DNA from: Squalus acanthias
Taxonomy: Eukaryota
Reading direction: 5' to 3'
Length of the DNA stretch: 64,000 nt
Assembly (NCBI GenBank): GCA_030390025.1
Contig: JASTWF010000418.1
Location: 186,001 to 250,000 of the forward strand
How positions within the stretch are numbered: position 1 is the first letter of the stretch; every line of letters starts with the position of its first letter. The notes beneath the pieces were generated by a model. It saw only the letters and a list, made by a program, of their open reading frames with translations, was not told where the DNA came from and ran no database searches. Made by a program: the position numbers and the translations under genes. Positions 1 to 64,000 of this stretch are shown here, in pieces.

Positions 1-32
1 ATGTTCTTGCCCACTCAGTCAACCTGTCTAAT

Positions 33-995
33 AGACCCAGAAATTCCGATCGCAGGCCTCCCGCGGGCGGAGGGCTGCCATCTGGAAAAATCTCTCGCCT
101 GGACCGGAGGGCTCCCGGGAGGCGCAGAGTTCGGCTGCTGGGCCTCTCCAAACTGTCGGTGCGCGGGGCCCACGTATCCCAGAGGCACAGGCGGTTCACA
201 GCGTCCCTGGGATCACGTGGGCCATGGGGAGCCAATCAGAGAAGGGAATCTCCCTTCATACATTTGACAGGAAGACCTGTCAAATATATGAATAGAGATC
301 ACCCCCAAAACATAGTAATGTTGAGGCTGCCGCGAAACACGAAGTAAGGCTGAATCCATGTGTGTTAAACAAGAGACTTTTTAATCACTGCATGGCACAA
401 AATGGCTGCACAGAAAAGCTCCCAGAATTCTCTGGGCAAACCCTGAGGCCCCGCCCACTCCTGCCTTAAAGGTAAGGTGCCTTAAAGGGAAGGTGCTGGA
501 TATTTGTCCACGGACGGAAGAGTGGACAATGCCCGTTTAGGTGGCGATCCGCCACAGTAAAACTTCAATAAATTTTTAAAAAATCACATTTTTAAAATGA
601 ATTTAAATTACAATAAATTAAGTATTTTAAACAAAAATTTTATTTTGTGAAAAAAATTATTGAAGTTTTTAACGGGGCTAAAAATAAACTTACCTTTCTT
701 TAAAGTATTTTTAAATGATAAATCAGTGGAAATTTTTTTTTTTTACTTTTTTCAACTCTTAGGCGCAAGAATTGTAAGTGTTTTCTGCGGGCGGAAGGTC
801 TCCAAAAAACGGAACTCTCCCCCCGCAGAGGCCCTGCTCCCGGGCAGGCGGAGGATCTGTCAAGAGCTTTCTAGATAGATGGGAAATGCCGGTTTCCAGC
901 GCATGCGCAGTGCATGACTAAAACCGGCATTTCCGTTAGCCCTACGGGTGAGTACACAGCGCGTACACACCCGTAGGGAACGGAATTTCTGCCCC
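33..995. mobile_element. Non-autonomous TIR element (PIF/Harbinger-like MITE) inserted in a CR1 fragment
   Basis: Imperfect TIRs (gaccCAGAAATTCCG / CGGAATTTCTGcccc), probable AAT TSD; the CR1 RT sequence continues on both sides (1-30 and 996-1240). Confidence 0.6.
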
Positions 996-1240
996 AATAT
1001 CTCTCTGCAGCCTCTTTGTGTCCTCCTCACAGCTTACTTTCCATCCTAACTTTGTATCATCAGCTAACGTGGATACGTTACATTCAGTCCCTTCATCTAA
1101 GTCACTAATATAGATTGTAAATAGCTGAGGCCCCAGCACTGATCCTTGCGGCACCTCACTCGTTACAGCCTGCCAACCTGAAAAAGTCCCGTTTGTTCCT
1201 ACTCTCTGTTTTCTGTCCGTTAACCAATCCTCTATCCATG
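996..1240 (-). mobile_element. Older CR1 LINE RT fragment (continues at 1-30 and about 2440-2483)
   Basis: [25 protein letters not shown] motif; ILHKIRAHGIGG lies beyond the younger insertion. Confidence 0.8.
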
Positions 1241-1245
1241 GTAAT

Positions 1246-2438
1246 ACATAGAAACATAGAAAATAGGTACAGGAGTAGACCATTCGGTCCTTCGAGCCTG
1301 CACCGCCATTCAATGCGTTCATGGCTGAACATGCTACCTCAGTACCCCATTCCTGCTTTCTCGCCATACCCCTTGATCCCCCTAGTTGTGAGTGTTATAT
1401 CTAACTCCCTTTTGAATATATTTAGCGAACTGGCCTCAACAACCTTCTGTGGAAGAGAATTCCATAGATTCACCACTCTCTGGGTGAAGAAGTTCCTCCT
1501 CAGCTCAGTCTTAAATGGCTTCCCCTTAATCCTTAGACTGTGACCCCTGGTTCTAGTTTTCCCTAACATTGGGAACATTCTGCCCGCATCTAATTTGTCT
1601 AAACCAGTCAGGATTTTAAATGTCTCTATAAGATCCCCCCTCATTCTTCTGAACTCCAGAGGATACAAGTTCAGTTGACCCAATCTTTCTTGATATGTCA
1701 GTCCGGCCATCCCAGGAATCAATCTAGTGAACCTTCGCTGCACTCCCTCAATAGCAAGAATGTCCTTCCTTAAGTTAGGAGACCAAAACTGCGCACAATA
1801 CTCCAGGTGTGGCCTCACCAAGGCCCTGTACAACTGCAGCATCACCTCCCTACTCCTGTACTCAAATCCCCTTACTATGAAGGCCATCATTCCGTTTGCT
1901 TTCTTGACTGCCTGCTGCACTTGCATTCCCACCTTCAGTGACTGATGTACCATGACGCCCAGGTCTCGTTGCACCTCCCCTTTCCCTAATCTGCCACCAT
2001 TCAGGTAATAGTCCGCCTCTCTATTTTTACCACCAAAGTGGATAACCTCACATTTATCCACATTGTACTTCATCTGCCATACATTTGCCCATTCACCCAA
2101 CCTGTCCAAGTCACTCTGTAGCCTCCTAGCATCCTCCTCATTGTTCACACTGCCTCCCAATTTAGTGTCATCCGCAAATTTGGAGATATTACATTTAATC
2201 CCTTCGTCCAAATCATTAATATATAATGTAAACAGCTGGGGTCCCAGCACCGAACCCTGCGGTACCCCGCTGGTCACTGCCTGCCATTCTGAAAAGTACC
2301 CATTTACTCCTACTCTTTGTTTCCTGTGTGCCAACCAGTTCTCAATCCACGTCAACACATTACCCCCAATCCCATGTGCTTTAACTTTGCTCACCAATCT
2401 CTTGTGTGGGACCTTGTCGAAGGCCTTCTGAAAGTCCA
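1246..2438 (-). mobile_element. Young 5'-truncated CR1 LINE (RT C-terminal half plus 3' UTR)
   Basis: [25 protein letters not shown], (TTCTATGT)n tail; near-identical to 39365-40557. Confidence 0.95.
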
Positions 2439-2678
2439 GTATAATCCCCCCAATCCCATGAGCCCTAATTTTGTGCAGAATAGATAGGCGGCAGGAGGTT
2501 TTGGTGAGGAGGATTGGGTATAAATAAAAGATCACAGGAACATGGGCAGTAGGAAGCAGTTTAATGGGTTATCAGTTGCAGGAATAGCGCACAGATTGTT
2601 AATGTCGGGAACTGGTCATAGGAGGGAGTTTAATGGGATAATATCTGGGATTGGCACTGGGTTAGGGGTGGGATTGGG

Positions 2679-3490
2679 TGGGTGAGATGGTGGGTGGGTG
2701 AGATGGTGGGTGGGTGAGATGGTGGGTGGGTGAGATGGTGGGTGGGTGAGATGGTGGGTGGGTGAGTTCGATGCCCGGGTGGGTGAGTTCGATGCCGGGT
2801 GGGTGAGTTCGATGCCGGGTGGGTGAGTTCGATGCCGGGTGGGTGAGTTCGATGCCGCGTGGGTGAGTTCGATGCCGGGTGGGTGAGTTCGATGCCGGGT
2901 GGGTGAGTTCGATGCCGGGTGGGTGAGTTCGATGCCCGGGTGGGTGAGTTCGATGCCGGGTGGGTGAGTTCGATGCCGGGTGGGTCAGTTCGATGCCGGG
3001 TGGGTGAGTTCGATGCCGGGTGGGTCAGTTCGATGCCGGGTGGGTCAGTTCGATGCCGGGTGGGTCAGTTCGATGCCGGGTGGGTGAGTTCGATGCCGGG
3101 TGGGTCAGTTCGATGCCGGGTGGGTGAGTTCGATGCCGGGTGGGTGAGTTCGATGCCGGGTGGGTGAGTTCGATGCTGGGTGGGTGAGTTCGATGCCCGG
3201 GTGGGTGAGTTCGATGCCGGGTGGGTGAGTTCGATGCCGGGTGGGTGAGTTCGATGCCGGGTGGGTGAGTTCGATGCCGGGTGGGTGAGTTCGATGCCGG
3301 GTGGGTCAGTTCGATGCCGGGTGGGTGGGTTCGATGCCGGGTGGGTGAGTTCGATGCCGGGTGGGTCAGTTCGATGCCGGGTGGCTGAGTTCGATGCCGG
3401 GTGGGTGAGTTCGATGCCGGGTGGGTGAGTTCGATGCCGGGTGGGTCAGTTCGATGCCGGGTGGGTCAGTTCGATGCCGGGTGGGTGAGT
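2679..3490. repeat. G-rich minisatellite: 16-bp unit (GGGTGAGATGGTGGGT) changing to a 20-bp unit (GGGTGGGTGAGTTCGATGCC)
   Basis: Direct inspection. Confidence 0.95.
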
Positions 3491-3769
3491 TATGTTACAA
3501 GGATAGGTTTAATGATCCGAACAGTCTATTGTTCAAGCAGCTTCCTACTCCATTGATCTCACAGGCAGTAATGAGCAGTGGAGGGTGCTGGATCTGTCGA
3601 GAATGTTCAGGCCATGTGTATCCGGGATTTGCTGAAATCTCATCCTCAATACGTCACGTGACCTGTTCACTGAAATGAAAAGAAATGAGTTTAAAAATGA
3701 GCCGGAGACCTGAACAGGTAAAAGTGTCGCTAAAATCACCAGCGATCTTCCTACTGATTGCAATTCAAG

Positions 3770-4560
3770 CAGTGTGTAGACACACCGTGCGCACACCAGG
3801 CATGTACAGGTGTGTGTAGACACACCGAGCTCACACCAGGCATGTACAGGTGTGTGTTACACACCAACCTCACACCAGGCATGTACAGGTGTGTGTTGCA
3901 CACCAACCTCACACCAGGCATGTACAGGTGTGTGTTGCACACCAACCTCACACCAGGCATGTACAGGTGTGTGTTACACACCAACCTCACACCAGGCATG
4001 TACGTGTGTGTTACACACCGTGCGCACACCAGGCATGTACAGGTGTGTGTTACACACCAACCTCACACCAGGCATGTACAGGTGTGTGTTACACACCAAC
4101 CTCACACCAGGCATGTACAGGTGTGTGTTACACACCAACCTCACACCAGGCATGTACGTGTGTGTTACACTCCGTGCGCACACCAGGCATGTACAGGTGT
4201 GTGTTACACACCAACCTCACACCAGGCATGTACAGGTGTGTGTTACACACCAACCTCACACCAGGCATGTACAGGTGTGTGTTACACACCAACCTCACAC
4301 CAGGCATGTACAGTTGTGTGTAGACACACCAACCTCACACCAGGCACGTACAGGTGTGTGTTACACACCGAGCTCACACCAGGCATGTACAGGTGTGTGT
4401 TACACACCAACCTCACACCAGGCATGTACAGGTGTGTGCTGCACACCAACCTCACACCAGGCATGTACAGGTTTGTGTTACACACCAACCTCACACCAGG
4501 CATGTACAGGTGTGTGTTACACACCGAGCTCGCAACACAACGAGCTCACACCAGGCATGC
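3770..4560. repeat. 39-bp minisatellite AGGTGTGTGTTACACACCAACCTCACACCAGGCATGTAC
   Basis: About 20 units; 13-aa periodic ORFs. Confidence 0.95.
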
Positions 4561-4562
4561 AT

Positions 4563-6500
4563 GCTCCCACAGTGCTGTTCGGGAGGGATTTCCAGGATTT
4601 TGACCCAGCGACGATGATGGATAGGCGATATATTTCCAAGTCAGGATGGTGTGTGACTTGGAGGGGAACTTGGAGGTGGTGGTGTTCCCATGCGCCTGCT
4701 GCCCTTGTCCGTCTAGGTGGTAGAGGTCGTGGGTTTGGGAGGTGCTGCCGAAGAAGCCTTGGCGAGTTGCTGCAGTGCATCTTGTAGATGGTACACACTG
4801 CAGCCACGGTACGCCGGTGGTGGAGGGAGTGAATGTTTAAGGTGGTGGATGGGGTGCCAATCAAGCGAGTTGCTTTGTCCTGGATGGTGTCGAGCTTCTT
4901 GAGTGATGTTGGAGCTGCAACTCATCCAGGCAAGTGGAGATTATTCCATCACACTCCTGACTTGTGCCTTGCAGATGGTGGAAAGGCTTTGGGGAGTCAG
5001 GAGGTGAGACACTCGCCACAGAATGTATATTTGGATTTGCAAAAGGCATTCGATAAGGTGCCACATCAAAGGTTATTACACAAGATTAGGGCTCATGGGG
5101 TTGGGGGTAATATAGTGGTATGGATAGAGGATTGGTTAATGGACAGAAAACAGAGAGTAGGGATAAACGGATCTTTTTCAGGTTGGCAGGCTGTAACTAG
5201 TGGGGTGCCGCAAGGATCAGTGTTGGGGCTTCAGCTATTTACAATCTATATCAATGAGCTAGATGAAGGGATCGCGTTTAATGTATCCAAGTTTGCTGAT
5301 GATACACAGCTAGGTGGGACAGTGAGCTGTGAGGAGAACACAAAGAGTCTGCAAAGGGATATAGATAGACTAAGTGAGTGGGCAGTAAGGTGGCAGATGG
5401 AGTATAATGTAGGGAAATGTGAGGTTATTCACTTTGGTAGGAAGAATAGAAAAACAGAATATTTTTTAAATGGTGAGAAACTTTCAAATGTTGGTGTTCA
5501 GAGGGATTTGGATGTCCTTGTGCAAGAAACACAGAAAGCTAGCATTGCAGGTACAGCAAGCAATAAGGAAGGCAAATGGCATGTTGGCCTTTATTGCAAG
5601 GGGGTTGGAGTACAAGAGTAAGGAAGTCTTGCTACAATTGTACAGGGCCTTGGTGAGACCACACCTGGAGTACTGGGCACTGTTCTGTTCTCCTTATCTA
5701 AGGAAGGATATACTTGCCTTGGAGGCGGTGCAACGAAGGTTCACTAGATTGATTCCTGGGATGAGAGGGCTGTCCTATGATGAGAGATTGTGTAGAATGG
5801 GCCGATACTCTCTGGAGTTTAGAAGAATGAGAGGTGATCTCATTGAAACATACAAGATTCTGAAGGGGATTGACAGGGTAGATGCTGAGAGGTTGTTTCC
5901 CCTGGCTGGAGAGTCTAGAACTAGGGGGCACAGTCTCAGGATAAGGGGTCGGCCATTTAAGACTGAGATGAGGAAGGAATTTCTTCACTCAGAGGGTTGT
6001 GAATCTTTGGAATTCTCTGCCCCAGAGGGCTGTGGATGCTGAGTCTTTGAGTATATTCAAGGCTGAGATAGATAGATTTCTGGACTCTGGGGGAATCGAG
6101 GGATATGGAGATCGGGCGGGAAAGTGGAGTTGAGGTCGATGATCAGCCATGATCTCATTGAATGGCGGAGCAGGCTCGAGGGGCCGTATGGCCGACTCCT
6201 GCTCCTATTTCTTTTGTTCTTATGTTCTTAGAATACCCAGCCTCTGACCTGCTCTTGTAGCCACAGTATTTATGCAGCTGGTCCAGTTAAGTTTCTGGTC
6301 AATGGAGCCCCCTAGGATGTTGATGGTGGGGGATTCGGCGATGGCAATGCTTTTGAATGTCAAGGGGCGGTGGCTAGATTCTCTCTTGTTGGAGATGGCC
6401 ATTGCCTGACACTTGTGAGGCTCATATGTTACTTACCACTGATCAGCCCAGGCCTGGATGTTATTCAGCTCTTGCTACATGTGGGCATGGACTGCACCAA
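4563..6500 (-). mobile_element. LINE (CR1/L2-group) 3' fragment split by a CR1 insertion
   Basis: Same family as 59214-60290 ([15 protein letters not shown]); uninterrupted site CACAGAATACCC at about 59795. Confidence 0.85.
5025..6229 (+). mobile_element. 5'-truncated CR1 LINE with a frameshift, AGAAT TSD
   Basis: RT motifs in ORFs 4833-5621 and 5470-6042, TTCTTATG-type tail, AGAAT at 5020-24 and 6230-34. Confidence 0.93.
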
Positions 6501-6559
6501 CATTAAGAGGAATAGCACCAGGAGTCGGACCAGCAGATGTGGAGCAGGACTCACTCTAC

Positions 6560-9500
6560 TCAACAGTAGTGTCCCCACTGAGCACTGTAGACACCAGCAG
6601 AGGGCACCCCACATCACCCAAACCATTCACAGCAGTGTCCCCATTGAACATTGTAGACACCAGCAGAGGGCACCCGACATCACCCAAACTGTTCACAGCA
6701 GTGTCCCCATTGAACACTGTAGACACCAGCAGAAGGCACCCTACATCACCCAAACTGTTCACAGCAGTGTCCCCACTGAACTCTGTAGACACCAGCAGAG
6801 GGCACCCTACATCACCCAAACTATTCACAAAAGTGTCCCCACGGAACACTGTAGACACCAGCAGAGGGCAACCGACATCACCCAAACCATTCACAGCAGT
6901 GTCCCCAATGAACACTGTAGACACCAGCAGAGGGCACCCTACATCACCCAAACTGTTCACAGCCGTGTCGCCACTGAACACTGTAGACACCAGCAGAGGG
7001 CACCCTACATCACCCAAACTGTTCACAGCAGTGTCCCCACTGAGCACCGTAGACACCAGCAGAGGGCACCCTATTTTACCCAAACTGTTCACAGCAGTGT
7101 CCCCATTGAACACTGTAGACACCAGCAGAGGGCAACCTACATCACCCAAACCATTCACAGCAGTGTCCCCACTGAACACTATAGACACCAGCAGAGGGCG
7201 CCTGACATCACCATGACTATTCACAGCAGTGTCCCCACTGAACACTGTAGACACCAGCAGAGGGTGGCCTACATCACCCTGACTATTCACAGTAGTATCC
7301 CCATTGAACACTGTAGACACCAGCAGAGGGCCCCCTACATCACCCAAACTATTCACAGCAGTGGCCCCATTGAACACTTTAGACACCAGCAGAGGGCACC
7401 CTACATCACCCAAACTATTCACAAAAGTGTCCCCACGGAACACTGTAGACACCAGCAGAAGGCACCCTACATCACCCTGACTATTCACAGCAGTGTCCCC
7501 ATTGAACACTGTAGACACCAGCAGAGGGCACCCTACATCACCCAAACTATTCACAGCAGTGTCCCCATTGAACACTGTAGACACCAGCAGAGGGCACCCT
7601 ACATCACGCAAACTATTCACAAAAGTGTCCCCACGGAACACTGTAGACACCAGCAGAAGGCACCCTACATCACCCTGACTATTCACAGCAGTGTCCCCAT
7701 TGAACACTGTAGACACCAGCAGAGGGCACCCTACATCACCCAAACTATTCACAGCAGTGTCCCCATTGAACACTGTAGACACCAGCAGAGGGCACCCTAC
7801 ATCACGCAAACTATTCACAAAAGTGTCCCCACGGAACACTGTAGACACCAGCAGAGGGCAACCGACATCACCCAAACCATTCACAGCAGTGTCCCCACTG
7901 AACACTGTAGACACCAGCAGAGGGCACCCTACATCACCCAAACTGTTCACAGCCGTGTCGCCACTGAACACTGTAGACACCAGCAGAGGGCACCCTACAT
8001 CACCCAAACTGTTCACAGCCGTGTCGCCACTGAACACTGTAGACACCAGCAGAGGGCACCCTACATCACCCAAACTGTTCACAGCAGTGTCCCCATTGAA
8101 CACTGTACACACCAGCAGAGGGTGCTCTACATCATCCTGACTATTCACAGCAGTGTCCCCACTGAACACTGTAGACACCAGCAGAGGGCACCCTATATCA
8201 CCCAAACTATTCATAAAAGTTTCCCCATGGAACACTGTACACACCAGCAGAGGGCAACCGACATCACCCAAACCATTCACAGCAGTGTCCCCACTGAACA
8301 CTGTAGACACCAGCAGAGGGCACCCTACATCACCCAAAATGTTCACAGCAGTGTCCCCTCTGAACACTGTAGACACCAGCAGAGGGCACCCCACATCACC
8401 CAGACTATTCCCAGCAGTGTCCCCATTGAACACTGTAGACACCAGCAGAGGGCACCCTACATCACCCTGACTATTCACAGCAGTGTCACCACTGAACACT
8501 GTAGACACCAGCAGAGGGCACCCTACATCACCCAAACTATTCACAGTAGCATCCCCACTGAACACTGTAGACACCAGCAGAGGGCACCCCATATGACCCA
8601 AATTGTTCACAGCAGTGTCCCCATTGAACACTGTAGACACCAGCAGAGGGCACCCTACATCACCCTGACTATTCACAGCAGTGTCCCCACTGAACACTGT
8701 AGACACCAGCAGAGGGCACCCCATATGACCCAAATTGTTCACAGCAGTGTCCCCATTGAACACTGTAGACACCAGCAGAGGGCACCCTACGTCACCCTGA
8801 CTATTCACAGCAGTGTCCCCATTGAACACTGTAGACACCAGCAGAGGGCCCCCTACATCACCCAAACCATTCACAGCCTTGACCCCTCTGAACACTGTAG
8901 ACACCAGCAGAGGGCGCCCTACATCACCCAAACTATTCACAGCAGTGTCCCCATTGAACCCTGTAGACACCAGCAGAGGACAACCCACATGAACCAAACT
9001 GTTCACAGCAGTGTCCCCACTGGACACTGTAGACACCAGCAGAGGGCACCCCACATCACCCAAACTGTTCACAGCAGTGTCCCAATTGAACACTGTAGAC
9101 ACCAGCAGAGGGCCCCCTATATCACCCAAACTATTCATAAAAGTTTCCCCATGGAACACTGTAGACACCAGCAGAGGGCAACCGACATCACCCAAACCAT
9201 TCACAGCAGTGTCCCCACTGAACACTGTAGACACCAGCAGAGGGCACCCTACATCACCCAAACTGTTCACAGCCGTGTCGCCACTGAACACTGTAGACAC
9301 CAGCAGAGGGCAACCTACATCACCCAAACTGTTCACAGCAGTGTCCCCACTGAACACTGTAGACACCAGCAGAGGGCACCCTACATCACCCAAACTGTTC
9401 ACAGCAGTGTCCCCATTGAACACTGTAGACACCAGCAGAGGGCGCCCTACATCATCCTGACTATTCACAGCAGTGCCCCGCTGAACACTGTAGACACCAG

Positions 9501-12500
9501 CAGAGGGCACCCCACATCACCCTGACTATTCACAGCAGTGTCCCCATTGAACACTGTAGACACCAGCAGAGGGCACCCTACATCACCCGAAATGTTCACA
9601 GCAGTGTCCCCTCTGAACACTGTAGACACCAGCAGAGGGCCCCCTACATCACCCAAACCATTCACAGCCTTGACCCCTCTGAACACTGTAGACACCAGCA
9701 GAGGACGCCCTACATCACCCAAACTATTCACAGCAGTGGCCCAATTGAACACTTTAGACACCAGCAGAGGGCACCCTACATCACCCAAACTATTCACAAA
9801 AGTGTCCCCAATGAACACTGTAGACACCAGCAGAAGGCACCCTACATCACCCTGACTATTCACAGCAGTGTCCCCATTGAACACTGTAGACACCAGCAGA
9901 GGGCACCCTACATCACCCAAACTATTCACAGCAGTGTCCCCATTGAACACTGTAGACACCAGCAGAGGGCACCCTACATCACCCAAACTATTCACAAAAG
10001 TGTCCCCACGGAACACTGTAGACACCAGCAGAGGGCAACCGACATCACCCAAACCATTCACAGCAGTGTCCCCACTGAACACTGTAGACACCAGCAGAGG
10101 GCACCCTACATCACCCAAACTGTTCACAGCCGTGTCGCCACTGAACACTGCAGACACCAGCAGAGGGCACCCTACATCACCCAAACTGTTCACAGCCGTG
10201 TCGCCACTGAACACTGTAGACACCAGCAGAGGGCACCCTACATCACCCAAACTGTTCACAGCAGTGTCCCCATTGAACACTGTACACACCAGCAGAGGGT
10301 GCTCTACATCATCCTGACTATTCACAGCAGTGTCCCCACTGAACACTGTAGACACCAGCAGAGGGCACCCCACATCACCCTGACTATTCACAGCAGTGTC
10401 CCCACTGAACACTGTAGACACCAGCAGAGGGCCCCCTACATCACCCAAACTATTCACAGCAGTGGCCCCATTGAACACTTTAGACACCAGCAGAGGGCGC
10501 CCTACATCACCCAAACTATTCACAGATGTGTCCCCATTGAACACTGTACACACCAGCAGAGGGCACCCCACATCACCCTGACTATTCACAGCAGTGTCCC
10601 CACTGAACACTGTAGACACCAGCAGAGGGCAACCGACATCACCCAAACTATTCACAGATGTGTCCCCATTGAACACTGTAGACACCAGCAGAGGGCCCCC
10701 TACATCACCCGAAATGTTCACAGCAGTGTCACCTCTGAACACTGTAGACACCAGCAGAGGGCCCCCTACATCACCCAAACCATTCACAGCCTTGACCCCT
10801 CTGAACACTGTAGACACCAGCAGAGGACGCCCTACATCACCCAAACTATTCACAGCAGTGTCCCCATTGAACCCTGTAGACACCAGCAGAGGACAACCCA
10901 CATGAACCAAACTGTTCAAAGCAGTGTTCCCACTGAACACTGTAGACACCAGCAGAGGGCACCCTACATCACCATGACAATTCACAGCAGTGTCCCCACT
11001 GAACACTGTAGACACCAGCAGACGGCAACCTACATCACCCAAACTATTCAGAGCAGTGTCCCCACTGAACACTGTAGACACCAGCAGAGGGCAACCTACA
11101 TCACCCTGACTATTCACAGCAATGTCCCCATTGAACACTGTAGGCACCAGCAGAGGGCAACCGACATCACCGAAACTATTCACAGCAGTGGCCCCATTGA
11201 ACACTGTAGACACCAGCAGAGGACGCCCTACATCACTCAAACTAATCCCAGCAGTGTCCCCATAGAACACTGTAGACACCAGCAGAGGCACTCTACATCA
11301 ACCAAACTATTCACAACAGTGTCCCCACTGAACACTGTAGACACCAGCAGAGGGCACCCTACATCACATAAACTATTCACAGCAGCGTCCCCACTGAACA
11401 CGGTTGGCACCAGCAGAGGGCACCCTACATCACCCAAACTGTTCACAGCAGTATCCCCACTGAACACTGTAGACACCAGCAGAGGGCACCCTACATCACC
11501 CTGACTATTCACAGCAGTGTCCCCACTGAACACTGTAGACACCAGCAGAGGGCACCCTATATCACCCAAACTGTTCACAGCAGTGTCCCCACTGAACACT
11601 GTAGACACCAGCAGAGGGCACCCTATATCACCCAAACTATTCACAGCACCGTCCCCACTGAACACTGTAGACACCAGCAGAGGGCACCCCATATGACCCA
11701 AATTGTTCACAGCAGTGTCCCCATTGAACACTGTAGACACCAGCAGAAGGCACCCTACATCACCCTGAGTATTCACAGCAGTGTCCCCATTGAACACTGT
11801 AGTCACCAGCAGAGGGCACCCTACATCACCCATACTGTTCACAGCAGTGTCCCCACTGAACACTGTAGACACCAGCAGAGGGTACACTACATCACCCTGA
11901 CTATTCACAGCAGTGTCCCCATTGAACACTGTAGTCACCAGCAGAGGGCACCCTCCATCACCCAAACTGTTCACAGCAGTGTCCCCACTGAACACTGTAG
12001 ACACCAGCAGAGGGCACCCTATATCACCCAAACTATTCACAGCAGCGTCCCCACTGAACACTGTAGACACCAGCAGAGGGCACCCCATATGACCCAAATT
12101 GTTCACAGCAGTGTCCCCATTGAACACTGTAGTCACCAGCAGAGGGCACCCTACATCACCCAAACTGTTTACAGCAGTGTCCCCACTGAACACTGTAGAC
12201 ACCAGCAGAAGGTACACTACATCACCCTGACTATTCACAGCAGTGTCCCCACTGAACACTGTAGACACCAGCAGAGGCGCCCTACATCACCCAAACTGTT
12301 CACAGTAGTGTCCCCATTGAACACTGTAGACACCAGCAGAGGGCGCCCTACATCATCCTGACTATTCACAGCAGTGTCCCCACTGAACACTGTAGACACC
12401 AGCAGAGGGCACCCCACATCACCCTGACTATTCACAGCAGTGTCCCCATTGAACACTGTAGACACCAGCAGAGGGCACCCTACATCACCCGAAATGTTCA

Positions 12501-15500
12501 CAGCAGTGTCACCTCTGAACACTGTAGACACCAGCAGAGGGCCCCCTACATCACCCAAACCATTCACAGCTTTGACCCCTCTGAACACTGTAGACACCAG
12601 CAGAGGGCGCCCTACATCACCCAAACTATTCACAGCAGTGTCCCCATTGAACCCTGTAGACACCAGCAGAGGACAACCCACATGAACCAAACTGTTCAAA
12701 GCAGTGTTCCCACTGAACACTGTAGACACCAGCAGAGGGCACCCTACATCACCATGACTATTCACAGCAGTGTCCCCATTGAACACTGTAGACACCAGCA
12801 GACGGCAACCTACATCACCCAAACTATTCAGAGCAGTGTCCCCACTGAACACTGTAGACACCAGGAGAGGGCAACCTACATCACCCTGACTATTCACAGC
12901 AATGTCCCCATTGAACACTGAAGGCACCAGCAGAGGGCACCCTACATCACCCAAACTGTTCACAGCAGTGTCCCCATTGAACACTGTACACACCAGCAGA
13001 GGGCACCCTACATCACCCTGACTATTCACAGCAGTGTCACCACTGAACACTGTAGACACCAGCAGAGGGCACCCTACATCACCCAAACTATTCACAGTAG
13101 CATCCCCACTGAACACTGTAGACACCAGCAGAGGGCACCCCATATGACCCAAATTGTTCACAGCAGTGTCCCCATTGAACACTGTAGACACCAGCAGAGG
13201 GCACCCTACATCACCCTGACTATTCACAGCAGTGTCCCCACTGAACACTGTAGACACCAGCAGAGGGCACCCCATATGACCCAAATTGTTCACAGCAGTG
13301 TCCCCATTGAACACTGTAGACACCAGCAGAGGGCACCCTACGTCACCCTGACTATTCACAGCAGTGTCCCCATTGAACACTGTAGACACCAGCAGAGGGC
13401 ACCCTACATCACCCGAAATGTTCACAGCAGTGTCCCCTCTGAACACTGTAGACACCAGCAGAGGGCCCCCTACATCACCCAAACCATTCACAGCCTTGAC
13501 CCCTCTGAACACTGTAGACACCAGCAGAGGGCGCCCTACATCACCCAAACTATTCACAGCAGTGTCCCCATTGAACCCTGTAGACACCAGCAGAGGACAA
13601 CCCACATGAACCAAACTGTTCACAGCAGTGTCCCCACTGGACACTGTAGACACCAGCAGAGGGCACCCCACATCACCCAAACTGTTCACAGCAGTGTCCC
13701 AATTGAACACTGTAGACACCAGCAGAGGGCCCCCTATATCACCCAAACTATTCATAAAAGTTTCCCCATGGAACACTGTAGACACCAGCAGAGGGCAACC
13801 GACATCACCCAAACCATTCACAGCAGTGTCCCCACTGAACACTGTAGACACCAGCAGAGGGCACCCTACATCACCCAAACTGTTCACAGCCGTGTCGCCA
13901 CTGAACACTGTAGACACCAGCAGAGGGCAACCTACATCACCCAAACTGTTCACAGCAGTGTCCCCACTGAACACTGTAGACACCAGCAGAGGGCACCCTA
14001 CATCACCCAAACTGTTCACAGCAGTGTCCCCATTGAACACTGTAGACACCAGCAGAGGGCGCCCTACATCATCCTGACTATTCACAGCAGTGCCCCGCTG
14101 AACACTGTAGACACCAGCAGAGGGCACCCCACATCACCCTGACTATTCACAGCAGTGTCCCCATTGAACACTGTAGACACCAGCAGAGGGCACCCTACAT
14201 CACCCGAAATGTTCACAGCAGTGTCCCCTCTGAACACTGTAGACACCAGCAGAGGGCCCCCTACATCACCCAAACCATTCACAGCCTTGACCCCTCTGAA
14301 CACTGTAGACACCAGCAGAGGACGCCCTACATCACCCAAACTATTCACAGCAGTGTCCCCATTGAACCCTGTACACACCAGCAGAGGACATCCCACATGA
14401 ACCAAACTGTTCAAAGCAGTGTTCCCACTGAACACTGTAGACACCAGCAGAGGGCACCCTACATCACCATGACAATTCACAGCAGTGTCCCCACTGAACA
14501 CTGTAGACACCAGCAGACGGCAACCTACATCACCCAAACTATTCAGAGCAGTGTCCCCACTGAACACTGTAGACACCAGCAGAGGGCAACCTACATCACC
14601 CTGACTATTCACAGCAATGTCCCCATTGAACACTGTAGGCACCAGCAGAGGGCAACCGACATCACCGAAACTATTCACAGCAGTGGCCCCATTGAACACT
14701 GTAGACACCAGCAGAGGACGCCTACATCACTCAAACTAATCCCAGCAGTGTCCCCATAGAACACTGTAGACACCAGCAGAGGCACTCTACATCACCCAAA
14801 CTATTCACAACAGTGTCCCCACTGAACACTGTAGACACCAGCAGAGGGCACCCTACATCACATAAACTATTCACAGCAGCGTCCCCACTGAACACGGTTG
14901 GCACCAGCAGAGGGCACCCTACATCACCCAAACTGTTCACAGCAGTATCCCCACTGAACACTGTAGACACCAGCAGAGGGCACCCTACATCACCCTGACT
15001 ATTCACAGCAGTGTCCCCACTGAACACTGTAGACACCAGCAGAGGGCACCCTATATCACCCAAACTGTTCACAGCAGTGTCCCCACTGAACACTGTAGAC
15101 ACCAGCAGAGGGCACCCTATATCACCCAAACTATTCACAGCACCGTCCCCACTGAACACTGTAGACACCAGCAGAGGGCACCCCATATGACCCAAATTGT
15201 TCACAGCAGTGTCCCCATTGAACACTGTAGACACCAGCAGAAGGCACCCTACATCACCCTGAGTATTCACAGCAGTGTCCCCATTGAACACTGTAGTCAC
15301 CAGCAGAGGGCACCCTACATCACCCAAACTGTTCACAGCAGTGTCCCCACTGAACACTGTAGACACCAGCAGAGGGTACACTACATCACCCTGACTATTC
15401 ACAGCAGTGTCCCCATTGAACACTGTAGTCACCAGCAGAGGGCACCCTCCATCACCCAAACTGTTCACAGCAGTGTCCCCACTGAACACTGTAGACACCA

Positions 15501-16040
15501 GCAGAGGGCACCCTATATCACCCAAACTATTCACAGCAGCGTCCCCATTGAACACTGTAGACACCAGCAGAGGACGCCCTACATCACTCAAACTAATCCC
15601 AGCAGTGTCCCCATAGAACACTGTAGACACCAGCAGAGGACGCCCTACATCACTCAAACGAATCCCAGCAGTGTCCCCATAGAACACTGTAGACACCAGC
15701 AGAGGGCACCCTCCATCACCCAAACTATTCACAGCAGCGTCCCCATTGAACACTGTAGACACCAGCAGAGGCACTCTACATCACCCAAACTATTCACAGC
15801 AGTGTCCCCACTGAACACTGTAGACACCAGCAGACGGCACCCCATATGACCCAAACTATTCACAGCAGCGTCCCCATTGAACACTGTAGACACCAGCAGA
15901 GGCACTCTACATCACCCAAACTATTCACAGCAGTGTCCCCACTGAACACTGTAGACACCAGCAGACGGCAACCGACATCACCGAAACTATTCACAGCAGT
16001 GGCCCCATTGAACACTGTAGACACCAGCAGAGGGCGCCCT
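6560..16040. repeat. 66-bp satellite array, about 140 units (CACAGCAGTGTCCCCACTGAACACTGTAGACACCAGCAGAGGGCACCCTACATCACCCAAACTATT)
   Basis: Direct inspection; 22-aa periodic ORFs on both strands. Confidence 0.97.
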
Positions 16041-16322
16041 CCAGCACCCAATTCAATCTTTGCACAAAACCTGTGATGGTGCGAGACTTGCCCCCTTCTG
16101 TTCTGCTGGTTAGAGAGACTCGGCTCCTCCCTTTCTCCTGGTCTGAGTCTCGGCCCCTCCCATTCTGCTGGTCTTAGACTCGGCCCCTCTCTTTCTCCTG
16201 GTCAGTGAGACTCGGCCCCTCCCTTTCTGATGGTCAGTGAGACTCGGCCCCTCCCTTTCTGATGGTCAGTAAGACTCTCCCCTCACTTTCTGCTGGTCTG
16301 AGCTGGACATTGAAATCCGAAG

Positions 16323-16408
16323 CTACCTCTTCTGATCCAGCGACGGGATGGTCTCCATTTGAAGTTCACCCTGTGGCCAGAGACTGTTTCTCTGCATTCG
16401 GTAACTGC
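16323..16408 (-). CDS. Terminal cytoplasmic exon [28 protein letters not shown]
   Basis: Very strong acceptor tttttcctcttctcttccctcacctgcag|; phase-1 frame open to TAG at 16325-16323. Confidence 0.75.
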
Positions 16409-19400
16409 CTGCAGGTGAGGGAAGAGAAGAGGAAAAATATCGGCTTCAGTTTATCAGGAAAATCACACTGAGATCAGTCCCAATGGCCTTGATCTACCTG
16501 TCTGTGTACCTGGGGACTGATCTACCTGTCTGTGTACCTGGGGTCTGACCTACCTGTCTGTGTACCTGGGGTCAGATCCACCTGTCTGTGTACCTGAGGT
16601 CTGATCCACCTTTCTGTGTCCCTGGGGTCTGATCCACCTGTCTGTGTACCTGGGGTCAGATCCACCTGTCTGTGTACCTGAGGTCTGATCCACCTGTCTG
16701 TGTCCATGGGGTCTGATCCACCTGTCTGTGTACCTGGGGTCTGATCCACCTGTCTGTGTACCTGAGGTCTGATCCACCTGTCTGTGTACCTGGGGTCTGA
16801 TCCACCTGTCTGTGTACCTGGGGTCTGAACTACCTGTCTGTGTACCTGGGGTCAGACCTACCTGTCTGTCTGTGTGTTCTTTGTGAGATAAGACCACTCA
16901 CTGTAATTACCGGACTGTAGTCGGACTGCTAATTGCACAGTGATTTCCTCTAGTTCATTCCCGTTACACCCCCTCACACACTCCGAACCTACCCTTTCTC
17001 TTCTGCCTGCAAGTCCTGATGCTGTGGGAAACGCTCAGGATGATGACTGTGTAGACGATCAGCCCGCAGACTGCGAGGAGAATCCAGAGCCAGGCCCAGT
17101 CCCCGAGCTCTCCCCTCAATATCGAGGGCCCTGTGGGGAAGCAGAGGTTGAGAGGTGAGCGTGCTCCTCATCTTGAAACCCCCTTAACATTCAGCAATCT
17201 GCTCAGGGTTATCTGGAGCGCAGAGTGGGGAGTTATTCAGCCGTGGGAGGGCGGAGATGGTTGGACCCCCCCCACCCCACCTCTTTTCAGAGGAGTGGGT
17301 GGGAGGAACATTCACCTCATCAGCCCGTGACCAACACACGGGCGAGATGTGGCTCGGGGGCCTGGGTCGGTGCTGAAAGACACTGAGAATAGCGCGCCAG
17401 AAATCTTCAGGAGCCAGTAACAAGCTTGACTGTCCCAGGGATTGTGTCCTTACATAACAGAGAGGGTTGATGAGGGTAGTGCGGTAGATGTCATATATCT
17501 GGACTTTCAAAAGGCGTTTGATAAAGTACCACATGTTAGCAAAATTTAAGCCCGTGGGATTAAAGGGACAGTGGCAGCATGGATTTGCCGAGGGGACAGA
17601 AAGCAGAGAGTAGTGGTGAATGGTTGTATTCCAGACTTGGGGGGAGTACACAGTGGAGTCCCCCAGGGGTCTGTATTGGGACCACTGCTCTTTTTGATAT
17701 ATATTAATGACCTGGACTTGGATATACAGGGCATCATTTCATAGTTTCTCGATGATACAAAACTCGGAAATGTAGTAAACAGTGAGGAGGATAGTAACAG
17801 ACTTCAGGAGGACACAGACAGACTGGTGGAATGGGCAGACACGTGGCAGATGAAGTTTAATGCAGAGAAGTGTCAAGAGATACATTTTGGTAGGAAGAAT
17901 GAGAGAGGCAATATAAACTAAAGGGTACAATTTGAAAGGGTGTGCAGGAACAGAGAGACCTTGAGGGTGTATGTACACAAGTCTTTGAAGGTGGCAGGGC
18001 AGGTTGAGGAAGCGGTTAAAAAATCATACAGGATCCTCGGGGGAGAAATTCGGTATCGCCCCGTTTGGGGCGCGATTATCGGCCGGGCACAAGGTTTAGC
18101 GCCTGGCGCTAATTATCGCCTCCGACTGCAAACTTGGCTTCTATCGCCCCTGGAGGTGATCGGAGCGCTAAATCAGCGCTACACACCTCTCTTAAGGCAC
18201 TTACGCCGAGGAGCGAGGCGCTACCTCAGAGCGCTGGCGAAGCTCATGTGATGTCAGTCAGCAATGGAACACAGACACACTGGCGCCGGCCAGTTCTGAA
18301 AGGGGAGGGTCGATCTTGCTCTCCATCCACACCCTGCTCATTGCAGCCTTGAATCGCTGCCTGGAGAGACCTGTACATCAAATCTGCTGGAAAGAACAAT
18401 GGAGAGACCAGGGAAAGAGCTCAGAGTGCAGCCCCCACAGTCTCTTCTAAATCGATGCAAGGAAGGTCAAATCAAAATGAACCTGCAAGGTGCTGCTCAG
18501 TACCCAAAACTCCTTCACACAGCATTGAATCTCTCCAGAAGTCTCTCTCTCTCAGAATGCGTGGTGCAAAAATGTCGCCGACAAAAAAAGGCAGGAAGCG
18601 GTCGCCTTTAAATAGCACTCCCCCAGTCCCTTCCCAACTGCAAAACGCTCCCCTCAACTTGTCGTTGCTAGCGGCAGGCGGAAAGGCAGGGGGCGCCACT
18701 CAATATCCGGTCCGGGGCGCTACCGGGGCGTTGCACGCTCGACTGACGTCATGATCTGCGGGCGCAGGAGATCGTGGCGGTAGTGTTTAGCGCCTCCGCA
18801 AAATGTCTGGTCAATTTCGCGAGCGGCGCAAACATCGCCACGCCCGGGCGCTAGTTGCTTTGCGACCCATTAGCGCCCTCTTAGGTGCAAAGCAACTGAA
18901 TTTCTCGCCCCTTGATTTTATAAATAGAGGCACAGAGTACAAAAGCAAGGAAGTAATGCTAAACCTTCATAACACACTGGTTAGGCCTCAGCTGGAGTAT
19001 TGTGTCCAGTTCTGGGCACCGCACTTTAGGAAGAACATCAAGGCCTTTGAGAGGGTGCAGAGGAGATTGACCAGAATGGTACCAGGGATGAGGGACTTCA
19101 GTTACGTGGAGAGACTGGAGAAGCTGCGATTGTTCTCCTTAGAGCAGAGAAGGTTAAGGGGGGATTGACCAGAATGGTACCAGGGATGAGGGTCTTCAGT
19201 TACGTGGAGAGACTGCAGAAGCTGGGATTGTTCTCCTTCGAGCAGAGTAAGGTTAAGAGGATATTTGATGGAGGCGTTGAAAATCATGGAGGGTTTTGAT
19301 AGAGTAAATAAGGAGAAACTGTTTCCCGTGGCAGCAGAATACTTGCAGGGGAAACATTTTCAGGGCTATGGGCAAAGAGCAGGGGGGAGTGGGACTAATT

Positions 19401-22400
19401 GGAGAGCTCTTTCAAAGAGCCGGCACAGGCATGATGGGCCGAATGGCCACCTCCTTCTGTGCAGGTACTATGACACTATGATCTCTGTCCTGCCTCCATG
19501 AAAGGCCACATCCAGACTGACCTTTGAAGACTTAAAAAGCAATTAAAGTGGAGACAAGGGTGTCTAGAATTTCAACCGCCCGTAAGAACTTTATTATCTG
19601 GGTCACATTCCAAGGTATCTTTTAATCAGCGTTCAGCAGTTTGAGTGAACGATTGAGGAGGCGGCTTACACATGTTTACCTTAGGATAGATAACCAATCA
19701 GTGAAGGTGCATGCGGGCCAAGATCCAATCAGGTTGCAGAAATAAATTTTGCATGAGGCTGGACATGTGTATTGTAATGTATAAAAATGTAGTGTTTGCT
19801 GTAACAATTTGGAGAAGTCTGTCTAAAGACAGAGCAGACTGTCTCCCCACCGGTGTAATAAAGACAACCTGACTATCGATCTGAAAACCTTGTGTCGAGT
19901 GTTGGTTTAAAATTCTCCACAACAGGATCTTCGCCACACGGACTGCAGTGGTTCAAGAAGGCGGCCCACCACCACCTTCTCAAGGGCAATTAGGGATGGG
20001 CAATAAATGCCGGCCTTGCCAGCGACGCCCACATCCCAGGAACGAATTTAAAAAAAGAGGAACTGAAACCTGCACTGGTGGAGCAGAAGGAATGGGGGAC
20101 GAGGAGAAGGATGTTGGAGGAGCGATGGGAGGGCGCAGGGTTTTTTTTAAGGAAGGAGGTCACAGACGAAAGGCACGGGGAGGATACGGAGGGAGGCGAT
20201 CGCCAGGGTAAGAGTTTTGAGGTGAGTGGAGCTCGGAGCCTGGGGAGGGTTGGAGAGGACACGGGGCGGTGGGAGAGTGGGAAGACGTGGGCCATTGGGG
20301 GTTTGGGATGAGTTGGAGTTTGCCCAGGTCGGGTTGAGGAGACAGCCCGGAGAGGACTGCGGAGTGACCGGCGAGCGAGTCACGACGCGCGAGGACCGGG
20401 GAGAAGCTCCACCCCCCTCACCAGAGGCTTCTTCACCTCGCTCCTTCCTGAGCACCCGTTCCACCAGTTCTTTCGAGGACCGGTGTCCCACCACACAGGA
20501 GTAGCTCTGGCCCCTCTCCCAGGCTTCTGACGGGACGGAGAGCTGGCTGACGGCGCCGAAGGTCCCGTTGCTGTCTGGGGTCACCGGGAAGGTGGTCCTT
20601 CCACTTGTGACCTCGCTGCCCTGGGTTCTCCAGGTCAAGTACACGTCTCCAGGGTAGAAACCGGACACAAAGCAGGCCAGAGTTGTCGTCCCATCGTTGA
20701 GGGAACCCTCCCGCTGTCCCACTTCCAAGGTGCATATTTCAGGGCTCCTCACCAGCTGGGCTGAAATCACAACAGGAATGGGTTTAGAAATCCCGAGAGG
20801 TGTAGAGAATTTCAGCCCCGGGTCCTGGGAGTCCCCCCATCTGGGACTGCAAACCATCCAGTGAATCACATCCCTCATCAATCCCCCCATCAAAGACCAT
20901 CTCCTGCTAATCTATTCATCACACCAGACCCCCTACCACTCCCATCGAAGCCCATCCCTCCAGTCCCCTAACTCTCCCATCGAAGCCCATCCCTCTAGTC
21001 CCCTAACTCTCCCATCGAAGCCTATCCCTCTAGTCCCCTAACTCTCCCATTGAAGCCCATCCTCTAGTCCCTAACTCTCCCATCGAAGCCCATCCCGCTA
21101 GTCCCCTAACTCTCCCATCGAAGCCATCCCTCAGTCCCCTAACTCTCCCATCGAAGCCCATCTCTCAGGCTCCCTACCTCTCCCATCGAAGCCCATCCCT
21201 CTAGTCCCCTAACTCTCCCATCGAAGCCCATCCCTCCAGTCCCCTAACTCTCCCATCCAAGCCCATCTCTCAGGCTCCCTAACTCTCCCATTGAAGCCCA
21301 TCCCTCTAGTCCCCTACCTCTCCCATCGAAGCCCATTCCTCTAGTCCCCTAACTCTCCCATCGAAGCCCATCCCTCAAGTCACCTAACTCTCCCATCGAA
21401 GCCCATCCCTCCAGTCCCCTAACTCTCCCATCGAAGCCCATCCCTCTAATCCCTGAACTCTCCCATCGAAGCCCTTCCCTCTAATCCCCAAACTCTCCCA
21501 TCGAAGCCCATCCCTCTAATCCCCAAACTCTCCCATCGAAGCCCATACCTCTAGTCCCCTAACTCTCCCATCGAAGCCCATCCCTCAAGTCTCCTAACTC
21601 TCCCATCGAAGCCCATCCCTCTAGTCTCCTAACTTTCCCATCGAAGCCCATCCCTCTAATCCCCTAACTCTCCCATCGAAGCCCATCCCTCTAGTCCCCT
21701 AACTCTCCCATCGAAGCCCATCCCTCTAATCCCCGAACTCTCCCATCGAAGCCCATCCCTCTAGTCTCCCAACCCTAACTAGTTCCCCCCTCACACATGC
21801 CGCCCTCCCCTACCCCAACCCCACCTCCCCTCCCCCTACCCTCTCCATCCCGCCCCCTGCCCCGATCGCTGACTCACCGTCTCCTGCAGTGATCGTGCTG
21901 GTTACTGGGGTTGTCAGGGCCTCGTGTGTAACCTCACAGGTGTAACTGGCCCCCGAACCCCAGTCCTCCCCGGACACCGTCAACTCACTCCTGGACCTGT
22001 AGGTCCCGTCCGGGTTGGCAAGGCACGGCAGAGCCAGGGAGCCGCCGCCCACCTCCGACTCCGCACCGATCCACCGGAAGGATATCGTATCCGGGTAGAA
22101 CCCAGTGGCGGCGCAGGCCAGCGTGGCGGTCTGATTGGTCAGAATCTCCTGGATCGAGGGAGGGACGAGGCGGACGGACGGAGGGGAGGGGGGACGGGCT
22201 GAGGGGGGAAACAAAACATGGATTAGGAGAGAGGAATCTGCGGGAATGAACTCAACGTCACCTGAGGTCCAGAGAGAGAGCTGAAGGGTCCTCGCTCTCT
22301 GATGGGCAGTGGGTCAGAAAGGAGAGTCATGGCTTTATTAATAGAGGCATAGAGTACAAAAGCAAGGAAGTTAAGCTAAACCTTTTATAAATTACTGGTT

Positions 22401-25400
22401 AGGCCTCAACTGCATTATTGTGTCCAATTCTGGGCACCGCACTTTAGGAAGGATGTCAAGGCCTTGGAGAGGGTGCAGAGGAGATTGACCAGAATGGTAC
22501 CAGGGATGAGGGACTTCAGTTACGTGGTGAGACTGGAGAAGCTGGGATTGTTCTCCTTAGAGCAGAGAAGGTTAAGGGGAGATTGACCAGAATGGTGCCG
22601 GGGATGAGAGACTTCAGTTACGTGGAGAGACTGGAGAAGCTGGGATTGTTCTCCTTGGAGCAGAGAAGGTTAAGGGGAGATTGACCAGAATGGTACCAGG
22701 GATGAGGGACTTCAGTTACGTGGAGAGACTGGAGAAGCTGGGGTTGTTCTCCTTAGAGCAGAGAAGGTTAAGAGGAGATTTAATCGAGGTGTTGAAAAAC
22801 ATTAATGGTTTTGATAGAGTAAATAAGGAGAAACTGTTTGCAGTTGCAGGAGGGTTGGTAAGCAGAGGACACAGATTAAGGTAATTGGAAAAAGAACCAG
22901 AGGGGAGATGAGGAAACATCTTTTTACGCAGCGAGTTGTTGTGATCTGGAACGCGCTGCCTGAAAGGGCAGTGGAAGCAGATTCAATAGTAACTTTGAAA
23001 AGGGAATTGGATAAATACTTGAGGGGGAAAAATGTACAGGGCTGTGGGGAAAGAGCAGAGGAGTGGGACTAATTGGAGAGCTCTTTCAAAGAGCCGGCAC
23101 AGGCACGATGGGCCGAATGGCCTCCTTCTGTGCGGGTACTACGATACTTCGATCTCTGTCCTGCCTTCTAAATCCAGAGTGGGAAAGGGAGGGAGTTGGG
23201 GTTAAGAGTTAGAGGTTGAGGTAAGGAGTTACCTGACTGCCTTTCATCACACCTCGGCAGAGAAACCATCAGGTCAGCCAGGAAGGCACCACATCAAAGA
23301 CATAGCAAGATACAACTGAGACAATGAGGTGGGGTCACAGGGGTCTGCTGTCCTTGACTTCAGCAGTCAAGGACATTCAGCCTCGGATCTGCGGGTAAGC
23401 GTTCTCCAAGGCGGCCTTCGAGACACACGACAACGCAAAATCATCGAGCAGAAACTGATCGCCAAGTTCCGCACCCATGAGGACGGCCTCAACCGGGATC
23501 TTGGGTTCATGTCACGCTACATGTAACCCCACCTGACGTAGAGTCATCCAGACTCCAGTCGTCGTTGGCTTGTTCACAGATGTGATTTCCAGTAAAAAAA
23601 AGTAAAAATTTTAAAGTTTATGGTTTTCCATACAGACTGCATTTGACACATTAGACCCCCTGTGACACCACCTCATTGTTTCAGTTGTATCTTGCTATGT
23701 CTTTGATGTGGTGCCTTCCTGGCTGACCTGATTGTTTCTCTGCCGAGGTGTGACGAAAGGCAGTCAGGAAGATTAACTGTAGTCGTCTGACATTGTACGC
23801 TACACAGGCATTGTTCTCTGTCTATATATGCTTTGCCGATTCGTATTCCTTCACTTCACCTGACGAAGGAGCAGCAGCTCCGAAAGCTTGTGATTTCAAA
23901 TAAAACTGTTGGACTATAACCTGGTGTTGTGCGACTTCTCACTTTTTTAAGTCAGAGCAGACTGTCTCCCCACCGGTGTAATAAAGACAACCTGACTATC
24001 GATCTAAAACCTTGTGTCGAGTGTTGGTTTAAAATACTCCACAACAGGACCTTCGCCACATGGACTGCAGCGGTTCAAGAAGGCGGCTCACCACCACCTT
24101 CTCAAGGGCAATTAGGGATGGGCAATAAATGCCGGCCTTGCCAGTGACGCCCACATCCCAGGAACGAATTTAAAAAAGAGGAACTGAAACCTACGCTGGT
24201 GGAGCAGAAGGAATGGGGGACGAGGAGAAGGATGTTGGAGGAGCGATGGGAGGGCGCAGGGTTTTTTTAAGGAAGGAGGTCACAGACGAAAGGCACGGGG
24301 AGGATACGGAGGGAGGCGATCGCCAGGGTAAGAGTTTTGAAGTGAGTGGAGCTAGGAGCCTGGGGAGGGTTGGAGAGGACACGGGGCGGTGGGAGAGTGG
24401 GAAGACGTGGGCCATTGGGGGTTTGGGATGAGTTGGAGTTTGCCCAGGTCGGGTTGAGGAGACAGCCCGGAGAGGACTGCGGAGTGACCGGCGAGCGAGT
24501 CACGACGCGCGAGGACCGGGGAGAAGCTCCACCCCCCTCACCAGAGGCTTCTTCACCTCGCTCCTTCCTGAGCACCCGTTCCACCAGTTCTTTCGAGGAC
24601 CGGTGTCCCACCACACAGGAGTAGCTCTGGCCCCTCTCCCAGGCTTCCGACGGGACGGAGAGCTGGCTGACCGCGCCGAAGGTCCCGTTGCTGTCTGGGG
24701 TCACCGGGAAGGTGGTCCTTCCGCTTGTGACCTCGCTGCCCTGGGCTCTCCAGGTCAAGTACACGTCTCCAGGGTAGAAACCGGACACAAAGCAGGCCAG
24801 AGTTGTCGTCCCATCGTTGAGGGAACCCTCCCGCTGTCCCACTTCCAAGGTGCGTATTTCAGGGCTCCTCACCAGCTGGGCTGAAATCACAACAGGAATG
24901 GGTTTAGAAATCCCGAGAGGTGTAGAGAATTTCAGCCCCGGGTCCTGGGAGTCCCCCCATCTGGGACTGCAAACTATCCAGTGAATCACATCCCTCATCA
25001 ATCCCCCATCAAAGACCATCTCCTGCTAATCTATTCATCACACCAGACCCCCTACCTCTCCCATCGAAGCCCATCTCTCCGGCTCCCTACCTCTCCCATC
25101 AAAGCCCATCCCTCCAGTCCCCTACCTCTCCCATCGAATCCCATCCCTCCAGCTCCCTAACTCTCCCATCAAATCCCATCCCTCTAGTCCTCTAACTCTC
25201 CCATCGAATCCCATCTCTCAGGCTCCCTACCTCTCCCATCGAAGCCCACCCCTCCAGTCCTCTAACACTCCCATCGAAGCCCATCCCTCCAGTCCTCTAA
25301 CTCACCCATCGAAGCCCATCCCTCCGGCTCCCTAACTCTCCCATCGAAGCCCATCCCTCCGGCTCCCTAACTCTCCCATCGAAGCCCATCCCTCCGGCTC

Positions 25401-28400
25401 CCTACCTCTCCCATCGAAGCCCATCCCTCCAGTCCTCTAACTCTTACATCGAAGCCCATCCCTCCAGTCCCCTAACTCTTACATCGAAGCCCATCCCTCC
25501 GGCTCCCTACCTCTCCCATCGAAGCCCATCCCTCCAGTCCTCTAACTCACCCATCGAAGCCCATCCCTCTAATCCTCTAACTCACCCATCGAAGCCCATC
25601 CCTCTAGTTCTCTACCTCTCCCATCGAAGCCCATCACTCTAATCCCCAAACTCTCCCATTGAAGCCCATCCCTCTAGTCCCCTAACTCTCCCATCGAAGC
25701 CCATCCCTCCAGTACCCTAACTCTCCCATCGAAGTCAATCCCTCCGGCTCCCTAACTCTCCCATCGAAGCCCATCCCTCTAGTCCTCTAACTCACCCATC
25801 AAAGCCCATCCCTCTTGTCCTCTAACTCTCCCATCGAAGCCCATCCCTCTAGTCCCCAAACTCTCCCATCGAAGCCCATCCCTCTAGTCCCCTAACTCTC
25901 CCATCGAAGCCCATCCGTCTAGTCCCCGAACTCTCCTATCAAAGCCAATTTTTCTAGTCCCCTAACTCTCCTATCAAAGCCAATTTTTCTAGTCCCCTAA
26001 CTCTCCCATCGAAGCCCATTTTTCTTGTCCCCTAACTCACAGATCGAAGCCCATCCCTCTAGTCCCCTAACTCTCCCATCGAAGCCCATCCCTCCAATCC
26101 TCTAACTCTCCCATCGATGCCCATCCCTCTAATCCCCTAACTCTCCCATCGAAGCCCATCCCTCTAGTCTCCCCACCCTAACTAGTTCCCCCCTCACACA
26201 TGCCGCCCTCCCCTACCCCAACCCCACCTCCCCTCCCCCTACCCTCTCCACCCCTCCCCCAGCCCCGATCGCTGACTCACCGTCTCCTGCAGTGATCGTG
26301 CTGGTTACTGGGGTTGTCAGTGCCTCGTGTGTAACCTCACAGGTGTAACTGGCTCCCGAACCCCAGTCCTCCCCGGACACCGTCAACTCACTCCTGGACC
26401 TGTAGGTCCCGTCCGGGTTGGCAAGGCACGGCAGAGCCTGGGAGCCGCCGCCCACCTCCGACTCCGCACCGATCCACCGGAAGGATATCGTGTCCGGGTA
26501 GAACCCAGTGGCGGCGCAGGCCAGCGTGGCGGTCTGATTGGTCAGAATCTCCTGGATCGAGGGAGGGACGAGGCGGACGGACGGAGGGGAGGGGGGACGG
26601 GCTGAGGGGGGAAAACAAAACATGGATTAGGAGCCAGGAATCTGCGGGAATGAACTCAACGTCACCTCAGGGAGGCTGGAGGTCAAATCACGGCCCAGAG
26701 AGAGGGGCTGAAGGGTCCTCGCTCTCTGATGGGCAGTGGGTCAGAAAATGACCTCTCTCCCTCGGGAACCTGCAGATTCTACAAAGTAGTTACAGCACAG
26801 AAACAGGCCATTCGGCCCAACTGGTCCATGCCGGTGTTTATGCTCCACTCGAGCCTCCTCCCACCCTTTTCATCAAACCCAATCAGCATATCCTTCTACC
26901 CCTTTCTCCCTCTTATACTTACCTGGTTCCCCTTAAATGCATCTCTGCTTTTCATCTCCATCACTCCCTGTGGTAGCGAGTCCCACATACCCACCACTCT
27001 CTGGGCAAAGAAGTTTCTCCTGAATTCCCGATTGGATTTATCAGTGACTATCTTATATTGACGGCCCCTAGTGCTGGTCTCACCCCACAAGTGAAAATAT
27101 CTTCTCTACGTCTACCCTATCAAACCCTTTCATCATCTTAAAGACCTCTATCAGGTCACCCCTCAGTCTTCTCTTTTCCAGAGAAATGTGCCCCAGGCTG
27201 TTCAGTCTTTCCTGATGGTTATAACCTTTCAGTTCTGGTATCATCCTTGTAAATCTTTTTTACATCTTCTCCAGTGCCTCTATATCCAATTTATAATATG
27301 GAGACCAGAACTGTGCACCGTGCTCCAAGTGTGGTCTAACCAAGGTATATGGAGACCAGAACTGTGCACAGTGCTCTAAGTGTGGTCTAACCAAGGTATA
27401 TGGAGACCAGGACTGTGCACAGTGCTCCAAGTGTGGTCTAACCAAGGTATATGGAGACCAGAACTGTGCACAGTGCTCCAAGTGTGGTCTAACCAAGGTA
27501 TATGGAGACCAGGACTGTGCACAGTGCTCCAAGTGTGGTCTAACCAAGGTATATGGAGACCAGAACTGTGCACAGTGCTCCAAGTGTGGTCTAACCCAGG
27601 TATATGGAGACCAGGACTGTGCACAGTGCTCCAAGTGTGGTCTAACCCAGGTATATGGAGACCAGGACTGTGCACAGTGCTCCAAGTGTGGTCTAACCCA
27701 GGTATATGGAGACCAGAACTGTGCACAGTGCTCCAAGTGTGGTCTAACCCAGGTATATGGAGACCAGAACTGTGCACAGTGCTCTAAGTGTGGTCTAACC
27801 CAGGTATATGGAGACCAGGACTGTGCACAGTGCTCCAAGTGTGGTCTAACCCAGGTATATGGAGACCAGGACTGTGCACAGTGCTCCAAGTGTGGTCTGA
27901 AGGCGTGATCTAGCCTGGGGACCCTCGGTTGTGTATCAATCGCACGTCACTGACCTTCGCTGCGGACCTGTGTCCTGATTGGCTCAGCCAGTGTCCGGTG
28001 AGACACCAGGCAGGTGTAGAGTGATCCTGATGTCCACTGCGAGCTGGAGGCGGTCAGTCTGCTGATCAGGGTATAACTCCCGTCCGGCTGGATGGAGGGG
28101 CCGGTGTCCGCGAAGCCTGAACTGACCGGCTGACCGTCCACCTCCCAGGAGAGCGAGATGTTCCGCGGGTAGAAACCGGTGGCTCCGCAGGTGAGTTTGA
28201 CCTCGCTCCCGGCCGCGATCTCCTCAGGAGGAGGGCGGTGGAGGAAGGTGGAGGGAGGCTGCGGAGATCGCACTGCAAAGGAGAGGGTTAAACATTGTGA
28301 AGATCATTCTCCGGGTAATATCACTTCCAACAAACGCCCATTTATCTCGCCCCTTTAACACAGTAACACCTCCCAACGAGCTTCACAGGAGCGATTAGCA

Positions 28401-31400
28401 AACAAAATTTCACACTGAGCCCCATAAGGAGATATTAGGACAGGTGACCAAAACCTTGGTCAAGGAGGTCGGTTTTAAGGAGCGTCTTAAAGGAGGAGAG
28501 AGAGGCGGAGAGGTTTAGGGAGGGAATTCCAGAGCTTAGGGTCCCAGGCAGCTGAAGGCACGGCCGCCAATGGTGGAGCGATGGGAATCGGGGGATGAGC
28601 AAGAGGCCAGAATTGGAGGAACGCCGAGATCTGGGAGGGTTGTAGGGCTGGAGGAGGTTACAGAGATAAGGAGAGGGGCGAGGGCCATGGAGGGAGTTGG
28701 ACACCAGGATGAGAATTTTGAAAGGGTTGGGGTTTCCGATCAATTCAAAGCAGAGGAATCGGGAACCAGACAGAGGTCACTGACCTGCACAGGAGGGTCA
28801 TCAGGATGTGAGTCAGTGCAAAACAAGAACATGAACACAACCCAACCCTTTCTTACACAACAGGACAATCATTGTCACAAGATCGGGCAAATCACTGTCC
28901 CTGCCCTGGGAGTGATTGATGGGACAGTGTAGAGGGAGCTTTACTCTGTATCTAACCCGTGCTGTACCTGCCCTGGGAGTGTTTGATGGGACAGTGTAGA
29001 GGGAGCTTTACTCTGTATCTAACCCGTGCTGTACCTGCCCTGGGAGTGTTTGATGGGACAGTGTAGAGGGAGCTTTACTCTGTATCTAACCCCGTGCTGT
29101 ACCTTTCCTGGGAGTGTTTGATGGGACAGTGTAGAGGGAGCTTTACTCTGTATCTACACCGTGCTGTACCTAACATAGAAACATAGAAGATAGGAGCAGG
29201 AGTAGGCCATTCGGCCCCTCGAGCCTGCTCCGCCATTCGATGAGATCATGGCTGATCATCTAAACTCAGTACCCTGTACCTGCCTTCTCCCCATATCCCT
29301 TGATACCTTTAGCTTTAAGAAATATATCTAACTCATCCTTGAATATATTTAATGACTTCACCTCAACTACCTTCTGTGGTAGAGAATTCCACAAGTTCAC
29401 CACTCTCTGGGTGAATAAATTCTTCCTCATTTCTGTCCTAAATGGCTTACCCCTTATCCTTAGATTATGACCCCTGCTTCTGGACTCTCCGACCATCGGG
29501 AACATTCTTCCTGCACCTAGTTTGTCCAGACCTGTCAGAATTTTATATGTTTCGATGAGATCCCCTCTCATTCTTCTATACTCCAGTGAGTATAAGCCCA
29601 ATCTCTCCTCATATGTCATTCCTGCCATCCCAGGTATCAGCCTTGTGAATCTTCGCTGAACTCCTTCCATGGCAAGAACATCCTTCCTCAGATAAGGCGA
29701 CCAAAACTGCACACAGTACTCAAGGTGTGGTCTCACCAAGGCCCTGTACAACTGCAGCAGGACATCCCTGTTCCTATACTCAAACCCTTTCGCTATGAAG
29801 GCCAACATACCATTTGCCTTCTTCACCGCCTGCTGCACCTGCATGCTTACTTTCAGCGACTGGTGCACAAGGACACCCAGGTCTCGTTGCACTTCCCCTT
29901 CTCCCAATCTATTGCCATTCAGATAATAGTCTGCCTTTCTGTTTTTGACACCAAAGTGGATAACCTCGCACTTATCCACGTTATATTGCATCTGCCACGC
30001 TTCTGCCCACTCACCCAACCTGTCCATATCATCCTGGAGTTTCTCGCTATCCTCCTCGCTGCACACACTCCCACCCAGCTTTGTGTCATCTGCAGACTTG
30101 GAGATATTACATTTAATTCCCTTATCTAGATCATTAATGTATATTGTGAATAGCTGGGGTCCAAGGACCGATCCCTGCGGTACCCCACTAGTCACTGCTT
30201 GCCACTCGGAAAAAGACCCATTAATTCCTACTCTCTGCTTTCTGTCTGCCAACCAGTTCTCTATCCAAGTCAATACCTTGCCCCCAATCCCATGTGCCTT
30301 AACTTTACCCGCTAATCTCTTATGCGGGACCTTATCGAAAGCCTTTTGAAAGTCCAAATACACCACATCTACTGGTTCTCCCTTATCTATTTTCGCAGTT
30401 ACATCCTCAAAAAATTCCAGTAGATTAGTCAAGCACGATTTACCTTTTGTAAATCCATGTTGACTTTGTCCGATCCTGTCACTGTTTTTCAAATGCTCAG
30501 CTATTACATCTTTTATAATGGGCTCTAGCATTTTCCCCACTACCGATGTCAGGCTTACCGGTCTGTAATTCCCCGCTTTCTCTCTTCCACCCTTTTTGAA
30601 TAGTGGGGTAAAATTAGCTACCCTCCAATCCATGGGTACAGTTCCAGATTCCATCGAATGTCGGAAGATGATCAGCAATGCGCTGGGAGTGTTTGATGGG
30701 ACAGTGTAGAGGGAGCTTTACTCTGTATCTAACCCGTGCTGTACCTGCCCTGAGAGTGTTTGATGGGACAGTGTAGAAGGAGCTTTACTCTGTATCTAAC
30801 CCGTGCTGTACCTGCCCTGGGAGTGTTTGATGGGGCAATGTGGAGGGAGCTTTACTCTGTGTCTAACCACGTGCTGTACCTGCCCTGGGAGTGTTTGATG
30901 GGACAGTGTAGAGGGAGCTTTACTCTGTATCTAACTCGTGCTGTTCCTGTCCAGGGAGTGTTTGATGGGACAGTGTAGAGGGAGCTTTACTCTGTATCTA
31001 ACCCGTGCTGTACATGCCCTGGGAGTGTTTGTTGGGACAGTGTAGAGGGAGCTTTACTCTGTGTCTAACCACGTGCTGTACCTGCCCTGGGAGTGTTTGA
31101 TGGGACAGTGTAGAGGGAGCTTTACTCTGTATCTAACCCGTGCAGTACCTGCCCTGGGAGTGTTTGTTGGGACAGTGTAGAGGGAGCTTTACTCTGTATC
31201 TAACCCGTGCTGTACCTGCCCTGGGAGTGTTTGATGGGACAGTGTAGAGGGAGCTTTACTCTGTATCTAACCCGTGCTGTACCTGCCCTGGGAGTGTTTG
31301 ATGGGACAGTGTAGAGGGAGCTTTACTCTATATCTAACCTGTGCTGTACCTGCCCTGGGAGTGTTTGATGGGACAGTGTAGAGGGAGCTTTACTCTATAT

Positions 31401-34400
31401 CTAACCTGTGCTGTACCTGCCCTGGGAGTGTTTGATGGGACAGTGTAGAGGGAGCTTTACTCTGTATCTAACCCGTGCTGTACCTGCCCTGGGAGTGTTT
31501 GATGGGACAGTGTGCAGGGAGCTGTACTCTCTATCTAAGGGATGAGGTGTATCTTACCGTCATGTTTGCTGAGGGTCTGTGTCAGCGGAGTTGTTGAGGA
31601 AAGGTGTTTGACCAGACAGGTGAAGATCGATCCTGAATCCCATTCCCGGACAGGGACCTTTAACGTGCTGCTGGAACTGTAGGTCCCATTCTCGTGTTGC
31701 GTTGTGTGGCCAGGCTCCGAGGAGAAGGATGTCTGGCGGTTATTGATGAGCCAGGTGAAGGAGATGTTCCTGGGGTGAAATCCGACTGCCTGACACCCCA
31801 ATGCGGCCGTCCCGTTAGTGTCCATTTCATCGTAGGTGGGGGGTAGGACGTAGACGCTGGGAACCGTAGGGTATCGGGCTGGAGATCCACCGGAGAGAGA
31901 ACGGAATGAAGGCATTAGTGGGTGGTGAGAGATCAGGCCCACCTTGGAGCCCCCCAGTTAATCACCCCCCAGACTGGGGGCAACAGCGAGAGCAGCCCCT
32001 CACTCGGAGCCCCCCAGTTAATCACCCCCCAGACCAGGGGGACAGCGAGATCAGCCCCTCACTCAGAGCCCCCCAGTTAATCACCCCCCAGACTGGAGGG
32101 AACAGTGAGATCAGCCCCTCACTCAGAGCCCCCCAGTTAATCGCCCCCCAGACTGGGGGAAACAGCGAGATCAGCCCCTCACTCAGAGCCCCCCAGTTAA
32201 TCGCCCCCCAGACTGGGGGAAACAGCGAGATCAGCCCCTCACTCAGAGCCCCCCAGTTAATCGCCCCCCAGATTGGGGGGGGAACAGTGAGATCAGCCCC
32301 TCACTCAGAGCCCCCCAGTTAATCGCCCCCCAGACTGGGGGCAACAGTGAGATCAGCCCCTCACTCAGAGCCCCCCAGTTAATCGCCCCCCAGACTGGGG
32401 GGAACAGCGAGATCAGCCCCTCACTCAGAGCCCCCTAGTTAATCAACCCCCAGACTGGGGGGAACAGCGAGATCAGCCCCTCACTCTGAGCCCCCCAGTT
32501 AATCAACCCCCAGACTGTGGGCAACAGCGAGATCAGCCCCTCACTCGGAGCCCCCCAGTTCACCGGCCCCCCAGACTGGGGGGAGCAGCGTTGGAGGGTT
32601 TCCGATGTCTGGGTTGTGATTCCGCGGGGGCTCATTAACGACAATCGCGGGAACCCGCTGGATTGAAATGGAAGGGGAGTGGGTGGGGGTGGGGGGGTCC
32701 GGGGAGGAGCGCCCCTCACGATCTGTTCCCCGGGTTACAAACCTCCCCTCCCCAGCGACTGGGAGCCAAGCCCAGGGGTTAACCCACTAAACCTCCAACC
32801 CCCAACTCTCAAATCCCCAGCACGAATCTCCACCTCAAACCGCCCAGCCCAATTCAACCTCCCTAACCCCGACCCCCTCGCTGCCCCCCCGCCCCTCCCC
32901 CCAACAACCCCCAGCAGTCCAGACACTCACCTCTGGTCCTGATCTCCTTGACGATGGGCTGGGTCAGCGTCTGGTGTGAGACGACACACTGGTACTTGTC
33001 CACATCCACCCAGTCTCGACCCCTGACCTCCAGCTGACTGACGGTGGTGTACCGATCCGCGGGGTCTCGGGACAGAGGCTGCTCGGTGATTCCCGACCTC
33101 ACTCGTCTTCCGTCCGAGAACCAGGAGATCCGCACACTGGGGGGGTAGAATCCGCTGACTAGGCAGAGCAGGGGGGTGAAACCGTTCTCCGATATCTCCC
33201 CCGGGGGCGGGTAATGAAGCTGGACCGAGGGAGGAGAGGACGATGGCACTGGAACAAGAATCAAGGGGTCAGTCACTGGCCCGAGTGTCTCTGGCCCTGA
33301 ATCGAGGGGTCAATCACTGACCCGAGTATCTCTGGCCCAGAATCGAAAGGTCAATCAATGACCTCAGTGTCTCTGGCCCAGGATCGAGAGGTCAGTCACT
33401 GGCCCGAGTGTCTCTGGACCAGAATCGAGGTGTCAATCACTGGCCCGAGTGTCTCTGGACCAGAATCGAGGTGTCAATCACTGACCTCAGTGTGTCTGGC
33501 CCAGAATCGAGGGGTCAGTCACTGGCCTCAGTGTCTCTGGCCCAGAATCGAGAGGTCAATCACTGACCTGAGTGTCTCGGGCCCAGAATCGAGGGGTCAA
33601 TCACTGACCTCAGTGTGTCTGGCCCAGAATCGAGGGGTCAGTCACTGACCTCAGTGTGTCTGGCCCAGAATCGACAGTGATTGGACAGTGTAGAGGGAGC
33701 TTTACTCTGTATCTAACCCGTGCTGTACCTGCCCTGGGAGTGTTTGATGGGACAGTGTAGAGGGAGCTTTACTCTGTATCTAACCCCGTGCTGTACCTGC
33801 CCTGGGAGTGTTTGATGGGACAGTGTAGAGGGAGCTTTACTCTGTATCTAACCCCGTGCTGTACCTGCCCTGGGAGTGTTTGATGGGACAGTGTAGAGGG
33901 AGCTTTACTCTGTATCTAACCCCGTGCTGTACCTGCCCTGGGAGTGTTTGATGGGACAGTGCAGAGGGAGCTTTACTCTGTATCTAACCCGTGCTGTACC
34001 TGCCCTGGGAGTGTTGATGGGACAGTGTAGAGGGAGATTTACTCTGTATCTAACACCGTGCTGTACCTGATCCTGGGAGTGTTTGATGGGACAGTGTAGA
34101 GGGAGCTTTACTCTGTATCTAACCCCGTGCTGTACCTGCCCTGCGAGTGTTTGATGGGACAGTGTAGAGGGAGCTTTACTCTGTATCTAACCCGTGCTGT
34201 ACCTGCCCTGGGAGTGTTTGATGGGACAGTGTAGAGGGAGCTTTACTCTGTATCTAACCCGTGCTATACCTGCCCTGGGAGTGTATGATGGGACAGTGTA
34301 GAGGGAGCTTTACTCTGTGTCTAACCCGTGCTCTACCTGCCCTGGGAGTGTTTGATGGGACAGTGTAGAGGGAGCTTTACTCTGTATCTAACCACTTGCT

Positions 34401-37400
34401 GTACCTGCCCTGGGAGTGTTTGATGGGACAGTGTAGAGGGAACTTTACACTGTATCTAACCCGTGCTGTACCTGCCCAGGGAATGTTTGATGGGACAGTG
34501 TAGAGGGAGCTTTACTCTGTCTCTAACCCGTGCTGTACCTGCCCTGGGAGTGTTTGATGGGACAGTGTAGAGGGAGCTTTACTCTGTATAGTCAGAGTAG
34601 AAATAGGAGGATATTTCAAATGAATACGTGGCTAGAGGAATGGTGCAAGGGGGAGGGATTCAAATTCCTTGGACATTGGAACCGGTTCTGGGGGAGGTGG
34701 GACCAGTACAAACGGGACGGTCTGCACCTGGGCAGGGCCGGGACTGATGTCCTCGGGGGAGTGTTTGCTAGTGCTGTTGGGGAGGGTTTAAACTAAAGTG
34801 GCAGGGGGTTGGGAACCTGAGCAGGGAGACAGAGGAAAGGGAAATAAGGATAAAAGCTAAAGACAGGATGGAGAAAAACAAAAGTAGAAGGCAAAGAACT
34901 CAACGGTTTAAATCAAACATGGTCACAGTAAATAACAATTCATATAGGTCTGAGAGCGTTAAAAAAACAAGCCTGAAGGCTTTGTGTCTTAATGCAAGGA
35001 GCATTCGGAACAAGGTGGATGAATTAGCTGCGCAAATAGAGGTAAATGAATACGATTTGATTGGGATTACAGAAACATGGCTCCAGGGTGGCCAAGGCTG
35101 GGAACTCAACATCCAGGGTTATTCAATATTTAGGAAAGATAGGCAAAAAAGAAAGGGAGGTGGGGTAGCATTGCTGGTTAAAGAGGGGATTAACACAATT
35201 GAAAGGAAGGATATTAGCTCTGATGATGCGGAATCTGTATGGGTAGAACTGAGAAATAACAAGGGGCAGTAAACGTTAGTGGGAGTGGTATATAGACCTC
35301 CAAACAGTAATACGGAGGTTGGGGACGGCATTAAAAGGGAAATTAGAGAAGCATGCAGTAAGGGCACAGCAGTCATCATGGGTGACTTTAATTTACATAT
35401 AGATTGGGCTAACCAAATTAGTAAAAATACTGTGGAGGAGGAATTCCTAGCATGTTTACGAGATGGTTTTCTGGAACAATATGTCGAGGAACCAACCAGA
35501 GATCAGGCCATCTTAGACTGGGTATCATGCAACGAGAAAGGATTAATTAGCAATCTTGTTGTACGAGGCCCCTTGGGTCAGAGTGATCATAATATGATAG
35601 AATTCTTCATTAGGATGGAGAGTGAAGTAGTTGAATCAGAGACTAGGGTCCTGAATTTAAATAAAGGAAACTACGATGGTATGAGGCGCGAATTGGGTAG
35701 GATTGATTGGGGAATGTCACTCAAGGGGTTGACGGTGGATAGGCAATGGCAAACATTCAAAGACTGCATGGATGAACTACAGAATTTGTACATCCCAGTG
35801 TGGCATAAGAATAAAACAAAAAGGGTGACTCAACCGTGGCTAACAAGGGAAATTAGGGATAGCATAAGATCCAAGGAGAGGGCATATAAATTGGCCAGAA
35901 AAAGCGGTAGCCCTGAGGATTGGGAGCAGTTTAGGATTCAACAAAGGAGGACAAAGGGATTAATTAAGAAGGGGAAAATAGAATATGAAAGTAAGCTTGC
36001 TGGGAACATAAAAACTGACTGTAAGAGCTTTTATAGATATGTGAAGAGAAAAAGATTAGTTAAATCAAGTGTAGGTCCCTTGCAGTCAGAAGCGGCGGAA
36101 GTTATAATGGGGAATAAAGAAAAGGCAGCCCAATTAAATGCATATTTTGGTTCTGTCTTCACAAAGGAGGACACAAATAAGCTCCCAGAGATGTTGGAGA
36201 ACATACGGTCTGATGAAAGGGAGGAACTGAAAGAAATCAGTATTTGCAGGGAAATGGTGTTAGGGAAATTGACGGTATTGAAGGCCGATAAATCCCCAGG
36301 GCCTGATAATCTACATCCTAGGGTACTTAAGGAAGTGGCCCTAGAAATAGTAGATGCATTGCTGATCATCTTCCAACATTCGATGGAATCTGGAACTGTA
36401 CCCATGGATTGGAGGGTAGCTAATGTTACCCCACTATTCAAAAAGGGTGGTAGAGAGAAAGCGGGGAATTACAGACCGGTAAGCCTGACATCGGTAGTGG
36501 GGAAAATGCTAGAGTCCATTATAAAGGATGTAATAGCTGAGCATTTGAAAAACAGTGACAGGATCGGACAAAGTCAACATGGATTTACAAAAGGTAAATC
36601 GTGCTTGACTAATCTACTGGAATTTTTTGAGGATGTAACTGGGAAAATAGATAAGGGAGAACCAGTAGATGTGGTGTATTTGGACTTTCAAAAGGCTTTC
36701 GATAAGGTCCCGCATAAGAGATTAGCGGGTAAAGTTAAGGCACATGGGATTGGGGGCAAGGTATTGACTTGGATAGAGAACTGGTTGGCGGACAGAAAGC
36801 AGAGAGTAGGAATTAATGGGTCTTTTTCCGAGTGGCAAGCAGTGACTAGTGGGGTACCGCAGGGATCGGTCCTTGGACCCCAGCTATTCACAATATACAT
36901 TAATGATCTAGATAAGGGAATTAAATGTAATATCTCCAAGTTTGCAGATGACACAAAGCTGGGTGGGAGTGTGTGCAGCGAGGAGAATAGCGAGAAACTC
37001 CAGGATGATCTGGACAGGTTGGGTGAGTGGGCAGAAGCATGGCAGATGCAATATAACGTGGATAAGTGCGAGGTTATCCACTTTGGTGTCAAAAACAGAA
37101 AGGCAGACTATTATCTGAATGCAATAGATTGGGAGAAGGGGAAGTGCAACGAGACCTGGGTGTCCTTGTGCACCAGTCGCTGAAAGTAAGCATGCAGGTG
37201 CAGCAAGCGGTGAAGAAGGCAAATGGTATGTTGGCCTTCATAGCGAAAGAGTTTGAGTATAGGAACAGGGATGTCCTGCTGCAGTTGTACAGGGCCTTGG
37301 TGAGACCACACCTTGAGTACTGTGTGCAGTTTTGGTCGCCTTATCTGAGGAAGGATGTTCTTGCCATGGAAGGAGTTCAGCGAAGATTCACAAGGCTGAT

Positions 37401-40400
37401 ACCTGGGATGGCAGGAATGACATATGAGGAGAGATTGGGTCGATTGGGCTTATACTCGCTGGAGTATAGAAGAATGAGAGGGGATCTCATCGAAACATAT
37501 AAAATTCTGACAGGTCTGGACAAACTAGATGCAGGAAGAATGTTCCCGATGGTCGGAGAGTCCAGAACCAGGGGTCATAATCTACGGATAACGGGTAAAC
37601 GATTTAGGACAGAAATGAGAAAGAATTTCTTCACCCAGAGAGTAGTGAACCTGTGGAATTCTCTACCACAGAAGGTAGTTGAGGCGAAGTCATTAAATAT
37701 ATTCAAGGATAAGTTAGATATATTTCTTAAAGCTAAAGGTATCAAGGGATATGGGGAGAAGGAAGGTACAGGGTACTGAGTTTAGATGATCAGCCATGAT
37801 CTCATCGAATGGCGGAGCAGGCTCGAGGGGCCGAATGGCCTACTCCTGCTCCTATCTTCTATGTTTCTATGTTATGTTTCTAACCCGTGCTGTACCTGCC
37901 CTGGGAGTGTTTGATGGGACAATATGGAGGGAGCTTTACTCTGTATCTAACCTCTACTGCACCTGCCCTGGGAGTCTTTGATGGGACAGTGTAGAGGGAG
38001 CTTTACTCTGTATCTAACCCCGTGCTGTACCTGCGCTGGGCGTGTTTGATGGGACAGTGTAGAGGGAGCTTTACTCTGTATCTAACCAGTGCTGTACCTG
38101 CCCTGGGAGTGTTTGATGGGACAGTGTAGAGGGAGCTTTACTCTGTATCTAACCCGTGCTGTACCTGCCCTGGGAGTGTTTGATGGGACAGTGTAGAGGG
38201 AGAGGGTGTTGTGTAATGAGGAAGGACTAATCAGCAATCTTGTGGTACGAGGCCCCCTGGGGAAGAGTGACCATAGTATGGTGGAGTTCTACATTAGGAT
38301 GGAGAAGGAAACAGTTAAGTCAGAGACCATGGTCCAGAACTTAAATAAGGGCAACTTTGAGGGTATGAGGCGTGAATTGGTGAGGTTAAATTGGCAAGCG
38401 ATATTTAAGGGGCTATCAGTGGAAGGGCAATGGCAGACATTTAGAGATCGCATGGATGAACTACAACAATTGTACATCCCGGTCTGGCGTAAAAATAAAA
38501 AAGGGAAGGTGGCTCAACCATGGCTAACAAGGGAAATCAGGGATAGTATTAAAACCAAGGAAGTTGCATACAAATTGGCCAGAAGTAGCAGCAAACCCGG
38601 GGACTGGGAGAACTTCAAAACTCAGCAGAGGAGGACGAAGGGTTTGATTAGGACAGGGAAAATAAAATATGAAAGGAAGCTTGCAGAGAACATTAAAATG
38701 GACTGCAAAAGCTTCTATAAATATGTAAAAGGAAAGAGGTTAGTAAAAACAAACGTAGGTCCCCTGCAGTCGGAAACAGGGGAAGACGTAATGGGGAACA
38801 AGGAAATGGCTGATCAATTGAACAAGTACTTTGGTTCGGTGTTTACTGTGGAGGACACACACAACCTGCCGGAAATAAAAGGGGTCAGAGGATCTGGTAA
38901 GAGGGAGGAGCTAAGGGAAATCCTTATTAGTCGGGAAAAGGTATTGGGAAAATTGATGGGACTGAAGGCTGAAAAATCCCCGGGGCCTGATGGTCTGCAT
39001 CCCAGAGTACTTAAGGAGGTGGCCTTGGAAATAGTGGATGCATTGACGATCATTTTCCAACATTCCTTAGACTCTGGATCAGTTCCGATGGAGTGGAGGG
39101 TGGCCAATGTAACCCCTCTTTTTAAAAAAGGAGGGAGGGAGAAAGCTGGGAATTATAGACCGGTCAGCCTGACATCGGTCGTGGGTAAAATGATGGAAGC
39201 AATTATTAAAGATGTCATAACAGACCATTTGGAAAGTGGCGACATGATAGGTCCAAGTCAGCATGGATTTGTGAAAGGGAAATCATGCTTGACAAATCTT
39301 CTGGAATTTTTTGAGGATGTTTCCAATAGGGTGGACAGGGGGGAACCAGTAGATGTGGTGTATTTGGACTTTCAGAAGGCCTTCGACAAGGTCCCACACA
39401 AGAGATTGGTGAGCAAAGTTAAAGCACATGGGATTGGGGGTAATGTGTTGACGTGGATTGAGAACTGGTTGGCACACAGGAAACAAAGAGTAGGAGTAAA
39501 TGGGTACTTTTCAGAATGGCAGGCAGTGACCAGCGGGGTACCGCAGGGTTCGGTGCTGGGACCCCAGCTGTTTACATTATATATTAATGATTTGGACGAA
39601 GGGATTAAATGTAATATCTCCAAATTTGCGGATGACACTAAATTGGGAGGCAGTGTGAACAATGAGGAGGATGCTAGGAGGCTACAGAGTGACTTGGACA
39701 GGTTGGGTGAATGGGCAAATGTATGGCAGATGAAGTACAATGTGGATAAATGTGAGGTTATCCACTTTGGTGGTAAAAATAGAGAGGCGGACTACTACCT
39801 GAATGGTGGCAGATTAGGGAAAGGGGAGGTGCAACGAGACCTGGGCGTCATGGTACATCAGTCACTGAAGGTGGGAATGCAAGTGCAGCAGGCAGTCAAG
39901 AAAGCAAACGGAATGATGGCCTTCATAGTAAGGGGATTTGAGTACAGGAGTAGGGAGGTGATGCTGCAGTTGTACAGGGCCTTGGTGAGGCCACACCTGG
40001 TGTATTGTGCGCAGTTTTGGTCTCCTAACTTAAGGAAGGACATTCTTGCTATTGAGGGAGTGCAGCGAAGGTTCACTAGATTGATTCCTGGGATGGCCGG
40101 TCTGACATATCAAGAAAGATTGGGTCAACTGAACTTGTATCCTCTGGAGTTCAGAAGAATGAGGGGGGATCTTATAGAGACATTTAAAATCCTGACTGGT
40201 TTAGACAAATTAGATGCGGGCAGAATGTTCCCAATGTTAGGGAAAACTAGAACCAGGGGTCACAGTCTAAGGATTAAGGGGAAGCAATTTAAGACTGAGC
40301 TGAGGAGGAACTTCTTCACCCAGAGAGTGGTGAATCTATGGAATTCTCTTCCACAGAAGGTTGTTGAGGCCAGTTCGCTAAATATATTCAAAAGGGAGTT

Positions 40401-43400
40401 AGATATAACACTCACAACTAGGGGGATCAAGGGGTATGGCGAGAAAGCAGGAATGGGGTACTGAGCTAGCATGTTCAGCCATGAACGCATTGAATGGCGG
40501 TGCAGGCTCGAAGGACCGAATGGTCTACTCCTGTACCTAGTTTCTATGTTTCTATGTATCTAACCCCGTGCTGTACCTGCCCTGGGAGTGTTTGATGGGA
40601 CAGTGTCGAGGGAGCTTTACTCTGTATCTAACCCGTGCTGTACCTGCCCTGGGAGTGTTTGATGGGACAGTGTAGAGGGAGCTTTACTCTGTATCTAACC
40701 CGTGCTGTACCTGCCCTGGGAGTGTTTGATGGGACAGTGTAGAGGGAGCTTTACTCTGTGTCTAACCCGTGCTGTACCTGCCCTGGGAGTGTTTGATGGG
40801 ACAGTGTGCAGGGAGCTGTACTCTCTATCTAAGGGATGAGGTGTATCTTACCATCATGTTTGCTGAGGGTCTGTGTCAGCGGAGTTGTTGAGGAAAGGTG
40901 TTTGACCAGACAGGTGAAGATCGATCCTGAATCCCATTCCCGGACAGGGACCTTTAACGTGCTGCTGGAACTGTAGGTCCCATTCTCGTGTTGAGTTGTA
41001 TGGCCAGGCTCCGAGGAGAAGGATGTCTGGCGGTTATTGATGAGCCAGGTGAAGGAGATGTTCCTGGGGTGAAATCCGACTGCCTGACACCCCAATGTGG
41101 CCGTCCCGTTAGTGTCCATTTCATCGTAGGTGGGGGGTAGGACGTAGACGCTGGGAACCGTAGGGTATCGGGCTGGAGATCCACCGGAGAGAGAACGGAA
41201 TGAAGGCATTAGTGGGCGGTGAGAGATCAGGCCCACCTTGGAGCCCCCCAGTTAATCGCCCCCCAGACTGGGGGGACAGCGAGATCAGCCCCTCACTCAG
41301 AGCCCCCCAGTTAAACACCCCCCAGACTGGGGGGAACAGCGAGATCAGCCCCTCACTCAGAGCCCCCCAGTTAATCGCCCCCCAGACTGGGGGAACAGCG
41401 AGATCAGCCCCTCACTCAGAGCCCCCCAGTTAATCGCCCCCCAGACTGGGGGGGAACAGCGAGATCAGCCCCTCACTCAGAGCCCCCTAGTTAATCACCC
41501 CCCAGACTGGGGGCAACAGCGAGATCAGCCTCTCACTCAGAGCCCCCCAGTTAATCGCCCCCCAGACTTGGGGCAACAGCGAGATCAGCCCCTCACTCAG
41601 AGCCCCCCAGTTAATCGCCCCCCAGACTGCGGGGAACAGCAAGATCAGCCCCTCACTCAGAGCCCCCCAGTTAATCCCCCCCAGACTGGGGGGAAGAGCG
41701 AGATCACCCCCTCACTCAGAGCCCCCCAGTTAATCGCCCCCCAGATTGGGGTGTACAGTGAGAGCAGCCTGTAGGATAGAGTGTACCTGTAGGATTTACT
41801 AAACATTGTTAAGATTTTGTAACCATTATTAAATAAGTATAATATGTGAAATTCTATGTTAAAAACCTAAAACGCTTATATAAAATGCCAGGCAAGCAAA
41901 GCTTGATGGTAAAATTAAGCCAGCATTATGTTAACTGGGAGAATAGTGCTGAGTTGGTGTAGATTTTCTGTTATATTAAAAACAAGAAGCCAGTGAAGGA
42001 CAAAGCATTAATTAAGTCTCAAAGTAAGACAGAGGGTTTTCAATCCCCAACATCCCTTATCGCTGAAGTTTCAGACCAGTCTAGATAATGGGCTGTGGGA
42101 AAGGCAAAAGACCTCCGTCGTAATTCATGGGAAGTCCGGCTATGTGAAAGATCTCAAACTCAAAGCTCACAGCAGAATAGGGGAGGGAATCATAGACCGT
42201 ACTTGTGAAGGTCAGCATGGTGAGATAGCCCAAGCAGCTGCCAGTTGCTATGTATTTTGAAAGGGAAAAAAAGGTATAAAGGAACAGCTATTGAACACTG
42301 AAAGCAGTGCGAAACCAGAGGTCGAGAAGCTTCAGTCAACAGAACACAGCAAGAGAATAAAGAGACCGCGCCGCAGTCACTCGGAAGCAACGCCAGGGTT
42401 CAATGAACAGACGGCGACTATCTTCTTGTTAAGTATTACTTCTTTATACTGGATGTTTAATGTTTAATAAACCTGTTTTACTGATACACAATATACCTGG
42501 ACCCAGAGTGGTTTGTGTCGTCACGGACAAATTAATTCAGAGCTTTAAAAGCTACAAGACCCACCTCAGAGCCCCCCAGTTAATCGCCCCCCAGACTGGG
42601 GGGAACAGTGAGATCAGCCCCTCACTCGGAGCCCCCAGTTAATCGCCCCCCAGATTGGGGGGAAGTGCGAGATCAGCCCCTCACTTGGAGCCCCCCAGTT
42701 AATGAACCCCCAGATTGGGGGGGAAGAGCGAGATCAGCCCCTCACTCAGAGCCCCCCAGTTAATCAGCCCCCCAGACTGGGGGCATCCCACAAAACCTCC
42801 AACCCCCAATTCTCAAATCCCCAGCATGAATCTCCACCTCAAACCCCCAGCCCAATTCAACCTCCCTAACCCCGACCCCCTCGCTGCCCCCCCGCCCCCC
42901 CACCCAACAACCCCCAGCAGTCCAGACACTCACCTCTGGTCCTGATCTCCTTGACGATGGGCTGGGTCAGCGTCTGGTGTGAGACGACACACTGGTACTT
43001 GTCCACATCCACCCAGTCTCGACCCCTGACCTCCAGCTGACTGACGGTGGTGTACCGATCCGTGGGGTCTCGGGACAGAGGCTGCTCGGTGATTCCCGAC
43101 CTCACTTGTCTTCCGTCCGAGAACCAGGAGATCCGCACACTGGGGGGGTAGAATCCGCTGACTAGGCAGAGCAGGGGGGTGAAACCGTTCTCCGATATCT
43201 CCCCCGGGGGCGGGTAATGAAGCTGGACCGAGGGAGGAGAGGACGATGGCACTGGAACAAGAATCAAGGGGTCAGTCACTGGCCTGAGTGTCTCTGGCCC
43301 AGAATCGAGGGGTCAATCACTGACCTCAGTGTGTCTGGCCTAGAATCGAGGGGTCAGTCACTGACCTCAGTGTGTCTGGCCCAGAATCGAGGGGTCAGTC

Positions 43401-46400
43401 ACTGACCTCAGTGTGTCTGGCCCAGAATCGAGGGGTCATTCACTGGCCCGAGTGTCTCTGGCCCAGAATCGAAAGGTCAATCACTGACCTCAGTGTGTCT
43501 GGCCCAGAATCGAGGGGTCAGTCACTGACCTCAGTGTCTCTGGCCCAGAATCAACAGTGATTGGACAGTGTAGATGGAGCTTTCCTCTGTATCTAACCCG
43601 TGCTGTACCTGCCCTGGGAGTGTTTGATGGGACAGTGTAGAGGGAGCTTTACTCAGTATCTAACCCGTGCTGTACCTGCCTTGGGAGTGTTTGATGGGAC
43701 AATGTAGAGGGAGCTTTACTCTGTATCTAACCCGTGCTATACCTGCCCCGGGAGTGCATGATGGGACAGTGTAGAGGGAGCTTCACTCTGTATCTAACCC
43801 CATGCTGTACCTGCCCTGGGAGTGTTTGATGGGACAGTGTAGAGGGAGCTTTACTCTGTATCTAACCCGTGCTGTACCTGCCCTGGGAGTGTTTGATGGG
43901 ACAGTGTAGAGGGAGCTTTACTCTGTATCTAACGTGTGCTGTACCTGCCCTGGGAGTGTTTGATGGGACAGTGTGGAGGGAGCTGTACTCTCTATCTGAG
44001 GGATGAGGTGTATCTTACCATCATGTTTGCTGAGGGTCTGTGTCAGCGGAGTTGTTGAGGAAAGGTGTTTGACCAGACAGGTGAAGATTGATCCTGAATC
44101 CCATTCCCGGACAGGGACCTTTAACGTGCTGCTGGAACTGTAGGTCCCATTCTCGTGTTGCGTTGTGTGGCCAGGCTCCGAGGAGAAGGATGTCTGGCGG
44201 TTCTGGATGAGCCAGGTGAAGGAGATCTTCCTGGGGTGAAATCCGACTGCCTGACACCCCAATGTGGCCGTCCCGTTAGTGTCCATTTCATCGTAGGTGG
44301 GGGGTAGGACGTAGACGCTGGGAACCGTAGGGTATCTGGCTGGAGATCCACCGGAGAGACAACGGAATGAAGGCATTAGTGGGCGGTGAGAGATCAGGCC
44401 CACCTTGGAGCCCCCCAGTTAATCGCCCCCCAGTTAATCGCCCCCCAGACTGGGGGCAACAGCGAGATCAGCCTCTCACTCAGAGCCCCCCAGTTAATCG
44501 CCCCCCAGACTTGGGGCAACAGCGAGATCAGCCCCTCACTCAGAGCCCCCCAGTTAATCGCCCCCCAGACTGCGGGGAACAGCGAGATCAGCCCCTCACT
44601 CAGAGCCCCCCAGTTAATCCCCCCCAGACTGGGGGGAAGAGCGAGATCAGCCCCTCACTCAGAGCCCCCCAGTTAATCGCCCCCCAGATTGGGGTGTACA
44701 GTGAGAGCAGCCTGTAGGATAGAGTGTACCTGTAGGATTTACTAAACATTGTTAAGATTTTGTAACCATTATTAAATAAGTATAATATGTGAAATTGTAT
44801 GTTAAAAACCTAAAACGCTTATATAAAATGCCAGGCAAGCAAAGCTTGATGGTAAAATTAAGCCAGCATTATGTTAACTGGGAGAATAGTGCTGAGTTGG
44901 TGTAGATTTTCTGTTATATTAAAAACAAGAAGACAGTGAAGGACAAAGCATTAATTAAGTCTCAAAGTAAGACAGAGGGTTTTCAATCCCCAACATCCCT
45001 TATCGCTGAAGTTTCAGACCAGTCTAGATAATGGGCTGTGGGAAAGGCAAAAGACCTCCGTCGTAATTCATGGGAAGTCCGGCTATGTGAAAGTTCTCAT
45101 CCTCAAAGCTCACAGCAGAATAGGGGAGGGAATCATAGACCGTACTTGTGAAGGTCAGCATGGTGAGATAGCCCAAGCAGCTGCCAGTTGCTATGTATTT
45201 TGAAAGGGAAAAAAAGGTATAAAGGAACAGCTATTGAACACTGAAAGCAGTGCGAAACCAGAGGTCGAGAAGCTTCAGTCAACAGAACACAGCAAGAGAA
45301 TAAAGAGACCGCGCCGCAGTCACTCGGAAGCAACGCCAGGGTTCAATGAACAGACGGCGACTATCTTCTTGTTAAGTATTACTTCTTTATACTGGATGTT
45401 TAATGTTTAATAAACCTGTTTTACTGATACACAATATACCTGGACCCAGAGTGGTTTGTGTCGTCACGGACAAATTAATTCAGAGCTTTAAAAGCTACAA
45501 GACCCACCTCAGAGCCCCCCAGTTAATCGCCCCCCAGACTGGGGGGAACAGTGAGATCAGCCCCTCACTCGGAGCCCCCCAGTTAATCGCCCCCCAGATT
45601 GGGGGGAAGTGCGAGATCAGCCCCTCACTCGGAGCCCCCCAGTTAATCAACCCCCAGATTGGGGGGGAAGAGCGAGATCAGCCCCTCACTCAGAGCCCCC
45701 CAGTTAATCAGCCCCCCAGACTGGGGGCATCCCACAAAACCTCCAACCCCCAATTCTCAAATCCCCAGCATAAATCTCCACCTCAAACCCCCCAGCCCAA
45801 TTCAACCTCCCTAACCCCCGACCCCCTCGCTGCCCCCCCCTCCCCCCCAACAACCCCCAGCAGTCCAGACACTCACCTCTGGTCCTGATCTCCTTCACGA
45901 TGGGCTGGGTCAGCGTCTGGTGTGAGACGACACACTGGTACTTGTCCACATCCACCCAGTCTCGACCCCTGACCTCCAGCTGACTGACGATGGTGTACCG
46001 ATCCGCGGGGTCTCGGGACAGAGGCTGCTCGGTGATTCCCGACCGCACTCGTCTTCCGTCCGAGAACCAGGAGATCCGCACACTGGGGGGGTAGAATCCG
46101 CTGACTAGGCAGAGCAGGGGGGTGAAACCGTTCTCCGATATCTCCCCCGGGGGCGGGTAATGAAGCTGGACCGAGGGAGGAGAGGACGATGGCACTGGAA
46201 CAAGAATCAAGGGGTCAGTCACTGGCCCGAGTGTCTCTGGCCCAGAATCGAGGGGTCAGTCACTGGCCCGAGTGTCTCTGGCCCAGAATCGAGGGATTAG
46301 TCACTGACCTCAGTGTGTCTGGTACAGAATCGAGGGGTCAGTCACTGACCTCAGTGTGTCTGGCCCAGATACGACAGTGATTGGACAGTGTAGAGGGAGC

Positions 46401-49400
46401 TTTACTCTGTATCTAACCCCGTGCTGTACCTGCCCTGGGAGTGTTTCATGGGACAGTGTCGAGGGAGCTTTACTCTGTATCTAACCCGTGGTGTACCTGC
46501 CCTGGGAGTGTTTGATGGGACAGTGTCGAGGGAGCTTTACTCTGAATCTAACCCCGTGCTGTACCTGCCCTGGGAGTGTTTGATGGGACAGTGTCGAGGG
46601 AGCTTTACTCTGTATCTAACCCATACTGTACCTGCCCTGGGAGTGTTTGATGGGACAGTGTAGAGGGACCTTTACTCCGTATCTAACCCGTGCTGTACCT
46701 GCCATGGGAGTGTTTGATGGGACAGTGTAGAGGGAGCTTTACTCTGTATCGAACCCCGTGCTGTACCTGCCCTGGGAGTGTTTGATGGGACAGTGGAGAG
46801 GGAGCTTTACTCTGTATCTAACCCGTGCTGTACCTGCCCTGGGAGTGTTTGATGGGACAGTGTAGAGGGACCTTTACTCTGTATCTAAACCGTGCTGTAC
46901 CTGCCTTGGGAGTGTTTGATGGGACAGTGTAGAGGGTTCTTTACTCTGTGTCTAACCTGTGCTGTACCTGCCCTGGGAGTGTTTGATGAGACAGTGTAGA
47001 GGGAGCTTTACTCTGTATCTAACTCGTGCTGTACCTGCCCTGGGAGTGTTTGATGGGACAGTGTAGAGGGGGCTTTACTCTGTATCTAACCCGTGCTGTA
47101 CCTGCCCTGAGAGTGTTTGATGGGACAGTGTAGAGGGAGCTTTACTCTGTATCTAACCCGTGCTGTACCTGCCCTGGGAGTGTTTGATGGGACAGTGTAG
47201 AGGGAGCTTTACTCTGTATCTAACCCCATGCTGTACCTGCCCTGGGAGTGTTTGATGGGCCAGTGTAGAGGGAGCTTTACTCTGTATCTAACGTGTGCTG
47301 TACCTGCCTTGGGAGTGTTTGATGGGACAGTGTAGAGGGAGCTTTACTCTGTATCTAACCCGTGCTATACCTGCCCCGGGAGTGCATGATGGGACAGTGT
47401 AGAGGGAGCTTTACTCTGTATCTAGCCCGTGCTGTACCTGTCCTGGGAGTGTTTGATGGGACAGTGTAGAGGGAGCTTTACTCTGTATCTAACCCGTGCT
47501 GGACCTGCCCTGAGAGTGTTTGATGGGACAGTGTAGAGGGAGCTTTACTCTGTATCTAACCCCGTGCTGTACCTGCCCTGGGAGTGTTTGATGGGACAGT
47601 GTAGAGGGAGCTTTACTCTGTATCTAACCCGTGCTGTACCTGCCCTGGGAGTGTTTGACGGGGCAGTGTAGAGGGAGCTTTACTCTGTATCTAACCCGTG
47701 CTGTACCTGCCCTGGGAGTGTTTGATGGGACAGTGTAGAGGGAGCTTTACTCTGTATCTAACCCGTGCTGTACCTGCCCTGGGAGTGTTTGATGGGACAG
47801 TGTAGAGGGAGCTTTACTCTGTATCTAACCCCGTGCTGTACCTGCCCTGGGAGTGTTTGATGGGACAGTGTAGAGGGAGCTTTAATCTGTATCTAACCCG
47901 TGCTGTACCTGTCCTGGGAGTGTTTGATGGGACAGTGTAGAGGGAGCTTTACTCTGTATCTAACCTGTGCTGTACCTGCCCTGGGAGTGTTTGATGGGAC
48001 AGTGTGCAGGGAGCTGTACTCTCTATCTGAGGGATGAGGTGTATCTTACCGTCATGTTTGCTGAGGGTCTGTGTCAGCGGAGTTGTTGAGGAAAGGTGTT
48101 TGACCAGACAGGTGAAGATCGAGCCTGAATCCCATTCCCGGACAGGGACCTTTAACGTGCTGCTGGAACTGTAGGTCCCATTCTCGTGTTGCGCTGTGTG
48201 GCCAGGCTCCGAGGAGAAGGATGTCTGGCGGTTATTGATGAGCCAGGTGAAGGAGATCTTCCTGGGGTGAAATCCGACTGCCTGACACCCCAATGTGGCC
48301 GTCCCGTTAGTGTCCATTTCATCGTAGGTGGGGGGTAGGACGTAGACGCTGGGAACCGTAGGGTATCGGGCTGGAGATCCACCGGAGAGACAACGGAATG
48401 AAGGCATTAGTGGGCGGTGAGAGATCAGGCCCACCTTGGAGCCCCCCAGTTAATCGCCCCCCAGACTGGGGGGAACAGCGAGATCAGCCCCTCACTCAGA
48501 GCCCCCCAGTTAATCACCCCCCAGACTGGGGGGAACAGTGAGATCAGCCCCTCACTCGGTGCCCCCCAGTTAATCGCCCCCCAGACTGGGGTGAACAGCG
48601 AGATCAGCCCCTCACTCAGAGACCCCCAGTTTACCGGCCCCCCAGTTAATCGCCCCCCAGACTGGGGGGGAAGAGCGAGAGGAGCCTGTAGGATATAGTG
48701 TACCTGTAGGATTTAGTAAACATTGTTAAGATTTTGTAACCATTATTAAGTAAGTATAATATGTGAAATTGTATGTTAAAAACCTAAAACGCCTGTATAA
48801 AATGGCTGGGAAGCAAAGCATGATGGTAAAATTAAGCCAACATTATGTTAACTGGGAGAATAGTGCTGAGTTGGTGTAGATTTTCTGTTATATTAAAAAC
48901 AAGAAGCCAGTGAAGGACAAAGCATTAATTAAGTCTCAAAGTAAGACAAAGGGGTAGAAATTAGTTCGCGCCCCATTTGGGGCGCAAATATTGTCTGGAC
49001 GCAAATATTAGCGCCTGGCGCTAATTATCGGCACTGACTGGAAACTTCACTTTTACCGCCCCGGGAGGTGAGTGGAGTGCTAAATCAGGCGCTGCACACC
49101 TGTCTTAAGGCGCAAAGGCCAAGGAGTGAGGCGCTACCTCAGAGCGCTGGCGAAGCTCATGTAATGTCAGTCAGCAATGGAACACACACACAATGGCACG
49201 GGCCAGTTCTTAAAGGGGATGGTTAATCTTGCTTTCCATCCACATCCTGTTCATTGCAGCCTTGAATCTCGGCCTGGAGAGACTTGCTCTTCAAATGTGC
49301 TGGAAAGAACAATGGAGAGTACCAGGCAAAGAGCTCAGAGTGCAGCTCCCACAATCTCTGCTAAATCGATACAAGGAATGGCAAATCAAAATGAACCTGC

Positions 49401-52400
49401 AAAGTGCTGCTCAGTACCCAAAACTCCTTCACACAACGTTGAATCTCTTCAGAAGTCTCTCCCTCTCTCTCTCAGAATGCGTAGTTCAAAAATGCCACCA
49501 ACAATAAAAGACAGGAAGAGGCCCCCTTTAAATAGCGCCCCCCCCAGCCCCACAGCGATTGATAGCGTTCCAGTCTTCTGGTCGTTGGATGCGCCAGGCG
49601 GTAAGGCAGGGGGCGCCACTCAATTTCCGCTCCGGGGCGCCACAAGGGCGTTGCACCATGGAATGACGTCACAATCTGCGCGCGCAGGTGGTCGCAGCGG
49701 TAAAGTATAGCGCCGCCGCACAATCTCTAGTTAAGTTCCCGAGCGGCGCAAACATCGCTGCGCCCGGGCGTTAGCGGCTTTGCGCCCCATTAGCGCCCTC
49801 TTAAGGCGCTAACGGGAGGCGCAACCAACTGAATTTTTACCCCAAAGGGTTTTCAATACCGAACATCCCTCATCGCTGAAGTTTCAGACCAGTCTAGATA
49901 ATGGGCTGTGGGAAAGGCAAAAGACCTCCGTCTTAATTCATGGGAAGTCCGGCTATGTGCAAGATCTCAAACTCAAAGTTCACAGCAGAATAGGGGAGGG
50001 AATCATAGACCGTACTTGTGAAGGTCCGCATGGTGAGATAGCCCAAGCAGCTGCCAGTTGCTATGTATTTTGAAAGGGAAAAAAAAGGTATAAAGGAACA
50101 GCTATTGAACACTGAAAGCAGTGCGAAACCAGAGGTCGAGAAGCTTCAGTCAACAGAACACATCAAGAGAATAAAGAGACCGCGCCGCAGTCACTCGGAA
50201 GGAACACCAGGGTTCAATGAACAGACGGCGACTATCTTCTTGTTAAGTATTACTTCTTTATACTGGATGTTTAATGTTTAATAAACCTGTTTTACTGATA
50301 CACAATATACCTGGACCTAGAGTGGTTTGTGTCATAGAAACACGGACAAATTAATTCAGAGCTTTAAAAGCTACAAGACCCACCTCAGAGCCCCCCAGTT
50401 AATCACCCCCCAGACTGGGGGGAAGAGCGAGATCAGCCCCTCACTCAGAGCCCCCCAGTTAATCGCCCCCCAAACTGGGGGAAACAGCGAGATCAGCCCC
50501 TCACTCAGAGCCTCCCAGTTAATCACCCCCCAGACTGGGGGGAAGAGTGAGATCAACCCCTCACTCAGAGCCCCCCAGTTAATCAGACCCCAGACTGGGG
50601 GAAACAGCGAGATCAGCCCCTCACTCGGAGCCCCGCAGTTTACCGGCCCCCCAGATTGGGGGGAACAGCGTTGGGGGGGTTTCTGACGTCTGGGTTGTGA
50701 TTCCGCGGGGGCTCATTAACGACAATCGCGGGAACCCGCTGGATTGAAATGGAAGGGGAGTGGGGGGGGGTGGGGGGGGGCCGGGGAGGAGCGCCCCTCG
50801 CGATCTGTTCCCTGGGTCACAAACCTCCCCTCCCCTCCCCCGGTGACTGGGAGCCAAGCCCAGGGGTTAACCCACTAAACCTCCAACCCCCAACTCTCTA
50901 ATCCCAGCACAAATCTCCACCTCAAACCCCCCAGCCCAATTCAACCTCCCTAACCCCCGAACCCTCGCTGCCCCCCCGCCCCCCCCCCAACAACCCCCAG
51001 CAGTCCAGACACTCACCTCTGGTCCTGATCTCCTTGACGATGGGCTGGGTCAGCGTCTGGTGTGAGACGACACACTGGTATTTGTCCACATCCACCCAGT
51101 CTCGACCCCTGACCTCCAGCTGACTGACGGTGGTGTACCGATCCGCGGGGTCTCGGGACAGAGGCTGCTCGGTGATTCCCGACATCACTCGTCTTCCGTC
51201 CGAGAACCAGGAGATCCGCACACTGGGGGGGTAGAATCCGCTGACTAGGCAGAGCAGGGGGGTGAAACCGTTCTCCGATATCTCCCCCGGGGGCGGGTAA
51301 TGAAGCTGGACCGAGGGAGGAGAGGACGATGGCACTGGAACAAGAATCAAGGGGTCAGTCACTGGCCTGAGTGTCTCTGGCCCAGAATCGAGGGGTCAGT
51401 CACTGACCTTAGTGTGTCTGGCCCAGAATCGAGGGGTCAGTCACTGACCTCAGTGTGTCTGGCCCAGAATCGAGGGGTCAGTCACTGACCTCAGTGTGTC
51501 TGGCCCAGAATCGAGGGGTCATTCACTGGCCCGAGTGTCTCTGGCCCAGAATCGAGGGGTCATTCACTGGCCCGAGTGTCTCTGGCCCAGATTCGAAAGG
51601 TCAACCACTGACCTCAGTGTGTCTGGCCCAGAATCGAGGGGTCAGTCACTGACCTCAGTGTCTCTGGCCCAGAATCAACAGTGATTGGACAGTGTAGATG
51701 GAGCTTTCCTCTGTATCTAACCCGTGCTGTACCTGCCCTGGGAGTGTTTGATGGGACAGTGTAGAGGGAGCTTTACTCAGTATCTAACCCGTGCTGTACC
51801 TGCCCTGGGAGTGTTTGATGGGGACAGTGTAGAGGGAGCTTTACTCTGTATCTAACCCATGCTGTACCTGCCCTGGGAGTGTTTGATGGGACAGTGTAGA
51901 GGGAGCTTTACTCTGTATCTAACCCTGTGCTGTACCTGCCCTGGGAGTGTGTGATGGGACAGTGTAGAGGGAGCTTTACTCTGTATCTAACCCGTGCTGT
52001 ACCTGCCTTGGGAGTGTTTGATGGGACAGTGTAGAGGGAGCTTTACTCTGTATCTAACCCGTGCTATACCTGCCCCGGGAGTGCATGATGGGACAGTGTA
52101 GAGGGAGCTTTACTCTGTATCTAACCCCATGCTGTACCTGCCCTGGGAGTGTTTGATGGGACAGTGTAGAGGGAGCTTTACTCTGTATCTAACCCGTGCT
52201 GTACCTGCCCTGGGAGTGTTTGATGGGACAGTATAGAGGGAGCTTTACTCTGTATCTAACCCGTGCTGTACCTGCCCTGGGAGTGTTTGATGGGACAGTG
52301 TGCAGGGAGCTGTACTCTCTATCTAAGGGATGAGGTGTATCTTACCATCATGTTTGCTGAGGGTCTGTGTCAGCGGAGTTGTTGAGGAAAGGTGTTTGAC

Positions 52401-55400
52401 TAGACAGGTGAAGATCGAGCCTGAATCCCATTCCCGGACAGGGACCTTTAACATGCTGCTGGAACTGTAGGTCCCATTCTCGTGTTGCGTTGTGTGGCCA
52501 GGCTCCGAGGAGAAGGATGTCTGGCGGTTATTGATGAGCCAGGTGAAGGAGATCTTCCTGGGGTGAAATCCGACTGCCTGACACCCCAATGTGGCCGTCC
52601 CGTTAGTGTCCATTTCATCGTAGGTGGGGGGTAGGACGTAGACGCTGGGAACCGTAGGGTATCGGGCTGGAGATCCACCGGAGAGACAACGGAATGAAGG
52701 CATTAGTGGGCGGTGAGAGATCAGGCCCACCTTGGAGCCCCCCAGTTAATCGCCCCCCAGTTAATCGCCCCCCAGACTGGGGGGAACAGCGAGATCAGCC
52801 CCTCACTCAGAGCCCCCCAGTTAATCACCCCCCAGACTGGGGGGAACAGTGAGATCAGCCCCTCACTCGGTGCCCCCCAGTTAATCGCCCCCCAGACTGG
52901 GGTGAACAGCGAGATCAGCCCCTCACTCAGAGACCCCCAGTTTACCGGCCCCCCAGTTAATCGCCCCCCAGACTGGGGGGGAAGAGCGAGAGGAGCCTGT
53001 AGGATATAGTGTACCTGTAGGATTTAGTAAACATTGTTAAGATTTTGTAACCATTATTAAGTAAGTATAATATGTGAAATTGTATGTTAAAAACCTAAAA
53101 CGCCTGTATAAAATGGCTGGGAAGCAAAGCATGATGGTAAAATTAAGCCAACATTATGTTAACTGGGAGAATAGTGCTGAGTTGGTGTAGATTTTCTGTT
53201 ATATTAAAAACAAGAAGCCAGTGAAGGACAAAGCATTAATTAAGTCTCAAAGTAAGACAAAGGGGTAGAAATTAGGTCGCGCCCCATTTGGGGCGCAAAT
53301 ATCGTCTGGACGCAAATATTAGCGCCTGGCGCTAATTATCGGCACTGACTGGAAACTTCACTTTTACCGCCCCGGGAGGTGAGTGGAGTGCTAAATCAGG
53401 CGCTGCACACCTGTCTTAAGGCGCAAAGGCCAAGGAGTGAGGCGCTACCTCAGAGCGCTGGCGAAGCTCATGTAATGTCAGTCAGCAATGGAACACACAC
53501 ACAATGGCATGGGCCAGTTCTTAAAGGGGATGGTTAATCTTGCTTTCCATCCACATCCTGTTCATTGCAGCCTTGAATCTCGGCCTGGAGAGACTTGCAC
53601 ATCAAATGGAGAGTACCAGGCAAAGAGCTCAGAGTGCAGCTCCCACAATCTCTGCTAAATCGATACAAGGAATGGCAAATCAAAATGAACCTGCAAAGTG
53701 CTGCTCAGTACCCAAAACTCCTTCACACAACGTTGAATCTCTCCAGAAGTCTCTCCCTCTCTCTCTCAGAATGCGTAGTTCAAAAATGCCACCAACAATA
53801 AAAGACAGGAAGAGGCCCCCTTTAAATAGCGCCCCCCCCAGCCCCACAGCGATTGATAGCGTTCCAGTCTTCTGGTCGTTGGATGCGCCAGGCGGTAAGG
53901 CAGGGGGCGCCACTCAATTTCCGCTCCGGGGCGCCACAAGGGCGTTGCACCATGGAATGACGTCACAATCTGCGCGCGCAGGTGGTCGCAGCGGTAAAGT
54001 TTAGCGCCGCCGCACAATCTCTAGTTAAGTTCCCGAGCAGCGCAAACATCGCTGTGCCCGGGCGTTAGCGGCTTTGCGCCCCATTAGCGCCCTCTTAAGG
54101 CGCTAACGGGAGGCGCAACCAACTGAATTTTTACCCCAAAGGGTTTTCAATACCGAACATCCCTCATCGCTGAAGTTTCAGACCAGTCTAGATAATGGGC
54201 TGTGGGAAAGGCAAAAGACCTCCGTCTTAATTCATGGGAAGTCCGGCTATGTGCAAGATCTCAAACTCAAAGTTCACAGCAGAATAGGGGAGGGAATCAT
54301 AGACCGTACTTGTGAAGGTCAGCATGGTGAGATAGCCCAAGCAGCTGCCAGTTGCTATGTATTTTGAAAGGGAAAAAAAAGGTATAAAGGAACAGCTATT
54401 GAACACTGAAAGCAGTGCGAAACCAGAGGTCGAGAAGCTTCAGTCAACAGAACACAGCAAGAGAATAAAGAGACCGCGCCGCAGTCACTCGGAAGGAACG
54501 CCAGGGTTCAATGAACAGACGGTGACTATCTTCTTGTTAAGTATTACTTCTTTATACTGGATGTTTAATAAACCTGTTTTACTGATACACAATATACCTG
54601 GACCCAGAGTGGTTTGTGTCATAGAAACACGGACAAATTAATTCAGAGCTTTAAAAGCTACAAGACCCACCTCAGAGCCCCCCAGTTAATCACCCCCCAG
54701 ACTGGGGGGAAGAGCGAGATCAGCCCCTCACTCAGAGCCCCCCAGTTAATCGCCCCCCAAACTGGGGGAAACGGCGAGATCAGCCCCTCACTCAGAGCCT
54801 CCCAGTTAATCACCCCCCAGACTGGGGGGAAGAGTGAGATCAGCCCCTCACTCAGAGCCTCCCAGTTAATCAGACCCCAGACTGGGGGGAAGAGCGAGAT
54901 CAGCCCCTCACTCGGAGCCCCGCAGTTTACCGGCCCCCCAGATTGGGGGGAACAGCGTTGGGGGGGTTTCTGACGTCTGGGTTGTGATTCCGCGGGGGCT
55001 CATTAACGACAATCGCGGGAACCCGCTGGATTGAAATGGAAGGGGAGTGGGGGGGGGTGGGGGGGGGCCCCGGGGAGGAGCGCCCCTCGCGATCTGTTCC
55101 CCGGGTCACAAACCTCCCCTCCCCTCCCCCGGTGACTGGGAGCCAAGCCCAGGGGTTAACCCACTAAACCTCCAACCCCCAACTCTCTAATCCCAGCACA
55201 AATCTCCACCTCAAACCCCCCAGCCCAATTCAACCTCCCTAACCCCCGAACCCTCGCTGCCCCCCCGCCCCCCCCCCAACAACCCCCAGCAGTCCAGACA
55301 CTCACCTCTGGTCCTGATCTCCTTGACGATCGGCTGGGTCAGCGTCTGGTGTGAGACGACACACTGGTACTTGTCCACATCCACCCAGTCTCGACCCCTG

Positions 55401-58400
55401 ACCTCCAGCTGACTGACGGTGGTGTACCGAGCCGCGGGGTCTCGGGACAGAGGCTGCTCGGTGATTCCCGACCTCACTCGTCTTCCGTCCGAGAACCAGG
55501 AGATCCGCACACTGGGGGGGTAGAATCCGCTGACTAGGCAGAGCAGGGGGGTGAAACCGTTCTCCGATATCTCCCCCGGGGGCGGGTAATGAAGCTGGAC
55601 CGAGGGAGGAGAGGACGATGGCACTGGAACAAGAATCAAGGGGTCAGTCACTGGCCCGAGTGTCTCTGGCCCAGAATCGAGGGGTCAGTCACTGACCTCA
55701 GTGTGTCTGGCCCAGAATCGAGGGGTCAATCACTGACCTCAGTGTGTCTGGTACAGAATCGAGGGGTCATTCTCTGACCTCTGATCTCACAATCACATAT
55801 ATCACAAGAACAGTGTGCGTGACTAGAGGTCTATAAAGATCGTGAGCTTTTCTTTTAGCAGAGAGGGACAAGGACGAAAGGTTCGACGATGGTTAGGTCT
55901 CTACCCACAGGATAAACGGTGTTAATTGTGTTTACTTCTCTGCTTGGTTGAGCACATTAAAAGGTTTAAGTTGAAACCATATTTGGCATCAGATTCGAAT
56001 TCTCTGACACAGGGCAATGGGACTAAGGAGGGAGCTCGGTCAGAGAGAGGGCACGGGGGCGATGGGCTAAATTTCCTCGTCTGCTGTAAAATTCTCTCAC
56101 TTTATGATCCTTGAGTCACAGATATAAACAACAAACTCTAGGATACTTGGAATTCCCACTACAGGTTCTTCCCCTGTGGGACTCCTCACTCCCAAAACTG
56201 TTCGAATCTTCACCTGAAACTGTGGGGACTCCTTGACCTCAAAACTGTAGGATTCTTCACCCCCCAAACTGTGGGACTCCTCTTCCCCAAACTGTGGGAC
56301 TCTTCATCCCCCAAACTGTGGGACTCCTCTACCATAAGACTGTAGGATTCTTCACCTCCAAATTGTGGGACTCCTCATCTCCGAAACTCTGGTACTCCTC
56401 ACCTCCCAAACTCTGAGACTCCTCACCTTCAAACCAATGGAATCCTCATCTCCAATTATTGGGACTCCTCACTCCCAAAATTATTGGTTCTCTCACCTCA
56501 AAAGTGTCGGTCTCCATGACCACCAAACTGTTCAACTCTTCACCCCCAAACTGTGAGTCTCCTCACCCCCAAAACTCTGGGACTCCTTACCCCCAAACTG
56601 TGGGACACCTTCCTTCCAAACTCTGGGACTCCTTACCCACAAACTGTGGGACTCCTCACCCCCAAACTGTGGGACTCCTCACCCCCCAAACTCTGGGACG
56701 CGGCACCCCCAAAACCCTGGGACTCCTCACCACCAAATTGTGGGACTCCTCACTTCCAAACTTTGGGACTCCTCAACCCCGCAAACTGTGGGGACTCCTC
56801 ACCACCAAACTGTAGGACTCCTCAACACCAAACTGTGGGACTGCTCACTTCCAACCTCTGGGAGTCCTCGCCCCCAAACTGTGCAACCTTTCACCCCCAA
56901 ACTGTTGGACTCCTCACCCCCAAATTCTGTGACCCCTCATCTCTCTAAATTGTCCCTTTGTCCTAAAATCAGCTGGTCTTGGCGTAACTCCAAACCACCG
57001 TTCCCTGAACTGCCTCATCTGATGTCCTCCACCCTCCAAGCTTGGCTGTGGGCCATCGACTGCCCGTTCCCATTCCACCCCTCCCTTGCCCCCAAACGGG
57101 TTTCGGACGAGCTCCCCTACCGGCCTCGACCTTCAGTGTAGATCCACAGCCGCACCAATCTGTCGTGTTCTTGTCTCCCAGGTGGTCTGTCATTTGGCAG
57201 AAGTACCTGGTGGAATCTTGCTGCGTGGCATTAGCGATCCGCAGAGACATCTGCTTTCGGCCAAAGTTCTTCTCGGCCACGTAACGGTGAGCTTTCCCAG
57301 CCATGAAGGTTGGGACCTGTGACTTGGGGCTCCAGTACACCAGCTGCTTCATGGCCCCAGTGCCAGGGGGGACGTAACCCCAGATCAAGTACCGGTCGTC
57401 TGTCTTGCGGGAGAATCGGCACTCCATCGTGACCGACTCGCCCTCCCGGACGCTCATTAATGTGGACGAGAATCGGAAGTTCCCACCGCAGGAGGTGAGC
57501 CCTGAAAATAGAGAGAGAGACACAACTCGTGAATCCTCCCACCAAAGATAACTCAGGAAATGTAGGACGGTCGCAGCTAAGGCTGCACTTTGACATTGGT
57601 CAAGGTAAAGCTTGGTACAGAACCTTGGTTAGACCACACTTGGAGCAATGTGCCCAGTCCCGGTCTCCACATACCTTGGATAGACCACACTTGGAGCACT
57701 GTGCACAGTCCCGGTCTCCACATACCTTGGATAGACCACACTTGGAGCACTGTGCACAGTCCCGGTCTCCATATACCTTGGATAGACCACACTTGGAGCA
57801 CTGTGCACAGTCCCGGTCTCCACATACCTTGGATAGACCACACTTGGAGCACTGTGCACAGTCCTGGTCTCCACATACCTTGGATAGACCACACTTGGAG
57901 CAATGTGCACAGTCCCGGTCTCCATATACCTTGGATAGATCACACTTGGAGCAATGTGCCCAGTCCCGGTCTCCATATACCTTGGATAGACCACACTTGG
58001 AGCACTGTGCACAGTTCTGGTCTCCATATACCTTGGTTAGACCACACTTGGAGCAATGTGCCCAGTCCTGGTCTCCATATACCTCGGTTAGACCACACTT
58101 GAAGCAATGTGCCCAGTCCCGGTCTCCACATACCTTGGATAGACCACACTTGGAGCAATGTGCCCAGTCCTGGTCTCCATATACCTTGGTTAGACCACAC
58201 TTGGAGCAATGTGCCCAGTCCCGGTCTCCACATACCTTGGTTAGACCACACTTGGAGCACTGTGCACAGTCCTGGTCTCCATATACCTTGGTTAGACCAC
58301 ACTTGGAGCACTGTGCACAGTCCTGGTCTCCACATACCTCGGTTAGACCACACTTGGAGCACTGTGCCCAGTCCTAATCTCCATATACCTGGGTTAGACC

Positions 58401-61400
58401 ACACTTGTAGCACTGTGCACAGTTCTGGTCTCCACATACCTTGGTTAGACCACTCTTGGAGCAATGTGCCCAGTCCTGGTCTCCATATACCTTGGTTAGA
58501 CCACACTTGGGGCAATGTGCATAGTCCCGGTCTCCATATACCTTGGTTAGACCACACTTGGAGCAATGTGCACAGTCCTGGTCTCCACATCCCTTAGTTA
58601 GACCACGCTTGGAGCAATGTGCACTGTTCTGGTCTCCATATACCTTAGTTAGACCACACTTGGAGCACTGTGCACAGTTCTGGTCTCCACATCCCTTAGT
58701 TAGACCACACTTGGAGCACTGTGCACAGTTCTGGTCTCCACATCCCTTACTTAGACCACACTTGGAGCACTGTGCACAGTTCTGGTCTCCACATCCCTTA
58801 GTTAGACCACGGCTTGGAGCAATGTGCACAGTTCTGGTCTCCATATACCTTAGTTAGACCACACTTGGAGCACTGTGCACAGTTCTGGTCTCCACATCCC
58901 TTAGTTAGACCACACTTGGAGCACTGTGCACAGTTCTGGTCTCCACATCCCTTAGTTAGACCACACTTGGAGCAATGTGCACAGTTCTGCTCTCCACATA
59001 CCTTGGTTAGACCACACTTGGAGCACTGTGCAGAGTTCTGCTCTCCATATACCTTGGTTAGACCACACTTGGAGCAATCTGCACAGTTCTGCTCTCCATC
59101 TACCTTGGTTCGACCACACTTGGAGCGCTGTGCACAGTTCTGCTCTCCATATGCCTTGGTTAGACCACACTTGGAGCACTGTGCACAGTTCTGGTCTCCA
59201 TTTAAAAAAAAAATATTTTATTCGTTTATGGGATCTGGGCGTCGCTGGCAAGGCCAGCATTTATTGTCCATCCCTAGTTGCCCTTGAGAAGGTGGTGGTG
59301 ACTCGATTTCTTGAACCGTTGCAGTCCGTGTGGTGATGGTACTCCCACAGTGCTGTCAGGGAGGGAGTTCCAGGATTTTGACACAGCGACGATGAAGGAT
59401 CGGCCGATATACTTCTAAGTCAGGATGGTGTGTGACTTGGAGGGGAACTTGGAGGTGGTGGTGTTCCCATGTGCCTGCTGCCCTTATCCTTCTCGGTGGA
59501 AGAGGTCGCGGGTTTGGGAGGTGCTGCTGAAGAAGTCTTGGCGAGTTGCTGCAGTGCATCTTGTAGATGATACACACTGCAGCCACGGTACGCCGGTGGC
59601 GGAGGGAGTGAATGTTTAAGGTGGTGGATGGGGTGCCAATCAAGCGGGCTGCTTTGTCCTGGATGGTGTCGAGCTTCTTGAGTGTTATTGGAGCTGCACT
59701 CATCCAGGCAAGTGGAGAGTATTCCATCACACTCCTGACTTGTGCCTTGTAGATGGTGGAAAGGCTTTGGGGAGTCAGGAGGTGAGACACTCGCCACAGA
59801 ATACCCAGCCTCTGACCTGCTCTTGGTGCCATAGTATTTATGTGGCTGGTCCAGTTAAGTTTCTGGTTAATGTTGACCCCCAGGATGTTGATGGTGGGGA
59901 ATTCGGCGACGGTAATGCCATTGAATGTCAAGGAGAGTTGGTTAGATTCTCGCTTGTTGGCGATAATCATTGCCTGGCACTTCTGTGGCGCGAATGTTAC
60001 CTGCCACTTATCAGCCCAAGCCTGAACGTCGTCCAGGTCTTGTTGCATGCGGGCATGGACTGCTTCATTATCTGTGGAGTTGTGAATGGCGCTGAACACT
60101 GTGCAGTCATCAGCGAACATCCCCATTTCTGACCTTATGTTGGAGGGAAGGTCATTGATGAAGCAGCTGAAGATGGTTGGGCCGAGGACACTCCCCTGAG
60201 GAACTCCTGCAGTGATGTTCTGGGGCTGTGATGATTGACCTTCAACCACCACAACCATCTTCCTTTGTGCTAGGTATGACTCCAGCCAGTGGGGTAGACC
60301 ACACTTGGAGCTAGTTCTGGTCTCCACATCCCTTGGTTAGACCACACTTGGAGCAATGTGCACAGTTCTGCTCTCCATATAACTTGGTTAGACCACACTT
60401 GGAGCACTGTGCACAGTTCTGTTCTCCATATACCTTGGTTAGACCACACTTGGAGCACTGTGCACAGTTCTGTTCTCCATAAACCTTGGTTAGACCGCAC
60501 TTGGAGCACTGTGAACAGTTCTGTTCTCCATATACATTGGTTAGACCGCACTTGGAGCACTGTGAACAGTTCTGTTCTCCATATACCTTGGTTAGACCGC
60601 ACTTGGAGCACTGTGAACAGTTCTGTTCTCCATATATCTTGGTTAGACCACACTTGGAGCACTGTGCACAGTTCTGTTCTCCATATACCTTGGTTAGACC
60701 ACACTTGGAGCACTGTGCACAGTTCTGGCCTCCATATTACAAAAAAATACAGAAAGGCATTGAAAAAGCTGCAATAAAAATTTACAAGGATGATGCCAGA
60801 ACTGAGAGGATATACTTACCAGGAAAGACTGAACAGGCTAGGGCTCTTTTCTCTCGAAAAAGAGAAGGCTGATAGAGGTCTTTCAAATTATGAAACGGTT
60901 TGATAGGGTAAACAGAGACAAAATGTTTCCACTTGCAGAGGAGACCAGAACTAGTTGACATAAATAAATGATAGTCACTAAGGCGATTGACAAAAGAACT
61001 AGAGGCAACATGAGGAAAAGCTTCAATACGCAGCGAGTGATTAGGATCGGGAATGCACTGCTTAATGGGGCGATGGATACAGACTCAATAGTGGCCTTCA
61101 AAAGGGAATTGGATAAATACTTGAAGGAGAAAACATTGCAGGGATCTGGGGAGTGAGCGGGGGTGAATGGGACTAACTGGGTTGCTCTTAGAAAGAGCTG
61201 ATGCAGACTCGATGGGCTGAATGGCCTCCTTCTGTGCTGTACTATTCTACGATTCTAATAAATTGAAGAAGGAATTCAGGAGAAACTTCTTTACCCAGGG
61301 AGTGCTGAGAATGTGGAACTCGCTACCACAGGGAGTGGTTGAGGCGAATATCACAGAGGTCTTTAAGGGGAGGCTAGATAAAGACATGAGGGAGAAAGGA

Positions 61401-61567
61401 ATAGCAGCTTATGCTGGTAGGGTGAGATGAAGAGGGGAGGGAGAAGGCAGCATGGGCCACTTGGGCCGAATGGCCTTTTCCTGCTCGATAAACTCAATGT
61501 AGTTCTCGATGTAAACCTTACCAGCCAGGAGGAAGATGTGGACAGAGAGTGAAATCACCGACTTCAT
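16323..61567 (-). CDS. Multi-exon non-rearranging antigen-receptor-like IgSF membrane protein: L-VJ-(C1)x15-TM-cyto, about 1817 aa (1825 with the 24-nt micro-exon)
   Basis: Exons joined by hand, in transcription order: 61567-61522, 57501-57121, 55623-55306, 52666-52346, 51334-51017, 48370-48050, 46194-45877, 44339-44019, 43251-42934, 41172-40852, 33248-32931, 31878-31558, 28272-27955, 26601-26281, 24880-24557, 22198-21878, 20760-20437, 17130-16993, (16925-16902), 16408-16323. All junctions are GT-AG phase 1, internal exon lengths are multiples of 3, and there are no internal stops. Confidence 0.88.
16490..16870. repeat. 28-bp intronic minisatellite GATCCACCTGTCTGTGTACCTGGGGTCT
   Basis: About 13 units. 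Confidence 0.93.
16902..16925 (-). CDS. Putative cytoplasmic micro-exon (V)RLQSGNY
   Basis: Strong donor ACA|gtgagt; tandem TAGCAG acceptors give 27 or 24 nt, both frame-preserving; weak pyrimidine tract and only a 64-67-nt upstream intron. Confidence 0.45.
16993..17130 (-). CDS. Transmembrane exon [46 protein letters not shown]
   Basis: ttccccacag| acceptor, G|gtagg donor, 138 nt, phase 1-1; about 23-residue hydrophobic stretch followed by a basic stop-transfer RQKRK. This frame is not in the ORF track and was translated by hand. Confidence 0.87.
17452..19480 (+). mobile_element. Degraded CR1 fragment interrupted by a MITE
   Basis: [41 protein letters not shown]1 3' UTR; internal tandem duplication of about 99 bp. 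Confidence 0.85.
18039..18910. mobile_element. PIF/Harbinger-like non-autonomous element
   Basis: TIRs GGGGGAGAAATTC / GAATTTCTCGCCC, 3-bp TSD CTC/CTT; homologous throughout to 48951-49843 and 53262-54137. Confidence 0.75.
19935..20057 (+). mobile_element. Short LINE 3' end with A-tail (duplicate at about 24055-24178)
   Basis: Reverse complement matches the 3' end of the LINE at 59214-59340. Confidence 0.75.
20437..20760 (-). CDS. Ig C1-set exon type E, copy 2 (membrane-proximal)
   Basis: 324 nt, same splice sites as E1 (alternative donor at 20422); SPEICTL gains a Cys; the ORF continues to TAA at 20147 if unspliced. Confidence 0.88.
20930..21775. repeat. 35-bp minisatellite CTCTCCCATCGAAGCCCATCCCTCTAGTCCCCTAA (D2-E2 intron)
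   Basis: Direct inspection. Confidence 0.95.
21878..22198 (-). CDS. Ig C1-set exon type D, copy 2
   Basis: 321 nt, near-identical to D copy 1, same splice sites. Confidence 0.9.
22330..23150 (+). mobile_element. CR1 3' fragment with 3 tandem copies of a segment of about 99 bp
   Basis: [33 protein letters not shown] repeated; CR1 3' UTR. Confidence 0.85.
23232..23945 (+). mobile_element. Penelope-like element 3' fragment (GIY-YIG C-terminus, pseudo-LTR, inverted partial pLTR)
   Basis: [38 protein letters not shown]; inverted repeat of about 113 bp at 23232-23345 / 23654-23768; AATAAA at about 23899. Confidence 0.8.
23856..23893 (+). ncRNA. Minimal type I hammerhead ribozyme
   Basis: tcac-CTGACGA-a-GGAGC(agca)GCTCC-GAAA-GC-TT-gtga: catalytic core, stem II, palindromic AGCT mini stem III and stem I tcac/gtga. 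Confidence 0.75.
24557..24880 (-). CDS. Ig C1-set exon type E, copy 1
   Basis: 324 nt, atttcag|...G|gtgaag (in-frame alternative donor at 24542); [27 protein letters not shown]. Confidence 0.88.
25050..26175. repeat. 35-bp minisatellite (D1-E1 intron)
   Basis: Same unit as 20930-21775. Confidence 0.95.
26281..26601 (-). CDS. Ig C1-set exon type D, copy 1
   Basis: 321 nt, cccctcag|...G|gtgagt; [27 protein letters not shown]; extra Cys in ALPCL. Confidence 0.9.
26780..27295 (-). mobile_element. CR1 3' fragment
   Basis: [19 protein letters not shown] motif and CR1 3' UTR. Confidence 0.85.
27296..27898 (-). repeat. 42-bp tandem array derived from CR1 ORF2 ([17 protein letters not shown])
   Basis: Periodic CR1 peptide contiguous with the CR1 3' fragment. 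Confidence 0.9.
27955..28272 (-). CDS. Ig C1-set exon type C (single copy)
   Basis: 318 nt, ctttgcag|...G|gtcagt; [35 protein letters not shown]. Confidence 0.9.
28330..28722 (-). mobile_element. L2-clade LINE 3' fragment
   Basis: [32 protein letters not shown] is a typical L2 ORF2 C-terminus. Confidence 0.7.
28895..31535. repeat. 67-bp satellite GGGAGTGTTTGATGGGACAGTGTAGAGGGAGCTTTACTCTGTATCTAACCCGTGCTGTACCTGCCCT, interrupted by a CR1
   Basis: Direct inspection; the same family occurs at about 33680-34589, 37880-38202, 40558-40830, 43560-44000, 46380-48030 and 51685-52325. Confidence 0.95.
29172..30680 (-). mobile_element. Young 5'-truncated CR1 LINE
   Basis: 470-aa RT ORF, (TTCTATGT)n tail; near-identical to 36356-37875. 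Confidence 0.95.
31558..31878 (-). CDS. Ig C1-set exon type B, copy 5
   Basis: 321 nt, same splice sites (GTAALG, PRNIS variants). Confidence 0.9.
31947..32590. repeat. 60-bp minisatellite GAGATCAGCCCCTCACTCAGAGCCCCCCAGTTAATCGCCCCCCAGACTGGGGGGAACAGC
   Basis: Present in every A-B intron (also about 41240-42780, 44405-45725, 48440-50660, 52735-54950). Confidence 0.95.
32931..33248 (-). CDS. Ig C1-set exon type A, copy 5
   Basis: 318 nt, same splice sites. Confidence 0.9.
33260..33680. repeat. 41-bp minisatellite GGCCCAGAATCGAGGGGTCAGTCACTGACCTCAGTGTGTCT
   Basis: Abuts the acceptor of every type-A exon (also about 43260-43555, 46203-46372, 51343-51680, 55632-55780). Confidence 0.93.
34590..37879 (+). 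mobile_element. Long CR1 LINE: ORF1 C-terminus (esterase-like) plus ORF2 endonuclease/RT, disabled
   Basis: DGLHL motif in ORF1; APE motifs LNARS, GITETW, GGGVA, GDFN, SDH; RT motifs; in-frame TAA at 35270-72 and a frameshift near 37120; CR1 tail. Confidence 0.95.
38203..40557 (+). mobile_element. Young 5'-truncated CR1 LINE with an uninterrupted 752-aa ORF2 portion
   Basis: SDH..RT..RPHL motifs, (TTCTATGT)n tail. Confidence 0.95.
40852..41172 (-). CDS. Ig C1-set exon type B, copy 4
   Basis: 321 nt, same splice sites (PRNIS variant adds an N-glycosylation sequon). Confidence 0.9.
41770..42556 (+). mobile_element. Solo LTR-like element, 787 bp (unit 4)
   Basis: Termini TGTAG...CTACA, AATAAA about 90 bp from the right end; absent from the unit-5 intron. 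Confidence 0.7.
42934..43251 (-). CDS. Ig C1-set exon type A, copy 4
   Basis: 318 nt, same splice sites (GRQVRS, DPTDRY variants). Confidence 0.9.
44019..44339 (-). CDS. Ig C1-set exon type B, copy 3
   Basis: 321 nt, same splice sites (LIQNRQ variant). Confidence 0.9.
44713..45499 (+). mobile_element. Solo LTR-like element (unit 3)
   Basis: Copy of 41770-42556 at the same insertion site. Confidence 0.7.
45877..46194 (-). CDS. Ig C1-set exon type A, copy 3
   Basis: 318 nt, same splice sites (YTIVS variant). Confidence 0.9.
48050..48370 (-). CDS. Ig C1-set exon type B, copy 2
   Basis: 321 nt, same splice sites (HTAQH variant). Confidence 0.9.
48687..50375 (+). mobile_element. Solo LTR-like element (unit 2) with nested MITE
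   Basis: Same LTR, split at GACAAA|GGGTTTT. Confidence 0.7.
48951..49843. mobile_element. PIF/Harbinger-like MITE nested in the LTR
   Basis: TIRs GGGGTAGAAATT / AATTTTTACCCC, AAA TSD, empty site visible in units 3 and 4. Confidence 0.8.
51017..51334 (-). CDS. Ig C1-set exon type A, copy 2
   Basis: 318 nt, near-identical to copy 1 (RRVMSG variant), same splice sites. Confidence 0.9.
52346..52666 (-). CDS. Ig C1-set exon type B, copy 1
   Basis: 321 nt, ctccag|...G|gtaag; [39 protein letters not shown]. Confidence 0.9.
52998..54662 (+). mobile_element. Solo LTR-like element (unit 1) with nested MITE
   Basis: Copy of the unit 2 composite. Confidence 0.7.
53262..54137. mobile_element. PIF/Harbinger-like MITE nested in the LTR
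   Basis: Same TIRs, TSD and site as 48951-49843. Confidence 0.8.
55306..55623 (-). CDS. Ig C1-set exon type A, copy 1
   Basis: 318 nt, ttccag|...G|gtgag; [29 protein letters not shown]. Confidence 0.9.
56170..56940. repeat. Degenerate repeat of about 24 bp (CCCCAAACTGTGGGACTCCTCA core) in the V-C1 intron
   Basis: Direct inspection. Confidence 0.9.
57121..57501 (-). CDS. V-set Ig domain exon with in-exon J-like segment (VJ type)
   Basis: ctattttcag| acceptor and G|gtaggg donor. Motifs: [39 protein letters not shown] and [11 protein letters not shown] (GxG J motif). Confidence 0.92.
57620..60730 (+). repeat. 42-bp CR1-derived tandem array, interrupted by a LINE
   Basis: [17 protein letters not shown] periodicity; runs into a CR1 3' end. 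Confidence 0.92.
59214..60290 (-). mobile_element. LINE (CR1/L2-group) RT 3' fragment
   Basis: [29 protein letters not shown] at 59356-60327. Confidence 0.9.
60731..61495 (+). mobile_element. Two degraded CR1 3' ends in tandem
   Basis: [10 protein letters not shown].. and [19 protein letters not shown], each followed by a CR1 3' UTR. Confidence 0.8.
61522..61567 (-). CDS. Leader (signal peptide) exon [15 protein letters not shown](G)
   Basis: ATG in AACATGA context, hydrophobic core, 46 nt ending G|gtaag (phase 1); in frame with the V exon. This is a typical Ig/TCR split leader. Confidence 0.85.
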
Positions 61568-61680
61568 GTTGGGAGGAGAGCTGACACGACACATCCTTCT
61601 CAACGGCTGGAGTCCGATCTTCTGGTCCTCGCACACACTCCCTTTCAGAGCGAGTCAGCCTCTGTCCTTCCTCTCCATTC

Positions 61681-61740
61681 ATTGGTCACCAGTCCCGGAC
61701 ACAGTTTCCTGTGTGTGATTGACAGGCTGAGGGACTTCCC
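61681..61740 (-). promoter_or_regulatory. Putative proximal promoter: CCAAT (61681-85), ETS ACAGGAA (about 61706-12), PBX/MEIS-PKNOX decamer TGATTGACAG (61716-25), NF-kB GGGACTTCCC (61731-40)
   Basis: Four consensus motifs within 60 bp, 115-175 bp upstream of the ATG, in the only unique sequence before the 16-bp satellite. Confidence 0.55.
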
Positions 61741-61821
61741 TCATTAGACAGAGGTGGTGAGGCTGGAGACTGAGGCTGGGCACAGCGGAGGGCACTGGGC
61801 AACGAGAGCGGACCCTGCCCT

Positions 61822-64000
61822 CCCCTCAGACCCTCTGACCCTCAGTCCCACTGACCCTCGATCCCACTGACCCTCAGACCCTCTGACCCTCAGTCCCACT
61901 GACCCTCAGTCCCACTGACACTCAGACCCTCTGACCCTCAGTCCCTCTGACCCTCAGACCCTCTGACCCTCAGTCCCACTGACCCTCAGTCCCTCAGACC
62001 CTCAGTCCCTCTGACCCTCAGTCTCACTGACTCTCAGACCCTCTGACCCTCAGTCCCACTGACCCTCAGACCCTCTGACCCCCAGACCCACTGACCCTCA
62101 GTCCCACTGACACTCAGTCCCTCTGACCCTCAGTCTCACTGACTCTCAGACCCTCTGACCCTCAGTCCCACTAACCCTCAGTCCCTCTGACCCTCAGTCC
62201 CTCTGATCCTCAGACCCTCTGACCCTCAGTCTCTCTGACCCTCAGACCCTCTGACCCTCAGTCCCACTAACCCTCAGTCCCACTGACACTCAGTCCCTCT
62301 GATCCTCAGTCCCTCTGACCCTCAGTCTCACTGACACTCAGACCCTCTGACCCTCAGTCCCACTAACCCTCAGTCCCTCTGACCCTCAGTCCCTCTGATC
62401 CTCAGACCCTCTGACCCTCAGTCTCTCTGACCCTCAGTCCCTCTGATCCTCAGACCCTCTGACCCTCAGTCTCTCTGACCCTCAGTCCCTCTGATCCTCA
62501 GTCCCACTGACCCTCAGTCCCACTGACCCTCAGTCCCTCTGACCCTCATTCCCTCCGACCCTCAGACCCGCTGACCCTCAGTCCCTCTGACCCTCAGTCC
62601 CTCTGACCCTCAGTCCCTCTGATCCTCAGTCCCTCTGACCCTCAGTCCCTCTGACCCTCAGTCCCTCAGATCCTCAGACCCTCTGACCCTCAGTCGCTCT
62701 GACCCTCAGTCCCACTGACCCTCACTCCCTCTGACCCTCAGTCCCTCTGACCCTCAGTCCCTCTGACACTCAGTCACACTGAACCTCAGTCCCACTGACC
62801 CTCACTCCCTCTGACCCTCAGTCCCACTGACCCTCAGTCCCTCTGACCCTCAGACCCTCTGCCCTCAGTCCCACTGACCCTCACTCCCTCTGACCCTCAG
62901 TCCCTCTGACCCTCAGTCCCTCTGACCCTCAGTCCCTCTGACCCTCACTCCCTCTGACCCTCAGTCCCTATGACCCTCAGTCCCTCTGACCCTCAGTCCC
63001 TCTGACCCTCAGTCCCACTGAACCTCAGTCCCTCTGACCCTCATTCCCACTGACCCTCCCTCCCTCTGACCCTCAGTCCCTCTGACCCGCAGTCTCACTG
63101 ACCCTCAGTCCCTCTGACCCTCAGTCCCTCTGACCCTCAGTCCCTCTGACCCTCAGTCCCTCAGTCCCTCTGACCCTCAGTCCCTCAGTCCCACTGTCCC
63201 TCAGTCCCTCTGACCCTCAGTCCCACTGAACCTCACTCCCTCTGAGCTCAGTCCCTCTGACCCTCAGTCCCTCTGACACTCAGTCCCTCTGACCCTCTGT
63301 CCCACTGACCCTCTGACCCTCAGTCCCACTGACCCTCAGACCCTCTGACCCTCAGTCCCTCTGACCCTCCCTCCCTCTGACCCTCAGTCCCACTGACCCT
63401 CAGTCCCTCTGACCCTCCGTCCCACTGAACCTCAGTCCCTCTGTCCCTCAGTCCCTCTGACCCTCAGTCCCTCTGACCCTCAGTCCCTCTGACCCTCAGT
63501 CCCTCTGACCCTCAGTCCCTCTGACCCTCAGTCCCGCTGACCCTCAGTCCCTCTGACCCTCTGTACCTCTGACCCTCAGTCCCTCTGACACTCAGTCCCT
63601 CTGACCCTCAGTCCCGCTGACCCTCAGTCCCTCTGTCCCTCCCTCCCACTGACCCTCAGTCCCTCTGACCCTCAGTACCACTGATCCTCAGTCCCACTGA
63701 CCCTCAGTCCCTCTGACCCTCAGTCCCTCTGACCCTCAGTCCCTCTGTCCCTCACTCCCTCTGACCCTCAGTCCCTCTGAACCTCAGTCCCTCTGACCCT
63801 CAGTCCCTCTGACCCTCAGTCCCTCTGACCCTCAGTCTCACTGACCCTCAGTCCCTCTGACCCTCCGTCCCACTGAACCTCAGTCCCTCTGTCCCTCAGT
63901 CCCTCTGACCCTCAGTCCCTCTGACCCTCAGTCCCTCTGATCCTCAGTCCCTCTGACCCTCAGTCCCTCTGACCCTCAGTCCCACTGACCCTCAGTCCCT
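61822..64000. repeat. 16-bp minisatellite TGACCCTCAGTCCCTC, runs off the window
   Basis: Direct inspection. Confidence 0.97.

What the first reader, a model, noticed from the sequence alone, without database searches (positions are those of the whole stretch)
31558..55623. Five recent tandem duplications of a two-exon (A-B) C1 module, ordered by nested TE insertions
Seen: five A-B units differ by only 1-3 aa per domain and all are intact. The unit 5 intron has no LTR, units 3 and 4 carry the solo LTR, and units 1 and 2 carry the LTR plus a nested MITE at an identical site. This implies the order: LTR insertion, duplication, MITE insertion, duplication. Copy-specific substitutions and insertions argue against a simple assembly artefact. 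Established: IgD/IgW lineages also expand C domains by tandem exon-block duplication. Inference: stalk length is evolving quickly and may be copy-number polymorphic. Because all exons are phase 1-1, skipping can also tune the length.
Basis: partly seen in the sequence, partly recalled or inferred. Interest (0 to 1): 0.7.

Follow-up and report, generated by a model that had tools for sequence, protein, structure and literature searches.

The report
Shark UrIg2 cluster with variable stalks
The five repeated exon pairs are the stalk of a shark antibody-like membrane protein gene (UrIg2) that sits in a row of at least eight near-identical copies carrying one to six such pairs, likely reshuffled by unequal crossing-over, so near-identical binding tips would be held at different heights above the cell.

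Summary
Observation confirmed: five intact A-B exon pairs differ by 1-3 aa per domain. Unit 5 has no LTR, units 3-4 a solo LTR, units 1-2 the LTR plus a MITE at one site.

The gene is an orthologue of UrIg2, a published non-rearranging VJ-C1 receptor: leader-V-(A-B)5-C-(D-E)2-TM-tail, 1,826 aa open. Two-exon stalk duplication is already published for UrIg2, but there for C2-C3; here the unit is C1-C2.

New here: the scaffold holds 7 V exons plus an orphan tail. Unit numbers are 6, 1, 5, 2, 2, at least 4 and at least 1. The three TE states recur across paralogues. All 14 B-to-A introns share one breakpoint, each window unit is closest to a unit in another gene, and one paralogue lost a unit. 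So the TE order dates intron lineages older than this gene, not five private duplications.

Probable-RNA contigs show A>B splicing in 4 of 4 runs and B>A in 3 of 4. Skipping and between-individual polymorphism are untested. A third UrIg branch seen in passing was noted earlier by this scan on other DNA (e1-8641666).

The parts
61522..61594 (-). Leader exon (split leader, 73 nt)
   Evidence: tblastn with the sevengill-shark protein P0001; boundaries
57121..57501 (-). Unsplit VJ exon, UrIg2 type, with the two extra G-strand cysteines; no RSS
   Evidence: PDB 9dmx E=1e-55; V tree 100/99; no heptamer or nonamer within 56901-57700
55306..55623 (-). A1 (orthologue of UrIg2 C1; interchain Cys182 position is Ser)
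52998..54662 (+). Solo LTR, unit 1, with nested MITE
53262..54137 (.). MITE in unit 1 LTR (13-bp terminal inverted repeats, AAA duplication)
52346..52666 (-). B1 (C2-type domain absent from the nurse-shark construct)
51017..51334 (-). A2
48687..50375 (+). Solo LTR, unit 2, with nested MITE
48951..49843 (.). MITE in unit 2 LTR
48050..48370 (-). B2
45877..46194 (-). A3
44713..45499 (+). Solo LTR, unit 3, no MITE
44019..44339 (-). B3
42934..43251 (-). A4
41770..42556 (+). Solo LTR, unit 4, no MITE
40852..41172 (-). B4 (extra N-glycan sequon at residue 37)
34591..40550 (+). Two LINE-type insertions (about 34591-37870 and 38211-40550) in the B4-A5 intron; most of this block is shared at 99.7% with paralogue g3
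   Evidence: 64-65% similar to an RVT_1-bearing frame
33257..34589 (.). 41-bp array fused to 67-bp array; the fusion point (about 33682; also 43562, 46382, 51686) is the shared duplication breakpoint
32931..33248 (-). A5
31929..32590 (.). 60-bp minisatellite of the A-B intron, uninterrupted in unit 5 (the LTR target in the other units)
31558..31878 (-). B5 (extra sequon at residue 37)
27955..28272 (-). C exon (second C1-type domain, 44% to A by the P0001 comparison)
26281..26601 (-). D1 (orthologue of UrIg2 C2)
24557..24880 (-). E1 (C3 type)
21878..22198 (-). D2
20437..20760 (-). E2
16993..17130 (-). Transmembrane exon
16323..16408 (-). Short cytoplasmic exon with stop

Best explanation
This is the stalk of one copy in a tandem cluster of at least eight UrIg2 genes, in which a C1-C2 (A-B) exon pair shares one duplication breakpoint in every copy and has likely been gained, lost and swapped since by unequal crossing-over within and between the genes. 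Shown: one breakpoint; unit numbers of 1-6 per gene; three TE-marked intron lineages shared across genes; mosaic units; one deletion; open frames in 4 of 5 complete genes; spliced B-to-A joints. Inferred sequence of events: (1) an ancestral V-A-B-C-D-E-TM gene, as in the sevengill shark, duplicated A-B once, fusing the 67-bp array behind B to the 41-bp array in front of A; (2) an LTR entered one unit, that unit duplicated, and a MITE entered the V-proximal copy; (3) the whole gene multiplied; (4) misaligned crossovers and conversion in the minisatellite-rich introns keep changing the unit number. Phase 1-1 exons keep any such change in frame. Predicted product: disulfide-linked homodimeric membrane receptors with near-identical V tips on stalks of 8, 8, 16 and 18 Ig domains (about 27-60 nm if straight), most likely innate ligand-binding or adhesion molecules in which the stalk acts as a glycosylated spacer.
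For: Orthology. Cluster and unit counts; all 21 B matches in the assembly lie on this scaffold. Single breakpoint in 14 of 14 B-to-A introns. Intron classes ordered M, L, 0 without inversion in 7 of 7 genes. Exons do not cluster by gene (permutation p=0.94) and cluster weakly by intron class (p=0.001); 37 of 91 informative site pairs fail the four-gamete test. Nearest neighbour in another gene for 5 of 5 window units. Paralogue g3 carries the window's B4-A5 LINE block joined to 135 bp before C, so it lost a unit. Purifying selection on A (7 nonsynonymous, 12 synonymous variants) and B (14, 10). Single A-B in the sevengill-shark model. A>B joint in 4 of 4, B>A in 3 of 4 and V>A in 1 of 4 probable-RNA runs from 2 studies. 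Homodimer, tissue expression and 335 A per 10 domains come from PMC12227049 (main text parts 1-5 of 8), for the nurse-shark protein.
Against: No crossover was caught directly; recurrent mutation can inflate four-gamete failures, and the unit tree has no strongly supported branch. Contigs cannot show how many units one transcript carries, and a B>A joint would also arise from back-splicing. The scaffold is unplaced, has a 500-N gap and cuts genes at both ends. Two of 10 D exons have a 1-base loss in a C run, which is either real decay or sequencing error. A lacks the Cys that links the nurse-shark C1 domains, so stalk pairing is untested. No protein, ligand or function was tested. A benefit of length variation is not shown.
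Confidence: 0.78

Rival explanations
1. One reading: all five units arose inside this gene by LTR insertion, duplication, MITE insertion, duplication.
For: The nesting is real. LTRs of units 3 and 4 differ by 0.6%, units 1 and 2 by 0.6%, and the two pairs by 2.7-3.4%. Units 3 and 4 share an intron deletion.
Against: The same states occur in other paralogues; sister gene g1 has the same M-M-L start with near-equal intron lengths. Exons and flanks do not follow the LTR grouping. Junction subtypes run x, y, x, z along the window gene.
Confidence: 0.1
2. Neutral turnover: repeat-rich introns make the array unstable, selection only removes frame-breaking changes, and stalk length has no function of its own. 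Compatible with the recombination mechanism; it denies only the adaptive reading.
For: B-to-A introns consist of minisatellite alone, apart from the LINE block. Lengths range from 8 to 18 domains without a pattern. Mean V pN (0.021) equals pS (0.022), which fits relaxed constraint. Possible pseudogenes g5 and g0.
Against: Three lineages each expanded a different unit: D-E in nurse and epaulette sharks (PMC12227049), C-hinge 1 versus 5 times in two stingray proteins, A-B here. All 21 A and 20 complete B exons are intact. V has more amino-acid changes than A+B (Fisher p=0.016).
Confidence: 0.45
3. Assembly artefact: haplotypes or noisy reads were strung together, inflating genes and units.
For: Unplaced 417-kb scaffold with an N gap. 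Two V exons are identical (g3, g5) and several LTRs are identical across genes.
Against: Intergenic blocks are 96.3-97.8% identical in all 15 pairs among the six head-to-tail blocks, so none looks like an allelic pair. Six V exons lie in one gap-free 345-kb stretch. Units have private insertions and lengths. B>A joints occur in 3 other runs. The part left of the gap (g0, g1) could still be a second haplotype.
Confidence: 0.1
4. TE states were spread among existing units by gene conversion, so even the M-L-0 order does not reflect duplication order.
For: MITE-bearing LTRs in six genes differ by only 0-0.8% while intergenic DNA differs by about 3%, which points to recent homogenisation of the V-proximal unit. 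The LTRs themselves fail the four-gamete test in 51 of 253 pairs.
Against: Conversion would have to copy 0.8-1.7-kb insertions. The order along the gene is never inverted in 7 genes.
Confidence: 0.25

Closest known systems
UrIg2 (Flajnik et al. 2025, PMC12227049; PDB 9dmx)
   Same: Unsplit VJ exon, split leader, C1-set stalk, TM and short tail; V cysteines for the homodimer; two-exon repeats homogenised within a species; gene structure that varies between species.
   Different: Published repeats are C2-C3 (nurse shark 9 C domains, epaulette 11), with one gene listed per shark and 2-3 models in a stingray (table S1). Here the main repeat is C1-C2, two extra domain types (B, C) are present, and at least 8 paralogues differ in length within one genome. 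Fig. S1A and Fig. 4C are pictures that I could not see and may already show the B and C types.
IgD/IgW constant-exon block duplications (cod, catfish, sturgeon, coelacanth; PMC5192425, passages)
   Same: Tandem duplication of 2-3 exon blocks lengthens the constant region.
   Different: Those are rearranging, lymphocyte-expressed Ig heavy chains. This V is unsplit and lies in the UrIg2 clade.
UrIg (MHC-linked; known to me through PMC12227049 and PMC10751288; the original paper was not held)
   Same: Unsplit VJ and C1/C2/C3 domain types. B keeps an NG(T/S) sequon aligned with that of UrIg C2.
   Different: UrIg is secreted and conserved; V is 36% identical, and the UrIg-type V in this genome lies on another contig (C336).

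Membership tests
UrIg2 | VJ domain in one exon, no RSS | tested here: met
   381-nt exon runs through the G strand; no heptamer or nonamer
UrIg2 | V groups with named UrIg2 proteins, apart from UrIg | tested here: met
   Clade 100/99 with XP_051865846.1, XP_041031358.1 and XP_048449493.1, which the paper lists as UrIg2; PDB 9dmx best hit
UrIg2 | Split leader | tested here: met
   73-nt phase-1 leader exon, rest in the V exon
UrIg2 | C1-set domains orthologous to C1, C2, C3 | tested here: met
   Pfam C1-set for A-E; A = C1 111 bits; D = C2 88 bits; E groups with the C3 type and matches the C3 sequence printed in fig. S3 by eye
UrIg2 | TM and cytoplasmic exons | tested here: met
   6 TM exons on the scaffold
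UrIg2 | Two non-canonical V cysteines (V-V disulfides) | tested here: met
   C-x-C on the G strand in 7 of 7 V exons; dimer formation itself not tested
UrIg2 | C1-C1 disulfide (Cys182) | tested here: not met
   Ser at that position in A; the great-white C1 also lacks it, so it is not family-defining
UrIg2 | Linkage to the IgH/TCR alpha-delta complex | not testable with these tools
   Scaffold C3243 is unplaced, and no other antigen-receptor V scored on it
UrIg2 | Expression in gill and liver rather than lymphocytes | not testable with these tools
   Runs are coded and contigs give no level
IgW/IgD heavy chain | Separate V, D, J segments with RSS | tested here: not met
Solo LTR | TG...CA ends, target-site duplication, dispersed family with paired copies around an internal region | tested here: met
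MITE (PIF/Harbinger type, name recalled) | Terminal inverted repeats, 3-bp duplication, high copy number | tested here: inconclusive
   Inverted repeats and AAA duplication met; other copies on the scaffold; no autonomous partner was sought, so the superfamily is not tested

The most novel reading that the evidence does not exclude
UrIg2 in this shark is a germline receptor family that varies along two axes, V sequence (17 of 21 variants change the amino acid) and stalk length (8-18 domains), with length under selection and polymorphic between individuals. The ancestral UrIg2 had five C-exon types (A-B-C-D-E, from an old C1-C2 duplication), and squalomorph sharks, carpet sharks and rays each expanded a different module, which would revise the published three-domain ancestor of the closest relative of the RAG-invaded gene.
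Probability: 0.3. Interest if true: 0.72.

Novelty: new variant of a known kind. Interest (0 to 1): 0.5.

Why it matters
UrIg2 is proposed as the closest living relative of the gene that RAG invaded, and its function is unknown (PMC12227049). A cluster of near-identical paralogues that differ mainly in stalk length is a natural experiment on what the stalk does. The TE-marked units let the gain and loss of exon pairs be followed step by step. Domain typing also suggests that the nurse-shark model protein is a deletion derivative lacking B and C, which bears on reconstructions of the ancestor. The gene and the principle of two-exon duplication are already in print, which caps the surprise.

Tried and rejected
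the A query was out of frame and gave 0 hits; redone.

no holder is on record as RNA; 8 of 22 rows are guessed RNA and I laid 4 of them. Unique intron bins were at depth 0-1, which fits RNA but does not prove it.

4 DNA-type runs were laid. The MITE-less joint appears in all 4 but may come from the dispersed LTR family, so it says nothing about units. Contig depths for B, A and V were about 20, 15, 13 (X1); 295, 125, 92 (X5); 101, 91, 27-30 (X14, another species); 9, 12, 8 (X19, another species). The assembly predicts 3:3:1. The tool states that depth is no copy number, so I use these neither for nor against polymorphism.

The RT frame between the C7 LTR pair is a LINE insertion, not the LTR element's own pol; rejected as evidence.

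The unit tree has no starred branch and was not used for ordering.

One search (B, longer proteins) found only P0001 among 47 candidates. One search found nothing for the C3 V; one search then found its relatives. Searches were uninformative. Searches returned no earlier finding.

The 66-bp, 9.5-kb array at 6563-16051 lies beyond the stop codon; rejected as a mucin exon of this gene.

No structure or complex job was run: a B-A junction of this gene cannot be given as one unaltered stretch, and a pass would rest on likeness to 9dmx and Fc.

Literature: 'UrIg'+'shark' 4 papers, 'UrIg2' 2, non-rearranging/shark/gene conversion/C1 domains 2. None of the listings describes a multi-copy, C1-C2-repeat cluster. 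Subscription journals are not covered.
Full report
Observation. The minus strand carries one V-set exon and 15 C1-set exons. Five A-B pairs run from 55623 to 31558. All have canonical splice sites and are phase 1-1, and they differ by 1-3 aa per domain. The LTR is confirmed as a solo LTR by its ends, a 4-bp duplication, a dispersed family at 89-92% and a paired copy with gag-type sequence inside.

Identity of the gene. The V exon's best PDB match is UrIg2 (9dmx, E=1e-55; next hit 2e-10). A matches its C1 and D its C2. Two of the three proteins found by the V search carry accessions that PMC12227049 lists as UrIg2, and the V tree places the window V in that clade at 100/99. Leader, TM and tail exons were found with the sevengill-shark protein. 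The full frame is leader-V-(A-B)5-C-(D-E)2-TM-tail, 1,826 aa without a stop, with 19 N-glycan sequons. Of PMC12227049 I read main-text parts 1-5 of 8, part 1 of 2 of the supplement PDF and the UrIg2 rows of table S1; figures were not visible. It reports nurse-shark UrIg2 as V-C1-(C2-C3)4-TM, made by two-exon duplications and gene conversion, a disulfide-linked homodimer expressed in gill and liver. Of PMC5192425 and PMC10751288 I saw passages only; all other papers only as search listings.

The cluster. The window lies at 186,001-250,000 of a 416,886-base scaffold that holds 7 leaders, 7 V exons (94-100% aa) and 6 TM exons. One tail (g0) has its 5' part in the single N gap, so there are at least 8 genes. 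A-B counts are: g1 at least 4 (cut by the scaffold end), g2 6, g3 1, g4 (window) 5, g5 2, g6 2, g7 at least 1 (inverted, cut). D-E counts are 1 or 2. Four of the 5 complete genes are open, at 972, 974, 1,826 and 2,039 aa (8, 8, 16 and 18 Ig domains); g5 has a 1-base loss in a C run of D, as does g0. Intergenic DNA is 96.3-97.8% identical among the six head-to-tail blocks, with no allelic-looking pair.

How the array changes. All 14 B-to-A introns join the 41-bp array to the 67-bp array at the same point, so one founding duplication suffices; later changes by homologous exchange are inferred. The 21 units fall into 8 with LTR+MITE (M), 5 with LTR only (L) and 8 without (0). They are ordered M M L 0, M L 0 0 0 0, M, M M L L 0, M L, M 0 and 0 in g1-g7. 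M LTRs differ by 0-0.8% across six genes, L by 0.6-2.7%, M versus L by 1.9-3.4%. Exons (A 1.0%, B 1.4% mean) do not cluster by gene (p=0.94) and cluster weakly by class (p=0.001); 37 of 91 site pairs are incompatible with one tree. Each of the 5 window units is nearest to a unit in another gene. g3 shares the window's two-LINE block at 99.7% but joins it to 135 bp before C, so its single unit is a contraction. The TE nesting therefore dates intron lineages that predate, or were spread across, the gene copies.

Expression. In 4 runs guessed to be RNA (2 studies, 2 organisms), contigs join A to B at the GT-AG ends in 4 of 4, V to A in 1 of 4, and the end of B back to the start of A in 3 of 4. 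With one unit as reference, the last joint is what tandem splicing of successive units gives; back-splicing would give it too. Unit number per transcript and skipping remain open.

Selection. Distinct variants (nonsynonymous, synonymous): A 7, 12; B 14, 10; C 4, 5; D 5, 8; E 6, 6; V 17, 4. V differs from A+B (p=0.016), but its mean pN equals its pS, so relaxation is as likely as positive selection. A K/N change in B adds a sequon in 9 of 20 copies, while the sequons at residues 21 and 63 are kept in 20 of 20.

Deeper history. In a 19-row tree, A and C fall with UrIg C1, B and D with UrIg C2, and E with the C3 type; the split of C2-type from the rest has 95/90 support, and finer nodes are open. 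The sevengill shark has V-A-B-C-(D-E)2-TM, the sawfish V-B-C-hinge-C-hinge-TM, the whale shark V-A-D (partial), and two stingray proteins V-B-(C-hinge) once or five times. The simplest reading, an inference, is an ancestor with A-B-C-D-E from which each lineage kept and expanded a different module. In the sharks examined, C1/C3-type and C2-type domains always alternate; by analogy with the crystal structure, where C1 and C3 pair and C2 does not, this may be why repeats come in twos. This is untested, and B and D keep the Pro and His residues that the paper ties to C1/C3 geometry.

Verdict. The feature is real and the gene is a member of a known family whose two-exon duplication is published. 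The multi-copy cluster with graded stalk length, the C1-C2 unit and the cross-gene history were not found in the papers searched. New variant of a known kind; interest 0.5.

Noticed in passing
G000:C3:132,113,832-132,124,736 (L054, L055); also C3:132,089,232-132,095,465 and C3:158,840,157-158,845,623: Three unsplit VJ genes of a third UrIg-family branch: one with V-C1-C2-C3, one without a C2 hit, one apparently frameshifted. Relatives with TM regions exist in Mustelus, Chiloscyllium and Scyliorhinus, and a V in Rhincodon; they form a clade (91/90) apart from UrIg and UrIg2. Synteny not examined. Agrees with earlier finding e1-8641666.
   Followed up: partly
G000:C336:67,989-76,716 (L058, L059): UrIg itself: V, C1 and C2 found; no C3 hit up to the contig end.
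   Followed up: partly
window 19826-26601: A second two-exon repeat, (D-E)2. Its E-to-D intron is shared at about 97-98% with g3, g2 and g0, while g5 and g6 have one D-E.
   Followed up: partly
P0010 and P0012 (Hemitrygon akajei): Two UrIg2 proteins with 1 and 5 C-hinge modules on a contig of the same length, with five annotated isoforms of 872-1,044 aa for the long one: the same length variation in a ray.
   Followed up: partly
window 6563-16051: A 66-bp satellite of about 144 copies (9.5 kb) starts just behind the last exon; similar repeat frames appear behind other gene copies.
   Followed up: no
window 18039-18883: An older copy of the same MITE family (83%) in the E-TM intron, present in all six tails on the scaffold.
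   Followed up: no
window 20150-20436 and 24270-24556: The frame stays open for about 95 Pro/Ser-rich codons past the E donor site, a possible read-through secreted tail; untested.
   Followed up: no
window 20437-20760: E2 carries an extra Cys (also in g2 E2), and every intact D has an unpaired Cys; these could add interchain links.
   Followed up: no
G000:C3311: A scaffold with about 34 V-like matches at 30-37% to the window V, probably an Ig or TCR V cluster; linkage to C3243 unknown.
   Followed up: no

Follow-up and report, generated by a model that had tools for sequence, protein, structure and literature searches.

Layout of the gene around the VJ exon

The window, that is, the whole 64,000-nucleotide stretch of Squalus acanthias DNA analyzed here, carries on its minus strand a gene composed of a leader exon, a VJ exon, five Ca-Cb pairs of constant-type exons, Cx, two Cc-Cd pairs, a transmembrane (TM) exon and a likely tail exon. 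With the VJ and 15 open C exons it encodes 16 Ig domains and, by summed exon lengths and with all exons used, a product of ~1826 aa. Its features are as follows.

61522..61594, minus: leader exon (split leader, phase 1); 56% match to the Heptranchias P0002 leader, ATG and GT donor read
57121..57501, minus: VJ exon assigned to UrIg2; sequence and fold match to 9DMX, splice to Ca in 2/4 runs
55306..55623, minus: Ca1, C1-type domain, orthologue of 9DMX C1, without Cys182; domain match to 9DMX C1
52346..52666, minus: Cb1, C2-type domain, no counterpart in the 9DMX construct; exon mapping and domain tree
51017..51334, minus: Ca2; Ca exon match
48050..48370, minus: Cb2; Cb exon match
45877..46194, minus: Ca3; Ca exon match
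44019..44339, minus: Cb3; Cb exon match
42934..43251, minus: Ca4; Ca exon match
40852..41172, minus: Cb4; Cb exon match
32931..33248, minus: Ca5; Ca exon match
31558..31878, minus: Cb5; Cb exon match
27955..28272, minus: Cx, second C1-type domain, grouping with the domain repeated in rays; exon mapping and domain tree
26281..26601, minus: Cc1, orthologue of 9DMX C2, one extra Cys; domain match to 9DMX C2
24557..24880, minus: Cd1, C3-type domain; exon mapping and domain tree
21878..22198, minus: Cc2; Cc exon match
20437..20760, minus: Cd2, one extra Cys; Cd exon match
16993..17130, minus: transmembrane exon; 50% match to the P0002 TM
16323..16408, minus: likely cytoplasmic exon to the stop codon; weak P0002 tail match (E=0.03), AG acceptor in phase

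The segment 57121-57501 is exactly one exon of 381 nt with an AG acceptor, a GT donor, phase 1-1 and an open frame, and its translation is a V-set domain (Pfam E=2e-12). An earlier note, made from the sequence alone, had claimed that V and J are contiguous in one exon, and this is borne out by the open exon with its AG/GT ends: the frame runs unbroken from the F-strand YFC, via the NTT loop, into [10 protein letters not shown], the exon end reading YFC...[14 protein letters not shown]. The degenerate FR2 motif that it described was read identically in translation, as W-G-Y-V-P-P-G. The proposed Cys at the J-Phe/Trp position and a second one inside GxG were confirmed in register by a HMMER alignment with scFv 7urv, in which the two extra cysteines align, in order, with the Trp and the Gln of WGQG. 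For the loop, the reported NTT holds as an N-x-T sequon in all seven genomic copies described below, with the refinement that NTT itself occurs in only two of them and NAT in the other five.

The hydrophobic span of the TM exon contains one Cys and is free of acidic residues, Lys and Arg. Its center reads GLIVY, and the IgM-like LLIF core given in PMC12227049 was not seen as such. The putative cytoplasmic tail comprises 27 codons after the split codon, with one Tyr and no ITAM or ITIM consensus. In a tree of 37 C domains, Ca and Cx were placed in the C1 class (97/96), Cb clustered with domain 2 of Heptranchias and with the first C domain in rays (97/95), and Cx grouped more weakly with the ray repeat (89/86). 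Heptranchias P0002 itself is laid out as V-Ca-Cb-Cx-(Cc-Cd)x2-TM. This domain tree suggests an ancestral UrIg2 with a V and five C domains, V-Ca-Cb-Cx-Cc-Cd, of which the nurse shark would have kept Ca-Cc-Cd and the rays Cb-Cx. The introns (6563-16051, 57622-59201, 61823-64000 and others) are filled by LINE-like pieces and long minisatellites with units of 66, 51 and 16 bp, and units of 67, 60 and 41 bp recur with each Ca-Cb pair; these elements may drive the unequal crossing-over behind changes in repeat number.

Transcript evidence was drawn from four runs of assembled contigs, not reads, presumed to represent RNA and unlabelled as to tissue, and only intron-skipping joints were counted. V was joined to Ca exactly across the intron in contigs of 2/4 runs (two studies; presumed RNA), and in one of the four (presumed RNA) Ca was followed by 320 other nt and by Ca again, which matches the expected spliced Ca-Cb-Ca repeat. 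Contigs of runs X2 and X3 contain a V variant that has both the codon 63-66 changes seen in genomic copies L003-L005 and the change at codon 107 seen in L006; it is not among the seven genomic copies and could be an allele, another copy or a sequence from a related species. UrIg2 expression is described in PMC12227049 as highest in gill and liver, not in lymphoid tissue.

Identity of the VJ exon and its extra cysteines

The exon almost certainly encodes the VJ domain of UrIg2, an Ig-like gene of elasmobranchs that does not rearrange. In sequence terms, the resemblance is not a matter of chance, the top PDB match being 9DMX ('UrIg2 V-C1-C2-C3'; E=3e-56, 64-66% identity) and the next standing at E=2e-10. 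A fold search with an AlphaFold V model (mean pLDDT 84) also ranked 9DMX first (E=1e-13, TM 0.81-0.82), and a search of the ESM Atlas returned generic Ig clusters only. A 27-row V tree set the exon apart from UrIg (31-38% V identity to the UrIg rows) and placed it in a 100/99 clade with P0004 and P0013 (XP_041031358.1 and XP_048449493.1), both named UrIg2 in PMC12227049. The nearest database protein was Heptranchias P0002, with a V identity of 80%, and the exon also resembles the lanternshark row in PMC12227049.

In the mature numbering of 9DMX (minus four leader residues), the canonical cysteines are 23 and 97 and the extra cysteines 112 and 114, the latter pair in exact register with 9DMX and present in 7/7 copies. 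Sequons lie at Asn107, in the CDR3-equivalent loop, and at Asn86. The conservation check proposed in the earlier note came out in its favor, since both the CxC and the N-x-T sequon are kept in all seven genomic copies and in the same six of six database UrIg2 proteins. The leader is split as in UrIg2, with a 73 nt leader exon in phase 1 and a V exon that opens with the rest of the leader. Prior published work on UrIg2 explains the CGCG as well as the sequon and the decayed FR2 motif.

It is very improbable that the exon is a germline-joined RAG product, like the germline-joined IgL, IgM1gj and IgNAR of sharks, VNAR-like and with intra-domain disulfides. Germline-joined Ig genes do exist in sharks (PMC12227049) and the exon has a J-like end, but its place in the tree is among the UrIg genes, separate from the 10 Ig/TCR-like outgroup rows (95/96). 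A germline-joined IgL was rejected. In addition, loop length is identical across all UrIg2 rows, the nurse-shark orthologue bonds between chains, and there is no split relative among the 7 near-identical matches. The earlier idea of a fixed, single-exon VJ thereby gained support, as V and J were not split in any orthologue or copy looked at. A scan without a positive control detected no RSS-like site within 1.5 kb of 10/10 V exons and, in the 64 kb window, one weak site far from V.

In type I IgNAR V domains, a Cys likewise occupies the J-Phe/Trp position and the extra Cys bonds within the domain. The analogy to type I VNAR that had been drawn is poor for that reason, and VNAR-like intra-domain bonding was rejected because the nurse-shark orthologue bonds inter-chain. 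In PMC12227049, the nurse-shark crystal structure has inter-chain disulfides A112-B112 and A114-B114 between two V domains that meet through their A and G strands, not through the GFCC' face, in a parallel cis dimer for which no trans contact is described in the sections consulted. By analogy, the UrIg2 product would very probably be locked as a homodimer by Cys112-Cys112' and Cys114-Cys114', and the FR2 pairing motif would have decayed because the V-V contact uses the A and G strands, leaving the GFCC' face free. Of the two states offered before, "unpaired or disulfide-linked", the nurse-shark bonds fit the second and not the first. A predicted V homodimer, folded without an alignment, scored 0.02 against a mark of 0.32. 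A G-strand glycosylation site is mentioned in the Fig. S2 legend of PMC12227049, and the crystal structure has glycans modelled at 144, 253 and 328 and none at Asn107, with residues 104-109 missing in chain A.

The inter-chain Cys182 of 9DMX C1 is absent from the Ca exons; it is absent also from great-white UrIg2 P0004 and is therefore not family-defining. The Cc exons (26281-26601 and 21878-22198) have a third Cys, unpaired and with no equivalent in 9DMX C2 or Heptranchias, and this residue could add inter-chain bonds, standing in for the missing Cys182.

The seven-copy array and its proposed role

Our search of the same genome with the V exon scored 150 of 310 candidates and gave 48 matches. 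Seven full-length V exons of 94-100% identity lie on contig C3243 (416,886 bp), which was then mapped whole and on which only UrIg2 exons were found with the Ig queries used. Each of the seven V exons has a leader exon upstream, and the copies follow the general layout leader-VJ-(Ca-Cb)n-Cx-(Cc-Cd)m-TM, with n = 1-6. Along the contig, the Ca-Cb repeats number at least 4 (cut by the contig end), 6, 1, 5 (window), 2, 2 and at least 1 (cut). The five complete copies all have a TM exon, and they contain 2, 2, 2, 1 and 1 Cc-Cd pairs and 17, 7, 15 (window), 7 and 7 C domains. Scaling from 335 A per ten domains (PMC12227049), stalks of 7-17 C domains would reach ~27-60 nm if linear.

Table S1 of PMC12227049 gives a single model apiece for catshark and epaulette shark, two models of one gene for the great white, and for the stingray three models that we take as two genes. 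Seven tandem copies and a (Ca-Cb)n layout are absent from the accessible text of PMC12227049, and the locus is a variant form of the published UrIg2. An orphan (Cc-Cd)x2-TM piece lies at C3243:59,456-70,073 (L016-L018); in the incomplete sequence of that part of the contig, neither V nor Ca, Cb or Cx turned up before the next gene. Linkage to the IgH/TCR-alpha-delta/PSMB5 complex is a trait of UrIg2. A proteasome-family search for PSMB linkage gave 21 matches, none on C3243, C3 or C336.

No stop codon was found in any of the 70 exons tested, a set that left out the incomplete Cc exons at 65080, 69777 and 280132, and AG/GT ends were present in 41/41 Ca and Cb exons. Across the five C types pN/pS was 0.21-0.52, against 1.34 for V, and differences among Ca exons were mostly silent (pN/pS 0.21, p<0.005). 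Segregating nonsynonymous to synonymous changes stood at 17:4 in V vs 36:39 in the pooled C exons (Fisher p=0.012). The C exons are under purifying selection and V is not; the V ratio did not differ from neutral (p=0.79), and relaxation fits its pattern as well as diversifying selection does. A pseudogene was rejected on the absence of stops and the purifying selection on C. The CxC and N-x-T are invariant across the array. The variants at codons 64/66 and 104 occur in all four combinations among the copies, which points to gene conversion between them.

It is improbable, though less so than a germline-joined origin, that the array and its repeat numbers are assembly artefacts or dying duplicates around an exon that is itself real. 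The region is rich in tandem repeats, the V exons of L004 and L005 are identical, L003 equals the window over 180 nt of intron, and the contig is short, unplaced and cuts two copies at its ends, so that haplotype duplication could inflate the count. Yet 6/7 V, 18/21 Ca and 19/20 Cb exons are distinct in sequence, the silent Ca differences and stop-free exons are unlike read errors or decay, the junction of Ca, a Cb length and Ca again was seen in an independent run, and two haplotypes would at most double the count.

Taken together, we put at roughly 0.8 the probability that the exon is the fixed VJ tip of one of seven UrIg2 copies whose product is likely a membrane-anchored homodimer and an inherited capture or adhesion receptor, not a lymphocyte antigen receptor; the capture or adhesion role, taken separately, is only somewhat favored. 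As the gene reads, its single-exon VJ, 15 open C exons and TM exon would yield a long-stalked membrane protein, with a covalent head-to-head V dimer transferred from the nurse-shark orthologue. The GFCC' face, free of VH/VL-type pairing, and the CDR loops would form the likely ligand surface and may bind a fixed ligand class, while Asn107, if glycosylated, would shield or stiffen the CDR3-equivalent loop. Without RAG diversification, variety would come from gene copies, with V changing faster than C and being shuffled by conversion, and V tips on stalks of 7-17 C domains would let the copies widen both specificity and reach. A short tail without ITAM or ITIM and a TM without a charged pairing residue would point to tethering or capture, not to signaling by itself.

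The same gene and dimer might instead serve homophilic cell-cell adhesion or spacing in a protocadherin-like manner, with repeats setting membrane distance and V differences governing self-matching, a reading we consider unlikely but worth weighing. Against it, the wide differences in copy number and layout between species are more typical of immune recognition genes. The stalk length that varies among copies and the lack of a signaling motif agree with adhesion, as do the homogenized C repeats and non-lymphoid expression (PMC12227049); the parallel cis arrangement of the crystal dimer speaks against it. PMC12227049 itself suggests innate protection as a role for UrIg and, in the case of UrIg2, homophilic adhesion. 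Under the capture-receptor reading, seven copies with unequal stalks likely amount to a small inherited cell-surface receptor set in Squalus acanthias.

A third UrIg branch and comparison with known systems

The V search also picked up three VJ exons (42-50%, among 150 scored of 310 candidates) on contig C3, which is 208 Mb long. At C3:132,089,232-132,126,900 (L050, L051, L053, L054) lies a divergent gene pair, VJ-C1-C2-C3 on the plus strand and VJ-C1-C3 on the minus strand, both with a single-exon VJ bearing CxC, 2-3 C domains and a TM-like exon. In the minus-strand gene the TM is open and the tail contains S-T-Y-E-N-V, a motif echoed in P0012 that we take to match the ITIM consensus. The plus-strand gene shows a one-base frameshift in its TM exon (L054:6047-6191) in the assembly, which could reflect decay, a secreted form or a mistake in assembly; a tyrosine is also lost from the tail of this gene. 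A decayed copy lies 26 Mb off, at C3:158,838,300-158,845,800 (L059, L060), with a V lacking the F-strand Cys, C2 and C3 with deletions, and no C1 found at this 158.8 Mb locus. The V-to-C1 splice of the branch was seen in 2/4 runs (presumed RNA).

Orthologue-like proteins with automatic names are present in Mustelus, two species of Scyliorhinus, Chiloscyllium and Rhincodon, and in two of these sharks their locus tags are adjacent. In the V-only tree, the third-branch V domains sat at the base of the family on short branches without forming a single clade, and a forced clade was not rejected (p-AU 0.32); in the C-domain tree, C1 (97/93), with two subtypes, and C3 (100/99) formed their own clades. 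Monophyly of the branch thus rests on these C clades and not on the V tree. Its V rows have CxC in 7/7, the sequon in 0/7, and 31-48% V identity to UrIg2. A scan of 290 of 729 unmasked ORFs in 510 kb against Pfam gave 8 matches, 6 of them transposon or reverse-transcriptase pieces. Neighbors of the gene pair are a two-pore K channel exon at 132.18 Mb, PFDN1 at 132.21 Mb, a PUR gene at 132.55 Mb and a neuregulin gene at 133.45 Mb; we take the PFDN1/PUR/neuregulin neighborhood to correspond to human 5q31, a block that lies in neither the MHC nor the chromosome-14 complex.

Searches for bony-fish relatives, weak as evidence of absence, gave none that convinced: P0151 was discarded for want of a V domain, its sequence resembling the C chain of an Ig heavy chain. 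A search with P0005 for longer proteins gave one match and missed relatives known from another search. Rather doubtfully, and as our own presumption, the third branch may be the shark counterpart of bony-vertebrate PRARP. A bichir protein, P0049 (Polypterus XP_039598561.1, automatically named syg-2-like), has tandem V domains with J-like G-x-G-T ends and is a candidate non-rearranging multi-VJ receptor. Our literature search, thin for subscription papers, found no description of the third branch, and its accessions are not in the available supplements of PMC12227049; the branch is apparently unnamed so far and conserved in at least five shark genera.

UrIg and UrIg2 are leading candidates for relatives of the gene that a RAG transposon split into antibodies and T-cell receptors, and the present array suggests that a non-rearranging relative of antigen receptors can diversify in the germline through stalk length, gene conversion and the number of copies. 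Recognition before RAG may plausibly have looked like this. With a third branch at a third genomic site, the scenario of two paralogues and two rounds of duplication would need revision. At about even odds, we propose that the UrIg family is a three-branch receptor system and not two relics, in which UrIg2 would comprise, in this shark, at least seven receptors diversified in the germline, their V tips recombining and set on 27-60 nm stalks, and the third branch a conserved membrane pair with a tyrosine-motif tail, sited away from the MHC and the antigen-receptor complex alike, whose V, closest to the root, would be an equally good model for the RAG-invaded gene.

Among known systems, the window gene is most like UrIg2 (PDB 9DMX; Flajnik et al. 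2025, Sci Adv, PMC12227049), with which it shares the single-exon VJ, split leader, CxC at 112/114, G-strand sequon and TM exon, as well as multiple C1-set domains with homogenized two-exon repeats, here a different pair than the nurse shark's. In the window the main repeat is Ca-Cb (C1-C2), present one to six times across the array, whereas PMC12227049 calls the first three C domains of the nurse shark unique and has C2-C3 repeated; two further domain types (Cb and Cx) are present here and the C1 Cys182 is not. The seven tandem copies also contrast with the one or two genes per species in table S1 of PMC12227049. The third branch resembles UrIg2 in its single-exon VJ with WGY-x-P and CxC, its C1/C2/C3-class domains and its TM exon, but differs in a shorter CDR3-equivalent loop without a sequon, 2-3 C domains and a tyrosine-bearing tail.

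UrIg, in the MHC class III region, likewise combines a non-rearranging VJ with C1-set domains in a disulfide-linked homodimer (Flajnik et al. 2023, J Immunol, as cited in PMC12227049 and PMC10751288). It keeps the second Cys of CxC and lacks the first Cys and the sequon. According to the same sources, UrIg is secreted, with three C domains and ~80% V identity between species, as against a TM, 15 C domains and 31-38% identity to UrIg for the window gene. The UrIg-type copy of the same genome lies on contig C336 (V exon 36%, among 150 scored of 310 candidates) and matches the UrIg row in PMC12227049; V, C1 and C2 exons were located at C336:67,989-76,716 (L010, L063, L064), and no C3 exon in the stretches searched to the contig end.

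Rearranging Ig, TCR and IgNAR genes have separate V and J segments flanked by RSSs, and neither was seen for the UrIg2 exon. Type I IgNAR V is similar in being free of VH/VL-type pairing, but it rearranges and hypermutates, and 9DMX, not VNAR, is the best sequence and fold match to the VJ exon. Contig C3311 (0.05-2.15 Mb) holds 36 V-set exons of 30-37% identity, which break off ahead of the J-like part and are probably an array of rearranging V segments of TCR or Ig type. Joined-VJ receptors include NKp30/NCR3, CD8, NITR, SIRP, CD79 and PRARP (PMC11599192), none of which was a close match in sequence searches, and the window gene differs from them in its long C1-set stalk.
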